Shown: positions 1-64,000 of the stretch, piece by piece
How positions within the stretch are numbered: position 1 is the first letter of the stretch
How the letters are laid out: each line of letters opens with the position of its first letter
Assembly (NCBI GenBank): GCA_965221125.1
Contig: CBDCRW010000007.1
Span: 32,001 to 96,000 of the forward strand
Direction of reading: 5' to 3'
DNA from: Alphaproteobacteria bacterium
GTDB taxonomy: Bacteria > Pseudomonadota > Alphaproteobacteria > UBA828
DNA: 64,000 nt
Program-made: the position numbers and the translations under genes
Notes under the pieces: model-generated
What the model was told of the DNA's origin: nothing
The model's database searches: none
Seen by the model: the letters and a program-made list of their open reading frames with translations, nothing else

Positions 1-1
1 C

Positions 2-271
2 GGCGGCCGGTTGATCGTCTTCGGTCGCTTTGGCGTGACCTGGCGGGCGCTGGAAGACGTTCACCTCAAGGCACAGATCGACGTTCACTCCTCGCCCTAC
101 GGCGCCTCCGCTCTGGCGCCGCTCTCCGATGCGGCGGTCATGCTGGGCCTGGGTGGGACGTTGAGGATCACGGACCATATGGCGCTCGACGTCGCGATCA
201 CCGAAGACGACGGCACCTGGCATGCTGCCCCCGACATCGGCCTCCATGCTGCCTTGCGGTGGAGATTGTAG
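2..271 (+). CDS. Outer-membrane beta-barrel-like protein, C-terminal part (DUF3187-like), truncated by window edge
   Basis: LKAQIDVHSSPY...LGLGGTLR...LDVAITED...APDIGLHAALRWRL; amphipathic strands with aromatic C-terminus resemble DUF3187 C-termini from memory. Confidence 0.5.
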   Translation, partial: GGRLIVFGRFGVTWRALEDVHLKAQIDVHSSPYGASALAPLSDAAVMLGLGGTLRITDHMALDVAITEDDGTWHAAPDIGLHAALRWRL

Positions 272-345
272 GTGATCGCGAGCGTTGCCGTCGCCGGGAC
301 CGCCCGTGGTGCTCGCCAGGGTTCCGCCGTCGCCGGCGGACTTCG

Positions 346-525
346 GAGGCCGACATCGGCCTGGCCTGGCTGGACCACCTCGACGATCCGGGCATCGTGG
401 TGCTTCTCACGGGCGACGGCGCAGGCTACTGCGGTGGCGCAGGCTTTCACGCTGCACTTGAACGTCTTCACGCGCGGGGCTGGCGTGTCGAGATGGGGCT
501 TGGGCCCAGGCGGGATGTTAAATGA
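346..525 (+). pseudogene. Fragment of NYN/PIN-like domain protein
   Basis: PGIVVLLTGDGAGY...GFHAALERLHARGWRVE resembles the C-terminal motif of NYN-domain proteins; no N-terminal half present. Confidence 0.4.
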
Positions 526-1650
526 CTGATTTAACGTCATACTTCCTAGTATAGCCCCGAGCGACGCAGAATCCGACGCACTCATTCCGGCACCTCTTGG
601 CTACGCCCTGCTACGAGACGTCGTAGCAGACAGCCCCCTGCGCGTGCCTGAGCGTAGTGCTGTCGTAGGTGGGCAGCGGGCTGCGTCAGGTGTGAGAGCA
701 AAAAACGCCTCAAGGCGTAAGACAGGTCCAGGGGTCCGCAGAAAAGCTATCAGGCCCAGCCACTTAGGGGGCGCAGGAGGCACGGTGAGGCCAGGAATCC
801 GGGAATTCGGGCGTATTTCGCAGAGCATACGCGGAATTTCTTATGGCACGCGTTATGTAGAACACAATTGGCGACTTGTGTTGTCCGTGTGTGGCGATTC
901 CGGTGCGCTCGGCACGGCTCGGGATGCACGCGGGGATCGATCTGCCGAGCTCGTGCAGGCGCATGTTCTCGCAGACTTGGCGGCGTTCGGAGATGCGGTA
1001 GAAATGAGGCAAGCGATCATGGTCGGCGCAGTGGACCGATCACCATGATCGTCACGAGTGTCGGACGTGGTGACGTCGGGCCGTTCAGGCGCGACGGCAC
1101 CAATGTCCGTCGAACCGCGGAGGCGCTCGTCGTCTTCGGCGACGGCGCTGACGCCGAGCACGCGCATGGGACTTGCAGTCCATGGGTCGAAGGTGAGTTG
1201 CGGCACGATGTCGGCGGCGGCGGTCGACGGCGCACCATCGCCATCTTCATCGCCGCGATCATCGTCATCGGCACAAGCGCGAGCGCGCGCAGTCCATGCG
1301 CGCGCCGCTGCAAAGGCCGGCGATGGCGGCGCGCGGCTCGACCGCGGTTCTGACTTCGCGTACTGAGTCGCGGTGTGTCTCTCTGCAGCGAGACGAGCGT
1401 CCGGCGATGGCGCGCAGCGCCGAGCCGGACGCGGGGCTCGGAGTGATGTGGGATGGCCAGCGACCGCAGAGAGCGCGAGCGCCGCCTGCGCGAAGCGCGG
1501 CGGCACCGGCCATCGAGGGCGCACACCGGTGGCCGATACGGATACCGGCGGTCGGGTGCACCGGACTGCGCGCATTGACAGCCGTCGTGAAAACGCAGAA
1601 CGCGGCCGGTGCCGTGAGGCACCGACCGCTGTATCTGTCGCGGGCGCCGA

Positions 1651-2565
1651 TCAGACCGGTACGACCATCACGGGAATGCCCAAGCGCTTCGCCTTGTCGA
1701 CGAGGTTGCCGGTGATTCCGCTACCGGGGAATGCGATGACGCCCTTGGGCAGCAGGTTGAGCAGGTCGTCGTTGCGGCGGAAGGGCGCGGCCTTGCCGTG
1801 GGCGTTCCAGTCGGGGCGGCAGACGACCTGATTGACGCCTCTGGCCTCGGCCCAGCTCGCTGCGATCTTCTCGACGCCGGGGCCGCCGCCGTGGACCAGC
1901 ACCATGTCGCCGTGCTTCGCGCGGGCCATGTCGAGCGTGCTCCAGACCGTGTCGGCGTCGGCGACGGTCTTGCCGCCGGTGATCGCGACCAGGGTGCCCT
2001 CGGGCAGATGCGCCCGGGTCTCGCGGTCCTTGCGGGCTCTGCGGAAGTCGCGGGCATCGATGGCGGCAGAGGTGAGCGTTCCGGTGCGGCTCGTGTGCGA
2101 GCCGTGGCGCGGGCGCCATGTGTCGCCGGTCTCAGCACGGTAGGCATCGGCTGCGATGTCGCGCATCTTCTCGAAGGCATCGCGCCTGTCGCCGAGGCTC
2201 TGCGCCCGGTCGGTGAGGGTCTGCAGCTCCCACGCCTTCACCTCCGATCCATCCTGCGCCTTCTCGAGGTCGCGCATCTCGGGAGTGATGCGGTCGACGG
2301 CACGGTCGAGCCTCTGCACCTGGCTGTGCAGCATGTTGGTGAAGCCCCACATCAGGGGCTCGCGCTCGTCGGCCATCTGGGTGCCGTCGACGGTGACGCC
2401 GTCCACGATGACGCGGATGGCCTCGCTCAGTGCATCGATGGCATCGTCTTCGTCCCAGACGACGCGGCTGTCGAGCTCGCCGCGCTCCGGTGCGGCGCCG
2501 TAGAGGGCCATGCTCTCGCAAACGGTGGCAGTTGCAGACGCGGTAGCGGTTGCGGTGTCGATCAT
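1651..2565 (-). CDS. DUF2493 / YspA-like SLOG domain protein of plasmid/ICE backbones
   Basis: C-terminal LVAITGG...LVHGGGPGVEKIAASWAEARGV...AAPFRRND...VIAFPGSGITGNLVDKAKRLGIPV. Confidence 0.8.
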   Translation of the reverse strand: MIDTATATASATATVCESMALYGAAPERGELDSRVVWDEDDAIDALSEAIRVIVDGVTVDGTQMADEREPLMWGFTNMLHSQVQRLDRAVDRITPEMRDLEKAQDGSEVKAWELQTLTDRAQSLGDRRDAFEKMRDIAADAYRAETGDTWRPRHGSHTSRTGTLTSAAIDARDFRRARKDRETRAHLPEGTLVAITGGKTVADADTVWSTLDMARAKHGDMVLVHGGGPGVEKIAASWAEARGVNQVVCRPDWNAHGKAAPFRRNDDLLNLLPKGVIAFPGSGITGNLVDKAKRLGIPVMVVPV

Positions 2566-2955
2566 GACGATCTCCCTTGTTCATCCACCGGGACCCTGTG
2601 CCCCGTCGTGGTGTCCTCCTTCTTCACGCGCGCGCAGTGTCAGCACCTGGCCTTAGGAACTGTTGGGCGGGGTGGTGCGGAAGTTCGGCGATGGTGCGGA
2701 AGATGGCGCCGACGTGCCGGTGGGAACGGTGCTCCGCAGCAAATCCATTCCAGTGGTCATTGCGGCGCCGGGCCGGGCGGGCCCGCTTGGGCCTGCCCGG
2801 CGTCTAGGCGCCGCTATGAATGGTTCCGCGAATGGATTTGAAGCGGTGCAGCGTGACGCGGCGGCCCCGCGCGAGGGGCCGGCGCGCTGCGAGACGAGGC
2901 GGTTGGCGATTACACGCAAGCCATCTTCACGGTCGCCGAACTTCACGGCCCGCCC

Positions 2956-4137
2956 TTACAGTTCCTTGGGCCAGGCCGCAGGGAGCGGAGCGACCGGAGG
3001 ACCCGGAGGGTTGCTGGTGCGAGCACGCGTGACAGAATTGGAGGACACGACGGAAGAGGCTTCCATTTCGGCACGCAAGGCCTCCTCTGTTTCTTTGTTG
3101 CCCGCGGGCACGGTCCCGCCGGTGCAGACCAGGGGCGCGATGCGTGCGGCCAGGGCATGCGGACCAAGGGTCACAATGTCTTCGTTGAAGTCGCCGGTCT
3201 GGGAGACGATGACGGCGCACTCGATGCGCAGAGCAAAACATCGCCGACGCAGTCGAAGCGCAGCGCGCTCGCCCGCCTCGTCGTTGTCGCAGACCACGAC
3301 GAGACGGGCGATGCCCGTTGGCGGCGTGAAGGCACCGAGCCCACCGGCCGAGAGCGCGGCAGCGGCGGTGACGGTCGGCACGGCGGTAACGATGGAGAGC
3401 ATCGTCTCGATGCCCTCCCCCACCAGCAGCGTGCCGGTGCTGGGGTCGCCAAAGCGGACGGCATGGCCGTGGACACGGCCGAGCGCCTTGCGCGGGAACG
3501 ACACGTCTGCCTTCGCGGGATGTCTGGGATCGAGCCATGTCCGATGCACGCCGACGATGGCGCCGTGAGCGGTCTGCTCGCCTGGACCGGAGTGTTCCTC
3601 CGGACCGGGGTGTTTCCCCGCGTCGGCGGTGACGGCGGCGACGAGGGCCGGCAGGCGACGCATGCCGCCGCCGTCGCGGTAGAAGAGTTCCGGGTGGAAG
3701 CGCAGCGCGGGGAAGCGGCAGCGGTGGATGGCACGGGCCCTGAGGTACGCCTCGGCATGCGTGCCGTCGATGGCGCGGCAGCGCCGCCAAAGGCGGCGCG
3801 CCGCCTCGCTGGAGTCGTAGGCCCCGTCCGAGGCCGCTGCCGGCACAGCCGGCAAGGCGAGGAAGGCGCGGGCCTCGGCCATGGCGTCGCGGAGCGGCAC
3901 GTCGCCCATGCGGTGGCGGATGAGGTCGAGGAGATCGCCATGGGTTCCCTCGGCGGAGTCGGTCCACTTGCCGGGGACGCCGGGAGGCGTGAGACGGACG
4001 AAGAGCGAGCGCCCGCGGGCACCGTGAATGTCGCCGGCGGTCCAGTACCTGCCCTGCCTGCGCCCGTGGGGCAGGTAGGCGCGGCAGACCTCCTCGGCGC
4101 GCTCGCCGAGGGCCTTGGCGATCCGGGTGGCGTTCAT
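2956..4137 (-). CDS. Toprim-domain primase-like protein (DUF7146-type)
   Basis: EVCRAYLPHGRRQGRYWTAGD N-terminus; GVHRTWL, LLVGEGIETMLS and VVVCDNDEAG toprim motifs; start chosen at MNATRIA. Confidence 0.8.
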   Translation of the reverse strand: MNATRIAKALGERAEEVCRAYLPHGRRQGRYWTAGDIHGARGRSLFVRLTPPGVPGKWTDSAEGTHGDLLDLIRHRMGDVPLRDAMAEARAFLALPAVPAAASDGAYDSSEAARRLWRRCRAIDGTHAEAYLRARAIHRCRFPALRFHPELFYRDGGGMRRLPALVAAVTADAGKHPGPEEHSGPGEQTAHGAIVGVHRTWLDPRHPAKADVSFPRKALGRVHGHAVRFGDPSTGTLLVGEGIETMLSIVTAVPTVTAAAALSAGGLGAFTPPTGIARLVVVCDNDEAGERAALRLRRRCFALRIECAVIVSQTGDFNEDIVTLGPHALAARIAPLVCTGGTVPAGNKETEEALRAEMEASSVVSSNSVTRARTSNPPGPPVAPLPAAWPKEL

Positions 4138-4350
4138 GGGGCTCCCCCGCTCCGTCCAGAGAGTGCCCGCGTTCCGGCCGGTCTCGGGCTCTCGGCGGCG
4201 CGCGGGCGGCGGGGAGGCGCGCCGCGCACCCGCGCCGCTGCCCGGCGGGACGGGGCTCTGGTCGTGCTGCATGGAAACGGGGGCACGCGCACGCGCCGGT
4301 CATCGGCGCAGGCGCGGCCCCCAGGGTGCCGGAGGACGGTGGTGGTACTG

Positions 4351-4665
4351 TCAGGCGGCCATGTGCTGCTGCGCCCGCCAGGCGGGATGCACCATCGGCA
4401 TCGCGGGCGCAAGATCACGGTCGACGAGCAGCTCGGCCACTGTCGCGCGCACGGCGCGCGCATCCTCGACTGCCACGGGTCCTGCGGCATCGTCGTAGAG
4501 GTGCACGTAGAAGACCCCGTGATCCGGGGTGGTATAGGCGGGCCGCTTCATGACGGTGCCAACGGTCTCGCCGTCTGCAACGACGAGCCACTCGTCATCG
4601 CCGCATGAGCGGAAGGCGATGTCGTCGGCGGTGAGGCTGTAGCCGGACATGGCGGGACTTCCCAT
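4351..4665 (-). CDS. Hypothetical protein
   Basis: Normal-composition ORF co-oriented with backbone genes. Confidence 0.55.
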   Translation of the reverse strand: MGSPAMSGYSLTADDIAFRSCGDDEWLVVADGETVGTVMKRPAYTTPDHGVFYVHLYDDAAGPVAVEDARAVRATVAELLVDRDLAPAMPMVHPAWRAQQHMAA

Positions 4666-4808
4666 GAAAGGGGCGCGCGGCGGCGCCCGGAGGGCGCCTG
4701 CCTTGCGCGAGGGTTGAAGGGGAAGGGGCCGTGCTCCGCGCGGCAGATGACGCGGAACACGGCCCCTCGGGGAGCGGGCGGGAGGTCACCCGCTGCGAGG
4801 ATGGGCAG

Positions 4809-4832
4809 CTTAGAATGGTTATGGGAAGTTGG
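4809..4832. repeat. Left att-like end (core CTTAGAATGG plus arm TTATGGGAAGTTGG)
   Basis: Matches core at 16427-16436; arm is inverted relative to 16417-16430. Confidence 0.65.
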
Positions 4833-5011
4833 ACCGTGTAACGTTTGAGTGAGTGGTTTGATTCACAACGATCTTTTGGTGTTCCGGTGCCCTTCCGTGC
4901 GGATCTCTTGTAAACAATGCCGCCGAGATTGGCCCGATATGGGCGACATTGTTTACACTTTTGTCGTCGGCACCCGATGCGAGGCCAGGAAGGACGGGCC
5001 GACGCGCGAAG

Positions 5012-5105
5012 TGCCGAATCTCACGAAAGTAGCCACCCAATCTCAGGCAAAGTAGCCACCGAATCTCATCGAAAGTAGCCACCCAGTCTCACCAAAGTAG
5101 CCACC
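5012..5105 (+). repeat. IS21 left end: four ~23-24-bp repeats (ATCTCA..AAAGTAGCCAC)
   Basis: Seen directly; inverted counterparts at 7726-7821. Confidence 0.9.
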
Positions 5106-5187
5106 CCCTCGGGGCGGCGGCTTTTGGAGCGACTCAGAGCGCCGTCCTACCCGTCGGATTTCGCGATTCATCCGAGGGGGGGCTGGG

Positions 5188-6723
5188 ATGGCACGGGGAA
5201 GGCTGCCGATGAGAAAGGTGAAGAAGGTTCTTGGGTTCCATTTCGAGGAGGGACGTAGCGCCCGCGCGATCGCAACCCACTGCGGTATGGCGCGTCGCTC
5301 GGTGGCGTCGGTCTTGGAGCGCTTCGCGGCATCTGGTCTGAGTTGGCCGGAAGCCGGCGACATGGCCGACGAGGCGCTGGAGGCGACACTGTTTCCGGCG
5401 CCCACGCAAGCCGCGCCGCAGCAGCAGGAGGTGGACTGGGCGAAGGTCGAGACGGACCTGTCCGAGCCGGGCGTGACCCTGAAACTACTGTGGGAGGAAT
5501 GGCGCGAGACCCATCCCGGCGGCATGAGCTATCCGACCTGGTGCCGCCGCTTCCGCGAGTGGCGGCCGCGCCGGGACGCGACGATGCGCCAGAACCGCCG
5601 TCCCGGCGAGAGGCTGTTCGTCGATTACGCCGGCATGACGATCCCGATCATGATCGACGGGGGCGAGCACGAGGCGCAGGTGTTCGTGGCCTCGATGGGC
5701 GTCTCGGGGCGGCTCTACGCCGAGGCGACGCTCAGCCAGAAGATCGAGGACTGGTGCGCCTCGCACGTGCGCTGCTTCGAGGATATGGGCTGCGTGCCGC
5801 AGGTCGTGGTGCCCGACAACATCAAGCCGGCGGTGATCAAGCCCTCGCGCTACGAGCCGGTCCTCAACGAGACCTACGCCGATCTGCTCGACCACTATGA
5901 CGTTCGGGGCTTCCCGGCGCGCGTGAAGAAGCCGCGCGACAAGGCCCTGGTCGAGAACGGCGTGCTCCAGGGCGAGCGCTGGATCCTGGCGCCCCTGCGC
6001 AAGCGCGTCTTCCATGACCTGGCGTCGGCAAACCGGGAGATCGGCGAGCAGGTCAGGAAGATCAACAGCCGGCCCTATGCCGACGGCACCGGCGAGAACC
6101 GCTACGGCCGCTTCGAGAGCGTCGACCTCCCCCACATGAAGCCGCTGCCGAAGCGGCGGTGGCAACGCACGGTATGGCGCAAGAACACGGTCCACCGCGA
6201 TTATCACATCGCCATCGATTACCACTTCTACTCGGTGCCTCACGAGCTCATCGGCAAGGAGGTCGACGTCCGCCTGCGCGACAACCTGATCGATGTCTTC
6301 GTTCGGGGCCGGCACGTCGCCAGCCATATCCGCAGCTCAGCCAGGGGCCGCGCCACCACCGTCGAAGAGCACAAACCGAAGGCGCACCAACGCGCCGGCG
6401 TCGAGGCCACCCGCGCCCACCTGGAGAAGAGCGCGCGCGATATCGGGCCCCATGTCCACGCCTACGTCGTCGTGCTCATGAAGCGGCAGAACAATCCGGA
6501 GTTCGGCTTCCGTGCCTGCTACGGCGTCCTCCGGCTGGCCAAAAGCTACGAGCAGGACCGCTTCGACGGCGCCTGCCGCTACGCGCTCGAGCTCGGCACG
6601 CGGAGCTACCGCGGGCTCGAGAACATCCTGCGCACCGGCGCCGACCGCGTCGACGCCGAGCAGGAACCCGACACCATGCCCATCGATCATTCCAACATCA
6701 GAGGACCGGAGGCCTACCGATGA
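5188..6723 (+). CDS. istA: IS21 transposase IstA
   Basis: N-terminal HTH, PGERLFVDYAG, VVPDNIK, KPRDKALVENGV DDE motifs. Confidence 0.95.
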   Translation: MARGRLPMRKVKKVLGFHFEEGRSARAIATHCGMARRSVASVLERFAASGLSWPEAGDMADEALEATLFPAPTQAAPQQQEVDWAKVETDLSEPGVTLKLLWEEWRETHPGGMSYPTWCRRFREWRPRRDATMRQNRRPGERLFVDYAGMTIPIMIDGGEHEAQVFVASMGVSGRLYAEATLSQKIEDWCASHVRCFEDMGCVPQVVVPDNIKPAVIKPSRYEPVLNETYADLLDHYDVRGFPARVKKPRDKALVENGVLQGERWILAPLRKRVFHDLASANREIGEQVRKINSRPYADGTGENRYGRFESVDLPHMKPLPKRRWQRTVWRKNTVHRDYHIAIDYHFYSVPHELIGKEVDVRLRDNLIDVFVRGRHVASHIRSSARGRATTVEEHKPKAHQRAGVEATRAHLEKSARDIGPHVHAYVVVLMKRQNNPEFGFRACYGVLRLAKSYEQDRFDGACRYALELGTRSYRGLENILRTGADRVDAEQEPDTMPIDHSNIRGPEAYR

Positions 6724-7481
6724 CCGAAAACCCCGTCTCCCACCCGCTGGCCGAGCGCATCGCCTCGCTGCGCCTGCCAGGCATGCACGCCGCCTTCCTC
6801 GAGCAGGTGGCGCGCAACGATCTCGGCGACATGCCCTTCGAGGATCGGCTCGCGCTGCTGATCGACCGCGAGATCGCAGAGCGCCGTTCCAGGGCCCTGC
6901 AGCGGCGCCTCAAGAGGGCACAGCTGCGCCATCAGGACGCCTGCTTCGAGGATATCAACCTGAGCCGCCCGCGCGGCCTCGACCGCAGCCTCGTGCTCGG
7001 CCTCGCAGACTGCGCCTGGGTCCGCAACGGCGCCAACATCCTGGTCACGGGTCCGTGCGGCACGGGCAAGAGTTGGATCTCGTGCGCCCTCGGCCACAAG
7101 GCGTGCCTCGAGGGTCACATCGCCCAGTACCACCGCGTGCCCAGGCTACTCACCGAGCTGCGCATCGCCCATGGCGAGGGCACGATCCCGAAGCTCTACC
7201 GCGATCTCGCCCGCATCGCGGTGCTGATCCTTGACGATTGGGGCATCGCGCCCATCGATGCGGCTCGCGCGCGCGATCTCCTCGAAATCCTCGACGACCG
7301 CTTCGGCCGGCGCTCGGTGATCGTCACCAGCCAGTTGCCCGTGGCCGACTGGCACCGCCAGCTCAACGACCCCACCGTCGCTGACGCCATCCTCGACCGC
7401 CTCGTCCACGGCGCCATCCGCATCGAGCTGCACGGCACGTCCATGCGCATCGACGACGCTGCCGCCGGAACAAAGGCATGA
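6720..7481 (+). CDS. istB: IS21 ATPase IstB
   Basis: ATGA overlap with istA; Walker A GPCGTGKS, VLILDDWG, ADAILDRLVH. Confidence 0.95.
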   Translation: MTENPVSHPLAERIASLRLPGMHAAFLEQVARNDLGDMPFEDRLALLIDREIAERRSRALQRRLKRAQLRHQDACFEDINLSRPRGLDRSLVLGLADCAWVRNGANILVTGPCGTGKSWISCALGHKACLEGHIAQYHRVPRLLTELRIAHGEGTIPKLYRDLARIAVLILDDWGIAPIDAARARDLLEILDDRFGRRSVIVTSQLPVADWHRQLNDPTVADAILDRLVHGAIRIELHGTSMRIDDAAAGTKA

Positions 7482-7725
7482 GCGCGACTACAGAGCGCCG
7501 CGCTGCGCGCGGCGCGAACGTCGCTCCGCTCCGGGGCGTCGGAGAGGCGGGGCCGGTGGTGCCAGGCATGGTGCGCGCGCGCCGCCAGACTCGTGAGGGG
7601 TCTCACGCGTCGCGCGCGCACCATGCTCCACCGCCTTGCCACTGTGCCTTCGGCGGTGGTACCGATCACGGAGAACTCGCGGAAGGAGAACCGCTGACAA
7701 CAACGTAACCGCGTCGCTTCGCTCC

Positions 7726-7821
7726 GGGGTGGCTACTTTGCTGAGATTGAGTGGCTACTTTGGATGAGATTCGCCGGCTACTTCGGGTGAGATTCACCGG
7801 CTACATTGGTGAGACTGGGCA
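7726..7821 (-). repeat. IS21 right end: four inverted repeats
   Basis: GGCTACTT..TGAGA(T/C)T units, reverse complement of left-end units. Confidence 0.9.
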
Positions 7822-7862
7822 CGAAGCGCCGGCCCGATCGGGAGTAGACGGCGATCATGCTC

Positions 7863-8282
7863 CTAGAACGGCGAATCGGAGGCATGGCCGGCTTCTGCCG
7901 GCCGGCGGTCGTCCTGGGTGGCGGCGGTGCCGTTGGTGCGCTCGAGGAACTGGATCCGCGAACCGGGCACCAGCAGGATCTCGGTGGAGAAGCGGTCGCT
8001 GTCCTCGCCCTCCTTCCGCCACCTGCGCGTCTGGAGCTTGCCGCTGACGTAGACCAGGCGACCCTTCTTCGCGTGCTTTTCGAGCATGCCGATGAGCCCG
8101 TCCTGGAAGGTCACCGCCTTGTGCCATTCCACGCGATCGACGCGCTCGCCGGTCTTGTCGATGTACCCCTCGTCGGTCGCCACGCTCATATTGGCGACGC
8201 GCCCGCCGGACGTGAGATTGGTGATGGTCGCATCGGCGCCCAAGCGTCCGATGAGCTCAGCCCTGTTCATCCCGAAGCTCAT
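7863..8282 (-). CDS. ssb: Single-stranded DNA-binding protein (element-borne copy)
   Basis: MSFGMNRAELIGRLGAD...EWHK...KKGRLVYVSGKLQTRRW...SPF C-terminus. Confidence 0.92.
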   Translation of the reverse strand: MSFGMNRAELIGRLGADATITNLTSGGRVANMSVATDEGYIDKTGERVDRVEWHKAVTFQDGLIGMLEKHAKKGRLVYVSGKLQTRRWRKEGEDSDRFSTEILLVPGSRIQFLERTNGTAATQDDRRPAEAGHASDSPF

Positions 8283-8586
8283 GATCGTCTCCTGTTCATC
8301 CGAGTTTCTGACGATGGTTGCGGAACGAAGCGGGCCGGGGGATCTCTCTCCCCGCCCTTCTCCGTTCATCCTCCTCCAGCCACTCTCCACCTCTGCCAGG
8401 CCCGGCGCCCCGGTGGCCGACAGGTAGCCGACGGCTTCACGGATCGCACGCGACGAGAGGCCGGCTGCGGCCGGGCGTGCGCCGGCATTGGAAGCCGCCA
8501 GGGCGCAGTTTTGATCAGGGGGGCGCGGGATGGGGGCGATCAGGGCGCGATGGGGCCAGCCGGCAGGCGGGTGTCGCTGAACGAGG

Positions 8587-10566
8587 TCATTGCCCGATCG
8601 ATCTCAAGCGCGACGCCAGGGTGATGTCGCGCTTCAGATTCCTTGGCGCCGTTGCGACGGCAGCGTCGAAGACGTTTCGGTCTCCGACGAAGACGACCTG
8701 CTCCGAGGCCCGCGTGGCCGCGGTGTAGATCAGCGTTCTGTCGAGGATCCTGGACCGGTAGACGGGCACGATCACCAGGGGCCACTGCGAGCCCTGCGCC
8801 TTGTGCACGGAGATCGCGTAGGCGAGCTCGATGTTGGTGGCGTCGGCGGCGCCCAGCCGGTGCTCCTGGCTGTCGATGACCGCCGTCGCATGGTCCCGGT
8901 GCGCTTCGACGATACGGCCGGTGGAGCCGTTCATGAGGTCGCGCTCGTAGTCGTTGCGGGTCCAGATGACGGGATCGCCTTCGGCGATGTCGGCACGGCC
9001 GGGAACGAGACGGGGGGTATGGGCGCTGCCCTGCATCCGCAGTTCGTGGAACCGGCGGTTGATGGCGAGGATGCCCGCCGGTCCTGCGTTGACCGGCGCG
9101 ACGATCTGAGCGTCGCCCCGGCGCAATCCGTTCTTGGCGAGCCGCGCGCCGGCATCGAAGATGACGTCGAACGCCTCCTCCGGGGCGGCGTCGATGAACG
9201 TCACCCCCGGCGCCAGGCCGCGGAAGGGGCCGAGCTCCGGGCGGCGGCCGTTGCGAATGGCCTCGGCCACGACCGGTATCCCGGTCTCGGCCGATTGACG
9301 CATCACGCGGTCGAGGACGGTCTTCGGGATGGCGGGATGTTCGATGAGCACGTGGAAGGTCAGGCCGAAGCCGATGGGCGGAAGCTGCGCGGGATCGCCG
9401 ACGAGAACGAGGGAGGCGTCCCCGATGCGTCTCACCACCTGCCAGAGCAGGGGAAGGTCGACCATGGACGCCTCGTCGACGATGACGATGTTGCCTGCAT
9501 GCAAGCGCGCACCCGCGCCGCCGGAGGTCTCCTTGAGGAAGCGGGCGATCGTCATCGCGGGGCGCCCCGCCGATTGGGCCATGCGCTGCGCCGCGCGGCC
9601 CGAGAGCGCGATGAGCACGGTGTCGCGGCCGAAGCGTTCCGCCAGCTCGCAGATGCCGCGCAGGGACGTGGTCTTGCCGGAGCCGGCATAGCCGCCCAGC
9701 ACCGACAGCCGGTGCCGGAAGGCGCCCGCGATGGCGGCTTTCTGCGGGCCCGTGAGGCGGTGCGGCCGGCGGCGTTCATACTCGTCAACGGCGTGCCCGA
9801 TCTCCTCGCCGGCAACAGCTGGCAAGGCCAGGTCGGACGCCGGAACTTCGGCGGCGAAGCGTGCGAGCTCTTCGGCAAGGAAGGCCTCCATGGCGGCCGC
9901 GCCCATGGGCTGAACGCCGTCCTCGAAGGGCTCGGCGCCGCCGGCTTCGACGGCGCTCTCGACCGCCCAGGGTCCGGCAGGGCTGCCGTCCGGAGCCGCT
10001 ACGCCGGTGAGCAGCTTCGCGGCCCCGGCCTCTGCCGAGGCGCGGGACGTCCATGTATGGTTCCGGTCGAGGCGGCGGTAGAGGGTGGCCTCGACGGCGG
10101 CGACGGCGCGGCGGGGATCGTCGGGCGCGACGCCGAGAGCGCGGCAGACCCTGTCGGTTGCAGGCCAGGGCAGGAAGCTCGCGAGGAGGTAGGGATTGTC
10201 CTTCAGGGCGTCGATGCCGTCATGGCCCCAGCAGCGGGCGATCCTGATCGCGGTACGCGTCCCGACAGCGGGGGCGACCCCCCGGCTTTCCAGCCAGTCG
10301 AGAAGCTCGATCTCGGGGCTCTTCAACTCGTAGGCCGCGAACGCGTTGGTGGCGGTTTCCTCGCCGAGGATGGCGGTGACCTCGGGATGTTTCCGGTCGA
10401 GCGCGTTACGCAGGCCGTCGCCGAATGCGGCTGCCAGGGCAGCGGCCTTCGCGGGGCCGATGCCGCGGAAGTCCCGGTCCTCGGCAAGGTACGCCGCGAG
10501 CGCGCCGGGCCTTCGCGGCATCGGGGCCTCGACGGCGGCACGGGCGGCTGCGCCCGGCCGGCTCAT
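8587..10566 (-). CDS. RecD2-like SF1B helicase
   Basis: HhH (RGIGPAKA), NPY motif, Walker A GYAGSGKTT, IVDEASMV, GDPAQLPPIG, AYAISVHKAQGSQW, LIYTAATRA. Confidence 0.9.
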   Translation of the reverse strand: MSRPGAAARAAVEAPMPRRPGALAAYLAEDRDFRGIGPAKAAALAAAFGDGLRNALDRKHPEVTAILGEETATNAFAAYELKSPEIELLDWLESRGVAPAVGTRTAIRIARCWGHDGIDALKDNPYLLASFLPWPATDRVCRALGVAPDDPRRAVAAVEATLYRRLDRNHTWTSRASAEAGAAKLLTGVAAPDGSPAGPWAVESAVEAGGAEPFEDGVQPMGAAAMEAFLAEELARFAAEVPASDLALPAVAGEEIGHAVDEYERRRPHRLTGPQKAAIAGAFRHRLSVLGGYAGSGKTTSLRGICELAERFGRDTVLIALSGRAAQRMAQSAGRPAMTIARFLKETSGGAGARLHAGNIVIVDEASMVDLPLLWQVVRRIGDASLVLVGDPAQLPPIGFGLTFHVLIEHPAIPKTVLDRVMRQSAETGIPVVAEAIRNGRRPELGPFRGLAPGVTFIDAAPEEAFDVIFDAGARLAKNGLRRGDAQIVAPVNAGPAGILAINRRFHELRMQGSAHTPRLVPGRADIAEGDPVIWTRNDYERDLMNGSTGRIVEAHRDHATAVIDSQEHRLGAADATNIELAYAISVHKAQGSQWPLVIVPVYRSRILDRTLIYTAATRASEQVVFVGDRNVFDAAVATAPRNLKRDITLASRLRSIGQ

Positions 10567-11102
10567 TCGGACGTCTCGTCGAGCTGAAGGCGGCTCTGTC
10601 CGGGGCCGGAGTTCTCTTTCTCCGGCGGCCTGGGCCTGTAGCGGCGACCGGCGGCGATCAGCGCTTGATCGGTAGCCTCATAGCGCCTCAGGCGGGCGAT
10701 GAGCGCCGCGTTCCTGGCGACCAGCTCGCTGACGCGGCGCTCGGCGGCCGCGCTGCGCCGCTGTTCCTCGCGCAGGCGGGAGGCCGGCACCATGGCCTCC
10801 CCGCCGGCGTCGCCCGGCGCCTCGACAGCTCCCGTGGTCTGGCGGTCGTGCACGGAGGGCGGCGATCCTCTGGCGGAGAAGGCCACGCCCTTCCGGCCGG
10901 CGTAGTCCTTGAGCATGGCGCGGAAGGACGGGTTCTGCGTCACCGTCGACCGGCCAACCCCGACCAGCTGGCAGATCTTCGCCAGATGGAGAGCCCGGCC
11001 GTTCATGGGCAAGGTCTCGCCGGCCGCCTCGCGCGCGTCGATCTCTTCGCGCAGGCGCAGCACCGCCTGCCGGCCGCGTTCCGCGCCGCTGCCCCTGCTC
11101 AT
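10563..11102 (-). CDS. Hypothetical protein with putative HTH and coiled coil
   Basis: LAKICQLVGVGRSTVTQNP HTH-like segment; start/stop overlaps with both neighbours. Confidence 0.7.
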   Translation of the reverse strand: MSRGSGAERGRQAVLRLREEIDAREAAGETLPMNGRALHLAKICQLVGVGRSTVTQNPSFRAMLKDYAGRKGVAFSARGSPPSVHDRQTTGAVEAPGDAGGEAMVPASRLREEQRRSAAAERRVSELVARNAALIARLRRYEATDQALIAAGRRYRPRPPEKENSGPGQSRLQLDETSE

Positions 11103-11518
11103 GCGTCATGCTCGCTATATTCTCGATCGACCGGCTGAAGCGGAGCGTCCAGCCGATGGTCGGGAATGCCGAGAACGTGCGTGTTGTAGGCCCAGACGGC
11201 GAACCGGGTCATCATCGCCTCGTTCTCGGCGCGAAGCCGGCAGAGGTCCGCTTCCAGGGAATCGATGCGCTCGAGGAGGGCCGCTTCGGTGTCGGTCTTC
11301 GGTCTCGGCCGCCGCCCCGCCCCGCTGCCCCTGAGTTGCTCCCTGCGGGCCGCGAGCGCCGTCCTTATCCGTTCATGCCTGGACAGCGCCTGGCGCGAGT
11401 AGGCGTGGCCGAGCCGTCGCCGCGCCAGCCTCACGACCGCGCCCCACGTGGCCACCTCGAGCGTGCCGATGGTCCTGGCGAGCGTTTCGACGTTGGTCTC
11501 GGTGAGGTGCCGGGCCAT
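11099..11518 (-). CDS. Small recombinase-associated protein (TnpC/auxiliary-like, coiled coil)
   Basis: MARHLTE...YSRQALSRHERI...LLERIDSLEADLCRLRAENEAM...WAYN; directly downstream of third recombinase. Confidence 0.7.
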   Translation of the reverse strand: MARHLTETNVETLARTIGTLEVATWGAVVRLARRRLGHAYSRQALSRHERIRTALAARREQLRGSGAGRRPRPKTDTEAALLERIDSLEADLCRLRAENEAMMTRFAVWAYNTHVLGIPDHRLDAPLQPVDREYSEHDA

Positions 11519-11519
11519 G

Positions 11520-13574
11520 TCACGGTTTCCGTAGCCGGGGTAAGGAATCGGGAGCCGGGCCGGGGCCGGGCAGGGCTTTCGCCGAACCGGCCCCGTCGCC
11601 GCCGATCGCATAGCGTGCCGCGCCGTCGAGCCTCAGGACGGCGCCCGGCGCGATCGCCGCGTCGTCGATCAGGGCGACGAGCTCGCGCAGGCGCGCAAGC
11701 TCGGTCCTCTTGCGGGAGAGCCAGATCTCCGAGTTGCCTTCGCCGATAGCTGCGGCCTCTTCCGCGGACGCGACAGCTTTCTGGATGACGGCTAGGCGGT
11801 CGCGCAGGGCGCGCTCGGCGCGCTCGTCTCCCTTGACGCAGGCGTGCTCGACGCAGTTCAGGCAGTCCCGGTACATCGGGCAGGGCGACGCCGCAAAGTC
11901 GTGCAGGCAGGCGCCGTAACGCGTCAGATGCACCCCGGCGAGACTGCCCTCGATCAGCTGCCGCGGGGTCACCGGCCGCTGAGGGGTTGCCGTCATCGGG
12001 CTGCCGAAGATGTCCCCGCCGAGAGAGCGCGCCTTGGAGACGAGGGAATCGGCGGTTTCGTGGTCGTAGTACGCGTTGTGCCGGATGTCCTTGCGGCCCG
12101 CCCATCTCGCGATGTCGAGCTGCGACAGGTTCCCCTCGTTCGCCAGCGTGGTCATGTAGTGGCGCAGCTGGTGAGGCGTGATGCGGACGGTCTCGCCATC
12201 GTCGTCCACCAGCCCGAGACGGCCGAACAATCCAGCCTTTTGATCGCTCGTGCAGTCTCTCCCGTTCATGGTGTTCTTGATCTCGCTGGTCGAGACGCAG
12301 GAAAGGCGCCAGAAGAGAGTGCACGATTGCCGGGCCATGTCAGCGGTGCGTACGAGCAGCGCGCGGTCGTATCCGAGGCCGGATCTGGGATCGGCCAGCG
12401 GGAAGCCTTGCGGGAGCTCCGCCCGAAAGCCTTCTTCGATCGGCGCGCGGAGATAAAGCTTGGCGTTCATTGCGAGCTTGACGCCCAGCTGTGTTGCGTG
12501 GTCCGCGCGAACATCGAATCCGTTTCTGCGCAGCGCGACAAGCACGGTCCTCGGATCGGCGGCCGTTCCGAGACTCCTCATGCTGATGTAGCCCTCGCGG
12601 GCGAGAGGATCGTCCGGGGCGTCGCCCGGGAGGATGTCCTCGCCGGCCATGTACCTGCGCGCAAGCGCGCGGGCGGGCTCGGTGACGTCTCGAATGCGCT
12701 TCAGCGCGTCCCTCGCCAGCGGCACGAACGCGCTCGGGATCCAGCGCGTCTCGGGCTCGCCGCCCTTCGACGGATACCAGCGCAGGCCGTAGCGGTCCTT
12801 GCCGCTCTCGACGGCCTCCACTTCGCAATCGTAGGCGTCGAGCCGGTGCAGCTCGGAGATGCGGCTGTGCGTCACCAGGAGAAGGGCGTATGCGGAAGCG
12901 GCAATCACGTCCATTGGATGCTCGGCGCGGCGGTATGCCTCTCCGAGCGCGGCAAGCGCGCGTTCCGAGGGAAGTTTCCGGGCCCGAGCCCGCTCGCGTT
13001 CGACGCCGATGCGATCGAAGCTCGTCGGCCGCCTGATGGGGCAGGTCCAGACGAGAGGCCGCGCGACGAGGCCGTGATGGTCGAGAAAGCCGGCGATCGC
13101 TTGAAGCTGCAGGCCGACGCGATACGCAGTGTGGCGGCTGTAAGCAGAGCGAGAGGCCGCGGCGGCGGCGTTGAAGTCGTCGGGCCGCGCGTCGGCAATC
13201 GATTTGCCAGCTTCGGCGAGAGTCTTGTCGAGATGCCGCATCGCCGAGAGCATCAGCTGAGGGGCCATCTGTGGGGCAAGACCATACCTGTAGCGCAGGT
13301 ACGCCTTGAAGAAGTCGGCGTTGCGGGCGCCGAACGGCGCGTAGTGCTCGATCGACCTTGGCGCTTTCTTCAGGGGATGACCCCAGTTGAGGCGAAGCAC
13401 GCTCTTGCTGCGGCCCGACACAGTGGCAACTCCGCGCAGCTCCCATCTCGGCGCGTCCCAGTCGAGCTCGGCGCCGAACACCGTGAGGTCGTCGCGCGCA
13501 TGACGGATGAACTCGGCGAGCCTCGCTTCGGCATCGAGCGCCTCCGCCGGCCGGAAGAGCGCGAGCTCAGCCAT
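11520..13574 (-). CDS. Large tyrosine recombinase (third of trio)
   Basis: THSRISEL (R), TPHQLRHY (HxxR), WAGRKDIRHNAYYDH (Y), C-terminal Cys cluster GACLHDFAASPCPMYRDCLNCVEH; start at MAELALF overlapping upstream stop. Confidence 0.85.
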   Translation of the reverse strand: MAELALFRPAEALDAEARLAEFIRHARDDLTVFGAELDWDAPRWELRGVATVSGRSKSVLRLNWGHPLKKAPRSIEHYAPFGARNADFFKAYLRYRYGLAPQMAPQLMLSAMRHLDKTLAEAGKSIADARPDDFNAAAAASRSAYSRHTAYRVGLQLQAIAGFLDHHGLVARPLVWTCPIRRPTSFDRIGVERERARARKLPSERALAALGEAYRRAEHPMDVIAASAYALLLVTHSRISELHRLDAYDCEVEAVESGKDRYGLRWYPSKGGEPETRWIPSAFVPLARDALKRIRDVTEPARALARRYMAGEDILPGDAPDDPLAREGYISMRSLGTAADPRTVLVALRRNGFDVRADHATQLGVKLAMNAKLYLRAPIEEGFRAELPQGFPLADPRSGLGYDRALLVRTADMARQSCTLFWRLSCVSTSEIKNTMNGRDCTSDQKAGLFGRLGLVDDDGETVRITPHQLRHYMTTLANEGNLSQLDIARWAGRKDIRHNAYYDHETADSLVSKARSLGGDIFGSPMTATPQRPVTPRQLIEGSLAGVHLTRYGACLHDFAASPCPMYRDCLNCVEHACVKGDERAERALRDRLAVIQKAVASAEEAAAIGEGNSEIWLSRKRTELARLRELVALIDDAAIAPGAVLRLDGAARYAIGGDGAGSAKALPGPGPAPDSLPRLRKP

Positions 13575-15054
13575 GAGCCACCCCCGTCCGCATCGCGCGG
13601 CAACGATCGGCGACCTCCGCGACGGCCATGATGGTTGCGTCGTTGGCGGCGGCCACCTGCGGGGAGATCCCGTCCGCGAGAAGCGTCCTGCGCTCCTCGA
13701 CCAGGGACTGCAGCAGATCCTCGTGAGGCGCGTCACGCCAGGGACGGAACGCGGCGCAGGTGTAGCATGCAAGCGGCGCCAGACGGACACAGCTGCGCGG
13801 GCCCGCGCAGGTTCCCACGCCTCCGCCGGCGGCGGACGCAACGCGACGCGACGGCGCTTCCCCGGCGCCGGATTCGACCTCGCCCGCAACGATCGTGCCC
13901 CTGAACAGCCCGGCCAGCGGCTCCGCCCGGCCATGAAGGGCGGCGTCCATGCGGTCCTGGATCGAGCCGCGCGACTCCACATACACGCCGACGTGCTGGA
14001 GGTCGGTGTGATCGAGAAGGTGAGCGATCAGAACAGGAGGGTGACCCACATCGGCAGCACGCGTCCCGAGAGTGCTCCGGAACCGCCGGGGCGCCAGGTT
14101 GATCGGAGCGGCAGTGCGCGCCGACCGAAGGCCGAGCGCGCTCTGGATGCGCCTCAGAGCGCGGCCGGCACCGCCCCTGCCGATGTGTGCCTCCGCGAGC
14201 GATGCGAAGGCGGTCGCCTCGACGGCAAAGATCGGACGCCGGTCGACCGGAATGCCCCGGAAGCGCTCGTCGCGGGATCGCTCCTCGACGAGTTCCCTAA
14301 GCAGAACGGCAAGCTCGCCAGGGATGACCCGCTCGCGCGTGAGGCGCTTCGGCGTCCTCTTCTTGAGAGACGGCACCAGGAGGCGAGATGCGGCCGATCC
14401 CGGTGCAGGCGGAACCAGATCGCCACAAGTCAGCATCGACAGCTGGCCGGGCCGGGCCCCCGTTGCGGTCAGCGTGAGAAGAATGCCGAAGTCCTGCCTG
14501 CTCACGCGGCCCTCGCCATACGCCTCGCGTGCCGCAAGGGTGATGCTCTGCAACTCCACATCGGTGAAGGGACCCTTCGTGGGGTGGTGCGTGCGGACGG
14601 CGGCGCCCTTGACGTTCCCGGGTATCTTGATGCTGCTGAAGAACTGCAGCACGTCGCGGTCGACCCCGGCGTAGCCGCGTGCGACCCAGAACTTCAGGAA
14701 CGCCGCGACGTGGCCCAGATAGTGCAGTTGCTCGCGAGCGAGCAGCGACCGGTAGTCCATGAGAGCCGCCGCAGAGATGGTGGCGCCGACCGGGACATCC
14801 CGCGCCATTCTTGCGAGGGCCTGGACGCCCCCCAACACGGTGTCGGGGGAGCGATCTTCCATGTAGGCAAGGGCAGCCTGCTTGACGTTGTCGGCGTGCC
14901 CGGCGCCCCAATGATCTCGTATCGGCTTGAAGGAGATGCGGGTCACGCCCTTCTCCAGCACGATCTTCCAGACGTCGCCGCCGGAATCGAATCCCGCATG
15001 GATGCCGCGCTCTCGCGGAGCGCCGGCAGGCTGCAATCCGCCCGGACTACTCAC
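13567..15054 (-). CDS. Tyrosine recombinase (second of trio)
   Basis: TGARPGQL, APRRFRSTLGT (HxxR variant), LLDHTDLQHVGVY, C-terminal C..C...CYTC..F zinc-like motif. Confidence 0.85.
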   Translation of the reverse strand: MSSPGGLQPAGAPRERGIHAGFDSGGDVWKIVLEKGVTRISFKPIRDHWGAGHADNVKQAALAYMEDRSPDTVLGGVQALARMARDVPVGATISAAALMDYRSLLAREQLHYLGHVAAFLKFWVARGYAGVDRDVLQFFSSIKIPGNVKGAAVRTHHPTKGPFTDVELQSITLAAREAYGEGRVSRQDFGILLTLTATGARPGQLSMLTCGDLVPPAPGSAASRLLVPSLKKRTPKRLTRERVIPGELAVLLRELVEERSRDERFRGIPVDRRPIFAVEATAFASLAEAHIGRGGAGRALRRIQSALGLRSARTAAPINLAPRRFRSTLGTRAADVGHPPVLIAHLLDHTDLQHVGVYVESRGSIQDRMDAALHGRAEPLAGLFRGTIVAGEVESGAGEAPSRRVASAAGGGVGTCAGPRSCVRLAPLACYTCAAFRPWRDAPHEDLLQSLVEERRTLLADGISPQVAAANDATIMAVAEVADRCRAMRTGVAHG

Positions 15055-16291
15055 CCTCGAACAATCCCTGGTGCATGCCTCTCAGGGCGGCCTCGGCCGC
15101 CCGTTCGACGTGACGGTGCGTGTAGACCGCCGCCATCTTCGAATCCGGACTCCATCCCATCAGGAAGTTGCGGATGCGCTCCTCGCTCGCCTCGGGGGTG
15201 CGATCGCCACGCTCCGCCCTGCCGTCGATCGCGGCCGAGAACCTGTCGTTCCAGGTGTGGCGCAACAGGTGAGGATGGAGACGGAAGCCGAGAACGCTTT
15301 CGAGCGCAGCGAAGACGTTGCCCACGCTTCTCGGGGTCAACGGCGCTCCCGGCCTGATTCCTGCATGGGACACGAAGACATAGGCGTGCATCCGGGCGCC
15401 GGGTTCGGTCCGGCGCCAATCCGACAGGTAGGCGAAGAGGATGTCCGCCAGCTCCGGCCTGATCGGCACGGGCCGTGCGCCGGACTTGGTCTTCGGCTTC
15501 TGCCGACGAGGGTCCCGGGGGTCCGGAGGGCGCCGATGGATCGAGATCGTCAGTTTCCTGAAGTCGATGTCCGGGATCTTCAGGCCGCAAAGCTCGCCCC
15601 TGCGCATGCCGGTCTCGTCAAGGCAGGCAACAACGGCAAGGTTGCGATAGCGAACCGCCTCGCTCCGGAACGGGTTTTCCGGCGAGGACGGATCGATGAC
15701 GGCGAACAGCCGGTCGCGCTGTTCCGGCGACAGGCCCTTCCTGGGCTCGGACGGTTGACGCGCGCCCACCTTCGCCCGGGCGGTCAGAGCCTTGACGGTG
15801 TCGCGAAGGAGCTGCTGCGATCCGGCGGCACGGCTGTGGCTTGCAAGCCAGTCGAGATAGGCAGCGACGGACCGCACACGGTTGGCTCCGGTCTGGGGGT
15901 CCAGCATCTCATCGCAGTCGTGGGGAAGGTGCCGATGAAGCTCCTTGCCCGATCTGGAAAGCGGCAGGACATTGGCTTGGTGGGGACGCTCGGTCCGATC
16001 CGGAACCCGGGCGGTCTTCAGCGCATGGGAAAGACTCTCGACCTCCCGCAGCTCCAGACCGGCGCCCGTGGCCATGCGTGCTTCGAGGGAGAGCCCGTTC
16101 GAGTGCGCCCACACCCGGGCCGCCGCGATCGCGCGCATGTGCGCCTCGATCGTGTTCTCGGCGCGGCCGGCGTTTCTGAGAATGGAGACCGCATACCGTA
16201 TCGGCTCGGGCGCGGGGGCCGAGCCGGGCTCGACCAGGGCGGGGAGCGTCTCGCCGCCGGGAAGTCTGATTCTGCGGACGCTCTCGGGCAT
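15047..16291 (-). CDS. Tyrosine recombinase (first of trio)
   Basis: ETGMRRGELCGL, KTKSGAR, HPHLLRHTWN, LMGWSPDSKMAAVY. Confidence 0.9.
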   Translation of the reverse strand: MPESVRRIRLPGGETLPALVEPGSAPAPEPIRYAVSILRNAGRAENTIEAHMRAIAAARVWAHSNGLSLEARMATGAGLELREVESLSHALKTARVPDRTERPHQANVLPLSRSGKELHRHLPHDCDEMLDPQTGANRVRSVAAYLDWLASHSRAAGSQQLLRDTVKALTARAKVGARQPSEPRKGLSPEQRDRLFAVIDPSSPENPFRSEAVRYRNLAVVACLDETGMRRGELCGLKIPDIDFRKLTISIHRRPPDPRDPRRQKPKTKSGARPVPIRPELADILFAYLSDWRRTEPGARMHAYVFVSHAGIRPGAPLTPRSVGNVFAALESVLGFRLHPHLLRHTWNDRFSAAIDGRAERGDRTPEASEERIRNFLMGWSPDSKMAAVYTHRHVERAAEAALRGMHQGLFEGE

Positions 16292-16416
16292 CGAAAGTTT
16301 ACGCTCTTGCCTTGTTCCGGCTTACCTAGAATTGCGACTCCAAACGTGTCAATCATGAAATTCAACAAAAAATGAAAGCCCGCAAGGTGTTACCCCTGCG
16401 AGCTTTACATTTCTAC

Positions 16417-16436
16417 CTAACTTCCCCTTAGAATGG
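16417..16436. repeat. Right att-like end (arm CTAACTTCCC plus core CTTAGAATGG)
   Basis: AT-rich stretch upstream of first recombinase ending in the direct repeat that includes the ssb TAA. Confidence 0.65.
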
Positions 16437-16877
16437 GAACGGCTGGCCCGAATTTTCGCCGTTCGCGGCCGCCGGCGCGTCCTCACCGTTGGCCGGCGCG
16501 GCGCCGTTGCCGTTGGTGCCGGCAGGCTTGTCCAAAAGCTGCACGCGCCCACCGGGAACGAGCAGGATCTCGGTCGAAAACCGATCCGAGTCCTCGCCGT
16601 CCTTGCGCCACTTCCTGGTCTGCATCTTGCCCGAGACGTAGATCAGCCGGCCCTTCTTCGCGTGCTTCGCCAGCATATCGATCAGCCCGTCCTGGAAGGT
16701 GACGACGCGATGCCACTCTGTCTTGTCGATCCGCTCGCCGCCTGCACGCCTGTCGATGTACGACTCGTCGGTGGCGATGCTCATGTTGGCGACGCGCCCG
16801 CCGGAGGCGAGGCTGTTGATGGTGACGTCCGCACCCAGGCGGCCAATGACTTCTGCGCGGTTCAGTCCGAAACTCAT
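16428..16877 (-). CDS. ssb: Single-stranded DNA-binding protein (backbone copy, insertion target)
   Basis: MSFGLNRAEVIGRLGAD...TEWHRVV...GKMQTRKW...PFPF. Confidence 0.93.
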   Translation of the reverse strand: MSFGLNRAEVIGRLGADVTINSLASGGRVANMSIATDESYIDRRAGGERIDKTEWHRVVTFQDGLIDMLAKHAKKGRLIYVSGKMQTRKWRKDGEDSDRFSTEILLVPGGRVQLLDKPAGTNGNGAAPANGEDAPAAANGENSGQPFPF

Positions 16878-17123
16878 CTTCGTGCTCCTTCACGTGCGAG
16901 TTCTGACGATGGTTGACGAACGGATCGGACCGCTCTCTCGCGACCTCCTCCGTTCACCCTCCTTCAAGCTCTCCCTTCCCTCTCGCCTGCGGCCTGATCC
17001 GGCGGTGGCCGGCTTCCCGAGGGCCCCGCGGACCGCACGGCCGCCGCGGCGCCGACGCCGATCCTGGATCGGGAAGTTGCCGAACGACCTGGCCCACGGC
17101 ATCTGTCTGGGGCAAGGCCGCAC

Positions 17124-17930
17124 TCATGCCGGCGGCAGCGCCATCAGCGGCACGTTGGAGAGGAACTCGACCTGGTCGGGCCGCAGCTTGGCGAAGGCGA
17201 GGCAGGCGGCGGCTTCGGCCTCAGTCTCGAAGGTCCCCAGCTCCCGCGAGGTCTGCAGCTCGATCACGGTGATCTGCGGCGGCCAGAGCGCCGCCAGGTG
17301 ACGCTCGGGCGCGCGGGAGTTGGACCGATATGCGCAGTGCTCACAGCGGGCCGCACCACCGGTGCGGACTCCACAATCCACACACGCGCCCCGCGCGCGC
17401 CTCGCGGCATAGCGTCTCTTCCCGACGGCGCTCCTTTGCTCGGGGGAGACGCGCTCCTTCTCCAGCGTGAGGCAGCGGCCGCAGCGCGACAGGCCCCCGA
17501 CCGTGGGCTGCGTGCAGCGTACGCAGCGGCCGACAGCGCGCCGCGCGTCATAGCGCCGGCGGTCGCGTGCGCGCCGTGTCTCGCGGCATGGCTCGCAGAC
17601 GGAGCGGCCCTCCTCCGGCCGACGGCGGCCGCAGGATGTACACAGCCCTGCCTCCTTCCACGCCCTCCGCCGCCGCCTGTCGCCGGCGCGGTCGGCTCTG
17701 CGGCAGCGCTCCGGATCGCGGCCGCCGTACTGCTTGCCCTCAGCGCGGGCCTTGGCCCGGCGGGCGCGGTCGGCGGCGCGGCGTTTCTCGGCACAGCCGG
17801 TGCACATCTTGAGGCCAGGCTCGGAAGGAAGCCGACCGCAGCGGGTGCACCGGCCGCTGGCGATGCGCGCGGCGTGGCGCTGGCGGAGGCGTCGATCCCG
17901 CGCCTTCTTCACCGGGTCCTTGAGCGGCAT
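17124..17930 (-). CDS. Basic protein with four repeated CxxC-x(9-11)-CxxC zinc-finger-like units
   Basis: GRCTRCG..CTGC, GLCTSCG..CEPC, GRCVRCT..CGRC, GACVDCG..CEHC. Confidence 0.7.
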   Translation of the reverse strand: MPLKDPVKKARDRRLRQRHAARIASGRCTRCGRLPSEPGLKMCTGCAEKRRAADRARRAKARAEGKQYGGRDPERCRRADRAGDRRRRRAWKEAGLCTSCGRRRPEEGRSVCEPCRETRRARDRRRYDARRAVGRCVRCTQPTVGGLSRCGRCLTLEKERVSPEQRSAVGKRRYAARRARGACVDCGVRTGGAARCEHCAYRSNSRAPERHLAALWPPQITVIELQTSRELGTFETEAEAAACLAFAKLRPDQVEFLSNVPLMALPPA

Positions 17931-17945
17931 GGCCGGCCACCCCTG

Positions 17946-18269
17946 TCAGCGCGCGTAGCGGGTGGTCAGCAAGCCTGTGGCTTGGGTCCCCCACATCTGC
18001 ACGCCGGAGCGAGCCAGCTTGACCCCCGTGCAGACGATGATTTCGTTGGGCGCAGGCCGCATCTCCCGGACCGCTTTGCGCGAAACGATCTTCCTGCGCG
18101 GCTTGCCCCGGCCCTTCGTCCTGGGCCGCTCCGCCTGGACAGGCTCGATCTCGCCGTTGGGATGGGAGCGGTACTTCTCGACCACGTAGCGCTCGTCGTC
18201 GAGGCCTCTGCCGAACAGGTGCACCAGAAAGGTCTGCGCGTCGCGATGGAATATTCGGTCGGTCCGCAT
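17946..18269 (-). CDS. Hypothetical protein
   Basis: MRTDRIFHRD... segment of longer ORF; start and reality uncertain. Confidence 0.3.
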   Translation of the reverse strand: MRTDRIFHRDAQTFLVHLFGRGLDDERYVVEKYRSHPNGEIEPVQAERPRTKGRGKPRRKIVSRKAVREMRPAPNEIIVCTGVKLARSGVQMWGTQATGLLTTRYAR

Positions 18270-18619
18270 CTTGCCGCCTCCCCCGGTGAAGGTTGCCGAC
18301 GGCGAGGACACGCTCCGCAGCGCCGCCCCCGCCGCCCCGGTTCCGGCCGGGCTCTCGCTCATGGCGACGTGCCGGCGGCGGAGGGGCGGGCGGCGCGCTG
18401 GGGTGGCGGAAGCCCCCGTTTCATCGTCCGGGGACGCTGGAGGCGGGGGAAGAGGCGTGGGCCGGTGATAGCTGCAGATCGTGCGCTGGGCCACGGTGCT
18501 GGAAGAGATGTTCGCCGAGGACGAGCGCAACGCCGCCGGGGAAGGCCGCCAGGACCCCGGTTGCAGGTCCCGTCGTCCGCGCGGCAGCGCACGGACGGCG
18601 GGCAACGCCCGGCGGAGGG

Positions 18620-21881
<3,262 letters not shown>

Positions 21882-22171
21882 ACCCTGGAAACGGGGTCAG
21901 CCGCGACTATGCGGCGCCACGTATGGGCAAAGGACCACACGGCATGCGGTTCTTATGGTCGAGCCGAACGCACCACGCCTTCGGCGCGCAGCGCAGGCGC
22001 AGATCGCACAGCCGCGAAGGTCGCCTACGGCAGGCGCGCTGCCGATCCATGTCTCGGCCCATGGCGCTCGATCACCGCTGGGGCCGGGGAAACGCACGTG
22101 CCCCGACACTGGTCCCCTGGTCCCCCGCATGCACGGTGCTGCCGGCAGGCGCGTCCCCGCCGGCAAGATAC

Positions 22172-23221
22172 TCACGGCTCGGTCCATCCCGCCCGGTGCC
22201 TGGCCGCGCCGCCGAAGAAGGCGAGGCACGCCCGCGCCAGCGATCTCTGCCTCCCCTCCTCCGTGAGCACGGCAAGGAAGCTCCTGCCAGTCTCGACGAA
22301 GCCGCCCGCCTGCATCACCAGAGTGTCGGCCTCCACATGCCGTCCAATCAGATGACGCCAGCCGAGCACGAGGCCGCGGCCGGCAACGGCCGCTTCAAGC
22401 GCCTGGGCATGACTCTCGACGACTTCGTACCGGGGGGCCGGGGCCGGACGACCCACGGCCTCGAACCAGCGCTCCCAGGACGCTCCGCTCTCGCCAGGCC
22501 CCGCGAGATCGAGAAGGGTCAGACCGTCCCAGCCCGCCGCAGGTCCGTCCAGAACCTGGGCATGGGCGGCGGCGTAGCCGGGAGAGCAGAAGGCGCCAAC
22601 GGCTCCCCTGGCAACCGTCACGCAGTGCCTGGGTGCGGCAGTCTCCGCGTCCCAGGTGAGCATGATGTCGGCGGCGGGCTCGGACGGCGCCGGCGCTGCT
22701 GCGTTTGTGTGGGCGAGGATGCGGATTCGGACGTCATCTCCAAGCGCAGCTTTCAGCGCCTCATAGCGCTGCATCGCGAAGAGATGGGACAACTCGCCCG
22801 GACAGGCGATCGCTACCTCCGTCCCGTCCTCGCCGGAGTGTTCCGCAATCTCCGCAGCCCCGCCATGGAGAGCGTCGAGAGCCAGAAGGACGGCCTTGTG
22901 AAAGCGAAGCCCCGCATCGGTCAGACTCACCCCGATCCGGGAGCGCTCGAACAGCCGTGCCGAGAGCTGGCCCTCCAGTCGCGCAATGAGGCGGCTGATC
23001 GCCGACTGCGAGGTGCCGAGCTCACGCGCCGCAAGGGAGAAGCTGCCGTGCCGTACCGCGCTCTCGAAGGCGATCAGGGCGCTCATCGACGGAACACTGT
23101 AAGGACTGCGATCGCTCAAGGGCGCGCGGGCGCGGCCAGAGCGCACGTTCCCGTCCTCGCGCTGCTCCACATGGCGCGGCTCTCCGCTCCTGGCCATGCA
23201 TCCCTCCCCGGCACGTATCAC
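22172..23221 (-). CDS. LysR-family regulator (GcvA-like); true start probably further downstream
   Basis: ALIAFESAVRHGSFSLAARELGTSQSAISRLIARLE HTH. Confidence 0.85.
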   Translation of the reverse strand: MIRAGEGCMARSGEPRHVEQREDGNVRSGRARAPLSDRSPYSVPSMSALIAFESAVRHGSFSLAARELGTSQSAISRLIARLEGQLSARLFERSRIGVSLTDAGLRFHKAVLLALDALHGGAAEIAEHSGEDGTEVAIACPGELSHLFAMQRYEALKAALGDDVRIRILAHTNAAAPAPSEPAADIMLTWDAETAAPRHCVTVARGAVGAFCSPGYAAAHAQVLDGPAAGWDGLTLLDLAGPGESGASWERWFEAVGRPAPAPRYEVVESHAQALEAAVAGRGLVLGWRHLIGRHVEADTLVMQAGGFVETGRSFLAVLTEEGRQRSLARACLAFFGGAARHRAGWTEP

Positions 23222-23283
23222 CGCGTGAGCCCGGTCTCCGCAGCCGCCAGGCGCTCAGGCCGCGAGAACCCCGCCGGGCCGCC

Positions 23284-23730
23284 TCACTCCGCCTGGGCCA
23301 GCGCCACGCGCTTCGTCAGCGTCACCACGTTGCGCCCGTCCTGCCGCCGGTAAGCCAACGTATCCATCGTCTTGTGCACGAGATAGATGCCGAGACCGCC
23401 CTTGGCGCGCTCGTCGAGCGAGGCTCCTAGGTCCGGCGCTGGCGCCTGCGAAGAGTCGAACACCGTGCCGTCGTCTGCGATCTCGACCGCCAGCGCTCCG
23501 CCCTCAAGGTGGAGGACGAGCTTGATCCGATGCTCCCCATCGTCGTCGTAGCCGTAGCTGATCGTATTGGTCAGAAGCTTGTCGACCGCCAGATTGACCT
23601 CAAAGGCAATCTCTGTCGCCAGCCCATGCCTCGCGCAGAACGCGTCGATGTTCTCGGCGGCGATGGCGATATTCCGCAGATCGCTGACCAGCGAGAGCTC
23701 GAGAACGTCGTCGGTACCGGCCGCAGTCAT
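23284..23730 (-). CDS. Anti-sigma factor / ATP-binding protein (RsbW-like HATPase)
   Basis: LAVDKLLTNTISYGY, EIADDG, KGGLGIYLVHKTMD. Confidence 0.85.
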   Translation of the reverse strand: MTAAGTDDVLELSLVSDLRNIAIAAENIDAFCARHGLATEIAFEVNLAVDKLLTNTISYGYDDDGEHRIKLVLHLEGGALAVEIADDGTVFDSSQAPAPDLGASLDERAKGGLGIYLVHKTMDTLAYRRQDGRNVVTLTKRVALAQAE

Positions 23731-23793
23731 TTGCCGAACGCCCCACGCCCGCCCCGTGCAGCACGCGTCCGCCGCTTGCGTCTCCGGCGGCCG

Positions 23794-24069
23794 CTACGGC
23801 TTGGCGGGCTCGATAATGATGCGGCCGCGGCCACGTCTGAGAAGATAGCCGCCGCGCGGGATAGCCAGCGTGCCCTGCTGCACAAGCGGCCAGAGCGTGT
23901 CGACGATCAGGGTTGCACTCTCGTCCGGCGCCGACCCCGCAGCCGCCGGCTGCGCGGAAAGCCACTCCGCGAAGGCGCGTTCTGCGATATCGTCGCCGAT
24001 AGACTTGCGCAACGCATCGAGTTTTCTGCGTTGCCCCTTCGTTAGAACGGATTCGTCGATTGCGGACAT
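23794..24069 (-). CDS. Small hypothetical protein
   Basis: AAGGAG RBS upstream of MSAIDESVLTKGQRRKLDALRKS. Confidence 0.6.
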   Translation of the reverse strand: MSAIDESVLTKGQRRKLDALRKSIGDDIAERAFAEWLSAQPAAAGSAPDESATLIVDTLWPLVQQGTLAIPRGGYLLRRGRGRIIIEPAKP

Positions 24070-24191
24070 CCGAAATTGCTCCTTCGAAGGCTGAAATGCC
24101 GACGGCGCTATATAGCAGTTACAGGGAACAGTGCGAACCCGAGCGATCTGCCGGACCGGTCGGGTCGACATGCCCCGCCTGCGTAACGCGT

Positions 24192-24509
24192 CTACACCGC
24201 GTCAGGCACCTCAGCTCGAGGGTCGAGATCGGCTCGCGTCGGCAGAAGACGGATCGTATCGCCCCTCTCGTTGTCGGCGTAGACGAGATCGTAATGTGCC
24301 TGAAGATTGAGCCAGAACTCCGGCTCGACACTGAACCAGTGTCCGAAGCGAAGCGCCGTGTCGCCGGTGATCGAGCGCCTGCCGTTGATAATCTGGCTGA
24401 CCCGGTTGGCCGGCACATCGATCTGGCGCGCGAACTCCGTCGGTGTGATGCCGACTTCCGCAAGCTCTTCCTTCAATATCCGGCCGGGATGGACGCTGCG
24501 TCTCAGCAC
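24192..24509 (-). CDS. higA: HigA antitoxin (Xre HTH)
   Basis: HPGRILKEEL...VPANRVSQIINGRRSITGDTALRFGHWF...EFWLNLQAHYDL; GTG start approximate. Confidence 0.9.
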   Translation of the reverse strand: MLRRSVHPGRILKEELAEVGITPTEFARQIDVPANRVSQIINGRRSITGDTALRFGHWFSVEPEFWLNLQAHYDLVYADNERGDTIRLLPTRADLDPRAEVPDAV

Positions 24510-24522
24510 GGGCACTCCCCTC

Positions 24523-24810
24523 TCACGAGTGATAGTCCACCATCTCGACATTGCTCGGACCCGACTGACCCTCCGGCCACTCGAAACAGACGCGCCACTG
24601 TCGGTTGACGCGAATGGAATACTGTCCCTTCCGGTCTCCCCCCAGGGCCTCCAACCGATTGCTCGGCAAGTTTCTCAGTGTGCCAAGCGACGGTGCGGCG
24701 TTCAGGATCGCGAGACGTCTGACCGCTTGTTGCTCAAAGCCCCGGAACTCCCGCACCGCTCGGCCGCTGGCGAATCTCTCCGTCTTCTTGTCCCTGTAGC
24801 CGAGGATCAT
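24523..24810 (-). CDS. higB: HigB toxin (RelE/ParE fold)
   Basis: NRLEALGGDRKGQYSIRVNRQWRVCFEW...VDYH; toxin-first order. Confidence 0.9.
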   Translation of the reverse strand: MILGYRDKKTERFASGRAVREFRGFEQQAVRRLAILNAAPSLGTLRNLPSNRLEALGGDRKGQYSIRVNRQWRVCFEWPEGQSGPSNVEMVDYHS

Positions 24811-25905
24811 CAACAGACAACATAGCCCGATGACGATGTACGTCAAGCGTAGTTGGCGGCAATGACGCTCCGGACTGGAGACGCCGAGAGGCTTCAAAGG
24901 GGCCGGCCGTATCTGGCTGCAGCGGCCGCGCGGACCTGCGGGTGTTGAACGCCACGGTTATGGCGCTCATGCTGTCGCCGCCGAAGTCTGAAACCATGCA
25001 GGCGGCCGTGGCCGTGTCGGCGACCACGACGGGTTCTGCCTCAGCCGGTCAGGCGAGTACCGGACGCACTCGGCGGAGACCGTCACCGGCCTGCGCCGCC
25101 CCGCCGACGGGATCGAAAATCGCCTCCCGGCGGGCCTATTTGATTCCGGTTTCGGGGGCGACGGCGACGGGCTCGCGCAGCGTTTCGGCCCGAGTCGCTA
25201 CGGGTCGCTACGCAGGGCTACGCTGGAGTTGGAATTCACTCGCTTCCGGAGTGATTACGGCGGGCGGTTTCAGGGTCAGTCGGAAAGGGCTGATTCGAGA
25301 GCTAAGCGGCTGTATCGATTTAGAGAACCGAGGGTGTAGCTTCTGTCCTACGTCCAGGCTCTCCTTTGCATCTAGGAGGCCTCGGCCGAGGCCTCGCTGG
25401 GTTCAACAAGTCGGCCGTCAACGTACCTGACGACTCGGCAACTGTCCATAGCCCTTAAACTTCACCACACCGGCGCCCGCTTGTCTACATCGCAAAAGCG
25501 GCCATGAGCCATGAAGCGATCCCAAGCCGTCATGGGGACTCCGCCCCTTGTCGCTGCTGCCTCCCTGCACATCCGCAGACCTCCTTGCGTCACGCGCGAT
25601 GTGCTGAGCCGAATTCTCGCCACAATTCCGCGCCCTTTGCAAGCCCGAAATTCGGCCGAATTTCAACTTGCCGAACAAAGCCTTACAGCCATGCCCCCCG
25701 CGCCCCTCGCCGCTCCCGGCCCCTCGCAGGAACGCGGCCTGCAGCAACCGACCGGGCCGGCCTTCGCACGGAACGCGAGGCTTCCGGTCAAACTGCCGAC
25801 GCCAGACGCCGTATCAGGGCTGCCAGCATGACGGCATCGGCATCCTCGGCGGAGTCGCGACGGTGCGCGTGGTGGAGCCAGCGACGAGCCCGCCGCAGCC
25901 CTCGA

Positions 25906-27995
25906 CAGGAACATTTTTTAGTCATGGCTGAGAGGGCGGGATGACCGAGAGCGGGCAGGCTTGGGCCGATGAAGGTCCTGGCCGAGCTTGGCTGGGCGGC
26001 TGCATGGGGTCCGCGGGGGCCGGTAGGGCTCGGTTTTCGGGCTCGCCGGGCAAAGCGATCCCGCCGCGCCGTTCGACGGCGCGTCCCGTCGCGCTCTGCG
26101 ACGCGGTTACGCCCGCAGGATCATGCAGCGGGCGCGATCAGGATCGCGTCGAGAGCCTCCTGGGCGCGGGCGGCATAATGCCGGTTGGCCTCGGGCAGGA
26201 AGCGGAAGCGCCCGTCGCAGCGCACGATGGCGATGGCCGCGTTGGTCAGGCAGGAGAGATTGCGCGGCAGGTGGCGCACGTACGCCCGGCAGCGGTCTTC
26301 GTCATAGGTGAAGTCGCGCACGTAGTGCAGCCGGTTCTCGATGTGCCAGTGATTGCGGACCAGAGCCAGAAGCTCCTCGGGCCCGGCGCGGTCTGCGCCG
26401 AGCGAGGTCAGGCTCCAGGTCACCTCGACGCTGCGCTCGCCGGTCTTGAGGATCTCGCGCTCGCGTTCGATGCGCATCGCCTGGCGGCGTCCGTGAAGGT
26501 TGGCGTAGCCGTCCCATTCGGCAGCGGAGAGGTCGACGACGGCGCAGCGGCGGCGCTCGATGCGGCCATGGCCCTTGTCGACGGTTTCGTGCCAGGGCGC
26601 GTCGGAGAAGTCGATCGCCTTGAGGTCTTCGAGGATGGTCTCCTGATTGTCCTTCACCGCGGTGACCACGTAGTCGGCGCGACGCCCGAGCAGGCAGCGC
26701 GCGGTCTCGTGCTGGGCGTGCATCGCATCGAGGGTGACGGTCCGGCCTGCGAGGTCGAGACTGCTGGAGAGTTCGCGCACGGCGGGGATCTCGTTGCTCT
26801 TTCTATCGACCTCGACCTGTCCCAGGACCATGCCGGTCTTGTGCACCAGCGCCGCGACCATCATGCGCCGCCCGTCTTCGGTCTGCTTCGAGGCGCCGCG
26901 CAGGTCCTTTCCGTCCATGGCGACCGGGGCGTGCGCGCCGTCGTGCTGGCCGGTCCACCGGCCGATGGCGTTGTCCAGCGTCTCCGGCGGCAGGGCGGCG
27001 AGGATGTTGTGGAAGGTGGTGATCGCGGGCGCGGTGTAGCGCTTCTTCGAAGGGCTCCAGAACGCGCCGACCGCCTCGAGCTGCTCCTGCGAGAGCAGGG
27101 CGGCGAACTGGGCGAAGGCTGTCGAGCCCCGGTAGCCGGCAAGGCGGGCGGCGACGGCAACCGCCAGCACGGTCTTCAAGGGATAGCGCTTGCCCCGGGC
27201 ATGGCGGCACTCGGGCACCTCGCCCAGGCACTCGAACAGGCTGCGCAGCCGGGGCGCCGTCATCGGCTCGCTGTGTTGCTCGGCGTTCCAGTTCGCCGGG
27301 ATCTCGGCCCGGCTCAGCGCTTCGGCGGCGCCATCGCTAAGTTCGAACACGAAGACCTCCTTGGGCTGGCCGTGGTGGCGCCAGCGCGGAGCAGCTCCGG
27401 GGTCACGGGCAAAGCCGCGCGTCATCCCCAGCGAGCGCCAGTTCGACGCGCGGTAGCAGGTGCCGGCGAAGCGCGCGGGATCGACGAAGGTCTCGGCCAG
27501 GAGCGCCGGGTATCCATGCACCGCCTGGGTGTCCGCAGACAGCCGCCGCAGGCTCAGCCCCAGAACCCGCGAGGCCAGGTTGGGAACCCGCTCAGGCGTC
27601 AGGATCACGAAGCGCGAGTTGTTCGCGATCAGATGCAGGCGCCGGAACTGCTGCTCCGCCGACCAGCCGATCCAGCGGTCGCGCGCGGCCAGCTTGAACG
27701 CGCCCGGCTGCCAGCCGATCAGGGCGAGCCAGGTCTCGCCATGCACCGCGACATGGCGCAGCCCCTTGCCGACGACGCCGTGGAATCGCAGGTAGTGGTG
27801 CTCCTCCACCAGCCGGTCCCAGCGCCGGTGCTCCCGCGCGCCCCAGGTCGGGCGCACCGTGACCGCACGCAGATCAATGGACGAATCCAGGCCCGGCAAC
27901 GTCGCCATGGCCGCTACACTGCCACAGCGAAAACGAAATGACCAGCGCCGCGATCACCTCACGCCGCTCGCCGGGCGGACAAAAAACGAGCCCTG
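25906..27995 (-). mobile_element. ISAs1-family insertion sequence
   Basis: 10-bp direct repeat CAGCCCTCGA at 25896-25905 and 27996-28005; imperfect IRs CAGGAACATTTTTTAGTC / CAGGGCTCGTTTTTTGTC. Confidence 0.8.
26121..27908 (-). CDS. ISAs1 transposase with N-terminal DUF4338 (DruA-like) domain
   Basis: N-term HHYL...RDRWIGW...NNSRFVIL...NLASRVL...ETFVDPARFAGTCYRASNW; C-term AMDGKDLRG, KSNEIPA, TLDAMHAQ, VRNHWHIENRLHYVRD. Confidence 0.9.
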   Translation of the reverse strand: MATLPGLDSSIDLRAVTVRPTWGAREHRRWDRLVEEHHYLRFHGVVGKGLRHVAVHGETWLALIGWQPGAFKLAARDRWIGWSAEQQFRRLHLIANNSRFVILTPERVPNLASRVLGLSLRRLSADTQAVHGYPALLAETFVDPARFAGTCYRASNWRSLGMTRGFARDPGAAPRWRHHGQPKEVFVFELSDGAAEALSRAEIPANWNAEQHSEPMTAPRLRSLFECLGEVPECRHARGKRYPLKTVLAVAVAARLAGYRGSTAFAQFAALLSQEQLEAVGAFWSPSKKRYTAPAITTFHNILAALPPETLDNAIGRWTGQHDGAHAPVAMDGKDLRGASKQTEDGRRMMVAALVHKTGMVLGQVEVDRKSNEIPAVRELSSSLDLAGRTVTLDAMHAQHETARCLLGRRADYVVTAVKDNQETILEDLKAIDFSDAPWHETVDKGHGRIERRRCAVVDLSAAEWDGYANLHGRRQAMRIEREREILKTGERSVEVTWSLTSLGADRAGPEELLALVRNHWHIENRLHYVRDFTYDEDRCRAYVRHLPRNLSCLTNAAIAIVRCDGRFRFLPEANRHYAARAQEALDAILIAPAA

Positions 27996-28313
27996 CAGCC
28001 CTCGATGTGAAGGTCGACACTCAGTTAAATATGGAACAGGAGCGGGAGACATGAGAGCTGCCCGACCGGGGGGAATTCGGCGGTTTGAGGGGCTTTTTCG
28101 GCCTCCGGCGGACTCCTTGATGACGGTAGATTCCGGTGATTCCAGGGCTGCGACGGCGAAAACCGCCAACAGAGCGCACCACGATACGGAACGGATTTTG
28201 ACCGCGGACGCCTCCGAGTGTGATCGGCACATGGCCTTGCCGGGAGGCAGCGCGCCGCGCGCTCGTGGTATCCCGCCAGCCCCTCCGCTACTATCCTGGC
28301 CGACGGTTGCAGC

Positions 28314-29378
28314 ATGAGCACGCGGCTGCCCGAAGAGGATGCGGCCATGCGGCATGACGAAGCCTTCAAAGCCATTTTCTCCCACAAGATTTCGGTCGAG
28401 CATCTGCTCCGCTTCCTCGCCGGCACGATCGACGACGGGCCGGACTGGATCGCGGCCTTCGACCCCGAGACCCTGGAGCCGGTGCCCACCGAGCGCATCG
28501 ACGAGACCCTGCACCGCCACCTCAGCGACCTGGTCTGGCGCATGCGCCGGCGCGACGGCGGCGAAGAGGATTGGGCCTACCTCTTCGTGCTGATCGAGCT
28601 CCAGTCGTCGGTGGATCATCTGATGGCGTTCAGGGTTCGCACCTATGTCGACCTGCTCTATCGCGGGCTCCTGGCGGGCCGCCGCTTCGGCGCCTCGGAC
28701 CGTCTGCCGCCGGTGCTCCCCGTCGTGCTGTACAACGGTAAATCTCCGTGGACGGCGGTGGCGAGCGTGGAGGAGTTGGTTGCGCCGGCGGTCCGCCCCT
28801 CAGGCCCCGTGGCCCCAGTGCCCTTCTACGCCGGCGCGACGTACGTGACGCTTGACGTCGGCCGGGTCGAGGCCGGAGACTCGCCACCGGACGATGTGCT
28901 CTCTCTCGTGATCGGCATCGAGCGGATGTCATCTTATAGTGAGGGATACGCGACGCTGCGTGAGGCGTTCTCTGTCTTGCGCGGCGCCGAGCACCGGGAG
29001 TTGCGCCGGACGTTTCATGCTTGGTTCACCATGCTTGCCGGGCAGGGCGCCGGAGGCGCTGCAATCGAGGAGTTCGAGGAGATGGAACGGATTCCTGCAG
29101 AAGGAGAGATGCGGACGCCGGTCCAGGACCGCGTGCGCGCATGGCAGGAGGCAGAACGCGAGCAGGGACGCGCGGAGGGCATCGAGCAGGGCATCGAGCA
29201 GGAACGCGCCTTGCTGCGACGCCTCATCGAACGCAAGTTCGGTGCGGAGGTCGCCGAGCGCGCTGCGCCCCTGCTGGCCGGGACCGGGGAGCCGGAGCGG
29301 CTGGCCGACGTCGGCGAATGGATCATCGACTGCGCCTCGGGCGACGAGCTGATCGCGCGGCTGGAGCGCGCAGGCTAA
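28314..29378 (+). CDS. Rpn-family recombination-promoting nuclease / putative transposase (PD-(D/E)XK)
   Basis: HDEAFKAIFS, SDLVWR, LIELQSSVDHLMAFRVRTY, LPPVLPVVLYNG, C-terminal EQGRAEGIEQG...RKFG. Confidence 0.88.
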   Translation: MSTRLPEEDAAMRHDEAFKAIFSHKISVEHLLRFLAGTIDDGPDWIAAFDPETLEPVPTERIDETLHRHLSDLVWRMRRRDGGEEDWAYLFVLIELQSSVDHLMAFRVRTYVDLLYRGLLAGRRFGASDRLPPVLPVVLYNGKSPWTAVASVEELVAPAVRPSGPVAPVPFYAGATYVTLDVGRVEAGDSPPDDVLSLVIGIERMSSYSEGYATLREAFSVLRGAEHRELRRTFHAWFTMLAGQGAGGAAIEEFEEMERIPAEGEMRTPVQDRVRAWQEAEREQGRAEGIEQGIEQERALLRRLIERKFGAEVAERAAPLLAGTGEPERLADVGEWIIDCASGDELIARLERAG

Positions 29379-29549
29379 AGAGTGCTTCCGCCCCCTCGCG
29401 CGAAGTCGAGAGGGGGCGATGCCGCCTCGCGCTGCGCCGCCCGAAAGCGCTCCTGCTCTCTCTCCCATTCAGGCCATGTGCGCGTGCTCTCGCCGGTCCC
29501 CCGGCAGAAGTGGCACGTTTCCGCGCGATAGCCAGAGGGAACGGACCTG

Positions 29550-30572
29550 ATGAAGTTCCAGCGAGTAATGATCGTCGCCATGGCGGGAGCGGTGCTGACG
29601 CTCAATGGATGTATCGGTGGGCATGAGGATGAAGCCGGACCGCTGCCACCGGTCGAAATCCCCGCGCTCACGCCCGAGCCCCAACCGTTCCAGACCGGGA
29701 CGTCCTTCTCCGATGGCGTACTCAGTATCAGTGTGCCGACCTCTGACGGCCGGATCCGCACCCTCGATACCGTCCGACATTTGGAAGGAACGTGGGGACG
29801 ATTTCTCCCTCGTCCCGTCCAACCCAATCATTCCAACCGTGAATGGATACTGGTGGACAATCACTACGACGGTCGGGTGTTCCTCTACGCCCTCGTCTCA
29901 TGGGACAACGCCGACCCAACCGATTACCTTGCGGCGGGATGGTGGCTGATCTACCCGCCGGATGTCCCCGTTTGGGCGTTCGAGGCCGCCACTCGCGGGG
30001 TCTTTCTCGATGGCCCGGAACTCGATCCGGCCAACCCGCCCGACCTCCCTCTCGCGGGCACGGCTACCTATGTCGGTGGGATGGGCGGTCTATACACGTA
30101 CAACTATGGACGGGCGTGGAGCGACTTGGCCGGGTCCACGGAGGTCACGGAGTTTGCGGGGCCAGTCTCGTTGACCGCCGACTTCGATGGGAACCGCCTC
30201 ACCGGGTGCCTTGGATGTCCTGGGCCGATCGAAACCGCACCCGGTCGCCATCTCGCTCCAGCCGTGCCGTGGGGGGCGGACGATCCGGCGGCGTTGCCGG
30301 CCGAGTACGATGTGCGCTTTGAAGCCTCGATTGGCGCAGGCGGGGCCTTCGAGGATACCACCGTCACCGTGGCGCATCCCGACCGCACCATCGTGAGCAG
30401 CGCTGGGACGTGGCGAGGACAGTTCTCAAACGTGCCGGATGTGGATGGCAATCCCCGCCGTGTAGTCGGCTCGAGCGATGTGCTGTTCGCCGAAGACGAC
30501 GGCTCGCATGGGCGCTTTACGGGCATCTTCGACGCGCTGACACCCGCGACGGTCACGCCACCTGAGCGTTAG
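29550..30572 (+). CDS. Lipoprotein type A, TbpB-like beta-barrel C-terminal domain
   Basis: Lipobox LNGC; DYLAAGWWL, LPLAGTATYVGGMGGLY, SLTADF, GTWRGQFS. Confidence 0.8.
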   Translation: MKFQRVMIVAMAGAVLTLNGCIGGHEDEAGPLPPVEIPALTPEPQPFQTGTSFSDGVLSISVPTSDGRIRTLDTVRHLEGTWGRFLPRPVQPNHSNREWILVDNHYDGRVFLYALVSWDNADPTDYLAAGWWLIYPPDVPVWAFEAATRGVFLDGPELDPANPPDLPLAGTATYVGGMGGLYTYNYGRAWSDLAGSTEVTEFAGPVSLTADFDGNRLTGCLGCPGPIETAPGRHLAPAVPWGADDPAALPAEYDVRFEASIGAGGAFEDTTVTVAHPDRTIVSSAGTWRGQFSNVPDVDGNPRRVVGSSDVLFAEDDGSHGRFTGIFDALTPATVTPPER

Positions 30573-30659
30573 ATCTGGCCAACGCCCTGCCGCCATCAGG
30601 CCGGCGAGCAGGACGATCCAGCCGGTGCCGGCGCAGAGGCGGCACCGCATCACCAAGCG

Positions 30660-30767
30660 CCGTCCCGGCCCAGCAGACTGCTCAGGCAGTGCGCTCTTCA
30701 GGGAGTTGCATCCCGGAGCGGTCGACGGGAAGGATGGCCAGTCGGGATGCTGCCAGACCCACGTCAT
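30660..30767 (-). pseudogene. Remnant of Fic-family (DUF4172) N-terminus
   Basis: MTWVWQHPDWPSF motif then loss of frame. Confidence 0.4.
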
Positions 30768-30816
30768 GGGCGATAGAAGCGCCGCCTGTCGCTCGTTCCA
30801 GGCGCGCTCCCCGGCA

Positions 30817-32013
30817 TCACGCAGGCCCGCTCCGGTCACTCCCGCCCGGCATGATATCGGCGAAGATGCTGGCAGCCACCAGGGCCGCGGATTCCTTCAC
30901 CGAGTCCCGCGCCAGGTGCGCATACCGCGAGGTGGTCTGTATCTTGCGGTGACCCAGAAGCTTGCCGATCATCGTGAGGTCCTCGCCAAGCGCCAGGGCG
31001 CGCGACGCGAAGCTGTGACGCAGGTCATGAAGCCGCACGTCGTCGAGATCGGCGCGCTCCCTCACGCGATACCAGTAGTAGGCAATGTGCTTCTGCCGCT
31101 CGCCGGTCTCACGGCCCGCGATCACCCAGGGGTTGTCCGCAAGGCGCGGCAGCCCGGCCAGAACACGCGCCGCCGCCGGCGACAGCGGCACGATGCGAGG
31201 ACCGGTCTTGGAGTCGCGAAGCTGGATCTCGTTCCGGTGCAGCGCCACGTCGTCCCAGAGAAGCGTCAGCACCTCGCCGGACCGGCATCCGGTCAGCATC
31301 AGGAGCTTGATCGCCGCAGCCGCGTGAACCGGAACCCGGCCCTCGGCCTCGAGATCTTCCAGGGCCTGACCGAGACGGCGGAACTCGTCCTCGGTCAGAA
31401 AGCGCTCCAGCCGTCTCGTCGGGTTGCGCGTCACGAAGCGGCAGGGGTTGCTGCCGGCAGGCAGCAGGCCCCACGCCTCCGCCCGGTTCAGCATCCGCGA
31501 CAGCGCGCCCACCGTGTCGTTCGCAGCCACCGGCGTCTTGCGCAGGCGGTAGTGGAGCTCGGCAACGTGCTTGCGGTCGAGCTCGGCGATCGGCACCTTG
31601 CCCAGCTTCGGCAGGATGTGCCGCTCGATCGATTGCCTGTAGCCCTTGACCGTGTTCGGCTTGCAGCGAACCGCCACGTGCTCGCGGAGGTATCTATCCG
31701 CAAGCTCGGCTACCGTCGGCCCGCCGGCTGCGTCCCGCCCGGCCCCCGGCTCATCGCCCGCCTCGATGCGGGTGAGAACCACGGCGCCCTCCTGGCGCGC
31801 CTCGTCGGCAGAGATCACCCCGTGCCGGCCGATCGAGATCCGCTTCAGGCCCCGCGGGCCCTTGCGCTGCACCATATAGCTCTTGCACCCGTTGGGATAG
31901 ACCCGGACCCCGAAGCCCGGAAGCTCCCGGTCCCAGCACATGAACTCCTTCTCACCGGGCGTCAGTGCGTCGACCACCCGGTTGGACAGCGATCTCTTTT
32001 TCAGTCGCGGCAT
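30817..32013 (-). CDS. Tyrosine integrase with Arm-DNA-binding domain (subtype B)
   Basis: WDRELPGFGVRV, LTGCRSGE, DSKTG, LHDLRHSFAS, LLGHRKIQTTSRY. Confidence 0.93.
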   Translation of the reverse strand: MPRLKKRSLSNRVVDALTPGEKEFMCWDRELPGFGVRVYPNGCKSYMVQRKGPRGLKRISIGRHGVISADEARQEGAVVLTRIEAGDEPGAGRDAAGGPTVAELADRYLREHVAVRCKPNTVKGYRQSIERHILPKLGKVPIAELDRKHVAELHYRLRKTPVAANDTVGALSRMLNRAEAWGLLPAGSNPCRFVTRNPTRRLERFLTEDEFRRLGQALEDLEAEGRVPVHAAAAIKLLMLTGCRSGEVLTLLWDDVALHRNEIQLRDSKTGPRIVPLSPAAARVLAGLPRLADNPWVIAGRETGERQKHIAYYWYRVRERADLDDVRLHDLRHSFASRALALGEDLTMIGKLLGHRKIQTTSRYAHLARDSVKESAALVAASIFADIMPGGSDRSGPA

Positions 32014-32031
32014 GTTCCAGTCCTCCGTCCT

Positions 32032-33258
32032 TTACGCCGCCTCCGCCGACGACATGCAGCCGGCTACGTCCTGGGTGGCACCCTCCGTGCGCAGGATGTC
32101 GTCCTCGATGCTGCCGCCCACGCGGGCCACGGCAACTTTCTCCGCCTCCTGCGACAGGTGCGCGTACCGCGCCGTGCTGCTCACGTCCGTGTGGCCGAGA
32201 AGACGGCCGATCATCGGCAGCTGAAGACCCAGAGCCAGGGCGCGCGAGGCAAAGCTGTGACGCAGGTCATGAATGCGCACGTCCTCGACCTCTGCCTTCT
32301 CCCGCACCCGGTGCCAGTGGCTGGTCAGCGTCGCCAGATGGCGGTTGGGCTTGCCCCCTGTGATCACCCAGGGGCTGCGCCTCACCCGCTTGATCCCCGC
32401 CAGGACCTCCAGCACGGCAGGCGTCAGCGGCACCATCCGCGCACCGGTCTTCGCATCGCGCAGGCGAATCTCGCCGGCCTTGCGGTCGATGTCGCTCCAC
32501 CTGAGCGTCTGTATCTCCCCGAGCCGGCACCCCGTCAGCATCAGAAGCCGCAGCGCCGCCGCAGCCCTCGCCGACACCGGGCCCTCGGCCTCAAGCTCGC
32601 ATAGCGCCTCGCCCACCCTGCGGTACTCGTCCTCGGTGAGGAAGCGCTCGCGGCGACCCTCCTTGTAGCGCAGAACGAACCGGCACGGGTTGCCGCCGGG
32701 GGACGCCAGACCCCACGCCTCCGCCAACGAGAACATCTTCGACAGCACCATCAGCGCCCGGTTCGCAGCGCGCGGCGTCTCCCGCAGGCCATAGTGCAGT
32801 GCTTCGACCTCGGCACGCCCCACCTTGTCCAGGGACATCGCGCCCAGCGCCGGCAGGATGTGGTTCCTGAGCGAGCCCTTGTAGATGCCCTGCGTGTGGG
32901 CGTTGCAGTGCACCGCGACATGGGCCTCGAGGTAGCGCTCGGCCAGTTGGGCGACGGTGAGCACAGGCTCGGACTCCGCCTTCGCCGGGTCCTCGCCCTT
33001 CTTGATGCGGGCGATGGCCGCAGCAGCCTTCTTGCGCGCCTGATCGGGGGTAAGATCGCCGTGGCGTCCGAGCGAGACGCGCCTGATGCCCACCGGCCCG
33101 CGGCACTGCGCGACATAGATCTTGGCGCCTGAGGGGTAGACCCTGACGCCGAAGCCGGGCAGCTCCTTGTCCCAGAAGGTGGCGTCCTTCTTCTCGACGG
33201 CGAGCGCGTCGACGGTGCGCTTCGAGATCGAGAGTTCGCTTCGTTTAGGCATCGTCAA
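32032..33258 (-). CDS. Tyrosine integrase with Arm-DNA-binding domain (subtype A)
   Basis: WDKELPGFGVRV, LTGCRLGE, IHDLRHSFAS, LLGHTDVSSTARY. Confidence 0.93.
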   Translation of the reverse strand: MTMPKRSELSISKRTVDALAVEKKDATFWDKELPGFGVRVYPSGAKIYVAQCRGPVGIRRVSLGRHGDLTPDQARKKAAAAIARIKKGEDPAKAESEPVLTVAQLAERYLEAHVAVHCNAHTQGIYKGSLRNHILPALGAMSLDKVGRAEVEALHYGLRETPRAANRALMVLSKMFSLAEAWGLASPGGNPCRFVLRYKEGRRERFLTEDEYRRVGEALCELEAEGPVSARAAAALRLLMLTGCRLGEIQTLRWSDIDRKAGEIRLRDAKTGARMVPLTPAVLEVLAGIKRVRRSPWVITGGKPNRHLATLTSHWHRVREKAEVEDVRIHDLRHSFASRALALGLQLPMIGRLLGHTDVSSTARYAHLSQEAEKVAVARVGGSIEDDILRTEGATQDVAGCMSSAEAA

Positions 33259-33639
33259 GCTCCGCGTTCATCATACCTTCGTTCGCCGGGTGGCGCAGTC
33301 ACCGGGGGCCTGAGCAGCCGTGCGCCGCCTCGCCAAGAACAGCCCGTCCAGGTCCTGTCCTCACGGCCATCACCCCCCTGTCACCCGAGGACCGAATCCC
33401 GGCCTCCGGCGGCAAATTCGGGGTGGGCGAAATCGGCCGAATTTACCGTCATCACTTCGGTAATCCCCGACATCAAACCCCAGCGTATTGGATCGTACAT
33501 CTGACATATCGTAGAGGCATGTGCGCGGATCGTCAACCCACTGTGACAACAACAGTTATCGTACTCCTACGTAGCTCTGCGTAGGTCTGCGTAGGTCTGA
33601 CGGCGAAAGTGGGGAAAACGCTACACCGTACTTTTACAA

Positions 33640-33714
33640 GAGGAGAGCCTCGAAGCCATGAAGAAGACGAAGCTGACTCGCAGCTTGCTGGCGGCGTTCT
33701 CGATCGTCGCCCTC
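33640..33714 (+). repeat. 75-bp leader (RBS plus signal peptide) inverted-repeated at 38647-38721
   Basis: 72/75 identical by manual alignment. Confidence 0.9.
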
Positions 33715-35172
33715 ACGGCCGTCATGTACGGCTGCACCCACAGCAGTGACAATCCGCCGGCGACGGAGATGGAACAGACGCCGGCCGAGCAGATTGCCGC
33801 GCTTCAGGCGCAGATCAATACCCTGCGGGCGGAACTTGGGCTGGATCCGATCGACATCGACGACCTGACCGGCAGCGTGGCTACCCTCACGCAGCAGGTG
33901 GCCGATCTTCAGAAGCAGATCGACGACGCGCAGGACGCCGAGGACAAGGCTGCCGCTGCGGCTGCCGCCAAGGACGCTGTGGCGTTGTTCGACGGTATCA
34001 CCGAAACCACCAGTGACCTGAGTGTTGCAGTCAGCGCTGTTACCGACAAACACGGCGGTGGCATGGCTTCGCTCACGGCCACGGCCTTGGTTCCCGGTAT
34101 CGCTGGTGACGACACGGTGAAATCCGCTGAGCCCATGCTGGGCATGTGGCAGGGCACGATGCTCACCGATTCCGTTCCCGCCATTCCTAGCACCGCCACC
34201 AATGCGGGCACCAGCAGCACCGTGGTCGTCTACACGGACATCGCGGCACCGAAAGCGGTCCCCTTTGGCGACGTGCACACGCTCGACGCGAACGGGAACT
34301 TTGCAATTGTCGCTGCTGCCGACGCAAACCCTCACGTAGGGCTGATTTCTGCGTCCGCGTTCGAGCACACCGGCCGAATGACTCATGATCCCGATGAGGG
34401 CGACGCCAATGAGACTATCCGCGTCAGGGGCATGTTCAACGGGGCGGCGGGTGAATACCGTTGCGCTGAGGGCGGCACGACGGGCACGTGCGCGTCCATA
34501 GAGTCGTCAGCTGGTGTCAGGCTCGTGGGCACGTGGGTCTTCGATCCCGATTCCGGCGCCATGGCCATGATGGTCGACCCATCCTTCGCCTATTTCGGCT
34601 GGTGGCTGAACAAGGGCGGCACTGCAGGTGTCGAGGCTGGCGTGTTCCACGGCGTAACGGACGGTACCGGAGACGACGAGTTGCTCGGTACGGTCACTGA
34701 GGCCGACTTTACCGCGTTGGGTGGCACGGCCACTTATAGTGGTTCAGCGGCTGGCAAGTACGCTCTGAAGCCGAGCCTCTCCGCCGCCTCCGGTGGCCAC
34801 TGGACGGCCGATGCGACCCTGACCGCCGACTTCGGGAGCGAGACTGCTAACGGAATGATCTCCGGCATGGTCGAAAACTTCATGGCCGGCGGCGAGATGA
34901 TGGACTGGAGCGTCTCCCTTGGCGAGACGTCCTTTACTGACGCGACGGGTGCGTTCGACAGCACTGTTGACACTGCTGGCTCCGAGGTTGCCGATGACGA
35001 TGTGGTCTGGACCATCGGCGGGGTTGCCGGAGCGGAATCCGGGTCATGGTCGGGCGGTCTCCGCGCGGGAGGCGACAACAATGTGCCGACACTGGCCACG
35101 GGCGTGTTCTCCGCAACCCACGGCACAGTCGGCCACATCATGGGCGCGTTCGGCGCACACCTCGACGAGTAG
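33658..35172 (+). CDS. Lipoprotein type B, TbpB-like surface lipoprotein with coiled-coil stalk
   Basis: Lipobox MYGC; FAYFGWWL, GTATYSGSAAGKY, ATLTADFG, ISGMVENF, GHIMGAFGA terminal strand. Confidence 0.82.
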   Translation: MKKTKLTRSLLAAFSIVALTAVMYGCTHSSDNPPATEMEQTPAEQIAALQAQINTLRAELGLDPIDIDDLTGSVATLTQQVADLQKQIDDAQDAEDKAAAAAAAKDAVALFDGITETTSDLSVAVSAVTDKHGGGMASLTATALVPGIAGDDTVKSAEPMLGMWQGTMLTDSVPAIPSTATNAGTSSTVVVYTDIAAPKAVPFGDVHTLDANGNFAIVAAADANPHVGLISASAFEHTGRMTHDPDEGDANETIRVRGMFNGAAGEYRCAEGGTTGTCASIESSAGVRLVGTWVFDPDSGAMAMMVDPSFAYFGWWLNKGGTAGVEAGVFHGVTDGTGDDELLGTVTEADFTALGGTATYSGSAAGKYALKPSLSAASGGHWTADATLTADFGSETANGMISGMVENFMAGGEMMDWSVSLGETSFTDATGAFDSTVDTAGSEVADDDVVWTIGGVAGAESGSWSGGLRAGGDNNVPTLATGVFSATHGTVGHIMGAFGAHLDE

Positions 35173-35193
35173 CCACACTTCGAACTTGTTGCT

Positions 35194-35226
35194 GGGCGGC
35201 GGCCTTCGGTCGCCGCCCTTTTTCTT
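35194..35226 (+). terminator. Rho-independent terminator of lipoprotein B
   Basis: GGGCGGCGGC-CTTCG-GTCGCCGCCC followed by TTTTTCTT. Confidence 0.85.
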
Positions 35227-35313
35227 GCTCTGTCCGCCGGGCCACAGTCCCCCCGTCCGTCCTCGTTTCCCTTTCCCGTCCCGCTCCACGCTTAAGGCCC
35301 GGCGAGCGCACCC

Positions 35314-35949
35314 CTACCGATGTCGCGGCTGCGGCAGGCCCGCCAGCGACTCCAACGACCGCACCAGCCGCACCAGCTCGAACTGCCGGCCGATGCCCTG
35401 CTTGGCAAAAATGTTCTTCATGTGCCAGCGGATCGTGTTCTCCGTGCGCCCGCTCGCCCGCGCGATGTCGCGCACGGTTTTGCCCTCGGCCAGCCACACC
35501 GCCACGCGGCTCTCCATCGGCGTGAGACCGAAGCTCGCCGCCACGAGCGCCGGATCGATCCGCGTCCGGCTTGTCGGGTCGATCACCAGCACGAGCGCGG
35601 CGACGCGGTGCGCGCGCATGTCCGTGCCCCCTTCGTCCACTGGGCTCACGTGCAGTACGAGCCCCGGCAGGTCGAGCGTGCGCCTCACCATCATCGAGCC
35701 GCCGGCGCCCTGGCCGCCGCAGCACGGCAGCGCACGCGCCAGCAGCGCCTGAAGCGCGACGTCGTCCGCCGGCGCGCGGGCGTGGAGGGAGCCGCCTCGG
35801 TCGGACAGGCCGTCGCCCCGTCGCAGCAGGTCGCTGGCGTGGTCGCTCGCCGCGACGACGCGGCCGCGCCGGTCCAGCTGGATCACGCCGGACCGGGTGC
35901 CGCCGAGCAGCACGGCCGGGATGCGCTCGAGCGCGTCCCGTCGGCTCAC
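35314..35949 (-). CDS. LuxR-type HTH regulator, internally deleted relative to paralog at 49380
   Basis: GVIQLDRRGRVV PAS-like segment; LTPMESRVAVWLAEGKTVRDIA...TIRWHMKNIFAK HTH. Confidence 0.75.
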   Translation of the reverse strand: MSRRDALERIPAVLLGGTRSGVIQLDRRGRVVAASDHASDLLRRGDGLSDRGGSLHARAPADDVALQALLARALPCCGGQGAGGSMMVRRTLDLPGLVLHVSPVDEGGTDMRAHRVAALVLVIDPTSRTRIDPALVAASFGLTPMESRVAVWLAEGKTVRDIARASGRTENTIRWHMKNIFAKQGIGRQFELVRLVRSLESLAGLPQPRHR

Positions 35950-36291
35950 GACGGCGTTCCCGTTCCCGCTGGCTGCAAGAGCCCACCTCGTCGCTCCTGA
36001 GCGGAATGCCTCCCTCATTCCGCTCGCCGTGTTGCAGCGGACGCATCGCCGGCACCCGTCACTCCATGCAGACGTCCATGCCCGAATTGAAACGCTCCTC
36101 CTGGATGAAGCAGGCGGACGAGGGCCTGGGCAGGCCGGTGGGCGAATGCCGCCAACCCGTTGCGGACCGGCGGTTGACGCGCGATGCGCTTGCCCAAACC
36201 CGTTTCGGCAATCGTTAGGCCGAACGCGTACCCCACCGGGATTGGGGGCTTCACCGGGCGCGTGCCTCCCTAGACTTCATCCGCTGCGCGC

Positions 36292-36643
36292 GAGAGACGG
36301 CTCCGGCGCCCGCACCGGGGGACCGTAACGGCGGTAGCCTGCCCGCTCTCCCTCCCGCGCCCCGCGCTCGCCCGGCCCGAGGGCGGCGAAGTGAGATGCG
36401 GCAGCGTGTATTTTTTGCGGGTTTTGCCGAGACAAGCCGAGATAAGCCGAGACAAGCCGAGACAAGGTGAGACGGCACATCACGGTCCAGGCGCGCCCGC
36501 CAGCGCTACCGGGGGCGTCGCCGGGCGCGCCTGCGGCGGCGTCCCGCATACCCGTCGTGACACGCGCGCTCGCACCTCTCATGGCGCCATCCTGCCGCGG
36601 AATCCGCGCACCGTTCACCGCACCATGGTCCGGGCGCCGGGAG
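36292..36643 (+). repeat. ~350-bp non-coding element with tandem GCCGAGACAA decamers (copy 1)
   Basis: Five 10-bp units at 36426-36475; exact 29-bp and 24-bp blocks shared with 52963-53328. Confidence 0.85.
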
Positions 36644-36853
36644 CAGGCGCCGCGCGGCAGCAAACGAGTTGTTAGCCGACTAGCGCCGGGCCGCCAGGCC
36701 CGGACGGCGCGCTAGCGCCGCGCGCCGAAGGCGCGGAGCCAAGCGAACGGAGTGAGCGCCCGGCGACTGAGGGAAACAAAAAAAACCAGCGCCCGCCGTC
36801 GAGGGAAACAAAAAAAGTCTCCCGCCTGCCCTCAGGGCCGGCGGGAACACGAC

Positions 36854-36887
36854 AAAAAAAGAGGGTGGCGCGGTGTGCGCCACCCTC
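36854..36887 (-). terminator. Rho-independent terminator of lipoprotein B'
   Basis: GAGGGTGGCGC/GCGCCACCCTC 11-bp stem next to A7 on + strand (U7 on - strand). Confidence 0.85.
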
Positions 36888-36951
36888 GTAACGAAGCTTA
36901 CTCTTGCAACGTCAGGTTCCCATGGGCGGGAGCCGGACCTGCTGCCTTGCT

Positions 36952-38703
36952 CTAGTCGTCCTGTATCCGGGCACCGAAGGCGCCAAGCGCGTGCCCGTTG
37001 ACGAAGTGGGCATCGAAAGTACCGCTCACGGAGGTCGGCGCATCGGTCTCCGTGGTAGCCGCGTCCTCAATACCGTGGAGCTGACCGGCCCAGGTTCCTG
37101 CAGCGCCGTCGCCGCCGGCGCTCGTCCCCATCGTCACACCGGTTATGGCACCGGTGCCTTCGGTGATGTTCTGGAGGTCATCCATGTCGTCATCGGTGGT
37201 GTCGCTATCCGGACCTCTGTTCAGCATGACCACCCAGCTCGAATCGATCGGGTCGCCGTTCATGTCCATGAAGTTGGAGATCGTCCCGCTGATCGAGTTT
37301 GTATTTCTTGCAGCTACGTTCTCACCGCCGAAGCTCGCCGTCAGTTTGGCTTGGGCGGTGAACTGCCCGCCGCGCAACGGTATCTGCGTGCCGTCCGAAC
37401 CGAAGCTCTTGATCATGTAGAGACCCGTTGCCGGGCCGGCGTAGTCGGCCGTGCCGACAACACCGGTGGTGGGACGATTCGCGACGCTGCTTTCGGCAAA
37501 GGCGAGGACGGAGTACGTCAGTTCGCCGTCATCGTTGTTCTCTTCGTGCAGCCAGTAACCGAAGGTGAGGTAGTCGTCGTCGATTTCCACGCCGGCGACC
37601 ATGTAGGGGTCGGCACCCGTCGCCTGCGCGGTCGGCGTGAAGGTCCACGTGCCACCGAGGGATGATAGGTTGCCGTCCTTATCGGAGCCGACCGAGCACG
37701 TGCCCGTGCACGCATATGTGCCGGGAACGCCGTGGAACATGCCCATGATCGAGGGTTCGGCCTCGTTGACGTCAGTAGTAGCCGCGTTGTCGGTGTACTC
37801 GATCATTTGATGCGCTGCCGTCAACCCATGAGCGAAATCGATCAGAGAGCGGGCGCCGGCATTCACCGTACCGGCCAGCGTAAGCACTCCGCTGGCAGCG
37901 CTAGCTACACCGCGCCACGCGGCGTGGCCAGTGGGAACGCCAGCGTCTGCGTAGTACGTGCTGTATTCGACGGAATCGTTGGCAGCCCGGTCCGTGTAGG
38001 CGACGGCCGTGTCCATCGAGAACTCGTCCGTGTTCTCGGTGTCGGCGTCGTCTTCCTTCATCCGCGTGTAAGCAGAACCGGCCCACCCGTCGATTGAGGC
38101 AATCGCCATGTCCGACTCGGCGAACATGTCGTCCTCCGCCACCACGCCGGCAGTAGCGGGCAGCGTGGTCGTGAGCTTCCCGTGATTAACGTCGAAGTTG
38201 AAGGGCAATTGATCGCCAGTGGTGCCGCTGTCGGCATCCGCCCTGGTGCTGTCAGGGCCGATCGCCATGGCGATGCGCATGGCCTCCGCCGCGATCTCCT
38301 CGTCCGTGGGACCCGGAGGAGGAGGCGTGTAGTCGGCCGTGTGGATGGTGCCCGTCACCGTTACTGTATCGTCGTCATTGATGGTGACGCGGCAGGGCCC
38401 CATGGCGCAGGTCAGGTTCACACCCCCGACACTGACCGTCGCCCCCATTTCGTGGTCCACCCCCGCGAGACCTTCGGCATCTGCGAAAGCGGCCGCCAGG
38501 GCAGCGTCGACCGAATACGTGCCGGGCGTGACGGCCTGACCGCCGGTCACACCCGCCAGGGTCAGGTTGCCGTCGACGGTGGGCGTTTCCGTCGTCGGCG
38601 TCGTGGCGTCGTCGCTGCTGTGCAGGCAGCCGGACAGGACGACCGAGAGGGCGACGATCGAGCACGCCGCCAGCAAACTGCGAGTCAGCTTCGTCTTCTT
38701 CAT
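36952..38703 (-). CDS. Lipoprotein type B', TbpB-like surface lipoprotein
   Basis: Same MKKTKLTRSLLAA leader, lipobox LSGC; DYLTFGYWL, GTADYAGPATGLY, ISGTISNF, GHALGAFGA. Confidence 0.82.
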   Translation of the reverse strand: MKKTKLTRSLLAACSIVALSVVLSGCLHSSDDATTPTTETPTVDGNLTLAGVTGGQAVTPGTYSVDAALAAAFADAEGLAGVDHEMGATVSVGGVNLTCAMGPCRVTINDDDTVTVTGTIHTADYTPPPPGPTDEEIAAEAMRIAMAIGPDSTRADADSGTTGDQLPFNFDVNHGKLTTTLPATAGVVAEDDMFAESDMAIASIDGWAGSAYTRMKEDDADTENTDEFSMDTAVAYTDRAANDSVEYSTYYADAGVPTGHAAWRGVASAASGVLTLAGTVNAGARSLIDFAHGLTAAHQMIEYTDNAATTDVNEAEPSIMGMFHGVPGTYACTGTCSVGSDKDGNLSSLGGTWTFTPTAQATGADPYMVAGVEIDDDYLTFGYWLHEENNDDGELTYSVLAFAESSVANRPTTGVVGTADYAGPATGLYMIKSFGSDGTQIPLRGGQFTAQAKLTASFGGENVAARNTNSISGTISNFMDMNGDPIDSSWVVMLNRGPDSDTTDDDMDDLQNITEGTGAITGVTMGTSAGGDGAAGTWAGQLHGIEDAATTETDAPTSVSGTFDAHFVNGHALGAFGARIQDD

Positions 38704-38721
38704 GGCTCCGAGGCTCTCCTC
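38647..38721 (-). repeat. Second copy of 75-bp lipoprotein leader
   Basis: Reverse complement of 33640-33714. Confidence 0.9.
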
Positions 38722-39003
38722 ATTCTGAAGAGGCCTCGTGGGCGGCCTTGAGTCGCCGCGAGCACGGGACTTGTTCCGCAGATCGGCCTAGAATTGGCCG
38801 CGCAACACCACGGTAAACCTCTCCAACACCATCGAAATCAGAGGCGCCGGACATGCGCTGGGGTTCAGGGGCCCGAATGCCGGGTGCTTACGGGCGCGGA
38901 CGGGTGATTCCGCCCGCTTGCGCATTGAAGCCGAGTCGACTCGCCGTGTTGACGAGATTCGCGCGCAGGTTCGGCCCTGCCGCGCTCGTTGGACGAGACG
39001 ATC

Positions 39004-40257
39004 ATGCCACGCCGTAGCACGCTGACGCTGAGCAGCCAGGCGGTGGACAGCCTCCCGGCCGAAGGCAGGGACCGGATCTTCTGGGACCGCGAGCTGCCGG
39101 GGTTCGGGGTGCGCGTCTACCGCTCGGGCCAGAAGGTCTACGTCGTCCAGAGCCGGGCCCGGGGCGGACCAAGGCGCGTCACCCTCGGCAGCCACGGGGA
39201 ACTCACCACCGCGCAAGCCAGGCTCCGCGCCGGCCAGGTCATCGACCGTATCAAGGGGGGCAGAGAGCCCATACCGCCCCCGGCCCAGGACGGCGCCACC
39301 GTCGCCGACCTCGCGGCCCGCTACCTGAGCGCCCACGTGGCGCAGAACTGCAACGCCCACACCGCCGGCATCTATCGCGGATCGCTCGAGAACCACATCC
39401 TGCCTGCGCTGGGCATGATGCCGCTCGCCATGGTCGAGACGGCGCATGTGGCGGCGCTGCACTACCGGCTCCGTGAGACACCGCGCGCCGCCAACCGCGC
39501 GCTCTCCGTCCTCTCCAAGATGTTCTCCCTCGCTGCCGCCTGGGGCCTGGTGGCGGACGGCACCAACCCCTGCCGGGGCGTGCGCAAGTACAAGGAGAAG
39601 AAGCGCGAGCGCTTCCTCACCCGGGACGAGTACCGCAGGCTCGGTATGGCGCTGGCTGAGGCGGAAGCCGAGGCAGAGGCCGGCGCAGACGGCGCGGTCT
39701 CCCTCTACGCCATCGCGGCGTTGCGCCTGCTCATGCTCACCGGCTGCCGCCGCAACGAGATACTCACCCTCCGCTGGGACGATATCGACCGCACCGCAGG
39801 CGAGTTTCGCCTGCGCGACGGCAAGACCGGGGCCCGCATGGTCCCGCTCACACCCACCGCAGAGACGGTGCTGGCAGGCATCGTCCGTGTGCCGAACAAC
39901 CCCTGGGTCATCGTCGGCAAGCAACCCGGCACCCACCTCTCCACCATCACCGCAGACTGGTATCGGCTCCGCGCCCACGCCGGCCTCGACGACGTGCGCA
40001 TTCACGACCTCCGCCACTCCTACGCCAGCCGCGCGCTCGCGGCCGGCGAGAGCCTGAGCATGATCGGCAGGCTGCTGGGCCATGCCGACATTCAGAGCAC
40101 CGCCCGCTACGCGCATCTCGCGCGCGAGACCGAGCGCCTCTCCGCCGCCCGCGTCGGCGGCAGCATCGGCGCAGACATCGGTGCCGACATCGGTGCCGAA
40201 GGTCGTGCCGAGGGCACTGCCGACATCGGCGCGGGAAAGGACGGCCCGTCCTCATGA
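39004..40257 (+). CDS. Tyrosine integrase with Arm-DNA-binding domain (subtype A)
   Basis: WDRELPGFGVRV, LTGCRRNE, IHDLRHSYAS, LLGHADIQSTARY; shares CNAHT..IY.GSL.NHILPALG and LRETPRAANRAL with 32032..33258. Confidence 0.93.
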   Translation: MPRRSTLTLSSQAVDSLPAEGRDRIFWDRELPGFGVRVYRSGQKVYVVQSRARGGPRRVTLGSHGELTTAQARLRAGQVIDRIKGGREPIPPPAQDGATVADLAARYLSAHVAQNCNAHTAGIYRGSLENHILPALGMMPLAMVETAHVAALHYRLRETPRAANRALSVLSKMFSLAAAWGLVADGTNPCRGVRKYKEKKRERFLTRDEYRRLGMALAEAEAEAEAGADGAVSLYAIAALRLLMLTGCRRNEILTLRWDDIDRTAGEFRLRDGKTGARMVPLTPTAETVLAGIVRVPNNPWVIVGKQPGTHLSTITADWYRLRAHAGLDDVRIHDLRHSYASRALAAGESLSMIGRLLGHADIQSTARYAHLARETERLSAARVGGSIGADIGADIGAEGRAEGTADIGAGKDGPSS

Positions 40258-41323
40258 ACATGGCAGTGCCTTCGGCACTTCCCGCGCAGGGCACGATCAC
40301 GGACCGCACCGTGGCGGCGCTGTCAGCGGGCAGGGACACCGTGATCTGGGACCGGGCGCTCGCCGGGTTCGGGGTCCGGGTCTACCCCTCGGGCGCCAAG
40401 GTCTACGTCGTGCAGGCGCGGGGGCCGGACGGGTCCAGGCGCATCACCGTGGGCCGTCACGGGGTGATTGGGGCGAGCGAGGCGCGCAGGCGCGCCACCC
40501 TCATCCTCGCCCGCATCAGGGCGGGCGAAGACGCTGCTGCGGAGGCTCGCCGGCCCGAGAGCGTCACCGTCGCAGCCCTCGCCGACCGCTACCTGCGGGA
40601 GCACGTGGCGGTGCGCTGCAAGCCCACGACCGCAGCCCAGTACCGGCTTGCCATCGAGCGCTACATCGTGCCCGCCCTCGGCACCCTCCCCGTCTCCTCC
40701 CTCGGCCGTTCCCAGGTCGCCGACCTGCAGCACGCGCTCCGCGACAGGCCGGCCATGGCCAACCTGGTGGTCGCGATGCTTTCGCGCATGATCGACCATG
40801 CGATGGCCTGGGGCGTGGCGGGGGAGATCAGCAACCCCTGCCGGTCCGTCCCAAGATATCGGACGCGCCAGCGCGAGCGCTTCCTCACCGACGCGGAGTT
40901 CCAGCGGCTCGGCCGCGTTGTTGTTTCGCACGTTATTTGACGCCGAATCTCCCAGATTATTTGACGTGATCGCTGCCCTGATTTCCCAGATTGCTCGGTC
41001 TTTTCCGGATCGAAGCGTAGGAGCTCATGGTCTCTGCGGGCGGTCCGGGGTCGCTGTCTGATTGAGGTTTGGACTGGTGCTTGAGGAGAGCTGACGAGGT
41101 GTCGCGCGGCCGTCGGCGCGTCAAGCGGCTGCGCCGCTCCTGCGCTTCGCTTCGGCCCTTCGGGTGACTCGCCACCGTCCACACGACGAAGTGCTGCCAT
41201 GGCCTGAAGCAAGCTTCCGGCCACGGACTGGCCGCTCACCTGACGTAGTATCCCGGTGGAGGCGCAGCGCCTTCCGGACCGTTGGGGAAGGGTGGTTCCC
41301 GACGGCGGTTCCGGCTCGAACCC

Positions 41324-42364
41324 CTAGGCGTTGGCGGAACCGGGCTCCGGGAACCGCGGGGCCTGCGGCCGACTGCTGCCGTTGGCGGCGGCGGCCGCCG
41401 CCCGCTTGTCCGCTGCGCCTGCGACGACGCTGTAGCCGCCCTCGGCGTTGCGCGCGACGCGACCCTCCTGGACGAGCTTTTGCAAGATTACGCCGACGGT
41501 CTTGTGCCGGGTCGCGGCGCGTTCCCGGATCTGGCGTTGCGAGAGCGGCGCCCCGGCGTCGGCGAGCGCCTTGAGAACGCGGCATTCGGGTGTTTCGGGC
41601 TGAGGCGCCCCGCCGCCGGCCGTGGGCGGCTGGCGCAGCCGGAAGGAGGGCTCCTCTCCGTCTTCCTTGAGCTCGATCTCGATGTCGTCGAGACCGCGTG
41701 CGGCGCGATGCTCGACGGTCATGAGGGTCTGCCGGTCCCGGCGGCGCAGGTAGAGGTTCGAGTCCCCCCAGGCGTGCAGCTCACTGCTGCCCCGCAGGGC
41801 CTGCCCCGGCCTCGTGGCCCCGCTCTTGCGGGCGTGGTGGACGAGGAGGACGGCGGTCTCGAAGCGGCGTTGCAGGTCGCGCAGGAAGCCGAGGATCGGG
41901 GCGACGTCCGCAACCGTGTTCTCGTCCACGCCGTGCAGGCGGACCAGGGGGTCGAGGACCACGAGGCGCGGTGCGATGCGCTCCACGGTCTGCTGCAGGC
42001 GGCGGCGGTCGTCGAGATGGTCGAGGCGCAGTGTGGGCACGTCGATGACGGCGATGTCGAGGGTCTCGAAGCGGGCGCCTGCGGCGCGGGCGATCCCCTG
42101 CAGGCGCTTGCGCACGAGGTGGCCGGCGTCTTCTGCGGCGAACAGCAGGACCGGGCCAGGCCGGGCCGGGGCGAAGTGCCGCAGGCATGGGACGCCGGCG
42201 GCGACTGCGACCGCGAGGTCCAGCGCCAGGATGGACTTGCCGCACTTCGGCTCGCCGCCGACGATGCCGACGGCCTGCTCGCCCCATAGCGTGTCCACCA
42301 GCCATTGCTGCTCGCGCGGCCGCTCCTCCAGCTCGATCGGGGCGCGGGTCGGGAAGCCGGTCAT
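41324..42364 (-). CDS. RecA/AAA_25-like ATPase with C-terminal wHTH
   Basis: WLVDTLW, Walker A GEPKCGKS, LFAAED, VVLDPL, LVHHARK, LRGSSELHAWGD. Confidence 0.85.
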   Translation of the reverse strand: MTGFPTRAPIELEERPREQQWLVDTLWGEQAVGIVGGEPKCGKSILALDLAVAVAAGVPCLRHFAPARPGPVLLFAAEDAGHLVRKRLQGIARAAGARFETLDIAVIDVPTLRLDHLDDRRRLQQTVERIAPRLVVLDPLVRLHGVDENTVADVAPILGFLRDLQRRFETAVLLVHHARKSGATRPGQALRGSSELHAWGDSNLYLRRRDRQTLMTVEHRAARGLDDIEIELKEDGEEPSFRLRQPPTAGGGAPQPETPECRVLKALADAGAPLSQRQIRERAATRHKTVGVILQKLVQEGRVARNAEGGYSVVAGAADKRAAAAAANGSSRPQAPRFPEPGSANA

Positions 42365-43164
42365 GGCCGCAGTTCCTCGAGCGCGTGCTGCAGGTGGTCG
42401 GCACTGACGGTCCTCGCCTCGTCGAGAGCGGCGGCGGAGAGCGCGTAGTGGGCGATGCGGTTGATCTGGCGCGGCAGGCCGCGCGCGCCCTGGAACAGGG
42501 CCTCGACGGCGGGCTCTTCGAACAGCGGCAGTTCGCATCCCGCGAGCCTGAGGCGGTGCTTGATGTAAGCGTCGACCTCGTCGCGGTCGAGACCGCTCAG
42601 GTGGTGGCGGACGACGAGGCGCTGGCTGAGGGATTCGTGCATGGCCATGGCCAGGCGGCGCCTGAGCTCGGTCAGACCGACGAGGACGAGGCACAGGCGC
42701 TGCTCTGCATCCATGGCGAAGTTGGTGAGCAGGCGCAGGTCCTCAAGGACGTCGTTGCGCAGATGATGGGCCTCGTCGATGACGAGGACCGGCAGCTGCT
42801 TGGCCTCGGTGACGAGGCGGGAGATCTCGTTTCGGATGGCCTGATAGGCCGAGGCGCGGGAGCGCTCGATGGGCAGGCCGATCTCCCACGCGATCGCCTT
42901 GTACATGTCGAGCACGTTGCCCGTGGTCAGCGAGACGTAGTGGACCCGGTAGAGGCCTGGATGAAGCTGCGCGGTCAGATGCCGGCACACGGTGGTCTTG
43001 CCGGAGCCCACCTCGCCGGTGAGCAGGCCGATGCCGCGCAGGTCGATGAGGTGGCCGAGCCTGGCCTCGGCCTCGCGGCGCGCGTTGGACTCGAACAGCT
43101 CGTCGGTCTCTGCCGGGGTCTCGAAGGGCAGGCGGGTGAAGGCGAAGTGGCGCAGGTACATCAC
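42361..43164 (-). CDS. ExeA/MuB-like AAA ATPase
   Basis: YLRHFAFTRLPF, TGEVGSGKTT, VIDEAHHL, LVGLTEL, GLPRQINR. Confidence 0.9.
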   Translation of the reverse strand: MMYLRHFAFTRLPFETPAETDELFESNARREAEARLGHLIDLRGIGLLTGEVGSGKTTVCRHLTAQLHPGLYRVHYVSLTTGNVLDMYKAIAWEIGLPIERSRASAYQAIRNEISRLVTEAKQLPVLVIDEAHHLRNDVLEDLRLLTNFAMDAEQRLCLVLVGLTELRRRLAMAMHESLSQRLVVRHHLSGLDRDEVDAYIKHRLRLAGCELPLFEEPAVEALFQGARGLPRQINRIAHYALSAAALDEARTVSADHLQHALEELRP

Positions 43165-44489
43165 TCGTCCTCCTTCTTGTCCTTGAGGTTGCGCATGGCC
43201 AGCGGCGAGGGCGGAGGCTCGGGCGCCGGATCTTCGGCCTCGATCTCCCTGGCCGGGTAGGTGCGCCTGACGGCGGTATTGGCGTAGGCGTCGAGAGGGC
43301 TGGCCTTGCCGGCCGGCTTGCCGTCATGGACCACGTCGAGAGGGCGCGAGGGCGGCGCGGCCGGGTCGTAGCGCAGGATGACGTTCTGACCCACCAGGAG
43401 GGCGTCGACCTCGTAGACGCGGCCGTTCAGACTAACGGTGCGGTCCTTGTAGACACGGCGCCTGGCCTCGAAGAGGAACAGATCGTCGAGGTCCATGGTG
43501 GCGTCGGGATAGCGCACGCCGGCCGAGGCCAGCGCCCACTGCTCAAGCGGGGTGCGCCCCTCGTCGAGGCCACGATGCGGGCTGTTGTGATACTCCCCCT
43601 CGATCCAGGCCCAGAGGCTGCGGTTGAGCGCCTCCAGGCTGTCGACGTCATCGCCGAGGTGGCGGAGCCAGCCGGCCCGGAGGGTGCGGAAGAAGCGCTC
43701 GATCTTACCCTTTCCCGCTGGCTGGAACGCCCTTGCGTGAATCAACGCAACGCCGAGCCTGGCGCAGACCAGGGAGAGATGACGGGAGCGGTAGGCGCTT
43801 CCGTTGTCGACGTACAAGCGGGCCGGGAGGCCGCGCCGGATCAGCGCGTCCTTGAACACCGGCAGGAACGCCGCAGTGTTCTCCGCCATGGCGAAGGCGG
43901 CGAACGGGATGACGCGGGTGGCGTCGTCGATGAAGGCGATCAGGTAGGTCTTGCGCCGGGTTCGGCCGTGCCGGACCTTGGGTCCGTGCATGACGTCGCT
44001 CATCCACATCTCGCCGGCATGCCGGAAGGCGAAGCGGCGGCGATCCGCCCCGTCGGGCGGCTTCTTGTCGAACAGGCCCTCGCGGCTGAAGAGGCGGTGC
44101 ACGGTGGACGAGGCGAGCGGGTGGTCGATACCCTCCTCCTTGACCTTCTGGATGATGGCGCGAACCGACAATGCGTCGTTCTCGGTCTTCAGCGCGATGA
44201 GGCGCTCGGCGACCTCGGGCGGCAGCCGCCGGGGCTTCCCCCGGTCGGTGCGGGGCTTGGGGTAGAGCGCGTCGAAGCCGCCGTAGCGGTAGTCCTTGAT
44301 CCAGCGCCGCATGGTCTCGGCGGCGACCCGGGTCCTGGTGGTTCCGGGGATCGTGTAGGTCTTCTCGGCTTTGGCGCGCATCATCGCGCCGGCACCCGGT
44401 GCACCCACGGGCAGATGCACCAGATCGGCGATGACGTCGTATCGGAAGAGCGCGATCTGTTGGCGAAGGTCGTCGTCTGAGCTGTTCAT
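43161..44489 (-). CDS. DDE transposase (Mu/TnsB-like, with C-terminal Mu domain)
   Basis: IALFRY N-terminus, WMSDVMHG, FIDDATR, LYVDNGSAY, GKGKIERFFRT, YHNSPHRGL. Confidence 0.92.
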   Translation of the reverse strand: MNSSDDDLRQQIALFRYDVIADLVHLPVGAPGAGAMMRAKAEKTYTIPGTTRTRVAAETMRRWIKDYRYGGFDALYPKPRTDRGKPRRLPPEVAERLIALKTENDALSVRAIIQKVKEEGIDHPLASSTVHRLFSREGLFDKKPPDGADRRRFAFRHAGEMWMSDVMHGPKVRHGRTRRKTYLIAFIDDATRVIPFAAFAMAENTAAFLPVFKDALIRRGLPARLYVDNGSAYRSRHLSLVCARLGVALIHARAFQPAGKGKIERFFRTLRAGWLRHLGDDVDSLEALNRSLWAWIEGEYHNSPHRGLDEGRTPLEQWALASAGVRYPDATMDLDDLFLFEARRRVYKDRTVSLNGRVYEVDALLVGQNVILRYDPAAPPSRPLDVVHDGKPAGKASPLDAYANTAVRRTYPAREIEAEDPAPEPPPSPLAMRNLKDKKEDE

Positions 44490-44534
44490 GGTGCGATCCT
44501 CGTTCAGGGACTCCCTGGCCCCGGGATCGTCACG

Positions 44535-45170
44535 CTACGAACTCTCCGGCGGCGGGTCCGGCCCCGCCCGTTGTTGGAACTGCGGTTTGCGATTCCCCAC
44601 GTCGATGCCGTGGGGTTGGAAGCCCAGAGGCGCGGGTAGCGTCCGGAGCTGCCCGGCGACCAGGCCGCGCAGTTCCATCAACGCGCTGTCGCTCTTCAGA
44701 CGCTCGCGCACCGCGCTCATGGTGGGCGCGCAGCCCGCGAGCAGGTCGGGGATCAGGCCGATGACGCGCACAAGCGCGTCGTGCACAAGCTTCAGCCTGC
44801 GGCGGATCCAACGCACGGCGCCGGGAAGCTCGATGGCGTCCTCGTCCTCGGGGCAGCGCACCTCGTCCGCTGCCTCCTCCAGGCTGCCGGCCTCCTCCGC
44901 CACGACAACAACCGCTTCCAGCGCATCGAGCGTGCCCGGCAGCCGCGCCGCCAGACAGTCGGCCAGCAGGCCGATGGTCGTATGGCTCTCACGGCAATAC
45001 CAGCGAGGAACCCTTGCGCCGGGCGGGGTCTTCCGCTCGTAGGTGCCGTGGCTTGCCACAGAACATCCGCCGTGCGGGTGATTCGGGCAGCGCTCAAGCC
45101 TTGCGTCGCGCCACGCCTCGGTCTTAACGTATTCCTCGCTGGTGAGCCCCGTTTCGTAGCGAAGCTGCAC
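44535..45170 (-). CDS. Transposon-associated Cys/His protein (DUF6431-like)
   Basis: CPNHPHGGC...HGTYERK...RWYCRESHTT..LLADCL; first gene of the transposon. Confidence 0.7.
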   Translation of the reverse strand: MQLRYETGLTSEEYVKTEAWRDARLERCPNHPHGGCSVASHGTYERKTPPGARVPRWYCRESHTTIGLLADCLAARLPGTLDALEAVVVVAEEAGSLEEAADEVRCPEDEDAIELPGAVRWIRRRLKLVHDALVRVIGLIPDLLAGCAPTMSAVRERLKSDSALMELRGLVAGQLRTLPAPLGFQPHGIDVGNRKPQFQQRAGPDPPPESS

Positions 45171-46302
45171 CGGCCCTGGCCCGGCGGGAGTTCCGTCCCC
45201 CGGGCCTCTCTTTGTCGTTCAGTGAGAGGCCAAGATTACGGACGCTCCCCGCCGCCGCCAAGCTGTGGAGCCGTGGACGCGTCCTGCGGACCGATCGGCG
45301 TCCTGCGGACCGTGTGGACAGCCCGTGGACAAGCTGGCGCTTGCCCACCGCCTGACCACACTCGCCGATCTCGCGCCCACCGCTCCACAGCTTCAACAGC
45401 AATGAGGATTCTGCTGAGGATCAAAAAAATGCCGCAGGCAGCGTCCTTCCCGCACTCGGCCACCATCCCGGGAAATCCACCAACCAATCAAAGTGAGAAA
45501 AAAACCCGTGCTTCTATCCGGCTAGACCGGAAAACAACACGCGTGCTGGACGAGATGGAGGCGGAGGGGCGCATCTCTCCCCATGCGGCGGCGGCGCTGC
45601 GCCTGCTCATGCTCACCGGCTGCCGGCGCAACGAGATACTGACGCTCCGCTGGGAGGATGTGCGACTGGAGGCGCAGGAGCTGCATCTCAGCGACTCCAA
45701 GACCGGCCCGCGCACGGTCTCGCTCTCGCCCGGAGCGGCGGCGGTGCTGGCCGCGATGCCGCGCCTTCCCGGCAACCCCTGGGTGATCCCCGGCACGAAG
45801 CCGGGCGCCCGGCTCTCCAGCCTGTTCGGGCCCTGGCGGCGCGTGCGCGCCCGCGCCGGCCTCGACGACGTGCGCATCCACGACCTGCGCCACTCCTACG
45901 CCTCCCGCGCGCTGGCGCTGGGCGAGAGCCTGCCGGTGATCGCCAAGCTCCTCGGCCACGCCCGGATCCAGACCACCGCACGCTACACCCACCTCACGCG
46001 GGACGCCGTCAGGGATGCAGCCATTCGAGTCGCCGAGGGGATTGCGGAGGATATCCTTCGGGACAGAAGCCCCCAGCCTCCGCGGGCAGCCTTGCGCCGG
46101 AATGGCAGTGCGATCCCGCCTGGCGGGCGCATCGCGCCAGGCATCGATCGAGGTCTCGACGTTCGCGACCTGCGCTCCAACGATGTCAAAGCGTCGGTGA
46201 AGGCATCGGCTGCACGAGTCGCCGCCGAAATCGGGGATGACATTCTCCCGCCATGGACAGGTGGCGGCGGCTGCTTCGCGAGGTTGAGCGCGTCCGAGGG
46301 GC

Positions 46303-47325
46303 CTACCGCTCGGGCGGCTCGATCGTCTCGGGTGTCAGCGCATCGAAGATGCCCGTAAAGCGCCCATGCGAGCCGTCGTCTTCGGCAAACAGCACATCGG
46401 TCGAGCCGACCACGCGCCGGGGATTGCCATCCGCATCCGGCACGTTCGAGAACTGTCCTTGCCACGTCCCGGCGCTGCTCACGATGGTGCGGTCGGGATG
46501 GGCAACGCTAACGGTTGTATCCTCGAAGGCCCCGGTGGCGTCAAAGGATGCGGCAAAGTGGAGGTCGTAGTCGGCCGGCAACGCCGCGGGATCGGGGTCC
46601 CGCCAGGAGAGGATGGGATAGAGGTGCTGACCGGGCACGATCTCGATCGGCCCCAGGCACCCGAGGCACCCGATGAGGCGGTTCTGGTCGAAGTCGGCGA
46701 TTAGCGAGACTAGCCCGGTAAACTCCGTGATCTCGGTGGATCCGGCCAACTCGTCCCACGCCCGTCCGTAGCTGTACGTGTACAGGCCGCCCATCCCGCC
46801 GACATAGCTGGCCGTGCCCGTCAGCGGCAGGTCGGGCGGTTCGGCGGGGTTGAGCTCCGGACCGTCGAGAAAGACCCCGCGAGTGGCGGCCTCGAACTCC
46901 CGATGGGATACGTCCGGTGGATAGATCAGCCACCATCCCGCCGCAAGATAGTCGGCGGGGTCGGCATCGTTCCACGAGACGACGGCGTAGAGCAGAATCT
47001 TGCCGTCGTAGTGGTTTTCCGCGAGCAACCATTCGCGGCTGGAATGGCCGGGTTGGACGGGTCGGGGAAGGAAAAGCCCCCACGACCCTTCCCGGTGCCG
47101 GACGGAATCGAGAGTGCGGGTCCCACGGTCCGGGGTCGGCACGTCGATACTGAACACGCCATCGGCGAAGGTCGTCCCGGTCCGAAACGGTTGGGGCTCG
47201 GGCGTGAGCGTGGGTATCTCGACCGCTGGAAGCGGCTCGGCCTCATCTCCACCTCCGCCGATACACCCGCCGAGGGTCAGCACCGCTCCTGCAATGGCGA
47301 CGACGAGCACTCGCTGGAATTTCAT
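46303..47325 (-). CDS. Lipoprotein type A', paralog of 29550..30572
   Basis: Same length (340 aa), lipobox LGGC, long identical stretches such as DYLAAGWWLIYPPDV and FAEDDGSHGRFTGIFDALTP. Confidence 0.85.
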   Translation of the reverse strand: MKFQRVLVVAIAGAVLTLGGCIGGGGDEAEPLPAVEIPTLTPEPQPFRTGTTFADGVFSIDVPTPDRGTRTLDSVRHREGSWGLFLPRPVQPGHSSREWLLAENHYDGKILLYAVVSWNDADPADYLAAGWWLIYPPDVSHREFEAATRGVFLDGPELNPAEPPDLPLTGTASYVGGMGGLYTYSYGRAWDELAGSTEITEFTGLVSLIADFDQNRLIGCLGCLGPIEIVPGQHLYPILSWRDPDPAALPADYDLHFAASFDATGAFEDTTVSVAHPDRTIVSSAGTWQGQFSNVPDADGNPRRVVGSTDVLFAEDDGSHGRFTGIFDALTPETIEPPER

Positions 47326-47402
47326 CGGGTTCGCTCCCTGAAGACAATTCGACACTGGGGATCGCCATTATGCGGCTGTCCCGAAAGGGCGGGGGACGCG
47401 GG

Positions 47403-48815
47403 TCAGAACTGCTGCACGAAGCGAAGCTCGCCGCGGGTGCGCTGGAAGTCGTGGGCCTGGGCGTTGGTCTCGCGCTCCTCGTTCACCACCACCAGCTCCG
47501 GGCTGAAGCCGAAGACGGTAAAGCCCCGGTTGTGGACGGAGGCGCGGAGGCTCCTGGTGCGGTCCTGCCGCGCGCCGTTATCGGGCACGAACGGGAACCA
47601 GCCGGGCTCGTAGTCCGCCCAGCGCACCTCGGCGCCGGCGCCCACGGTGAAGCCCAGAGGCAGGATCACCGAGACGTCGGTGCCGAGCCAGCGGGTGCGA
47701 TGGCGCCTGGAGTCCCACTTCGGGCGCTGGCGGCCGTAGCCGCCGGAGAAGTCCAACCGCACGGTCGGATCCACCACCCAGGAGGCACGCAGCGCCACGT
47801 CCATGACCGGCCCGTCGAGGGCCGTCCGCGTGCGGTAGCGCCGCCCGTGCCAGGAGGCCTGGCCCGAGACCGTGACGAGCCGGTTGACGCGGTGGCCGAC
47901 CTCCAGGCGGACGCCGAGCTCGCGGTCGTCCGGCGCGGTGCCGACCCAACGCTGGCGGGCGCTGCCGAGGACGCTCAGATCGGTGTCCCTGTCGACGAGC
48001 CAGCGGGGCCCGAGATGGGTGCCGACGAAGAGCTGGTCGAAGACCGAGCGCTCGTACTCGCGGCGCGCGAACTCGGCGCCCGCGCGGATGCGGAGGTCGT
48101 CGAACACCGGGTAGTGGTACTCCGCGCCGCCCCAGAGCGAGACGCCGATGCCTGACGAGGTCAGCTCCTGCACGTTGCGCCGAAAGGGCAGGTCGAAGAT
48201 GTAGATGATGCGCTCCTCCGACGAGCCGCCGATGTTGCTGTCCGGCGCAAGGGCAGCGCCGGCGTTGAAGCGCCAGCGCCGGCGGGACTCGATGCTCGCG
48301 AGGAAGGTGCGGACGTTGGCGACGACCGCGTCCGGCGGGTCGGTCGCCAGCACGATCTCGAAGTGGCGCCGCGCGAGGTCGTCCTCGCCCATCAGGTAGA
48401 AGGCGCGGGCGAGCTCGAGGCGCACGCGGAGCAGCCGCGGGTCCTCGATCAGCATGGCGCGGAAGGCGGCGACCGCCTGGCTCAGCAGCGCCTCGCGGGT
48501 CTCAGGCGCCAGGTCGGGCTGCTGCTGCGCCGTCCCCACCGCAGCCAGGCCGTAGAGGAAGGCGACGTTGGCGTCGACCGCATCGCCCTGGAGCATCGGG
48601 GCCAGGATCACCAGCGCCTCGCCGAAGCGGCCCGCGTCGATCAGCGCGCGTGCGTCGCCCACGGTGCCCGCGGGGGGCGCATCGGGCGCTGCGGCTTCGT
48701 CGGCCGCTGCGGGCGCGGGCTGCGGCTCGCTCTCGTGCTGGTCGGCAAGCGCGGGCAGGGCAAGCGTGAGGCAGGCCGCGAGCAGGGCGGCGCGGCAGAT
48801 CGTCGTTGGGAGCAT
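47403..48815 (-). CDS. Slam-like surface lipoprotein assembly modifier (TPR plus DUF560 beta-barrel; type XI secretion)
   Basis: Signal peptide, TPR region RVRLELARAFYLMGEDDLARRHFE, LAPDSNIG barrel start, terminal ELRFVQQF; adjacent to TbpB-like lipoprotein. Confidence 0.8.
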   Translation of the reverse strand: MLPTTICRAALLAACLTLALPALADQHESEPQPAPAAADEAAAPDAPPAGTVGDARALIDAGRFGEALVILAPMLQGDAVDANVAFLYGLAAVGTAQQQPDLAPETREALLSQAVAAFRAMLIEDPRLLRVRLELARAFYLMGEDDLARRHFEIVLATDPPDAVVANVRTFLASIESRRRWRFNAGAALAPDSNIGGSSEERIIYIFDLPFRRNVQELTSSGIGVSLWGGAEYHYPVFDDLRIRAGAEFARREYERSVFDQLFVGTHLGPRWLVDRDTDLSVLGSARQRWVGTAPDDRELGVRLEVGHRVNRLVTVSGQASWHGRRYRTRTALDGPVMDVALRASWVVDPTVRLDFSGGYGRQRPKWDSRRHRTRWLGTDVSVILPLGFTVGAGAEVRWADYEPGWFPFVPDNGARQDRTRSLRASVHNRGFTVFGFSPELVVVNEERETNAQAHDFQRTRGELRFVQQF

Positions 48816-49379
48816 CGTGGGCCTGTACCAGTTGCGGGCGGTCGCCATCGTGAGAGCCGCCCAATGTAATTGAGTTGCCCCGATAAGGCCATGCCCGGGC
48901 GGGGATGCGGGCAGGCTGCCGCCGTTGCGGTGCGCCGGCGGCGACACCCCGCTTCCCCCGAAGGGGCAGAGAGCGCATGGGCGCGCGGGCGCTGCGCAGC
49001 TCCCAAAGCGGGGGAATGCGAGAACGGCCTAACGATTTCGCAACGCGGCATTGGGGCGCAGGTGGGAGCGTTCTTCGTTCTCGGGGCAACCGAGGGATGA
49101 AAATTCCGCACATTCGGAACGTCCAGGCGCGAAATTGCGCGATGAAATTGCAGATGCAATGCGAATAGCCAGCACAACTGTCACTTCCTGACTCTCCGGC
49201 CTCGACGGGCGGCGCGACATCGCCCCCCTCAATATTGGGGTTTCATGGGCCGGGCGGCGGCCTAGATTCAAGGGCATGCACCGGAGACGCACCTGGTGCG
49301 AGGAAACAGGCCGTTCGCGCACGCCGCAGCCTGTCCGCACCGACCGCTGCTCGGCGAGCGAAGGCGCGCGGGCGTCCCG

Positions 49380-50531
49380 ATGAGTCGGCAGGACGCATTC
49401 GATCGGATCGTGGCGGCGCTGCACGACGCCGCGTTCGACGATGCCCGGTGGCTCGCGGCATCCGCCCTGATCGACGACGCCTGCCGAATGAAGGGCAACG
49501 GGCTGGTGCACGGTGAGGGCCACACCCACGACGACATCGAAGTCTTCCTTGCGCGGCTCTGCCACCGCGGGGAACGGCGCGACGACCTGGAACGCGAATA
49601 CTTCGACATGTACCACCATGTGGATGAACGGCTGCCGCGCCTCAGGCAGCTCCCCGACCGCCGGCTCGTCCACGTGCGCTCCCTCTACACGGAGCAGGAG
49701 CTGAAGACATCGCCCACGTACAACGAGTGCCTGCTCCACGCCGAAGCGCAGAACGGCCTCAACCTGCGCATGGACGGACCGCACGGCTCGCGCATCGTCT
49801 GGCTGACCGCGGACCCTGTCGGCGCGGACGAATGGTCGTCCGATCAGACCGAGATGCTCGACCGTCTGATGCCGCATGTTCGCCAGTACGCGAGCGTGCG
49901 GCAGGTGTTGTCGGATGCAGGCGCGCTCGGCTCGTCGCTGGCCTCGCTGCTCGACAACACCGGGGCGGGGATCATCCACCTCGACCGGCGCGGCCGGATC
50001 GTCGCGGCGAACGACCGGGCCGGCGCGCTGCTGCGGCGGGGCTGCGGGCTGTCGGACACGGGCGGCTACCTGCAGGCCCGCCTGCCGCCGGACAATGCGC
50101 GCCTTCAGACGCTGCTGGCGCGCGCGCTGCCGCCGTTCGGCGCCCAGGGCGCCAGCGGGTCGATGACGCTGAGGCAGACGCCCGGCCAGCAGCGGCTCGT
50201 GCTGCACGTGAGCCCGGTGGCCGACCGGGACCTGGATTTCCGCACCCGCCGCGTCGCCGCGCTCGCGCTGGTCGTCGAGCCGGGGCGCCGGATGCGCATC
50301 GACCGGGGCCTGGTGGCGGCGATCCTGGGCCTCACGCCGTCGGAGACCGAGGTGGCGGTGCTGCTGGCCGAGGGCCACACCGTCAGCGATATCGCGCGGG
50401 CGACGGAGCGCAGGGAGAGCACGGTCCGCTGGCACATCAAGCACATCTTCAACAAGCACGGCTTCAATCGGCAATTGGAGCTGGTGCAACTGGTGCTGTC
50501 CCTGGCCACCATTCCGGAGTCGGGGCGCTGA
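49380..50531 (+). CDS. LuxR-type HTH regulator with N-terminal sensor (GAF/PAS-like) domains
   Basis: GIIHLDRRGRIV; LTPSETEVAVLLAEGHTVSDIA...TVRWHIKHIFNK; divergent from Slam gene. Confidence 0.85.
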   Translation: MSRQDAFDRIVAALHDAAFDDARWLAASALIDDACRMKGNGLVHGEGHTHDDIEVFLARLCHRGERRDDLEREYFDMYHHVDERLPRLRQLPDRRLVHVRSLYTEQELKTSPTYNECLLHAEAQNGLNLRMDGPHGSRIVWLTADPVGADEWSSDQTEMLDRLMPHVRQYASVRQVLSDAGALGSSLASLLDNTGAGIIHLDRRGRIVAANDRAGALLRRGCGLSDTGGYLQARLPPDNARLQTLLARALPPFGAQGASGSMTLRQTPGQQRLVLHVSPVADRDLDFRTRRVAALALVVEPGRRMRIDRGLVAAILGLTPSETEVAVLLAEGHTVSDIARATERRESTVRWHIKHIFNKHGFNRQLELVQLVLSLATIPESGR

Positions 50532-51035
50532 AGCCGTCGAGGAAATGCCGGCAGGTGCCGGGCACTTCAGCCGTCAATTTTCGCTCGGCAGCGGCGGCGG
50601 CATCCGCAGTTATTGATGGCCGCCGGCGGCAGAGTTTTCGGCCTTGTTCCGGACGCGGAATCGCGTTCGCGACCGCACAGTTTCCGCGCCGCATCGCCGC
50701 GGCCAGGCGCGCCACGTGCTCACGACCGGGCCGCTTGTCTCCCGCGCACGTGCGGACCCCGCCTATGGGGGCTTTACGCGCTCGGCACCACGACCTATGG
50801 TGGGAGACACAGGGCGAACACGCCAGGAAATCGATGGCAGCGGCCGGCCGTCGCCCTGATTGTTGCGCCTGTATCGAGAGCCAGGAGCCTGCCCGGTGGG
50901 CCGACGATCCGCAGCGCGTCTACGCCTTCGGCACGCCGCCGTGAGCCGCGCAGTTTGCGACCGCCGGGCGGCGCGGCCGCGCAATCGCCCGGATACGGAC
51001 GGCCCGCGCGGCGTCATCGGGCAAGGCCCCGGCGC

Positions 51036-52670
51036 ATGAACAGGCTTTACTACGGCGACTGCCTGGCGGTGATGGAGGAAATGCCGCCCGGCAGCGTCGA
51101 CCTGATCTACCTCGATCCGCCCTTCAACTCGAGCCGCGACTACAACGCGATCTACACGGACGAGACCGGCCGCCCCCTGCCGACGCAGATCGAGGCGTTC
51201 TGCGACACCTGGATCCTCGACGAGGACCGCGAACGCGCGATCCGCCAGATGCCGATCCTCATGCGCGAAGCCGGCATCGACGACGAGGTCGCGGAGTTCT
51301 GGCGCCTCTGGGTCAAGGCGCTGCGCAAGACGAACCCGCGCATGCTGGCCTATCTCTCCTACATGGTGCAGCGGCTGCTCCCCATGCGCGGGCTGCTGAA
51401 GGCGACCGGCTCCATCTACCTGCACTGCGACCCGACCGCCAGCCATTACATAAAGATCATGATGGACGCCATATTCGGGCACGAAAACTTCAGAAACGAG
51501 ATTACGTGGCAGCGCACGGAAAGTCACAACACGGCCGATCGCTACGGAAATATTGCCGACATACTGTTGTATTACGCAAAGTCCAGCCAAGCCATATGGA
51601 ACCCGCAGTATCAGGACTACGGCGACGCGCAGTTGAGCCGCTTCCGCCACATGGACGGCGACGGCCGCCGCTACAAGCTGGAGAACCTCACGGCCCCGCG
51701 GCCGAACTCGAATTCCGGCAAGTTCAGCTGGCGGGGCACGCTGCCGGGGCCCACGCGCGGGTGGGGCTACAACGTCGAGCAACTGGAGGCATGGTGGCAC
51801 GAGGGGCGCATCAGGACGAAAGCCGACGGCACGCCCCGGACCGACGGACTGAAGGTCTACCTGGACGAGACGCAGGGCAAACCGCTGCAGAACATATGGA
51901 CCGACATTTCCCGAATCCCCAATACGTCGTCGGAGCGGATGGGCTACGCAACGCAAAAGCCCTTGGCGCTGCTGGAGCGCGTCATCATGGCGAGTTCGGA
52001 ACCCGGAGATCTGGTCTTCGACCCGTTCTGCGGCTGCGCCACGACCATCGAAGCCGCGCACAGGCTGGGGCGGCGATGGATCGGCATCGACATCGCGATC
52101 CACGCAATAAAGCGCGTCGCAAAGGTGCGCCTGCAGGAGCGACTTAGGCTGGTCGAAGGCAGCGATTTCGAGATCAAGGGCATGCCGCGCGACATGGAAG
52201 GCGCGCGCGATCTTTGGAAGCACGACAAGTACCACTTTCAGAAGTGGGCCGTCGAACAGGTGGACGGATTTGTCACCGCGCGAAAGAGCGGCGACGGCGG
52301 CATAGACGGCCGCCTGTACTTCGCCATGCCGCAGGAAGATGCGTGGGAACGCGACCCGCTCCGTTCCATGGTGATCGAGGTGAAGGGCGGCACTAATGTC
52401 GGCATCGATGTCGTCCGCAATTTGCGCGGCATTCTGGAGCGCGAGGACGCGGAAATGGCGGGGCTGATCGTGCTGGAAGAACCTGGTCACAAGAAGCGCG
52501 CGAGCTTCGGCCGCGAGCTGGCATTCGCCGGCGACTTGACGGTGCACGGGACGACATACCCCCGCATGCAGCTTCTCACGGTCTCGGAGATTCTGGCCGG
52601 CAAGCGCTTCACGACGCCGAGCGCGGTGGGGCGCGGCTCCCGGCAGCAACCGCTCGCCCTGGAGCGCTAA
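51036..52670 (+). CDS. N6/N4 DNA methyltransferase fused to C-terminal Mrr-like endonuclease domain
   Basis: DLIYLDPPF, YATQKPLALLERVI, VFDPFCGCATT; C-term FQKWAV...DGGIDG...IEVKGG. Confidence 0.88.
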   Translation: MNRLYYGDCLAVMEEMPPGSVDLIYLDPPFNSSRDYNAIYTDETGRPLPTQIEAFCDTWILDEDRERAIRQMPILMREAGIDDEVAEFWRLWVKALRKTNPRMLAYLSYMVQRLLPMRGLLKATGSIYLHCDPTASHYIKIMMDAIFGHENFRNEITWQRTESHNTADRYGNIADILLYYAKSSQAIWNPQYQDYGDAQLSRFRHMDGDGRRYKLENLTAPRPNSNSGKFSWRGTLPGPTRGWGYNVEQLEAWWHEGRIRTKADGTPRTDGLKVYLDETQGKPLQNIWTDISRIPNTSSERMGYATQKPLALLERVIMASSEPGDLVFDPFCGCATTIEAAHRLGRRWIGIDIAIHAIKRVAKVRLQERLRLVEGSDFEIKGMPRDMEGARDLWKHDKYHFQKWAVEQVDGFVTARKSGDGGIDGRLYFAMPQEDAWERDPLRSMVIEVKGGTNVGIDVVRNLRGILEREDAEMAGLIVLEEPGHKKRASFGRELAFAGDLTVHGTTYPRMQLLTVSEILAGKRFTTPSAVGRGSRQQPLALER

Positions 52671-52962
52671 CCCGCAGGCTGAGCGCGCGGCGCAAACGAT
52701 CTGCCGCGCGCCGGACCCCGATGCACGATGCGTCGCGTGGGCCGGAGGCGTCCCCATCCGCGAATCCCCCGGTCGCGTGGCGGATTCAAGCCTGAAAGCC
52801 GGCGTGTCACGGGAATATTTCCCCGTCGTCGTCGTTTGGCGGGGCATTTCTCCTTGACGGCCGGGCCTGTGAGCGATAGGGAACGAACCGTTTGGTCCAT
52901 TCATGGGCGAGACGCAAGGCATCTGCATTGCGCGCACCGGCACCGCCCACCGTGCCCTGCGT

Positions 52963-53328
52963 GAGAGACGGACCCGCTTGGGCACCGTAACGGCGGTAGC
53001 CTGCCCGCTCTCTCGCCCGCGCCCCGCGCTCGCACCCCGGATCGAGGACGGCAAAGTGAGATACGGCAACGAACTTTTTTTGGGGTTTTTGCCGAGATAA
53101 GCCGAGACAAGCCGAGACAAGCCGAGACAAGGTGAGACAAGGTGAGACGGCACATCGCGGTCCACAGGCGCCCGGCCGCGCCACCGCGCTGCGCGCCTCT
53201 CCGTGCCTGTCGGCCGGACAGCGCCGCGCAGACCATGACCGTGGCGAGAAATGCGGGCCGGTCTCATGCCGCCATCCTGCCGCGAACTCCCCGCCCCGTT
53301 CACCGCACCATGGTCCGGGTGCCGGGAG
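52963..53328 (+). repeat. ~360-bp non-coding element with tandem GCCGAGACAA decamers (copy 2)
   Basis: Six 10-bp units at 53091-53150; homologous to 36292-36643. Confidence 0.85.
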
Positions 53329-53415
53329 GGAGGCACCGCCCTTTCCACTGGCGTCCCCCCTCCGCCCTTCAAGGGGGGAGGGGGCCAGGGGGAGGTGGGT
53401 GGTAAAATCCAGCGC

Positions 53416-53853
53416 ATGGTCAAACCGAGGACGCACCGCGCCCGAGGCTTGCGCAAGGACGCCACGGCGGCCGAGCGTCTCCTGTGGCGGGCCTTGCGGG
53501 ATGCGGCGCTCCCGGTGAGGATTCGCCGCCAGCACCCCATCGGGCGCTACATCGCGGACTTCGCCATTCCCGCGCGCAAGCTCGTCATCGAGATCGACGG
53601 CGGCCAGCACGTCACCGCCGCGCGCCGGGATGCCGCCCGGACGGGCAACCTGGAGGCGCGGGGCTGGCGCGTTATCCGTTTCTGGAACAACGACGTGACG
53701 GGCAACCTGGCCGGTGTGCTCGAGACCATCGTTGCTGAAATAGAAAGGAGATTATATACGAAGGTCACAATTCATCTCGTCTCGGACGAACGGCAATCGA
53801 AGATATCCTCGGGATTGACGCCCGGCCCCCTTTTGGTACACTCCCGGGCGTGA
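53416..53853 (+). CDS. DUF559 endonuclease-domain protein; 3' end replaced by IS1595 sequence from 53747
   Basis: ARGLRKDATAAERLLWRALR, RRQHPIGRYIADF, LVIEIDGGQH, GWRVIRFWNNDV. Confidence 0.85.
   Translation: MVKPRTHRARGLRKDATAAERLLWRALRDAALPVRIRRQHPIGRYIADFAIPARKLVIEIDGGQHVTAARRDAARTGNLEARGWRVIRFWNNDVTGNLAGVLETIVAEIERRLYTKVTIHLVSDERQSKISSGLTPGPLLVHSRA
53815..53842 (+). promoter_or_regulatory. Sigma70-like promoter 1
   Basis: TTGACG-16 bp-TACACT with TG extension. Confidence 0.55.
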
Positions 53854-53973
53854 TCATTGGAGTGGGTGGCGACGTGCTCGTTGACCGGTCGACGGGTTCC
53901 CTCGCCTTCGGAGGATCTCCCGTCCAACGCTGGTCCTCACCCTCCCCATCCCGTTCGTAACCTAAGTAGATAA

Positions 53974-54049
53974 TGGAGACCCGAGCCGGATTCGAACCGG
54001 CGTAAACGCCATTTCCAGGGACGCGCCTAACCACTCGAGCCATCGGGTC
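53974..54049 (-). tRNA. tRNA-like gene: Cys-type body with GGA (Ser) anticodon
   Basis: GACCCGA/TCGGGTC acceptor, U73, CCA; D-loop GAGTGGTTA; loop CTGGAAA; T-arm GCCGG-TTCGAAT-CCGGC; 76 nt. Confidence 0.8.
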
Positions 54050-54110
54050 TCCATCTATTTATCGGCGTTGGCACCCTCCCCTAAGTATTTGTTTTAGAAG
54101 AAAGTTCGTC

Positions 54111-54139
54111 TTGACGCCCGTCTCCAGACGTGTTACACT
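54111..54139 (+). promoter_or_regulatory. Sigma70-like promoter 2 (transposase)
   Basis: TTGACG-17 bp-TACACT with TG extension, upstream of AGGAGG RBS. Confidence 0.65.
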
Positions 54140-54165
54140 TCGGTCACAATTCAGGAGGATCGGGG

Positions 54166-55146
54166 ATGGGCAAGAGTTCACCGGGCAAGGGCGACCGCGA
54201 GGGCATCGGCCTCGTCACCCTGCTGCGGATGTTCCCCGACGACGAGGCAGCGCGGCGGTGGTTCGAGGAGCGGGTGTGGCCGGACGGCCCCCACTGCCCC
54301 CACTGCGGCAGCCTCAACGTCCAGGCCGGCATCAAGCACAAGACGATGACGCACCGGTGCCGCGACTGCTCCAACCGCCCGATGTTCAGCCTGCGGACCG
54401 GCACCGTCATGCAGGGCTCGAAGCTCGGCTACCAGACCTGGGCCATCGCGGTCTACCTGCTGACGACGAGCCTCAAGGGCACCAGCAGCATGAAGCTGCA
54501 TCGGGATCTTGAGATCACCCAAAAATCTGCTTGGCATCTGATGCATAGGCTCCGGAAATCGTTCGAGAACGACCCCGAGCCGTTCAAGGGTCCGGTGGAG
54601 GCGGACGAGACGTACATCGGCGGCAAGCGTAAGAATATGCACGCCAAGAAACGGCGGGAATTGAAGGGCCGGGGTGCCGTGGGTAAGACCGCCGTGGTCG
54701 GTGTTCGGGACCGTGACACCAAGCGCGTGAGCGCCGGGGTGGTGGAGGCGACCGATGGTCCCACGTTGCAGGGATTCGTGGCCGAGCGGGCCGCCGAGGG
54801 GACCACGGTCTATACCGACGAGGCGCGGGCGTACCAGGGCATGTCGTTCGCCCACGAGGCAGTTGCCCACAGCGTCGGGGAGTACGTCCGGGACCAGGCT
54901 CACACCAACGGGATGGAGAGCTTCTGGTCGATGCTCAAGCGCGGGTACGTCGGCACCTACCACAAGCTCAGCCCGAAGCACCTCGACCGGTACGTGACCG
55001 AGTTCGCGGGACGGCACAACGCCCGCGCCGCCGACACCCTCGATCAGATGACCGGCATCGTGACGGGAATGGTGGGGAAGCGGCTCCGGTACGCGGACCT
55101 GATCGCGGACAACGGACTGGAGTCGGGGGCGAAGCCGACTAAGTAG
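54166..55146 (+). CDS. IS1595-family transposase
   Basis: WPDGPHCPHCG...CRDC zinc ribbon, VEADETYIGG, VYTDE, HTNGMESFWSMLKRG, KHLDRYVTEF. Confidence 0.95.
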   Translation: MGKSSPGKGDREGIGLVTLLRMFPDDEAARRWFEERVWPDGPHCPHCGSLNVQAGIKHKTMTHRCRDCSNRPMFSLRTGTVMQGSKLGYQTWAIAVYLLTTSLKGTSSMKLHRDLEITQKSAWHLMHRLRKSFENDPEPFKGPVEADETYIGGKRKNMHAKKRRELKGRGAVGKTAVVGVRDRDTKRVSAGVVEATDGPTLQGFVAERAAEGTTVYTDEARAYQGMSFAHEAVAHSVGEYVRDQAHTNGMESFWSMLKRGYVGTYHKLSPKHLDRYVTEFAGRHNARAADTLDQMTGIVTGMVGKRLRYADLIADNGLESGAKPTK

Positions 55147-55151
55147 GATTC

Positions 55152-55367
55152 ATGGAAGAGAACGCCTTTTATCCCAAGACCGTGGACAAGCCTAGTCCTG
55201 CTAATTATCCGACCGAACAAGATTTCGCGCTTGCTCACAGAGAGTGGTTTGAATGTACCGTGCTTCCTGAGCAACCTGATTGGTGTAATTGGTGTCAGTC
55301 TGTGACGATGGATATTTCAACCGGGAAATTTCATCACAAAGATGGGTGTCCAAACTCAAGAGATTAG
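55152..55367 (+). CDS. Small hypothetical Cys/His protein (lower GC)
   Basis: ORF directly after transposase, WCNWC...HHKDGC; overlaps an opposite-strand ORF so uncertain. Confidence 0.35.
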   Translation: MEENAFYPKTVDKPSPANYPTEQDFALAHREWFECTVLPEQPDWCNWCQSVTMDISTGKFHHKDGCPNSRD

Positions 55368-55506
55368 TCTTGACGTCGTCCTTGTGACTACCCCACTGGA
55401 TCAGTAGGCGCGCCACAGCTTTGGTGAATACCTCGACCGACTTTACGTCATACGACTCCCGTTCACCCATGCCATCTCCTCCTGTTTTGATGGGTTGATC
55501 TGATAC

Positions 55507-56052
55507 TCACCGCAGCATCTGCTGCATCAGCCGCTGCAGGTTTACATGAGAGCGGTTGGTGCTGCCAGCGGGGCTCTCCCGCTGGTTCTTGTACGCGACC
55601 CACCGTCCCGAGCGATTTTGGCAGGCGAAGGCGTAGTTGAGGCGGTAGTTCTTCGCCCCCGCGGGCCACGAGCGGTAGCGGTAGTTCCAGCAGTACCCTC
55701 CCCGGGGCGTTCGGTAGAATCCCCCCACGATGCCGTCGACCTCCCAGCGGTACGGACCGTCATGCACCACGACGGGGAAGGGGACCACGACCTTGCGCGG
55801 GTCGGTGCCGGGGCCTCCCCAGCCGACGAGGTGCTCCTTGAAGCCGGTCTCGCCATCCCGGCTGTACCCCAGGAATCGCATCTGGCGGGACCGGTGACTC
55901 TCGCCCTGCCGCTCGTGGACCGTCCGAGCGGACGCGCCGGAAACGGGGGCGGGGGTGAACTGTGCCCCGCCGGCGACCACCCGAAGGTCCGGGGTGCAGG
56001 CGGCAACGGAGACGACCCCTGCCAGTAGGGTTATCGCGACGAGCCCTCTCAT
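55507..56052 (-). CDS. Putative lipoprotein cargo
   Basis: Hydrophobic leader with VAAC lipobox-like motif. Confidence 0.55.
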   Translation of the reverse strand: MRGLVAITLLAGVVSVAACTPDLRVVAGGAQFTPAPVSGASARTVHERQGESHRSRQMRFLGYSRDGETGFKEHLVGWGGPGTDPRKVVVPFPVVVHDGPYRWEVDGIVGGFYRTPRGGYCWNYRYRSWPAGAKNYRLNYAFACQNRSGRWVAYKNQRESPAGSTNRSHVNLQRLMQQMLR

Positions 56053-56054
56053 GG

Positions 56055-56546
56055 CTAAAACGCGATCGTGCTCTTGGTCCCGGTGCAGTGCCGGGTGTAG
56101 AGAATCTCCAGCGCGCGGCGCAAACGGTCCGGGTCCAAGTTGTACATCGGCAGGGTGACCCGCTTGTGGCTCCCCATCGAGACCCCGGATATGACGAGGC
56201 TGAGGTAGAGCAGATCGTTCTGCGGCTCGATGTCCGCCACGACATCGTCCCCGGCGAGAGTCATGACGAGGACCTGCCCGTTGTCGGGGAAGTAGCGGTA
56301 CTCGATCTCGATGAACTCGGGGTCGACGTTATTCCAGTAGATTCGGACGTAGCCGCCCTTGCTGTCGTCCATGCCGGAGACGCACGCGCTCCGGTCGTAG
56401 ATGCGGGCGGTGGCGACCCCGTTGGCCTCCCGGAGGGGGTCCCCCGTCGTCAGGTAGTTGGTAAGCTGCTGGAAGGCGTCTCCCTGCCCCGCCTCGGCCC
56501 CGGTTGCCACCATGACTGCGGCGAGCAGTATCATCGACCATCTCAT
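56055..56546 (-). CDS. Putative secreted protein cargo
   Basis: MRWSMILLAAVMVATGAEA signal peptide; adjacent to 55507..56052. Confidence 0.55.
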   Translation of the reverse strand: MRWSMILLAAVMVATGAEAGQGDAFQQLTNYLTTGDPLREANGVATARIYDRSACVSGMDDSKGGYVRIYWNNVDPEFIEIEYRYFPDNGQVLVMTLAGDDVVADIEPQNDLLYLSLVISGVSMGSHKRVTLPMYNLDPDRLRRALEILYTRHCTGTKSTIAF

Positions 56547-56802
56547 CCCACACCCCACTCCGTCGCCCCGGTCCCGGCGGGCGCCGGGCCGTTGCAAGCA
56601 ACACACGGGTTAGCGTGGGAAGCCCCGCCTATTCGTCCGGGACGAGGGAGCTACCCCCGACCCTGCACGGACTCTTGTATTCGAGCGGGCGACCCGACTC
56701 AGCGGGTACCCGTGTCTTGCTTGCGGAAACGAGCGTAGGGGAGAGGACGCCGGACGGTCAACCCGACTTGACTACCGGGCGGACGGCGACCATCAAGAGA
56801 AC

Positions 56803-56997
56803 GTGGATCAGGAACCCCGCGAGGACCCGAAACCCCCCTCCTGCCTCACGTGCCAGCACTGGTGGCCGCGGGCGGAGGGCGGGGGAACGTGCGGCAAGGT
56901 GATCGGGACCCAGAACGTCACCGAGGCGTACGACTGGTGCCGTGAGCACCAACCCCGGGGCCTGCGCGGGGTGGCCCACAAACAAACGACGTGGTAG
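56803..56997 (+). CDS. Small Cys-rich protein
   Basis: CLTCQHW...GTCG...DWCREH four-Cys pattern. Confidence 0.45.
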   Translation: MDQEPREDPKPPSCLTCQHWWPRAEGGGTCGKVIGTQNVTEAYDWCREHQPRGLRGVAHKQTTW

Positions 56998-57010
56998 GAG
57001 CGAAACCGCC

Positions 57011-57172
57011 GTGAAGGACGAGTCGAAGCCTCCCGTCGTCCGAATCAAACCCTCCAGCTATCAGCCGCCCAAGGCCGAACTGGAAGAGGACGTACGCATC
57101 GACGCCACCCCGGAGGAACTGGCGCGTGCGGTGCTGCGTCAGGTGAGAGTGGTCAAGGACCCGGAGGCGTGA
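57011..57172 (+). CDS. Small hypothetical protein at IS end
   Basis: AGGAG RBS, GTG start, PSSYQPPKAELEEDVRIDATPEELARAVL. Confidence 0.5.
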   Translation: MKDESKPPVVRIKPSSYQPPKAELEEDVRIDATPEELARAVLRQVRVVKDPEA

Positions 57173-57204
57173 CCGGGCAATTGTGATCTAGGTATATAAT
57201 CTCC

Positions 57205-57479
57205 TTCCCGAAACAGGCGGCGACTGGACGGTCCATCCGGACGAGCACCGCACGCTGAGGGGCGTGCTGGAGAGCTGGGCAGCGCGGGCCGGCTGGACAC
57301 TGGTGTGGAAGGCGCGCGAGGACTACGGCCTGGGCGCGGCGGCGGTGTTCGAGGGCGGCTTCCTGGAGGCCGCCGACGTGCTGCTGAGCGGCCCGGCGAC
57401 GAGGCGGACCCTGGACGTCCGCGCCTATGCGGCAAACCGCCACCTGGTGGTGGACGACGCCGATGGAGCGGGCTGGTGA
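57205..57479 (+). pseudogene. TcpQ-domain protein, N-terminus removed at IS1595 junction
   Basis: WTVHPDEHRTLRGVLESWAARAGWTLVW...FEGGFLEAA. Confidence 0.7.
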
Positions 57480-58015
57480 GTGCGGCGCGCATCATGGCTC
57501 TGCTGTGTTCGGTCGTTTTCGCGAGCCTGGCCTCGGCCCCACTCGCGGGGTGCATGTCGTGGGTGCCTGCGTCGGTGTCGGCGATCTCGCTCTTGGGCGA
57601 CGAACCCGATCCTGCGGAGACGCGTCTTGTCGAGGCGGTCGAGCGCGCCGAGCGGGCGCTGGCCTTGCTCGCCTGCGCGGTGCCGGCGCTGGATCCGGAG
57701 TCGGGGCTGCCGGACGCGCGTTCCGTGCCCGCCGCGTTGCGCACCCCTGTGACGCTGGACTGGACGGGGCCGGTGGAGGCGCTGGCGGACGAGCTGGCGC
57801 GGCGCGCGGGCTACCGTTTCGCGGAAGCCGGCCGTCCGCCGGCGCGGCCGCTGATCGTCTCCGTCGAGGCGGACGCGCAACCGCTGATCGCAGTGCTCCG
57901 CGACGCGGGCCTGCGTGCGGGCGCTGCCGCCACGCTCACCGTCGATGCGGAACGGCGGACGGTTCTTCTCGACTGGACCGAACAGCCGGCACTCACGCCG
58001 GAGAGGGCCTGGTGA
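57476..58015 (+). CDS. dotD: DotD/TraH-family lipoprotein
   Basis: Lipobox LAGC; VTLDWTGPVEALADELARRAGYRF...LRDAGLRAG. Confidence 0.8.
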   Translation: MSAARIMALLCSVVFASLASAPLAGCMSWVPASVSAISLLGDEPDPAETRLVEAVERAERALALLACAVPALDPESGLPDARSVPAALRTPVTLDWTGPVEALADELARRAGYRFAEAGRPPARPLIVSVEADAQPLIAVLRDAGLRAGAAATLTVDAERRTVLLDWTEQPALTPERAW

Positions 58016-58842
58016 TGCGGGGCCTGCGCGTCCTGGCCGTCGCGGCGCTCGGCATCGCGCTGGCACCCCTCCCCGTTCCGGCAACGGAACCGCCGCCGAG
58101 CCTGGCGGCGCTGCAGGCGTTGTCACCGGAGAGCGGACCGGATGTGCCCTTCGCGGCGGAGAAACGCGCGTCGGCCGTCCGCCTGGCCGCGCTGGGGTTC
58201 GGCGCGCGCGCGGGCCTCGCGCGGCGCACGTGGGAGATCGCCGCCATGCTGGACCGGCACGGCCCGAAACTCTCCGCGATCTACCGCTTCGGCGATCTCG
58301 TGCTGCGCGACGACGGGTTCACGGTGCTGCCGCCGGTCGTCGCCGAGACCCGCAGGGCCTTCCGGTTGGAACCCGCCGGCACGCGCGCGGCGAGCGCCCG
58401 GCGGGTGCTCAGGATTCTGGAGCCGGAGCGGCTGGTGAGCGCGGCGCCGGACTGGCGCGACTGGCTGGAGCGTTCCTGGCGCCCGGCCCAGCCGCCCGCG
58501 TCAGTGCTGTTTCCGCGCGACGACCGGGAGGAGGCCCGCTGGCGGCGTCTGCTGACCGAAGGCTGGGCCAAGGGCGTGGCCCTGGCCGACGACATCTTTG
58601 CCGCCGACCTCGACCGCCTCAGCCGCACCTTCGAAGGCGTGGTGCTCTGGCACCGGCTCAGCCGCACCGGGATGCTGACCACGCCCGGCATCGAGGTGGA
58701 ACGGGCCGGCGTTTCCGGCCACGAGAGGCTGATGCGGATCGGCGCGGCCTCGGCCCACATCGCCCGCGTCGCCCGCTTCGAACTGGACGCCGGGCGCTGG
58801 GCGCCGCCGCCGAGACCCTCGGGCCGCAGGGGCAGCCGATGA
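58015..58842 (+). CDS. dotC: DotC/TraI-family type IVB secretion protein
   Basis: ALGFGARAGLA, LSAIYRFG, VLPPVVAE, APDWRDWL, GWAKG. Confidence 0.82.
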   Translation: MRGLRVLAVAALGIALAPLPVPATEPPPSLAALQALSPESGPDVPFAAEKRASAVRLAALGFGARAGLARRTWEIAAMLDRHGPKLSAIYRFGDLVLRDDGFTVLPPVVAETRRAFRLEPAGTRAASARRVLRILEPERLVSAAPDWRDWLERSWRPAQPPASVLFPRDDREEARWRRLLTEGWAKGVALADDIFAADLDRLSRTFEGVVLWHRLSRTGMLTTPGIEVERAGVSGHERLMRIGAASAHIARVARFELDAGRWAPPPRPSGRRGSR

Positions 58843-59978
58843 GCGCGCATCCCCATGAGCGGTGGCCCGAAGCCGCGCACGGCTTCCCGGCGGACAGGCT
58901 CGACGAGTTCCTGCTGTGGGCGGCCGACCGCGGCGCTTCCGACATCGCCTTCCAGACCGGCTCCCCGGCCTTCGTCGAGATCGACGGCGGTTTACAGCGC
59001 GCCACGGCCGCCGCGCTGGACGGCGTGGTCATGGGCAGGCTTTGCGAGCGCCTCTACGACGCAACCGGCGAAGGCATCCTGCGCTCGGGCCGCGCCATCG
59101 ACTGCTCGCACTCGATCACGCTGGCACGTGGGCTCTCGCAACGCTTCCGCTGCAATCTCGCACCGGTCCAGGGCGCTGCAGGCTTCGCGGTCAACATCAC
59201 GCTCCGCGTGCTGCCCGGCAAGCCCCCCACGTTCGCGGAACTGGGGGTCGAGGACGGGATCGTGCGCTCGTGGGAGCTGTGCAAGGGGCTCGTGCTGGTC
59301 ACGGGCGTGCCGGGCTCGGGCAAGTCCACCCTGCTCGCAGCCGGCACGCGCCACCTGCTGGAGCGGGGCGCGGGCCGCATACAGTCCTACGAGGCGCCGA
59401 TCGAGTACGTCTTCGACGGGATTGCCGCTGACGCGGCGCTGATGTCGTCCGCCGAGATACCCCGCCACTTCCCGAGCTTCGCGGACGGCCTGCGCTCCAG
59501 CCTCAGGCGGCGGCCTTCGGCCGTGATCGTGGGCGAGGCGCGCGACCGGGAGACCGTCGAGGCGGTGGTGAAGGCGGCGGACTACGGCATCGCCGTGTTC
59601 TCGACCGCCCACACCATCGGGGTGGCGGCGACGGTGCGCCGCATGCTGGCCGAGTTCCCCGCGCACGAGCGGGCGGAACGGGGCGCCGCGCTGATCGACG
59701 CCATGACGCTGGTGGTGACCCAGGTGCTGCTGCCCAACCCCAAGGGAGGAAGGACAGCGCTCCGCGAATGGCTCGCCTTCGACGCCGGCCTGAAGGCGGA
59801 GCTGCTGGAGAGCCCGCAGGCCAGCTGGCCCGCGAGGATCGCAGCGGCCCTGGCCGCCACCGGCAACGAGCTCGCGGCCGCCGCCCGCAAGGCGCACGCC
59901 CGGGGCCTGATCGTCGACGAAGGACTGCAACGGATCCTCGCCGGCGGCGGTGTACCGAAGCCGAACGAAGGAGATTGA
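58839..59978 (+). CDS. dotB: DotB/TraJ PilT-like ATPase
   Basis: GASDIAFQTG, RFRCN, GVPGSGKSTLL, YEAPIEY, LRRRPSAVIVGEARDRET, STAHT, RTALREWL. Confidence 0.88.
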   Translation: MSAHPHERWPEAAHGFPADRLDEFLLWAADRGASDIAFQTGSPAFVEIDGGLQRATAAALDGVVMGRLCERLYDATGEGILRSGRAIDCSHSITLARGLSQRFRCNLAPVQGAAGFAVNITLRVLPGKPPTFAELGVEDGIVRSWELCKGLVLVTGVPGSGKSTLLAAGTRHLLERGAGRIQSYEAPIEYVFDGIAADAALMSSAEIPRHFPSFADGLRSSLRRRPSAVIVGEARDRETVEAVVKAADYGIAVFSTAHTIGVAATVRRMLAEFPAHERAERGAALIDAMTLVVTQVLLPNPKGGRTALREWLAFDAGLKAELLESPQASWPARIAAALAATGNELAAAARKAHARGLIVDEGLQRILAGGGVPKPNEGD

Positions 59979-60002
59979 GGCGCATGAAGGGGAGATACCG
60001 CG

Positions 60003-60326
60003 ATGGAACCTTCGGAGGGACCGGGGTGTTCTTCGGCCCGAGGGTCCCCTGTGCCAGGGAGTTCCCCTGTGGCGTGGCGGGATTCGATGCGCCCGGTGAG
60101 GGCGTGGGTGTTCGACGCGCGCCTGCTGATCCTGGCGCTGCCGTGGCTGTTCCTGCCGACCTGGTGGACGACGGCAATAGTCGTTGCCGCGATGCTGGCC
60201 TGCCGCGCGGCGGAGGCGCGGGGCTACCGGCTGGCTGCGGCCGTGCGCGCGCTCAGGGCGCTGAGCGCCGGTCGCCGCCGGGCGCTCCATGCCGCCCGCC
60301 TGCGCCGCTTCACGGACTTCGCGTAA
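60003..60326 (+). CDS. icmT: IcmT/TraK-family membrane protein
   Basis: WRDSMRPVRAWVFDAR followed by hydrophobic segments and RGYRL. Confidence 0.8.
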   Translation: MEPSEGPGCSSARGSPVPGSSPVAWRDSMRPVRAWVFDARLLILALPWLFLPTWWTTAIVVAAMLACRAAEARGYRLAAAVRALRALSAGRRRALHAARLRRFTDFA

Positions 60327-60838
60327 TGGGCGCATTGCTGGCGATCGCGCTGCTGGCGCTCCCGGCGGCGTCGGCCGGGGCCGGGTTCCGCTACGTGCCC
60401 CCGGCGGAAACCGGCGCCGTGCCGGCGGAGGCAATCGCGAAGTCGCCGCGCGCTGGGGATATCGGGCCTCCGCCCGGTCCCGGCCCGGCTGACCTGGACC
60501 CGAGGGTCACTGGCACGAGTGTCTCCGGCGCGAGCGTCTTGGACCCAAGGGTCTCTGGCGCGAGCGTCTGGCGGGTGCGTGAGGGCGAGATGCTGCGCGC
60601 CGTGCTGGCGCGCTGGGCAGAGCGGGCCGGCACGGACGTCTTGTTCCTGACGGACCGCGGCTACCGGCTGGACGGCGACGCGGCTTTCGAGGGCGGGCTC
60701 GCGGATGCGGTGCAGGCGCTGTTCCGAAGCCTGTCGCATCTCCCGCGCGCCCCGGTGGCCGCACGATCCGAGGGCGGCACGACGCTCGTCGTGAGGCACC
60801 GGATGCCCGCATCGCCGATAGGCGGAGGCAAACCATGA
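60326..60838 (+). CDS. TcpQ-domain protein
   Basis: Signal peptide; WRVREGEMLRAVLARWAERAG...FEGGLADAV. Confidence 0.75.
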   Translation: MGALLAIALLALPAASAGAGFRYVPPAETGAVPAEAIAKSPRAGDIGPPPGPGPADLDPRVTGTSVSGASVLDPRVSGASVWRVREGEMLRAVLARWAERAGTDVLFLTDRGYRLDGDAAFEGGLADAVQALFRSLSHLPRAPVAARSEGGTTLVVRHRMPASPIGGGKP

Positions 60839-61848
60839 AGGTGGCAACGAACGGCGCGCGCCGCGCGGCGACGCGACTGCGGCTGCTTGCGGCAGCGTTG
60901 GCGGTCGGGGCCGCGATTGCGGCGGCATCAAGTGGAGCCGGGGCTGGGAGCGGGGCGGACCTGCAGTCCCAGGGTCTCCGGCCCGAGGGTCTCCGGGCCG
61001 AGGCTCTGGTGTCGGCGTTGCGCGCCAACGGGGCGGAGATCGTCCCCCTGGGCGCGCGCGGCGGGATGAACGGCTACTTCGTCACGCCGGCGAAGAGTAC
61101 GGGCTACAGCCTGTACGTCACGGAAGACGGCCATGCGGTCGCAGGTCTGCTCTACGGGCCGGACGGAATGGAGATCACCGGCGCTCAGCTCGCCGCGGTG
61201 CGGGCGGGGGACGCCGGTGCGGGCTCGGGCGGCGCCGCCGCGCATAATGAATCGGCGACCCCGGCGGCAGTTGTCGTCGCCCATGCCGAACATGGGAGCT
61301 TCGTCCGTCCGGTCTCTTCGCCTTCCCTCGCGGAACTGTTCGAGCGCAGCACCGCCGCCTTCGGGTTCACCCTCGGCAAGCGCGGCCCCTTGGTGGTGCT
61401 GCTCGGAGACCCGACCTGTTCGTTCTCGCGCTCGGCCGCCGCCAGGCTGGGGCGTGCGGCACTCGACGGACACCTTCAACTGCGGGTAGTGCCGGTGGCG
61501 GTCCTCGGCGCGGACGCCGCACGCCGGGCTGTCGCGATCGCCGCGCACCCCGAGCCGGCTCGGGCCTGGTTCGAGGGCGGCGGAGCGGCCGACGCCACCG
61601 GTGCAGAACGCATTGCCCGCAACAACGCCATCTTCGATGCGTGGGGTGCCACGGCCGTGCCGCTTATCGCCTGGCGAACGCTGGGCGGCGCGGTCGGGCA
61701 CCGGATCGGCGACATCGACGACGTGGACGTCTGGCTCCGGGAGACCCTCGGGCCGAGGACTCTCGGGCCGGAGACACTCGTGCCGGACACCCTCAGGGCG
61801 GGAGAGCCTCGGCCCCGAGACCCTCGGGCCGGTGACGGTCATGAGTAG
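60835..61848 (+). CDS. DsbG/TrbB-like thioredoxin-fold protein (CxxS)
   Basis: GGMNGY, YVTEDGHAVAGLLY, DPTCSFS, VPVAVLG, ATAVP. Confidence 0.7.
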   Translation: MKVATNGARRAATRLRLLAAALAVGAAIAAASSGAGAGSGADLQSQGLRPEGLRAEALVSALRANGAEIVPLGARGGMNGYFVTPAKSTGYSLYVTEDGHAVAGLLYGPDGMEITGAQLAAVRAGDAGAGSGGAAAHNESATPAAVVVAHAEHGSFVRPVSSPSLAELFERSTAAFGFTLGKRGPLVVLLGDPTCSFSRSAAARLGRAALDGHLQLRVVPVAVLGADAARRAVAIAAHPEPARAWFEGGGAADATGAERIARNNAIFDAWGATAVPLIAWRTLGGAVGHRIGDIDDVDVWLRETLGPRTLGPETLVPDTLRAGEPRPRDPRAGDGHE

Positions 61849-62482
61849 CCGCCTGCAGGCCGTGCGCGCGGCGACCCAAAGGTTTGCGTTCCACCGCGAC
61901 CAGCACCACGGCTGGCGCATGGCGGCGGCTTGGCTGCTGGTCTGCAACGTGCTCACCGCCTGCGCATTCGCAGGCTACGTCTGGATGCACTCCACCGTCT
62001 ACATCGCTGTCGCCGCGACGCCCGACGGACGGCTTGTGCGCCTCACGCCGCTCGACGAGCCGATCATGTCCGACGCGGCGCTCAGGAACTGGACCGTCTC
62101 GGCCGTGACCGAGGCCTTCACCCTGGGTCACCACGACTGGCGGCTCCGGCTCGCCGGCATCCGTGAGTACTTTTCCGACGACGGCTACGAGTCCTTCCTG
62201 AAAGGTCTCGAGGAAAGCCTGTTTCTCGACCGCCTCCGCGACAACCTCCAGGTGGCCTCGGCGGTGGCGCAGGGCGCGCCGGTGATCGTGGACACGCGCT
62301 TCTATGGCGCGCGCGTCGGCTGGGCCGTCGAGTTTCCCATCCTGGTCACCTTCTCTGCCGGCACGCGGCGGGTGAGCCAGGAGCTGGTGGCCCAGGTGCT
62401 GGTGATGCGGGTGCCGCTCGACGAGCGCCCCGCCGGCATCGCCATCGAGCAGCTCATCGCCGGAAAGGGGGGCGCGTCATGA
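61841..62482 (+). CDS. icmL: IcmL/DotI/TraM-family protein
   Basis: TM helix, ATPDGRLVRLTPLDEP, WTVSAVTEAFT, YFSDDGYESF, GIAIEQL. Confidence 0.87.
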   Translation: MSSRLQAVRAATQRFAFHRDQHHGWRMAAAWLLVCNVLTACAFAGYVWMHSTVYIAVAATPDGRLVRLTPLDEPIMSDAALRNWTVSAVTEAFTLGHHDWRLRLAGIREYFSDDGYESFLKGLEESLFLDRLRDNLQVASAVAQGAPVIVDTRFYGARVGWAVEFPILVTFSAGTRRVSQELVAQVLVMRVPLDERPAGIAIEQLIAGKGGAS

Positions 62483-63501
62483 GGATGACGGGAGTGCTGT
62501 CGGTTGCGTTGGCGGTGGTCGCGTCGAGCGCCGCGGGATTGTCGGTCGCGGCACAGGACGGCCCGAAGGCCGGCGGCGCACCGGCCGCCCCACTGGAGCG
62601 AGCGACGGACGTGTGGTCCGCCTATGCGCTCACCGAGGACGAGGCGGCGCGGCAGGGCCGGGCGGCACTCCCCTTCACGCCGGAGCAAATCGAGGCGCTG
62701 GGTCGCATCCTGCGCGAGACCCAGGCAGCCACCGCACGCGGCCACGGCGAGCCGCCCCAGGGGCGGGTGCGGCGCATCCGCCTCGATAACGGCGCGATCG
62801 CCGGCACGAGTGTCTCCGGCACAAGTGTCTCCGGCACGAGTGTCCCGGAGATCGCGCTCCGGCGCGGCTACGTCACCGCGGTGTCCTTCACGGACTCGAC
62901 CGGGGCGCCCTGGCCCATCGAGGAGGCGCTGGTGGACCGCCGCTTCCTGCCCCCTGGGGCGGACAGCGACGTCGAGGACGAAGGGTCCCAAAGCAGCCAT
63001 CTGCTCTATCTCGCACCGCAGGCCGCGTATCTCGCCGGCAACGCGGTGGTGAAGCTCCGGGGCCTCGCAGAGCCCGTGGTCGCCAGCCTGCGCGGCACCG
63101 GCGCCGACGCCGACTTCCGGGTCGAGATCCGACTGGGTGTTCCCGGACCGAATACCGATCCGGGCGCGCTGGCGCAGCCTGCCGGGTTCCATGCCGGCGA
63201 TGCGGTGCTGCTCGCGCTGCTCGGCGGCACGGTGCCGCCGGACGCTGAGCGCCTCGCCGTCGAAGGCGGCGCGAGCGGCGACCGGGCGTGGCGCAGGGGC
63301 GGTGAGGTGCTGCTGCTGACCCGCACCCACCTGCTCTCGCCCGGCCCCCTCGCGGCCGAGCGAGGACCGGGCGGGCGCTGGGCCTACCGCCTCGCAGCCA
63401 CCCCCCTAGTGCTGGTGAGCGACGGAGGCATGGAGAAGCGGCTCGCTTTCGCAGATGGCGGAACGGCTGTGCGGTGGCGGGAGGCAGGCGATGAGAACTG
63501 A
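62479..63501 (+). CDS. icmK: IcmK/DotH/TraN-family protein
   Basis: PFTPEQI, GYVTAVSFTDSTGAPWPI, GNAVVKL, GVPGPN, LLSPG. Confidence 0.85.
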   Translation: MRMTGVLSVALAVVASSAAGLSVAAQDGPKAGGAPAAPLERATDVWSAYALTEDEAARQGRAALPFTPEQIEALGRILRETQAATARGHGEPPQGRVRRIRLDNGAIAGTSVSGTSVSGTSVPEIALRRGYVTAVSFTDSTGAPWPIEEALVDRRFLPPGADSDVEDEGSQSSHLLYLAPQAAYLAGNAVVKLRGLAEPVVASLRGTGADADFRVEIRLGVPGPNTDPGALAQPAGFHAGDAVLLALLGGTVPPDAERLAVEGGASGDRAWRRGGEVLLLTRTHLLSPGPLAAERGPGGRWAYRLAATPLVLVSDGGMEKRLAFADGGTAVRWREAGDEN

Positions 63502-64000
63502 AGCAAATTACACGGCGTGGCCGCTCCGCGCGCTGCCCGCCATATATATAAGTGTCGCGGTTGCGGTCCTCTCGGCGGGGGGCTTCCCGTGTGCGGCCCT
63601 GGCTCAAGTCCCGGATAACCGGGACCTCAAGCTCGATCCCGAGGACAGCGTGCCGCCGTTCTACCGGGAGACGCTGGACGAGCGCGACCGCCAGCGCCTC
63701 GACGCGGCGCGCGAGGCAGGCGAGACCTACCTGCCCACGTTCCAGGGTGCGTCGACGGCGGGCGACGGGGAGACGGTGCAGGCCGCCGAGGCGCCGACCA
63801 GGCCGCAGCTCGCATACGAGGGTTACCGCCGTCCGGCAACCGCCGCGCCTCGCGCCTCCGGCCGTGAAGGGCAGGCCGCAGGCGATCCCCGGTCCGATGG
63901 TCGCGGACCCGAGGGTCTGGTCGGCGTGCTGATCGAGGCCTGGACGCGGCAGCCCGAGATCGCGCGCCTGCGCTATCCGGCAGCGGCCCGCGATTCCGGC
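63491..64000 (+). CDS. IcmE/DotG/TraO-family protein, N-terminal part (runs off window)
   Basis: Position after icmK; TM segment then YRETLDERDRQRLDAAREAGETYLPT. Confidence 0.6.
   Translation, partial: MRTEANYTAWPLRALPAIYISVAVAVLSAGGFPCAALAQVPDNRDLKLDPEDSVPPFYRETLDERDRQRLDAAREAGETYLPTFQGASTAGDGETVQAAEAPTRPQLAYEGYRRPATAAPRASGREGQAAGDPRSDGRGPEGLVGVLIEAWTRQPEIARLRYPAAARDSG

Follow-up and report, generated by a model that had tools for sequence, protein, structure and literature searches.

What kind of unit lies between positions 4809 and 16436 of this DNA, how can it abut the last codons of an ssb gene, and how would an island lacking transfer genes travel between cells? [quoted passage not shown] From its architecture, the published targets and its homology to cassettes of the same genera, the unit is very probably a GInt-type (Tn6571-family) site-specific integrative element, a GInt being a Genomic Island with three Integrases. 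GInts are also called Tn6571-family transposons (PMC10121019). The proposed kinship with RIT, Tn554 or SE falls short, as architecture and ssb-end insertion match the published GInt family (PMC5385486). It is not a new kind of element, the family and its ssb-end target having been described in 2017; the multi-copy state here is unusual, and the rest is mostly ordinary for GInts.

Copies, unoccupied sites and the 6-bp junction

In the 64-kb window the repeat CTTAGAATGG has exactly two matches (4809-4818 and 16427-16436), and two matches arose in 0 of 100 dinucleotide-preserving shuffles. Read on the minus strand, the right copy is CCA TTC TAA G, the Pro-Phe-stop of a 149-aa SSB ending PFPF-TAA, encoded by the target gene ssb1 (16428..16877, minus strand; Pfam SSB E=2.8e-22). 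The sequence-only reading was thus correct on the 10-bp direct repeat and on its right copy being the end of ssb. It overlooked that the true crossover region comprises just 6 of the 10 repeated bases.

Five full copies of 8,793 bp, with 0 mismatches, are present in the genome, a bin 92% complete with 5.8% contamination; these other copies had been overlooked in the first reading. They lie in four different flanks (C7, C2, C4:642-651k and C5:57-66k), the second C7 copy being part of an inverted segmental duplication. In principle, co-binned strains could have contributed the copies, and consensus polishing could explain part of their identity. Intact ssb tails are found at three of the four sites, and a remnant ending PF-stop at the fourth, C5; there an IS110-family element reaches to within ~20 bp of the junction, so that only a 20-codon ORF ending GGFPF-TAA is left. 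The presence of five identical copies in a single genome would point to a very recent spread that raised copy number, and such a gain would make copy-out more likely than plain cut-and-paste.

The window copy alone carries a secondary hit, an IS21-family insertion sequence (5012..7821, plus strand; istA 5188-6723, istB 6720-7481) that the first reading had also overlooked. It has 104-nt terminal inverted repeats, the domains IstB_IS21 (Pfam, E=1.1e-64) and Mu-transpos_C_2, and a 5-bp target duplication, CGAAG, at 5007-5011 and 7822-7826. An identical IS lies at G000:C3:6368-9178, and the IS-less joint 5006->7822 occurs in runs X18-X20. Without the IS the element measures 8,793 bp between its inverted ends, or ~8.8 kb including the stop codon and one spacer.

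Three ssb ends in paralogous backbones are unoccupied (C5:723302, C4:982540 and C4:32297). In the backbone at G000:C5:721359-726146, ssb (stop 723300-723302) is followed directly by a homologue of window 4801..2001 at 90.7% identity, and this bears out the prediction that removal of the element joins ssb to the hypothetical, Toprim and YAcAr genes. The empty allele by which that prediction could be checked was found as well: in another metagenome, run X1, one contig passes directly from 4808 into 16427, the 10 letters fitting both sides. In runs X18-X20 the element assembles as a single 8,802-bp unitig whose ends are 4817 and 16433. No circle junction (right end back to left) was seen in the Logan contigs of four runs, contigs being assemblies that drop rare forms. 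Copies, flanks, junctions and the X1 contig together substantiate an independently mobile, multi-recombinase, site-specific element.

At the distal junction (4809..4818, no strand assigned, as for the other junction parts), 4809-4812 is CTTA, the stop codon that the target originally had and one further base, and the 6-bp crossover spacer follows at 4813-4818 (GAATGG = CCATTC, Pro-Phe on the gene strand). Next comes the distal terminal inverted repeat (TTATGGGAAGTTGG...TGTAAC; 4819..4846), the same in all five copies. The proximal end consists of the other terminal inverted repeat (...TTTACA...CCTAACTTCCC) plus CTTA (16399..16430) and a spacer at 16431..16436, GAATGG = CCA TTC, the Pro-Phe codons of ssb1. 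The ends form 12-bp imperfect inverted arms, 10 of 12 positions complementary, around the 6-bp spacer. Across the four sites, CTTA on the ssb side is unchanged, and the spacer there is GAA[T/G/C/A]GG, followed by bases specific to the target. On the distal side the stop triplet differs by site (TTA/CTA/TCA/CTA); so do the 4 nt to the spacer's left (CTTA/CCTA/ATCA/ACTA), which are therefore target-derived, while the spacer, GAA[T/C/T/C]GG, is followed by unchanging TTAT. At 3 of 4 sites the two junctions have different bases at the variable spacer position, and the flanking repeat, a 10/10 match in the window, is imperfect at the other three sites with a hybrid-like pattern.

Element-derived and target-derived bases thus switch on either side of the 6-bp window, as a pattern in the letters only. 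Comparing the junctions shows, at that level, recombination with the target limited to the spacer, CCN TTC, which encodes the Pro-Phe of the conserved SSB C-terminal tip. By the same comparison, an inserted ssb keeps its own Pro-Phe codons and stops at the element's TAA, and the target's old stop (TAA, TAG or TGA) is left at the far junction, where the spacer may differ from that of the target. In the window copy this TAA, on which ssb1 now ends, lies in the CTTA of the proximal end. In a second genome with two copies, the distal spacer of one locus, L020 (CCCTTC), equals the proximal spacer of the other, L024; when the inverted arm with CCNTT[CT] directly after it was searched for, distal ends were recovered in 2 of 27 relatives' loci, these two. 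The earlier claim that insertion at the ssb stop leaves the SSB protein unchanged held against the junctions, the paralogous sites and the X1 contig.

Could the block instead be a fixed backbone module moved by homologous recombination or gene conversion, the 10-bp repeat being incidental? All genome copies adjoin the same kind of backbone genes, and the ssb genes flanking and inside the element offer homology for recombination. However, identity falls from 100% to 71-91% exactly at both ends in four contexts, the junction bases change in the order expected of site-specific exchange, and relatives occupy unrelated loci (uvrA-ssb, a prophage, IncF/IncN plasmids) with nothing but the ssb tail in common. 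This explanation is already contradicted, and we give it a negligible probability.

The junctions also bear on the idea, which we regard as unlikely, that the unit is an SE. Such an element would form a copy-out circle from one strand, the target's 6 bp staying integrase-proximal and the previous site's 6 bp being deposited distally, with no empty donor. The 'fingerprint/footprint' rule quoted in PMC10214605 fits: proximal spacers follow the target, distal spacers depart from proximal ones at those three sites and have two forms among the identical copies, L024 has as its proximal spacer the distal one of L020, and a fivefold presence without mismatch implies that copy number rose. However, the heteroduplex model that Bardaji et al. 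proposed for GInts (PMC5385486) accounts for variable spacers equally well, and run X1 holds an empty allele of the window site, though that site was perhaps never occupied. The footprint test is weak in this genome because all four N values occur as proximal spacers, and an order of transposition drawn from spacers was dropped as a test on the same ground.

Genes and a terminator inside the element

Int1 (15047..16291, minus strand), a 414-aa tyrosine recombinase in the ginA position (Pfam Phage_integrase E=1.9e-14), starts 136 nt from the ssb stop and conserves the pattern R...K...HxxRH...W...Y. It is followed by int2 (13567..15054, minus strand), a 495-aa ginB-position integrase that passes NCBIfam NF041502 integrase_1 (355 bits; cut-off 350) and has the conserved R, R, H and Y positions, and by int3 (11520..13574, minus strand), a large 684-aa tyrosine-recombinase-fold protein in the ginC position with a C-terminal Cys/His-rich motif. 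All three match Pfam Phage_integrase, int2 and int3 under the gathering score. Int3 keeps R...HxxRH...Y in at least 90% of 54 aligned sequences; a PDB profile search with its family gave as sole recombinase match an archaeal Xer-like protein, too weak at E=0.16 to decide on the catalytic residues. The small fourth gene, the ginD-like orf4 (139 aa; 11099..11518, minus strand), follows int3 in most related loci.

Downstream come orf5 (179 aa; 10563..11102, minus strand), confined to close alphaproteobacterial relatives and without match in Pfam and PADLOC searches, and a 659-aa RecD2-like SF1B helicase that we class as cargo (8587..10566, minus strand; Pfam AAA_30 at E=1.2e-39, UvrD_C_2 and HHH_RecD2; NCBIfam helicase_RecD2 at 338 bits, under the 500 cut-off). 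The helicase is present in 8 of 9 close relatives (L016-L024). Int1/int2 and int2/int3 overlap by 8 nt each, orf4 starts 1 nt past the int3 stop, and orf4/orf5 and orf5/recD2-like each share an ATGA overlap; this tight packing agrees with the six-gene coupled minus-strand operon, int1-int2-int3-orf4-orf5-recD2, that had been proposed. The last gene, overlooked in the first reading, is the element's own complete SSB gene, ssb2 (7863..8273, minus strand; 136 aa, ending DSPF-TAG; Pfam SSB E=2.1e-21), which without the IS lies 233 bp short of the distal end. Relatives L017, L018, L020, L022 and L024 likewise carry a distal ssb. The non-coding distal end (4819-4918) has 46% GC against 68% in the window. 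A defence-system reading was dropped: in PADLOC the helicase matches RecD-type models of several candidate systems, and orf4, orf5 and ssb2 match none.

In Pseudomonas GInts, excision to a circle and integration through 6-nt staggered cuts have been demonstrated; by analogy, the trio of recombinase-fold proteins and the small product of the fourth gene would carry out both here. The published account of GInts describes excision to a circular intermediate for which all four genes are required, and a GinC without part of the catalytic motif (PMC5385486).

Gene content weighs further on the SE alternative. Orf5 weakly matches the NCBIfam model VPA1267_fam (the Vibrio 'VPA1267 family'; E=1.1e-7, under cut-off), a point in its favour. 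However, the SE order given in PMC10214605 is intA-tfp-intB-srap, with a second protein of >550 aa without RHRY, and neither this order nor such a protein is found here: the second protein has 495 aa, passes the integrase_1 model and retains R/R/H/Y. Moreover, tfp-srap blocks are reported in Gammaproteobacteria only, whereas the close relatives here are alphaproteobacterial.

Three adjacent tyrosine-recombinase-fold genes could also suggest a RIT (recombinase-in-trio) element. RIT elements carry three recombinases of broadly similar modest size and long terminal inverted repeats, and are not known to share a small conserved gene in fourth place. The recombinases here measure 414, 495 and 684 aa, and a conserved 139-aa gene comes after them. 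Among the 25 longest inverted repeats (29 nt or more) none spans the termini, IS21 ends aside; the termini have short imperfect inverted repeats only, the sole long one being that of the IS21. We consider a RIT element extremely improbable.

On the ssb side the element carries a terminator-like hairpin (16365..16406, minus strand), with a 13-bp stem and a T-run, 21 nt past the new ssb stop. Its minimum free energy is -32.5 kcal/mol (z=-5.8), and 0 of 200 shuffles were as stable; a hairpin with z<=-3 and a T-run occurs at 55-57 nt in 17 of 26 related loci. A sigma-70 scan upstream of int1 gave no promoter-like site. The hairpin would end ssb transcription and insulate the int operon. Since the element brings its own stop codon and terminator, the target gene stays intact.

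Choice of target and movement on vehicles

The family survey comprised 63 related loci from Alpha-, Beta- and Gammaproteobacteria, Acidobacteria and Gemmatimonadota MAGs, with int1-int2-int3-orf4 synteny maintained in most of them; 45 were evaluable for the upstream gene. The suggestion that homologous trios sit at ssb ends was upheld in 27 of these 45, and 26 of the 27 ssb genes end PF-stop. The gap from ssb to int is 134-153 nt in 20 of the 27 (136 nt here). The other 18 evaluable loci have no upstream ssb, so ssb targeting is a trait of a large clade and not of all relatives. One of the survey loci, L064 (Stutzerimonas), is at the end of ribonucleotide reductase alpha, a target reported for P. 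aeruginosa GInts in PMC5385486. That paper also places 6 of 11 analysed GInts at the ssb end.

Is the element specialised for conjugative ssb genes, as had been proposed? Plasmid and plasmid/ICE-like ssb genes are indeed used: ssb is immediately upstream of the cassette on 4 of 5 annotated plasmids inspected, and relatives' plasmid sites include IncF/IncN plasmids. However, 17 of the 27 ssb-linked loci have a divergent uvrA beside ssb and therefore represent the housekeeping uvrA-ssb locus, and one related locus is a prophage ERF-YqaJ-ssb module. A tblastn with a relative's UvrA found nothing in our assembly, so the uvrA-ssb locus is absent from it. Because Pro-Phe-stop is common to every ssb paralogue, each such gene is a landing site, be it of chromosomal, prophage, plasmid or ICE type, and hitch-hiking on ICEs or plasmids, for which plasmid ssb sites speak, is a consequence of the shared motif and not a specialisation.

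As for the vehicle in the window, homologues of the backbone Toprim protein occur on 398 plasmids, 217 of them predicted conjugative, and there are VirD4-like genes at a distance of 30-57 kb. The genome has no match to Pfam CagE_TrbE_VirB, TraI_2 or Relaxase, and AAA_10 matches in one unrelated place. As the genome is 92% complete and lacks these matches, we call the backbone, which looks plasmid/ICE-like, by that name only.

An E. coli cassette of the family illustrates the possible traffic. It is present in 380 of 5,426 complete genomes at >=80% identity (>=99% in 363 of 395 records), in 376 chromosomal and 30 plasmid places; this frequency is close to the 7.5% of Escherichia replicons reported to hold GInts in a 2020 RefSeq survey, which found no ginC-ginD blocks in Alphaproteobacteria. 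In both chromosomal records inspected (2/2) it is at uvrA-ssb1, and on the IncF plasmid pEQ011 it is at the plasmid ssb, with protein accessions identical to those of the chromosomal cassette. Lacking transfer genes, the element would ride vehicles through their ssb landing sites, and the copies in our genome together with the E. coli chromosome and IncF data support this simple route.

We tentatively propose a joint reading, possible rather than probable: the 6-bp spacer of ssb-tail GInts is the Pro-Phe codons of the SSB tip, every ssb paralogue is an attB, the transfer-gene-less island hops from chromosome to vehicle, and the five copies reflect replicative copy-out in vivo. If true, it would answer the question of 2017 of how GInts move between cells, a route that the defining paper leaves open (PMC5385486), and the RecD2-like helicase and SSB conserved in this lineage would possibly aid copy-out. 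The genome offers a natural experiment, with one element at four sites and unoccupied paralogous sites alongside, which pins the crossover to two codons held constant by selection on SSB. GInt cargo includes defence, resistance and virulence genes. Beyond the papers cited, we found none that links GInts, ssb and plasmids or hitch-hiking, although Table S3 of PMC5385486 may list plasmid ssb genes.

Comparison with known multi-recombinase systems

Tn554, with its TnpA, TnpB and TnpC, has two recombinases, Firmicutes hosts and another target, whereas three recombinase-fold genes are found here. SEs, compared by their description in PMC10214605, are closer: like the element, they bring together at one end several tyrosine-recombinase-fold genes and a gene for a small protein, have terminal inverted repeats that are short and imperfect and a 6-bp spacer of different origin at each junction, use few selected targets and lack transfer genes. 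They differ in gene order, in the catalytic status of the second protein and in their hosts, Gammaproteobacteria only.

GInts resemble the element most. Bardaji et al. (2017; PMC5385486) describe islands at the ssb end that leave the product unaltered, with ginABCD at the 5' end, then cargo and an AT-rich 3' end, flanked by 10-17-nt imperfect repeats that are element/target hybrids, and 6-nt staggered cuts. Here, too, three adjacent tyrosine-recombinase-fold genes and a small fourth gene (414/495/684/139 aa) form a four-gene operon ~136 nt from the junction at one end, followed by cargo (orf5, the RecD2-like helicase and ssb2) and an AT-richer distal end. The short direct repeats are imperfect hybrids, an exchange window of ~6 nt with spacer variants is visible as a sequence pattern, and insertion is specific for the ssb end with the product unchanged. 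Homology was assessed against cassettes of Pseudomonas, Stutzerimonas, Acinetobacter and E. coli; they share synteny and full-length identities of 22-35% and occupy targets published for GInts, namely the ends of ssb and nrdA. The E. coli Avs4 cassette (NZ_CP086342.1; IncF pEQ011, NC_023315.1) has four genes of 415/512/677/139 aa, 158 nt after ssb, with 30% identity for int3 and 36% for orf4, the latter over the full length of the fourth gene of pEQ011; unlike ours, its cargo is the anti-phage Avs4, not helicase and ssb, and its host is enterobacterial.

Against published GInts, the ssb-side terminator hairpin and the Pro-Phe reading of the spacer are absent from the available text of PMC5385486, and int3 seems to retain R/HxxR/Y. 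The close relatives here are alphaproteobacterial MAGs, the cargo of orf5, RecD2-like helicase and ssb2 is conserved, and the genome holds five identical copies, whereas reported GInts and SEs mostly occur in 1-2.

Organization of the unit and its copies

The 10-bp repeat CTTAGAATGG has two exact matches in the 64-kb window (4809–4818 and 16427–16436; two copies occurred in 0 of 100 shuffles), and the right copy, read on the minus strand, is CCA TTC TAA G; the target gene ssb1 (16428–16877, minus strand), which encodes a 149-aa SSB, closes with these final two codons and this stop. The sequence-only reading, which had a repeat bracketing the unit with its right copy at the end of ssb, is borne out, as is its translationally coupled operon: on the minus strand, int1 (15047–16291, 414 aa), int2 (13567–15054, 495 aa), int3 (11520–13574, 684 aa), orf4 (11099–11518, 139 aa), orf5 (10563–11102, 179 aa) and a RecD2-like helicase gene (8587–10566, 659 aa) follow one another with overlaps of 8 nt (int1/int2, int2/int3) or 4 nt (orf4/orf5, orf5/helicase) and 1 base between int3 and orf4. 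The last gene of the unit, ssb2 (7863–8273, minus strand), is a second complete ssb ending DSPF-TAG. The non-coding distal part carries, in the window copy only, an IS21-family element (5012–7821; istA, istB, 104-nt terminal inverted repeats, CGAAG target duplication), and an identical IS lies at C3:6368–9178 of the same genome (G000). Neither ssb2 nor this IS had been noticed in the sequence-only reading. The last 100 bp of the unit have 46% GC versus 68% for the window. In alignments of homologues, all three recombinase-fold proteins keep the Arg, HxxR-type and Tyr positions, and a PDB profile search with int3 gave matches too weak to decide its catalytic status. Conserved Cys/His-rich motifs at the C-termini of int2 (G.C.....C...P.ACYtC) and int3 (H.T..G.C.HD....PC....DC.nC) suggest zinc-binding modules appended to the recombinase folds.

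The window is C7:32001–96000 of G000, a bin with 92% completeness and 5.8% contamination, and this genome contains the complete unit five times. Each measures 8,793 bp between the terminal inverted ends, with 0 mismatches in any pair, an identity to be read with the caveat that polishing can homogenise identical repeats; the window copy is longer by 2,815 bp, the IS21-family element plus its duplication. In three runs of one sample, which may be the source (X18–X20), the element is a single unitig of 8,802 bp bounded by 4817 and 16433, and this variant-free unitig agrees with true identity of the copies; the IS-less joint, 5006 to 7822, also occurs among the contigs of these runs. The copies occupy four sequence contexts (C7, C2, C4:642–651k and C5:57–66k) whose flanks are 71–91% identical to those of the window. 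The fifth copy (C7:1–12427) is not an independent insertion; it is part of a segment that duplicates window positions 678–17242 in inverted orientation. The duplication spans about 13.7 kb (C7:1–13750 versus C7:32678–49242) and includes the element, ssb1 and backbone genes; C4:1–4420 also equals window 14581–19000, so that two contigs start within the duplicated segment. The C7 duplication may be real or may reflect an unresolved assembly of two haplotypes.

Unoccupied sites complete the picture. Three more ssb genes of G000, set in the same type of backbone, carry no element, and at C5:722856–726146 the ssb stop is directly followed by a homologue of the window's left flank (90.7% identity), so ssb does adjoin the left-flank genes where the element is missing, as had been proposed. 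The empty allele that the sequence-only reading had suggested looking for was also found: in run X1, a sponge metagenome from another study, one contig joins 4808 to 16427 through 10 letters that fit either side. The assembled run contigs, in which rare forms are invisible, showed no circle junction. Judged from sequence, the unit is a discrete, real and recently active mobile element. We infer that a replicative route raised its copy number, which the five identical copies fit; non-restoring excision is raised in the main text of Bardaji et al. (PMC5385486) and in papers on strand-biased circularizing integrative elements (PMC10214605). Among 20 other species representatives of the genus, 4 have the element, each with 1–3 copies, and it was absent from all 20 genomes examined from other genera. 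Two or three copies sit at different ssb genes in other genomes of the genus (OY763937.1, with loci L020 and L024; G009; G019), and the multi-copy state therefore recurs in the lineage.

The backbone module around these sites comprises a Cys-rich 268-aa protein, ssb, a hypothetical protein, a DUF7146-Toprim protein and a YAcAr-domain protein. Of the 398 plasmids that encode a homologue of the Toprim protein, 217 are predicted to be conjugative, and VirD4-like genes lie 30–57 kb from the copies. Because a search of the genome with three Pfam families found no VirB4 or relaxase, we call the backbone plasmid/ICE-like and do not claim a proven ICE. Besides the ssb2 copies, G000 has at least seven backbone-type ssb genes, with 64–100% protein identity to ssb1 among themselves (C2:27912, C4:1851, C4:32397, C4:651343, C4:982097, C5:722856, C7:366 and C7:48431). 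The G000 assembly seems to lack the housekeeping uvrA-ssb locus, since no uvrA was found in it. Immediately past the Cys-rich gene, which itself lies upstream of ssb1, translation of window 18620–21881 gives a LysR-type regulator and a KatG-like catalase-peroxidase (804-aa ORF), a region that could be either chromosomal DNA or backbone cargo.

The crossover site and the remodelled end of ssb

Together with the unoccupied paralogues, the four sites amount to a natural experiment that dissects the attachment site cleanly. We aligned the four site pairs of G000. On the ssb side, all four read from the element through AACTTCCC and CTTA into GAANGG (N = T, G, C and A) and then into the target, where the bases beyond this 6-bp spacer are particular to the individual ssb. 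At the distal junction, the target leads through CTTA, CCTA, ATCA or ACTA into GAANGG (N = T, C, T and C, respectively), followed by TTATGGGAAGTT and the element. By this comparison the four stop-codon-bearing bases are element-derived at the ssb side and target-derived at the far side, and TTAT is element-derived. The origins of the bases at both junctions confine the exchange to the 6 bp GAANGG, which on the gene strand is CCN TTC (Pro-Phe). An occupied ssb thus keeps its own Pro-Phe codons and receives a TAA stop from the element, its original stop (TAA, TAG, TGA and TAG at the four sites) being stranded at the far junction. The perfect 10-bp repeat of the window results from the 6-bp spacer and four bases that are alike by chance in target and element. 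Beside the spacer, the 12 terminal bases of the element form imperfect inverted repeats (10/12), and about 20 bp deeper inside the ends there is a further inverted motif, TGTAA.

The variable spacer base is unequal between the two junctions at 3 of the 4 sites and takes two values among otherwise identical copies, which points either to an element spacer inherited from earlier sites or to heteroduplex resolution. In the two-copy genome, the distal spacer of L020, CCCTTC, equals the proximal spacer of L024.

The C5 site is an exception: on its ssb side only 20 codons ending GGFPF-TAA are left, and no 5' part of ssb was found upstream of this remnant. A 1,646-bp IS110-family element (C5:55454–57099; about 8455–10100 of locus L007) ends about 20 bp from the ssb-side junction, and at least five further copies with 98–99.9% identity include those at C5:80640, C5:718249, C2:65623, C6:485352 and C4:447960. 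We infer from the remnant that this was formerly an ssb site, rearranged later.

The element also seems to supply ssb with a terminator besides the stop codon. A hairpin with a 13-bp stem and a T-run begins 21 nt past the new ssb stop, inside the element (z-score –5.8; 0 of 200 shuffles fold as well), and would terminate ssb transcription. Among 26 related loci, 20 show folding at z ≤ –3 within the 80 nt that follow the stop, a T-run starts 55–57 nt past the stop in 20, and both features coincide in 17; in many, inverted TGTAAAC motifs bracket the hairpin. The ssb-targeting loci among L017–L068 share a proximal layout of TGTAAA(C/T) about 20 nt in, a GC-rich hairpin, the T-run at 55–57 nt and often an inverted TTGTTTACA.

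Relatives, targets and plasmid vehicles

A profile of int3 homologues run against species-representative genomes yielded 63 loci, most of which retain the order int1-int2-int3-orf4. After leaving out 9 loci without int1 and 9 with too little upstream sequence, 45 could be judged. The expectation that homologous trios sit at ssb 3' ends holds in part: 27 of the 45 have an ssb match upstream of int1, but the other 18 have no ssb within 1.5 kb, among them L064 from Stutzerimonas, which lies at the end of ribonucleotide reductase alpha. The ssb tail is PF-stop in 26 of the 27 (that of L040 is doubtful), and in 20 of these loci the ssb-int1 gap is 134–153 nt (136 nt in the window). The alphaproteobacterial lineage has a conserved cargo: among 9 close relatives, 8 encode a RecD2-like helicase and 5 a distal ssb. 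The helicase and ssb2 may have a role in mobility.

Which ssb is used bears on the idea that the element is specialised for the ssb of conjugative elements. Seventeen of the 27 ssb-adjacent loci have a divergent uvrA near ssb, the housekeeping arrangement (UvrA domains were confirmed for three). L020 lies in a prophage-type ERF-YqaJ-ssb module, and L024 of the same genome at uvrA-ssb. Plasmids are also used: int3 matched 67 plasmid records (33 predicted conjugative, 9 mobilizable, 25 non-mobilizable), and of six inspected, five were annotated. An ssb lies immediately upstream of the cassette in four of these five: E. coli IncF pEQ011 (Avs4 cargo), K. oxytoca pKPC-4b66, P. aeruginosa pTROUS1 (type ISP restriction enzyme) and X. 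citri pCuR (type I restriction system). The exception is P. aeruginosa pCF39S (L084), whose four-gene cassette is more distantly related (25.7% identity in int3) and is flanked by genes annotated as aph(6)-Id and aph(3'')-Ib, with no ssb immediately upstream. Of 5,426 E. coli genomes that are complete, 380 contain DNA matching the pEQ011 cassette; the matches fall at 376 places on chromosomes and 30 on plasmids, with at least 99% identity in 363 of 395 matching records. In both chromosomal records inspected, the cassette sits at the end of the uvrA-adjacent ssb1, with the same protein accessions as on the plasmid. The cassette with anti-phage avs4 (L085, L086 and, on pEQ011, L079) encodes identical proteins at chromosomal uvrA-ssb1, including that of an ST131 strain, and at the IncF ssb.

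The uvrA-ssb, prophage and plasmid sites together argue that the family targets the ssb tail wherever it is present, conjugative vehicles being among the sites. Specialisation for conjugative-element ssb genes is thus not upheld, whereas hitch-hiking on ICEs or plasmids remains reasonable given the plasmid ssb sites, and the distribution of sites lends support to possible hopping between vehicles via ssb paralogues.

Comparison with the GInt/Tn6571 family

[quoted passage not shown] The main text of Bardaji et al. (2017; PMC5385486) describes GInts as beginning at the 5' end with a ginABCD operon, in which three genes of tyrosine-recombinase type are joined by one for a small protein, and continuing with cargo and a short AT-rich 3' end, with 10–17-nt imperfect hybrid repeats and staggered cuts of about 6 nt with spacer variants. 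The same text places six of eleven analysed GInts at the end of ssb, with the product left unaltered, and names this as the preferred target of unrelated GInts and the end of ribonucleotide reductase alpha as a target of P. aeruginosa GInts; the central point was thus published in 2017. Hochhauser et al. (2023; PMC10121019) place GInts among Tn6571-family transposons and report that they carry defence systems in E. coli.

In the main texts of the GInt literature searched, whose supplementary tables may hold details, we found no description of a terminator hairpin at the ssb side, of conserved helicase/ssb cargo, or of the Cys/His-rich C-termini of int2 and int3 with retained Arg/HxxR/Tyr. The interest of the present element lies in its multi-copy state, its lineage-specific helicase/SSB cargo and its support for hopping via ssb paralogues. 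For Pseudomonas GInts, the main texts report excision to a circle that needs all four genes, 6-nt staggered cuts and heteroduplex resolution; our element would likewise excise to a circle and integrate via 6-nt staggered cuts. Its architecture matches the published one, int1, int2, int3 and orf4 being compared with the named GinA–D by description, so that homology to the type elements is indirect. One difference concerns the third recombinase: published text has GinC without part of the catalytic motif, whereas int3 here keeps the Arg, HxxR and Tyr positions in alignment.

Follow-up and report, generated by a model that had tools for sequence, protein, structure and literature searches.

Paired integrase genes beside a shared leader of TbpB-like lipoprotein genes in an alphaproteobacterial locus

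What are two pairs of integrase genes doing, in mirror-image order, among genes of surface lipoproteins and an exporter? The question is raised by a window of 64,000 nucleotides (the whole stretch of DNA analysed; contig CBDCRW010000007.1 of assembly GCA_965221125.1) from an alphaproteobacterium, with the gene order lipoA(+) intB(-) intA(-) lipoB(+) luxR(-) lipoB'(-) intA'(+) intB'(+) lipoA'(-) Slam(-) (Table 1). The gene calls agree with the original prediction, which had the order and strands right, and the IntA and IntB peptide motifs quoted there are present in both copies; it had missed the 4,627-bp transposon splitting intB' and the short LuxR-type gene. The observation is confirmed, and its interpretation as recombinase-driven shuffling of lipoprotein cassettes is partly supported.

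Table 1. Features of the locus, in window coordinates
Feature	Position	Strand	Description
Truncated leader site	25340..25396	-	Upstream part of a lipoB-type leader, broken ~8 nt before the ATG
Rpn/YhgA-like (Transposase_31) gene (rpn)	28314..29378	+	Pfam PF04754, E=1.2e-17
lipoA	29550..30572	+	Lipoprotein of predicted TbpB/fHbp/HphA fold, lipobox; between rpn and intB
intB	30817..32013	-	B-type tyrosine integrase, second of pair 1; Phage_integrase E=2.9e-23, Arm-DNA-bind_3
intA	32032..33258	-	A-type tyrosine integrase, first of pair 1 (Pfam)
Integrase-side intergenic region	33259..33640		TACG[CA] motifs, repeats, promoter-like site
Leader site 1	33641..33745	+	~105 bp at the 5' end of lipoB
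lipoB	33658..35172	+	Coiled-coil N-terminal part, TbpB-like handle and barrel
Terminator-like hairpin after lipoB	35194-35218
Short LuxR-type (GerE HTH) regulator	35314..36018	-	Pfam GerE E=2.3e-8; between lipoB and lipoB'
Terminator-like hairpin of lipoB'	36887-36861
lipoB'	36952..38703	-	Second lipoB-type lipoprotein
Leader site 2	38611..38720	-	Inverted relative to leader site 1
intA'	38989..40257	+	A-type integrase of pair 2, sub-lineage 2
intB' N-terminal part	40254..40915	+	Pfam Arm-DNA-bind_3 and SAM-like domains
Transposon within intB'	40916..45542	-	AAA_25 ATPase, AAA_22/TniB-like ATPase, rve/Mu-C transposase (Pfam)
intB' C-terminal catalytic part	45543..46358	+	Phage_integrase E=2e-21
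lipoA'	46303..47325	-	Downstream of Slam, same strand
Slam / type 11 secretion outer-membrane protein	47403..48947	-	SlipAM PF04575 E=1.9e-16, TPR
LuxR-type regulator with PAS-like region	49296..50531	+	Pfam

Proteins of the locus and its mobile DNA

The lipoproteins are linked to known cargo of the Slam exporter by structure prediction. For AF2 models of lipoA (pLDDT 80.5) and lipoB (pLDDT 75.4), the leading matches of a Foldseek search of the PDB are all known Slam cargo, namely HphA, fHbp and the TbpB C-lobe for lipoA, and fHbp, the TbpB C-lobe, HpuA, LbpB, NHBA and PmSLP-1 for lipoB, and both proteins are predicted to fold like TbpB, fHbp and HphA. LipoB scores below the cut-off of NCBIfam slam_lipo (E=2.9e-4), and the locus lipoproteins have no match to the Pfam TbpB family. 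LipoA' is 78% identical in protein to lipoA, and lipoB' shares its leader with lipoB over a body that is ~31% identical. The genome has three Slam copies, all on this contig; neither lipoB nor lipoB' has an adjoining Slam gene in the window.

All four integrases have Arm-DNA-bind_3 and/or Phage_integrase domains (Pfam); they are proteins of ~400 aa, and both types have P4-type arm-binding domains. Residues R245, K270, H330, R333, H356 and Y365, which we take to be catalytic, are invariant in all six sequences, in both integrases. The intA product is 98-99% identical to the integrase of locus L045 and 64% identical to that of intA'. In the tree, intA and intB fall in an A and a B clade, respectively, and lipoprotein-linked integrases make up one well-supported A clade with matching B clades. 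IntA and IntB are probably a co-evolving pair derived from integration modules of mobilisable or conjugative elements; relatives of the pair that lack lipoproteins lie beside a TrwC relaxase gene (L106) or phoB (L090, G000 C4), which is ordinary mobile-element behaviour.

The transposon in intB' is delimited by a contig of run X22 that connects 40915 to 45543 with one extra base, and by end repeats and frame arithmetic; the halves of intB' are in frame once it is discounted, and its NCBIfam IS481-like score is below the cut-off. No phage genes are seen at the locus, as had been stated, although other mobile DNA is present, including IS elements, the transposon, toxin-antitoxin pairs, a methylase gene and the Rpn/YhgA-like gene (NCBIfam Rpn family score below cut-off), which recurs in many loci on the far side of the integrase pair. 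The truncated leader is fused to a repeated segment of 10.8 kb (window 14581-25396 is 99.9% identical to C4:1-10816), and homology to L045 stops there, L045 having a full inverted leader and lipoB at this place. The short LuxR-type gene is paralogous to the C-terminal portion of the longer one (inverted repeat, 77%), and similar genes occur in L058 and L072. Further inverted repeats join lipoA with lipoA' (1037 nt, 81%), intA with intA' (377 nt, 72%) and intB with intB' (71-74%); that of lipoB and lipoB' is limited to the 5' ends (135 nt, 84%).

The leader and the conserved unit

The repeated 5' end is a leader of ~105 bp that comprises the ribosome-binding site, start codon, signal peptide and lipobox of lipoB-type genes. 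In 21 copies, nucleotide identity averaged over pairs is 81-93% between -17 and about +85 and drops to ~35% in both flanks, which are unalignable. Compared across loci, the conserved unit is a lipoB-type gene with its leader, followed by intA-intB. Both flanking lipoproteins had been assigned to it; the pairing with the lipoB-type gene recurs, whereas lipoA is absent at the corresponding position in L045, L046, L047, L049 and L050. Sixteen of 20 lipoA homologues of the genus have no integrase within ~9 kb, and one contig of run X22 lacks the lipoA segment (29524-30591). On these comparisons lipoA lies outside the unit, as an insertion the size of one gene that is particular to this genome.

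A leader census of the genus, in which loci were not chosen by integrase, gave 52 copies in 15 of 21 genomes. Thirty-two lie upstream of an intA-type gene in divergent orientation, at a distance of 240-571 bp; the other 20 include four beside rpn, two with too little sequence to judge and 14 orphans. The genome studied here has five copies. Four adjoin an intA gene, and the fifth is found where an integrase segment ends on its far (rpn) side. Of the nine TbpB-like genes of this genome, only C3:435613 lies outside any integrase module, and it is also the sole lipoB-type gene without the leader. By a tally of census coordinates, consecutive leaders of a contig face opposite ways in 11 of 12 pairs no more than 15 kb apart and in 3 of 12 pairs at greater distances.

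The bodies behind the leaders are swapped between loci. Among 210 pairs of leader copies, six have integrase-side flanks that are 86-96% identical with unalignable bodies, two have the reverse pattern and none has both flanks alike. For example, the DNA of window pair 1 matches that of L045 at 94.6% identity over the stretch that begins at +84 of lipoB and takes in both integrases, with bodies at 26%. The window, C4 and L049 each have a leader that breaks off at -8 and continues into foreign DNA. The swaps are signs, from comparison, that cassettes have been exchanged at a defined site, and to this extent the shuffling originally proposed is supported.

The integrase pair with a flanking TbpB-like lipoprotein recurs in many genomes (at least 15), in one integrase clade. 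Within 10 kb, a lipoB C-domain is found at 23 of 35 and Slam at 20 of 35 loci with at least 63% identity to intA, and at 3 and 0 of 45 loci, respectively, below 63%; part of the compared loci were retrieved via the integrase, which partly builds closeness to it into that set, and the counts overstate support because kin genomes are not independent. The linkage holds down to ~63-70% integrase identity and across different leader sequences, found in other lineages with the same design. In L061, L063 and L066 the pair lies between lipoprotein 5' ends in inverted orientation, as it also does in L045, L046, L125 and G000 C7:14519-30607.

Phased repeats occur on the integrase side. In the spacer between intA and leader site 1, TACG[CA] occurs six times on one strand, with several of the motifs at 10-bp spacing. 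The spacer also has two TGATGNCGG-like repeats, 21 bp from each other, and a promoter-like site directed towards intA (33536-33508, minus strand). Eleven of 18 integrase-side spacers have 4-7 such motifs on the same strand, often 10 bp apart (background 1.1 per kb per strand), and two rpn-side spacers examined have none. Sub-lineage 2, to which pair 2 of the window belongs, has no TACGC arrays, and a search for a consensus promoter of lipoB gave none.

Proposed recombination at the leader and rival readings

The favoured reading is that the IntA/IntB pair recombines at the leader and thereby inverts or exchanges lipoprotein cassettes, with or without Slam; as far as genome comparison can tell, it has about an even chance of being right. 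The locus would then be two copies of a specialised recombination module, in which IntA and IntB, acting jointly, would recombine leader copies with one another. Inverted leaders would yield inversions, each re-joining the integrase-side upstream region, with any promoter there, to a different mature-lipoprotein body, which would often travel with its own Slam gene. Over time cassettes would be shuffled and replaced, and a population could switch which surface lipoprotein is made. Leader conservation, the census, the inversion tally, swapped bodies, clade specificity, loci with different leaders, integrase-side repeats, intact predicted catalytic residues and the Slam-cargo fold count in favour. 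Against it count the orphan leaders and the share of leaders beside an integrase, sub-lineage 2 with its missing arrays, the lack of a lipoB promoter and of Slam beside lipoB and lipoB', the relaxase and phoB relatives, and the joints: no recombination product was observed, with no strand change in the 15 of 72 joints listed (four runs; short Logan contigs that break at the leader, in the window at leader site 2). The 105-bp patch could also support homologous recombination or gene conversion.

Such gene conversion, RecA-dependent, is invoked together with paralogy and signal-peptide selection where the locus is read as an ordinary genomic island, with the pair as integration module, lipoprotein-Slam operons as cargo and integrases that do not act on the leader. 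We regard this as unlikely, though with a fair amount to commend it: the sister clades beside a relaxase or at a fixed site by phoB, the abundance of IS elements, transposon, toxin-antitoxin and methylase genes, the 14 of 52 leaders that have no nearby integrase, and T11SS genes that, in passages of one report, co-occur with mobile-island markers (10.1101/2024.09.26.615229). Against an island of this kind stand the fixed leader-intA distance in 32 cases, the inversion of close leader pairs, repeat arrays on the integrase side only, and a linkage kept to such low integrase identity across different leaders. No direct repeats surround the modules, a scan of 50 loci found no tRNA gene nearer than ~3 kb to the integrases, and the intB-side flank of the C5 module seems conserved with L069 while the lipoprotein side differs (N-terminal sequences, by eye). 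A leader next to a one-sided repeat array by integrases resembles prophage attL with its P' arm, and the leaders broken at -8 on foreign DNA likewise suit a selfish element that inserts in lipoprotein leaders as attachment sites and uses its own copy of the leader to restore the gene, lipoprotein variation being a by-product. Target restoration has a precedent in islands in the 5' end of dusA, as described in part of PMC4482086. Integration would leave direct rather than inverted repeats, and no direct repeats were found bounding a module; nor did any empty site turn up that matched an occupied one except for the module. This explanation is improbable.

That the locus is an assembly artefact or a one-off, functionless inverted duplication is scarcely credible. 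The genome is metagenome-assembled with 5.8% contamination, the contig has elsewhere a 13.7-kb inverted repeat at 99.95-99.99% identity, and three contig starts are exact repeats. Because the DNA identity of the arms is only 71-84%, neither misassembly nor recent duplication applies; Logan contigs of three runs match the unique parts with 0 differences. In the tree the two halves are separate integrase sub-lineages, each closer to relatives in other genomes than to its mirror half, and, so judged, the mirror module is not one inverted duplication. Arm divergence and recurrence in the genomes compared already contradict an artefact.

Related systems and significance

In the R64 Rci/pilV shufflon and Campylobacter fetus sapA, inversion between oppositely oriented repeats connects the unchanging 5' part of a gene for a surface protein to alternative bodies. 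In sapA, the cassettes have conserved 5' ends and face opposite ways on either side of a segment that carries a promoter. The layout here, lipoB(-) leader, integrase segment, leader lipoB(+), is like that of sapA. Shufflon sites are ~19 bp with C-terminal exons of one gene as variable parts, and sapA inverts by homologous recombination; at this locus the exchange would involve entire mature proteins, with or without Slam, and a dedicated integrase pair lies inside the segment. FimB/FimE of E. coli type 1 fimbriae, two tandem tyrosine recombinase genes beside a surface-structure gene that they control by inversion, resemble the pair in adjoining a surface-protein gene, but are ~200 aa, lack an arm domain and flip a 314-bp promoter element. 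NCBIfam invertase models reach 20-24 bits against the integrases (cut-offs 221-222), XerC/XerD models 69-75 (330-335) and GmtY 18.6 (340).

Adjacent tyrosine recombinases are presumed to act together in Tn554 TnpA/TnpB and XerC/XerD. The same is presumed of the adjacent, co-inherited genes of recombinase-in-trio/GInt elements (PMC5385486). The present pair is likewise adjacent and co-inherited, but has two genes rather than three, P4-type arm domains in both, and no fourth GInt gene. Slam-adjacent operons for TbpB, LbpB, fHbp, HpuA and hemophilin/HphA (PMC5449769, PMC8406197, in part) share with this locus the lipobox, the handle and C-terminal barrel and, in some copies, the adjacent Slam; the integrase link, the missing Pfam TbpB match and the low slam_lipo score set the locus apart. 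The word 'integrase' occurs 0 times in the T11SS cargo paper, and a literature search gave no paper linking Slam/T11SS with integrases or inversion, in agreement with the original statement that no earlier description was known. The association of a multi-recombinase pair with lipoproteins is new.

The closest parallel is in Mycoplasma. In excerpts of PMC2268961, the surface-lipoprotein families vpma/Xer1 (M. agalactiae), vsp/Mbr (M. bovis) and vsa/HvsR (M. pulmonis) lie beside a tyrosine recombinase gene, inversions determine which gene is expressed, and the recombination sites lie in a conserved region just upstream of the start codons (-1 to -72 in vpma). As in vpma and vsa, the conserved patch here starts just upstream of the ATG, its copies are inverted and bodies are swapped. 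Unlike Mycoplasma, the host is a Gram-negative Proteobacterium with lipoproteins predicted to be exported by Slam/T11SS; instead of one Xer-like enzyme there are two apparently co-evolving arm-domain recombinases with phased repeats; a ribosome site and a signal peptide come with every copy, and a single promoter is only putative; and copies are spread across islands of ~100 kb, in cassettes that can include the exporter gene. If recombination at the leader is the correct reading, the locus would be a built-in system for swapping the surface proteins of a marine bacterium.

Gene order and the link to lipoproteins and Slam

The open reading frames and Pfam matches of the window (~68% G+C) bear out the gene order claimed in the original prediction, a mirror-image module of two tandem integrase pairs (pair 1, intA and intB; pair 2, intA' and intB') with TbpB-like lipoprotein genes on both sides and a gene for a Slam exporter.

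Genes and mobile elements in and around the mirror module
Feature	Position	Strand	Remark
IS	25886-27991		transposase with DruA-like N-terminal region and DDE_Tnp_1
rpn/YhgA-like	28314-29378	+	
lipoA	29550-30572	+	
intB	30817-32013	-	
intA	32032-33258	-	
lipoB	33658-35172	+	
short LuxR-type gene	35314-36018	-	
lipoB'	36952-38703	-	
intA'	38989-40257	+	
intB'	40254-40915, resuming at 45543-46358	+	
transposon	40916-45542		4,627 bp
lipoA'	46303-47325	-	
Slam	47403-48947	-	PF04575, E=1.9e-16
LuxR-type regulator	49296-50531	+	
DNA methylase to tRNA-Ser(GGA)	50613-54049		tRNA-Ser at 53974-54049
IS1595 transposase	54130-55146		after tRNA-Ser(GGA)

Identity between the mirror arms is 81% over 1037 nt for lipoA/lipoA', 72% for intA/intA' and 71-74% for intB/intB', and the similarity of lipoB to lipoB' is confined to 135 nt at their 5' ends (84%). 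Arms that are only 71-84% identical exclude an assembly fold-back, the misassembly that the original prediction had allowed for.

The transposon that interrupts intB' encodes an rve/Mu-C transposase, an AAA_22 ATPase and an AAA_25 ATPase (Pfam). A contig of X22, a public sequencing run available as Logan contigs, has position 40915 fused to 45543 with one extra base, and both intB' parts are in frame. The transposon has inverted ends of the TGTTGTTT type, ~140 nt of its right end occur at 100% identity in some 20 places of the genome, and its Logan contig depth is 10-20 times that of its flanks. The IS upstream of rpn is missing at this position in two compared loci (L045, L046), and exact copies of its end are numerous in the genome. 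Just past Slam and luxR lie genes for an N6/N4 DNA methylase with a weak Mrr-like C-terminal part and a DUF559 protein, followed by the tRNA gene.

Slam matches PF04575 with 60.9 bits (cut-off 22) and TPR_19 with 34.7 bits, and stays under the cut-off of the Slam-specific TPR model. By its profile matches it is a Slam/T11SS outer-membrane protein (DUF560) and the predicted exporter. The lipoprotein signal peptides carry a lipobox cysteine according to our own lipobox pattern, and this cysteine is invariant in the alignments (C21 in A3, C26 in A2). The top PDB matches of the AlphaFold models of lipoA (pLDDT 80.5) and lipoB (pLDDT 75.4) are HphA, fHbp, the TbpB C-lobe, HpuA, hemophilin, LbpB, NHBA, and PmSLP-1, with E-values from 5e-6 to 1e-3 and TM-scores on the target of 0.4-0.54. 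As modelled, lipoA and lipoB share the handle and C-terminal barrel fold of known Slam cargo. The NCBIfam model slam_lipo (NF041636) gives 21.1 bits for lipoB against a cut-off of 80 and no match for lipoA and lipoB', and the Pfam TbpB families have no match in the window lipoproteins; since the sequence profiles are not reached, the TbpB-like similarity is at the level of fold only.

The association of integrase pair, lipoprotein, and Slam recurs in other genomes, as the original prediction had asked. Models built from our own alignments were searched (E<=1e-5) in the 10-kb flanks of 80 loci, the best of 409. Among loci at least 63% identical to IntA, the lipoB C-terminal domain is found in 23 of 35 and Slam in 20 of 35, and seven of the 12 without the lipoB domain have <3 kb of upstream sequence. 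In the remaining loci (<63%) these frequencies are 3/45 and 0/45. These 80 loci were picked through the integrase. Within the source genome, G000, eight of the nine TbpB-like genes lie inside an integrase module, and all three Slam genes are on the window contig. The Slam neighbour in the window is lipoA' only; in other loci Slam follows lipoB-type genes.

The original prediction had placed both flanking lipoproteins in the conserved unit. This holds for lipoB, and lipoA falls outside. Where the window has lipoA (~29533-30591), five loci (L045, L046, L047, L049, L050) have ~29 bp, an X22 contig shows the lipoA-less form too, and 16 of the 20 lipoA homologues in the genus have no integrase within ~9 kb. 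The similarity of lipoA to lipoA' spans only ~-18 to the stop codon, and no repeats were seen at the ends of the lipoA cassette.

The tandem integrases

All four integrases of the window match PF00589 (77-93 bits, cut-off 27.1; in intB' by its C-terminal part) and the arm domain PF13356 (36-53 bits, cut-off 27; in intB' by its N-terminal part), and are by these matches tyrosine recombinases/phage integrases with an arm-binding domain. R245, K270, H330, R333, H356, and Y365 are invariant in all six aligned A-type (first) and B-type (second) proteins, and we take them to be the catalytic R-K-H-R-H/W-Y set. The source genome has 11 tandem pairs as well as single genes.

With the IntA/IntB alignment as query, 409 relatives were found among genomes taken one per species. 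The tree, built by FastTree only, contains 162 full-length integrases (42 of them single, the others in 60 tandem pairs) from the best 80 of the 409 loci and from the source genome. First and second genes form two sister super-clades, and the matching sub-structure of both indicates that the pair has co-diverged; IntA and IntB thus probably act together. The lipoprotein-linked integrases fall into one well-supported A clade of 37 rows, matched by the B clades. Pairs outside this clade have a TrwC relaxase gene (L106; Pfam E=1e-80) or phoB (two genomes) as neighbour, and the pair therefore descends from a mobile-element integration module.

Two familiar element types do not account for the pairs. 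A tRNA-targeting, P4-like genomic island is ruled out by the lack of any tRNA gene within ~3 kb of the integrase in the 50 loci scanned; in the window, tRNA-Ser is 7.6 kb away from the closest integrase gene. An integron is rejected on integron-integrase models, which reach 53-56 bits against a cut-off of 265, and a repeated site at cassette 3' ends was not seen in the lipoA cassette, the one inspected.

A metagenome scan with IntA yielded 25 loci and no strain-level variants of the locus; the single close one, L125, is 90% identical. Close relatives of the pair with 55-87% identity occur in MAGs titled Chloroflexota, Bryobacterales, Binatia, Gemmatimonadetes, and Deltaproteobacteria (L073, L108, L115, L116, L122, L124, and others); the cause is either far-reaching horizontal transfer or the mis-binning of short contigs. 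On contig C4 of the source genome (444538-448015), a lipoA-like gene comes within ~240 bp after even a distant pair (35-40% identical to intA/intB).

Leader copies, spacers and lipoprotein bodies

The lipoB-type genes share a sharply bounded leader from -17 to ~+85, with the ribosome site, ATG, signal peptide, and lipobox. Pairwise identity among 21 leader copies averages 81-93% within the leader and ~35% on either side. A whole-genome search, independent of the integrase, gave 52 copies in 15 of the 21 genomes of the genus, five of them in the source genome. Thirty-two lie upstream of an intA-type gene in divergent orientation, 240-571 bp away, four adjoin rpn at the far end of the integrase segment, 14 are orphans, and two have too little sequence to judge. 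Consecutive leaders on one contig are inverted in 11 of 12 pairs <=15 kb apart and in three of 12 pairs further apart (own tally; one-sided Fisher p ~0.001, a test that overstates the case because the genomes are kin and counts across them are not independent). A recombinase gene hence adjoins a multigene family with a common conserved site in inverted copies, as in inversion systems of the vpma, vsa, or shufflon kind. A dyad symmetry in the leader, seen by eye only, was dropped as a crossover core, as it is not kept between lineages.

Leaders are joined to different mature parts (bodies). Among 210 pairwise comparisons of leader copies, six show integrase-side flanks of 86-96% identity next to unalignable bodies, two have identical bodies and unrelated upstream flanks, and none has both flanks alike. 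Pair 1 and its counterpart in another species (L045) share 94.6% identity over a stretch that starts at +84 of lipoB and takes in intA and intB, and the integrase proteins are 98-99% identical vs 26% for the lipoprotein bodies. In the genus, 24 of 37 bodies have no partner at >=60% identity, and two body clusters are found both beside integrases and as orphans.

The mirror design recurs on the window contig, C7, at 14519-30607 in the order Slam(-), lipoB(-), leader, intA, intB, HigBA insert, helicase-like gene, rpn(-), leader, lipoB(+), Slam(+), and a leader-flanked central segment of this type is also found in L045, L046, and the metagenome contig L125. In L061, L063, and L066 inverted lipoprotein 5' ends with different signal peptides surround the pair; L061 and L063 are MAGs titled Gammaproteobacteria and Pseudomonadales. 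L061 has three lipoprotein copies as (+)(-), integrase pair, (+), which is also the pattern of the window with its convergent lipoB and lipoB' between the two pairs. A short stretch before the ATG (AGGAGAGCCTCGAAG) is common even to L061. The HigBA insert, at C7:20203-22434 (positions 7203-9434 of L036), is a 1.9-kb insert after intB with HigB, HigA, and a 292-aa gene; it is bounded by 167 bp of the intB 3' end, directly duplicated (98% identical), and L125 lacks it. Pieces of this 3' end are likewise present downstream of pairs in L048, L049, L059, L062, and L095, and it may be a second recombination site.

The spacers between leader and intA contain repeat arrays. Eleven of 18 contain 4-7 TACG[CA] motifs on the same strand, many with a spacing of exactly 10 bp, against a background of 1.1 per kb per strand. 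In nine, a pair of TGATGNCGG-like repeats with 21-bp spacing is present at a constant distance from the leader; the other nine have one copy, or none in one case. The TACG[CA] array is absent from both rpn-side spacers examined, and the TACGC array from sub-lineage 2, which includes pair 2. Such a one-sided layout resembles a prophage attL with a P' arm, or attI with direct repeats. The sole consensus promoter-like site in the spacer (TTGACG-17-TACGAT) points to intA, and no consensus promoter for lipoB was found.

Three of the seven contigs begin with an exact repeat next to an integrase module, an indirect hint of alternative arrangements in one population. The second leader expected beyond pair 1 is cut off 8 nt short of its ATG, and the break leads into a 10.8-kb segment, which is also found at the start of contig C4; L049 has the same junction. 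C4:1-10816 and C5:1-6811 are 99.9-100% copies of window 14581-25396 and 50394-57204, and each leads into a different integrase pair, C5 via a lipoB gene and leader. A 13.7-kb inverted repeat (99.95-99.99%) joins window 678-17242 (C7:32678-49242) and C7:1-13750, with an extra 2.8-kb insertion in one arm and one arm at the contig start. Its arms carry genes for another integrase, a RecD-like helicase, a Toprim protein, and a SLOG protein, and flank a 19-kb segment (C7:13751-32677), home of the second mirror module. The repeat is either genuine, from a recent duplication, or the product of an assembly walk that both segment orientations in the population made possible. Beyond the arms, no inverted repeats were found at the segment ends; clusters of CTACG-type motifs, like the integrase-side repeats, lie inside both (C7:13751-13830 and C7:32598-32677), counted by eye as ~5 in 80 nt at the right end and 1-2 at the left (background ~2 per kb, both strands). 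Of 23 sequencing runs found, the four examined gave short Logan contigs, all ending at the repeated leader and so too short to show inversion isoforms; the other 19, with small shares, do not count here as evidence for habitat or presence.

Leader exchange as a possible mechanism

The chances are about even that IntA and IntB recombine leader copies site-specifically and so invert or exchange lipoprotein (and Slam) cassettes. They would catalyse recombination between two leaders, inverted copies would give inversion, and integrase-side upstream regions would be re-joined to other lipoprotein (and Slam) bodies. The layout of the modules, its recurrence, the swapped bodies, and the repeat arrays are observed; catalysis by the pair, the crossover point, and the switching of expression are what we infer. 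In the main rival explanation the lipoprotein genes are cargo of islands, with homologous recombination over the 105-bp patch. The rival, in which the integrases do not act on the leader, is judged rather unlikely.

Site-specific inversion varying surface lipoproteins is textbook knowledge for Mycoplasma. The closest known systems to leader exchange are the Mycoplasma vpma, vsp, and vsa loci, whose sites lie immediately before each start codon and are used by a tyrosine recombinase encoded next to them (PMC2268961). Our literature search gave no paper joining Slam/T11SS with integrases or inversion, and no description of programmed lipoprotein inversion for Slam/T11SS cargo or with an arm-type integrase pair; supplementary neighbourhood tables, outside the search, may list integrases.

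More tentatively, the domesticated, two-subunit IntA/IntB could form a "leader-exchange shufflon" for T11SS cargo. Whole mature-lipoprotein cassettes, sometimes with Slam, would move by recombination inside the leader between integrase-linked expression sites and orphans over ~100-kb islands. Uncultured marine Proteobacteria, which may live in association with hosts, would thereby vary their surface in a programmed way, and the system would be spreading between lineages. Assemblies of such genomes will tangle at integrase-leader modules. If true, leader exchange would provide a small two-recombinase tool that has defined sites and may be directional, as well as a natural hypervariable cargo system for T11SS biology, and would show the recruitment of mobile-element integrases for host gene control.

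Follow-up and report, generated by a model that had tools for sequence, protein, structure and literature searches.

The window, by which we mean the whole 64-kb stretch of DNA analyzed here, contains two convergent lipoprotein genes that begin within inverted copies of the same short leader sequence. These are lipoA (33658..35172, + strand), encoding 504 amino acids (aa), and its paralogue lipoB (36952..38703, − strand), encoding 583 aa, with 4.8 kb between the leaders. Each gene is followed by a terminator-like hairpin and T run of its own (35194..35218, +, after lipoA; 36861..36887, −, after lipoB), as an earlier sequence-only reading of this DNA had claimed. A LuxR/DUF559 block, which includes the LuxR/GerE-type regulator LuxR1 (35314..36018, −), also sits between the two leaders. 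Upstream of lipoA lies U1 (33259..33639, +), a class 1 upstream region in which three GCGTAGS repeats and a CTACAC motif accompany the conserved boxes CCGTCATCACT and CCAGCGTATTGG; upstream of lipoB lies U2 (38722..38988, −), a class 2 region with a GAGGCCTC palindrome 11 nt before the Shine-Dalgarno (SD) motif. The two regions had been said to differ, and indeed they cannot be aligned with each other. A consensus scan found no sigma-70-like promoter directed toward either gene.

Tyrosine integrase genes flank the locus on both sides, again as claimed. The left tandem pair comprises intL1 (32032..33258, −), which is divergent from lipoA and encodes Arm-DNA-bind_3, SAM-like, and catalytic domains with the TGCR, HDLRHS, LLGH, and RYAH motifs present, and intL2 (30817..32013, −). 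The right pair comprises intR1 (38989..40257, +), divergent from lipoB, and intR2 (40254..46034, +), which is split by a TniA/TniB-like transposon into an N-part (40254..40940) and a C-part (~45546..46034). The class 1 integrase module consists of two integrases, an Rpn/YhgA-like (Transposase_31) gene that is a conserved member of the module (28314..29378, +), and ~0.9 kb of further DNA. At the distal end of the left module is a leaderless copy of the SD motif, AGGAGAGCCTGG (25354..25365, −), preceded by GAGGCCTC palindromes (U4). The region is also rich in other mobile DNA.

Leader A (33640..33774, +; core, 33640..33714) and leader B (38587..38721, −; ATG at 38703) each span AGGAGAGCCTCG, the start codon, and the 26 codons of a lipoprotein signal peptide that ends with the lipobox Cys; in leader A, the SD motif is AGAGGAGAGCCTCG, the ATG is at 33658, and the first mature codons are included. 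A direct recount of 33640..33714 against 38647..38721 returned the 72 of 75 identities in inverted orientation that had been reported for the ribosome-binding site and signal-peptide DNA. The three mismatches fall at −6, +27, and +41 from the ATG, and the longest exact run is 30 nt. By repeat search, the inverted arms extend to 135 nt each, with 84% complementarity (114/135 identical by direct count) and a spacing of 4,812 nt. A 40-nt leader pattern allowing up to three mismatches matched leaders A and B and nothing else in the 64 kb, and it matched in none of 100 shuffled sequences. At identical non-Met/Trp residues of lipoA and lipoB, the same codon is used in 19/20 cases in the leader versus 71/143 in the bodies (Fisher's exact test, one-sided, p = 5e-5). 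The conservation of the leader DNA is thus greater than protein-level selection explains.

The signal peptide follows the form MKKTKLTRSLLAA.SIVAL..V..GC, with the lipobox Cys at position 26 in both proteins. The mature bodies are highly divergent, as stated previously, yet they are homologous (BLASTP, 175/624 identities, 28%; E = 6e-21). LipoA has a coiled-coil N-terminal part followed by a C-terminal handle and beta-barrel, and the top PDB matches of its AF2 model (pLDDT 81) are fHbp, the TbpB C-lobe, HpuA, hemophilin, PmSLP, and NHBA, with E values from 1.7e-5 and 51 matches at E <= 1e-3. LipoB shows the same C-terminal barrel motifs and a weaker fold match to the same targets (pLDDT 69; best E = 3.2e-3; 0 matches at E <= 1e-3). 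The NCBIfam slam_lipo model scored 21 bits for lipoA against a cut-off of 80 and did not match lipoB. The only Slam (surface lipoprotein assembly modifier) gene in the window (47403..48947, −; TPR plus DUF560 barrel; PF04575, E = 1.9e-16) lies 8.7 kb from lipoB and directly after neither lipoprotein gene. In relatives, a Slam homologue follows the lipoprotein gene in all 11 cases with readable downstream sequence, so other rearrangements have affected the window locus as well. The assignment to surface lipoproteins is upheld by the lipobox, the fold match, and the Slam gene in the window; on these models, lipoA is a Slam-type lipoprotein with a TbpB/fHbp-like fold, lipoB is probably another, and both are predicted to depend on Slam.

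To the two leaders of the window could be added 16 further copies from 15 loci of six metagenome-assembled genomes (MAGs) of related Alphaproteobacteria. Across these 18 copies (153 pairs), mean pairwise identity is 0.88 to 1.0 from −15 to +75, compared with ~0.3 upstream of −45 and 0.47 at +90. The fixed positions of the search pattern lay between 0 and +34, and the remaining leader positions were free. Among the free positions, codons 13, 15, 16, 17, and 22 are each represented by one codon in 18/18 copies, as is the rare codon ACT7; synonymous sites in the leader are almost invariant across copies. A protein search with residues 1 to 40 gave 292 clusters (277 to 882 aa) among 302 candidates. 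More than half of the proteins examined (131/228) start with MKKxKxTRxLxAA, and all 131 of these have Cys at position 26. Their median leader identity is 96%, and the median of the body measure (identity × coverage) is 9%. Judging by these comparisons, the leader is a family-wide cassette of ~100 bp carried on very different bodies. Other lineages of the same protein family have different leaders that are uniform inside each lineage, which argues for concerted evolution over a single functional optimum.

Each leader copy comes with an SD, an ATG, and an upstream region of its own, and the upstream regions fall into two classes. One of the 18 copies lies at a contig end, where the upstream sequence is not readable; the other 17 all adjoin a tandem tyrosine integrase module, 14 with a divergent integrase start 246 to 400 nt upstream and three at the distal end of the module. 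At one locus, L015, the array runs to three consecutive integrase genes. The association is striking, and we infer that the integrases may act on the leader.

It is also important to consider how modules and bodies are combined. The class 1 module is 94 to 97% identical over ~2.8 to 3 kb in the window and in loci L001, L003, and L006, and downstream of +85 blastn gave no match between the body in the window and those in L003 and L006, or between the latter two. For L001, just 116 nt past +85 are available, and they match none of the other three bodies; the start of the L001 body is 100% identical to L005 and 96.6% identical to L014, two loci whose upstream type differs. In L010, U2 is joined to a lipoA-like body (78% nucleotide identity), and in P0013 a lipoA-type body occurs under a rare lipoB-type leader variant. 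Tracts of identity stop at varied distances into the bodies (+57, +84, +110, ~200 nt, and 5.7 kb). An A/G polymorphism at −6 goes with upstream type; those from +16 onward are independent of it and track the body rather than the module. Any fixed crossover point would therefore have to fall in the interval from −6 to +16. These comparative data show re-assortment of upstream modules and bodies at the leader.

Oppositely oriented leader pairs are found in relatives as well. At L003/L008, a perfect inverted repeat of 17 + 5,655 nt brackets a module of 5,187 nt; the repeat begins 17 nt before the ATG, and unique DNA lies beyond it. The repeat is seen in one long-read MAG contig, in which the unique DNA on one flank amounts to only 294 nt, and it is possible that an assembly artefact lies behind it; the geometry of L001, from an independent assembly, agrees with it, the module again lying between inverted leader-lipoprotein copies. 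Both loci therefore present a divergent lipoprotein pair around a 5.2-kb module. JAJDUK and OZ253557 contain convergent leader pairs 10.4 and 18 kb apart. Finally, the order and orientation of LuxR1 and DUF559 relative to intR1 and U2 are reversed in the window compared with L011 and L015, the two relatives (2/2) that have both features. Because the lipoprotein bodies in L011 and L015 are not orthologous, the end points of this reversal could lie elsewhere, for example, at inverted Slam genes in those loci.

A recombination joint is the best reading of the leader, and relatives seem to employ it in this way. We favor, with moderate confidence and about an even chance of being right, an explanation in which the leader cassette re-pairs lipoprotein bodies with upstream modules, mainly by homology-driven exchange, and inversion in the window swaps the bodies. 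The cassette would span ~100 bp (−18 to ~+80) and comprise the SD motif ARGGAGAGCCTCG, the start codon, and the 26-codon lipoprotein signal peptide. It would be carried by every member of a hypervariable Slam-dependent lipoprotein family in a clade of uncultured Alphaproteobacteria. Recombination among copies would keep it nearly identical in DNA, and variable bodies would re-associate at it with upstream modules, each made up of a tandem tyrosine integrase pair and its own upstream region. If the leader is such a joint, the 5-kb segment would naturally come to be inverted: a crossover between the inverted cassettes of the window would flip the segment containing lipoA, LuxR1, and lipoB, and the two bodies would trade places between U1 and U2. 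Exchange would proceed by crossover or by gene conversion starting from the leader and reaching variably into the body, presumably on population-to-evolutionary time scales, and would switch expression only if the promoter activities of U1 and U2 differ.

Some features of the window temper this explanation. With a longest perfect run of 30 nt, homologous crossover would be expected at a low rate. Start signals are complete in both genes, and each gene has an upstream region and a terminator to itself, so both may always be expressed; the inversion could be phenotypically neutral. Active flipping in the source genome is plausible; we infer it, as well as its rate and any effect on expression, whereas the repeat, the protein class, the DNA-level conservation, the mosaic joints, the association with integrase modules, and the polarity difference to relatives are seen directly. 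The sequence-only reading is confirmed in its observation and partly supported in its interpretation, which was a phase-variable surface antigen switch, served by the flanking integrases, in which bodies are swapped at the leaders. The swap itself is favored by the re-assorted joints and by the opposite block polarity relative to two relatives; the recombinases are arm-domain integrases and not small invertases.

Alternatively, the locus could be a programmed site-specific switch, in which the tandem integrases invert segments between inverted copies at high frequency and so generate phase or antigenic variation. Their core site, within the leader or at its edge, would be ARGGAGAGCCTCG (12 to 13 nt) or the imperfect palindrome AAGCTG-ACTCG-CAGCTT at +13 to +29. 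We consider this somewhat unlikely. Apart from the module beside every readable leader, it draws on intL1, whose protein is 97 to 99% identical where the DNA is ~95% identical, and on the four window integrase genes, three of which retain intact catalytic motifs (intR2, on the other side of the balance, is broken). It also draws on the distribution of the 11-nt motif RGGAGAGCCTS: in a scan of 247 kb, it marked all 18 leaders and occurred otherwise at two distal module ends that lack a leader (window 25354..25365 and L013 18021) and at one other place. At neither leaderless end does a start codon follow the motif, and at both, homology to the leader-bearing version, in which the corresponding distal end carries a full leader and lipoprotein gene (L001 and L003), breaks a few bases past it. 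The interval from −6 to +16, the finest placement that the polymorphisms allow for a crossover, is compatible with such a site, and in Mycoplasma agalactiae the recombination sites, as described in PMC2268961, are likewise just upstream of start codons and beside a recombinase gene. However, the window enzymes occur as conserved tandem pairs of ~400-aa, P4/lambda-like integrases. Their Arm-DNA-bind_3 and SAM-like domains include the arm-binding N-domain typical of integrases, and they score 24 bits against a cut-off of 221 for the NCBIfam tyrosine-type DNA invertase. This led us to reject a dedicated small tyrosine invertase of the vpma/vsa type. Furthermore, silent, promoterless copies were not seen among the leader copies, and the variable ends of identity tracts within bodies look like homology-driven conversion.

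A bolder version, which we regard as doubtful, casts the integrase module as a self-encoded invertible expression element, bounded by ARGGAGAGCCTCG, that would re-deal bodies by nested inversions. The element would be a 5-kb segment between inverted 12- to 13-nt motifs that double as Shine-Dalgarno sequences, encoding within it a heteromeric pair of arm-type tyrosine recombinases and the Rpn-like nuclease. Its motif or leader would recombine with any chromosomal leader, dealing bodies to active or inactive upstream regions. If true, the locus would amount to an antigenic variation machine of the sap or vpma kind in uncultured Alphaproteobacteria, whose members may be host-associated, and one that uses integrase-type rather than invertase-type enzymes.

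It is also conceivable, if decidedly improbable, that the modules are mobile elements inserting beside lipoprotein gene starts, with the leader or SD motif as target or end sequence, such that leader identity and adjacency reflect the spread of an element and not a lipoprotein switch. Nearly identical modules beside unrelated bodies in four genomes would fit this, as would the short inverted ends of the module (CGAGGCTCTCCT...), the two alternative contexts of its distal end, and the abundance of other mobile DNA in the region. Transposons with several recombinases and terminal inverted repeats have been described (SE, GInt, RIT, and Tn554; PMC10214605), and they resemble the present module in their tandem tyrosine recombinase genes, operon-like array, and short inverted ends. 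In contrast to these elements, the integrases here bear Arm-DNA-bind_3, and by gene content no Tfp/Srap, GinC/GinD, or TnpC partner is evident; the GmtY model gave the window integrases 18.6 bits against a cut-off of 340. On gene content from Pfam and NCBIfam only, the RIT trio, IntA-Tfp-IntB-Srap, and GinABCD sets were therefore rejected. Module ends showed neither direct repeats nor target duplications, leader polymorphisms from +16 on go with the body and not the module, and the same leader on diverged module classes (~66% nucleotide identity) would be left unexplained.

Conservation of the leader purely by function, as a translation initiation signal, an mRNA element, or a signal peptide for export and Slam display, with recombination irrelevant, is very unlikely: the conserved block does coincide exactly with the SD, start codon, and signal peptide as far as the lipobox Cys, and a small hairpin predicted at +13 to +29 retains G-U pairing at its two variable sites, but the leader RNA folds with unremarkable energy (z = −0.16 and +0.71), Rfam returned no match for it, other lineages of the family use quite different leaders, and the codon-level identity, mosaic joints, and perfect inverted repeat from −17 all need recombination.

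The leader-joint explanation has its closest analogues in Campylobacter fetus sap and Mycoplasma vpma/vsa; the sequence-only reading had likewise named sap and the Mycoplasma vsp/vsa loci. In C. fetus, surface-protein (S-layer) genes share a conserved 5′ end of several hundred bp, have divergent bodies, and undergo nested DNA inversion; opposed homologues flank a segment of ~5 to 6 kb with secretion genes, a single promoter allows expression of one copy only, and exchange is regarded as homology driven. The present family similarly has a conserved 5′ region and oppositely oriented copies flanking a segment (in the window, L001, L003/L008, JAJDUK, and OZ253557), a geometry that would permit simple and nested inversions re-pairing upstream regions with bodies. 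Unlike in sap, the conserved block is ~100 bp, start signals and an upstream region accompany each copy, the flanked segment includes tandem tyrosine integrases and an Rpn-like nuclease, and the products are Slam-type lipoproteins. With the Mycoplasma vpma/vsp/vsa loci it shares a variable surface lipoprotein family and conserved sequence at or just upstream of the start codon. The Vpma system of M. agalactiae, as described in PMC2268961, also has an adjacent tyrosine recombinase gene and a joint beside the start codon, with one unique promoter, silent copies, and a single recombinase (Xer1) that is essential by knockout. Here, unlike in Vpma, tandem arm-domain integrases stand next to every copy, and the several copies are scattered over the chromosome.

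An integron was rejected, as the integrase_gron model scored 56 bits against a cut-off of 265 and the lipoprotein genes have their own start signals. In shufflons (R64 type, Rci), one dedicated invertase swaps C-terminal segments onto one constant expressed N-terminal part. Several inverted repeats giving multiple arrangements of coding segments are a feature in common with R64 and with the Bacteroides shufflon-like loci that are the subject of PMC11852207; unlike in shufflons, each body here would keep its own start.

The encoded proteins themselves resemble known Slam-dependent lipoproteins (TbpB, LbpB, fHbp, HpuA, hemophilin, and PmSLP; Hooda 2017, PMC5449769) in their lipobox signal peptide, variable handle, C-terminal eight-stranded barrel, and, in relatives, neighboring Slam gene. 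The terms integrase, mobile, and inversion have 0 mentions in the main texts of PMC5449769 and PMC8406197. What sets the present proteins apart from the described Slam lipoprotein family is their DNA-identical leader cassette and the integrase modules beside it.

A repeat search of the window recovered the inverted arms at 33640-33774 and 38587-38721 (135 nt, 84% complementary, spacing 4812 nt). By direct count, the whole arms are identical at 114/135 positions and the core (33640-33714 versus 38647-38721) at 72/75, and the longest perfect run between the window's two leaders is 30 nt. Each arm contains AGGAGAGCCTCG and an ATG that opens a lipoprotein signal peptide of 26 codons (MKKTKLTRSLLAA.SIVAL..V..GC), and the two arms begin the convergent genes lipoA (33658-35172, plus strand, 504 aa) and lipoB (36952-38703, minus strand, 583 aa). 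The count agrees with the 72/75 that the sequence-only reading gave for inverted RBS and signal-peptide DNA, and its accompanying observations held as well: the mature proteins are highly divergent, with bodies that are homologous yet distant (28% identity, E 6e-21); the upstream regions differ, no alignment of lipoA and lipoB upstream DNA being possible; each gene ends in its own terminator-like hairpin plus T run; and integrases flank the pair, with two tyrosine integrase genes left of lipoA and two right of lipoB. The lipoprotein bodies are poorer in G+C (0.625-0.63 at 33001-35000 and 37001-38000) than the window, which stands at 68% (0.68).

The leader repeat is real and is neither a chance nor a purely protein-level feature. 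A 40-nt leader pattern allowing up to 3 mismatches matched the window at these two places only and was found in 0/100 shuffles; no further leader fragments were found in the window with 26-nt or 40-nt patterns at ≤3 mismatches. The sequence-only reading had named leader conservation by protein-level selection, together with a single orientation in deep reads, as what would refute it. Identical residues use the same codon at 19/20 sites in the leader versus 71/143 in the bodies (p = 5e-5), which places the identity at the DNA level, and several codons are invariant across the 18 leader copies described below.

These copies come from a wider family. Among 8000 candidates scored, 588 lipoA homologues were found at E ≤ 1e-3, mostly in MAGs labelled Rhodospirillales, Rhodospirillaceae, or Alphaproteobacteria. 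They show a small number of clearly separate signal-peptide types, each uniform inside an apparent lineage. With residues 1-40 alone as query, 302 candidates yielded 292 protein clusters, 277-882 aa long, and several of these carry PF01298 (TbpB barrel). The start MKKxKxTRxLxAA is present in 131/228 proteins, all 131 with Cys26; median identity among these is 96% for the leader, and the median body measure (identity times coverage) is 9%. A DNA scan of genome contigs added 16 leader copies at 15 loci (given L numbers below) in six MAG assemblies, making an 18-copy set with the window's two, whose source genome lies outside the scanned collection. Mean pairwise identity in this set is ~0.3 upstream of -45, rises to 0.88-1.0 between -15 and +75, and drops to 0.47 at +90 (positions relative to the ATG), the search pattern having fixed positions 0 to +34 and left the others free. 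Codons 13, 15, 16, 17, and 22 are each a single codon in 18/18 copies, as is the rare ACT7, which was free in the pattern. Other lineages have divergent signal peptides that are near-uniform per group (homologous proteins P0014, P0011, P0026, P0009, and P0037; e.g., MFNNHLMKVCLAAVFAIGLAAC and MTLWKNLVVALVAAFALAAC), and the shared leader may therefore be general across the lipoprotein family.

The leaders stand beside integrases throughout this set. A divergent integrase start lies 246-400 nt upstream of 14/18 copies; three of the remaining four are at a module far end, and the fourth sits at the edge of a contig. In the window, the tandem pairs are intL1 (32032-33258, minus strand) and intL2 (30817-32013, minus strand) on the left, and intR1 (38989-40257) and the split gene intR2 (40254-40940, resuming at about 45546-46034) on the right. 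Each of the four combines an Arm-DNA-bind_3, a SAM-like, and a catalytic domain, and the TGCR, HDLRHS, LLGH, and RYAH motifs are preserved in the three intact genes; the integrases fall far below the NCBIfam cut-offs for invertase, integron integrase, and XerC/D. The module of the lipoA side (class 1) also includes an Rpn/YhgA-like gene. All class-1 upstream regions (window 33430-33600) contain the box CCGTMATCACT, followed ~30 nt later by AACTCCWGCGTA, plus three GCGTAGS repeats at 10-nt spacing, and boxes and repeats recur at 25180-25260, pointing outward past the left module's far end beside a HigBA pair. Both may be protein-binding, perhaps arm-type, sites. The HigB/HigA-type toxin-antitoxin pair itself occupies 24192-24897, adjoining that far end, and in L007 a HigBA pair is beside the integrases too. 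Compared with L001 and L003, the left module has an insertion at 25886-27991 whose 595-aa ORF combines DDE_Tnp_1 transposase domains with a DruA-like domain at the N-terminus. On the right, intR2 is split by a transposon (40940-45546) with TniA-like (rve plus Mu-transposase C), TniB-like (AAA_22), and AAA_25/MarR genes.

Across relatives, bodies and modules are paired differently on the two sides of the leader. The class-1 modules of the window, L001, L003, and L006 are 94-97% identical over about 2.8-3 kb, and past +85 the window, L003, and L006 bodies have no mutual similarity by blastn; the L001 DNA past +85, 116 nt only, matches none of them. The start of the L001 body recurs behind another upstream type in L005 (100% identity) and L014 (96.6%). 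L010 joins the upstream type of lipoB to a lipoA-like body (78% nt, 73% aa), and protein P0013 has the rare lipoB-type leader variant SVVLSGCLHSSDD on a lipoA-type body (64% identity with lipoA). In L003/L008 (CBDCQT010000008.1), a 5187-nt module sits between two divergent leader-lipoprotein-Slam copies, at about 295-5966 and 11154-16825 (5672 nt each, with further content besides these genes), which match each other perfectly as an inverted repeat (17 plus 5655 nt) with unique sequence beyond on both sides; the repeat would reflect conversion or duplication in the very recent past, or else an artefact of the assembly. The same module with outward leaders at both ends occurs in L001, a short-read contig from a different MAG, where positions +27 and +69 distinguish the two leader copies, which are thereafter identical up to the contig ends. 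The best-supported reading takes the leader as a recombination joint of a hypervariable surface-lipoprotein family, coupled to tandem integrase modules.

Identity tracts share one start, at -17/-18, the junction of differing upstream types, and end variously: at ~+57 in the window pair, at +84 and +110 in module orthologues, after ~200 nt in L001, and after 5.7 kb in L008. Leader polymorphisms from +16 onward track the body, not the module, and the A/G difference at -6 tracks the upstream type. This pattern fits conversion or crossover with its beginning inside the common leader DNA. The exchange may also have a site-specific component. In 247 kb, the 11-nt RGGAGAGCCTS occurs at the 18 leaders, at one other place, and at two class-1 far ends (window 25354-25365 and L013), where no start codon or gene follows it. 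At these two ends, homology to the leader-bearing version stops a few bases past the motif, so that one module end appears in two contexts with a single joining point.

On this reading the 5-kb segment would be expected to invert, and gene order in relatives points the same way. Relative to intR1 and the lipoB upstream region, the regulator gene LuxR1, which lies between the leaders, and the gene or fragment of DUF559 stand in the window in an order and orientation that are reversed compared with L011 and L015, the only two relatives holding both features (2/2). The reversal is exactly what leader-to-leader inversion would predict; its end points are not placeable, because the intervening lipoprotein genes are non-orthologous and L011 and L015 have inverted Slam genes. 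A rapid, programmed phase switch driven by the integrases is possible, though unproven. In a σ70 consensus scan, the sole promoter-like site points toward intL1 and none points into lipoA or lipoB. In geometry, the locus is nearest to the Campylobacter fetus sap system and the Mycoplasma vpma/vsp/vsa loci. [quoted passage not shown]

Several other accounts fared less well. Movement of the module, lipoprotein, and Slam genes as one mobile island was rejected, because near-identical modules carry unrelated bodies. Judged by gene content and Pfam/NCBIfam models, the class-1 module differs in its genes from the SE, GInt, RIT, and Tn554 elements described in PMC10214605; membership in integrons or shufflons was likewise considered and set aside. 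A decayed leader or pseudogene left of 25353 is not supported (global alignment 14; shuffles mean 7.8, SD 3.7, maximum 23); that flank has two short boxes and the triple GCGTAGC repeat common to class-1 upstream regions. An RNA element in the leader is without support, folding being no better than in shuffles (z = -0.16 and +0.71 for the two leaders) and Rfam giving no match at E ≤ 1 in 33000-39200. The Chi-like octamer GCTGGCGG, part of the leader, is excluded as a leader-specific feature by its 20 sites across the window (10.2 expected; 0/100 shuffles reach 20). A plasmid origin found no support, megablast of 29500-41000 against PLSDB giving no match.

Slam-dependent surface lipoproteins are known chiefly from Neisseria and Pasteurellaceae, in which they serve as virulence factors and vaccine antigens and their diversity is ascribed to allelic exchange. 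Pfam gave nothing useful for lipoA or lipoB, and NCBIfam slam_lipo matched lipoA weakly (21 bits, cut-off 80) and lipoB not at all. The AlphaFold model of lipoA (43 relatives, pLDDT 81) matches solved proteins of this kind, with 51 structure matches at E ≤ 1e-3 and top matches, from E 1.7e-5, to fHbp, the TbpB C-lobe, HpuA, hemophilin, PmSLP, and NHBA; the poorer lipoB model (pLDDT 69) matches the same proteins, but only at E ≥ 3.2e-3. A Slam homologue follows 11/11 lipoprotein genes with readable downstream sequence in related loci. In the window, a Slam gene (PF04575 plus TPR) lies at 47403-48947 on the minus strand, and neither lipoA nor lipoB is followed by one. The protein class is that of the Slam-dependent lipoproteins treated in PMC5449769. 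The words integrase, mobile, and inversion have zero occurrences in the main texts of that paper and PMC8406197, and a literature search of incomplete coverage found no paper tying Slam lipoproteins to integrases, inversions, or a shared leader.

Taken together, we observe a large environmental family of the Slam-lipoprotein fold with a DNA-identical start cassette always adjoining tandem integrases. Should this cassette serve as a recombination joint, it would offer a concrete, testable mechanism of surface variation in uncultured Alphaproteobacteria, and it could show that pairs of arm-type integrases are open to domestication for inverting DNA or exchanging cassettes. The leader is also usable as a primer or probe site to catalogue the whole variable lipoprotein repertoire in metagenomes, and it is a likely source of assembly breaks in these MAGs.

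The window holds other repeats and mobile DNA. A ~1.06-kb unit occurs twice, inverted (29533-30591 and 46303-47339, 81% nt identity over 1037 nt), with one 340-350-aa ORF without Pfam or NCBIfam match; it is missing at the same place in L001, L003, and L006, has a distant copy in L007 (36% aa), and looks like an unclassified small mobile element. Two LuxR/GerE-type regulator genes are likewise inverted (35352-35917 versus 49940-50505, 77% nt over 566 nt), the longer gene (49296-50531) with a weak PAS match, and in relatives, too, genes of this type are found between lipoprotein-Slam operons. Repeats of 10 nt in tandem (GCCGAGACAA and variants) at 36426-36475 and 53036-53148 each precede a DUF559 endonuclease-like gene, as a fragment (36577-36643) and a full copy (53251-53853), respectively, and the two regions are 86-91% alike. 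The window's only tRNA, tRNA-Ser(GGA) at 53974-54049, adjoins an IS1595-type transposase gene and may mark the edge of a mobile-DNA-rich region around the locus.
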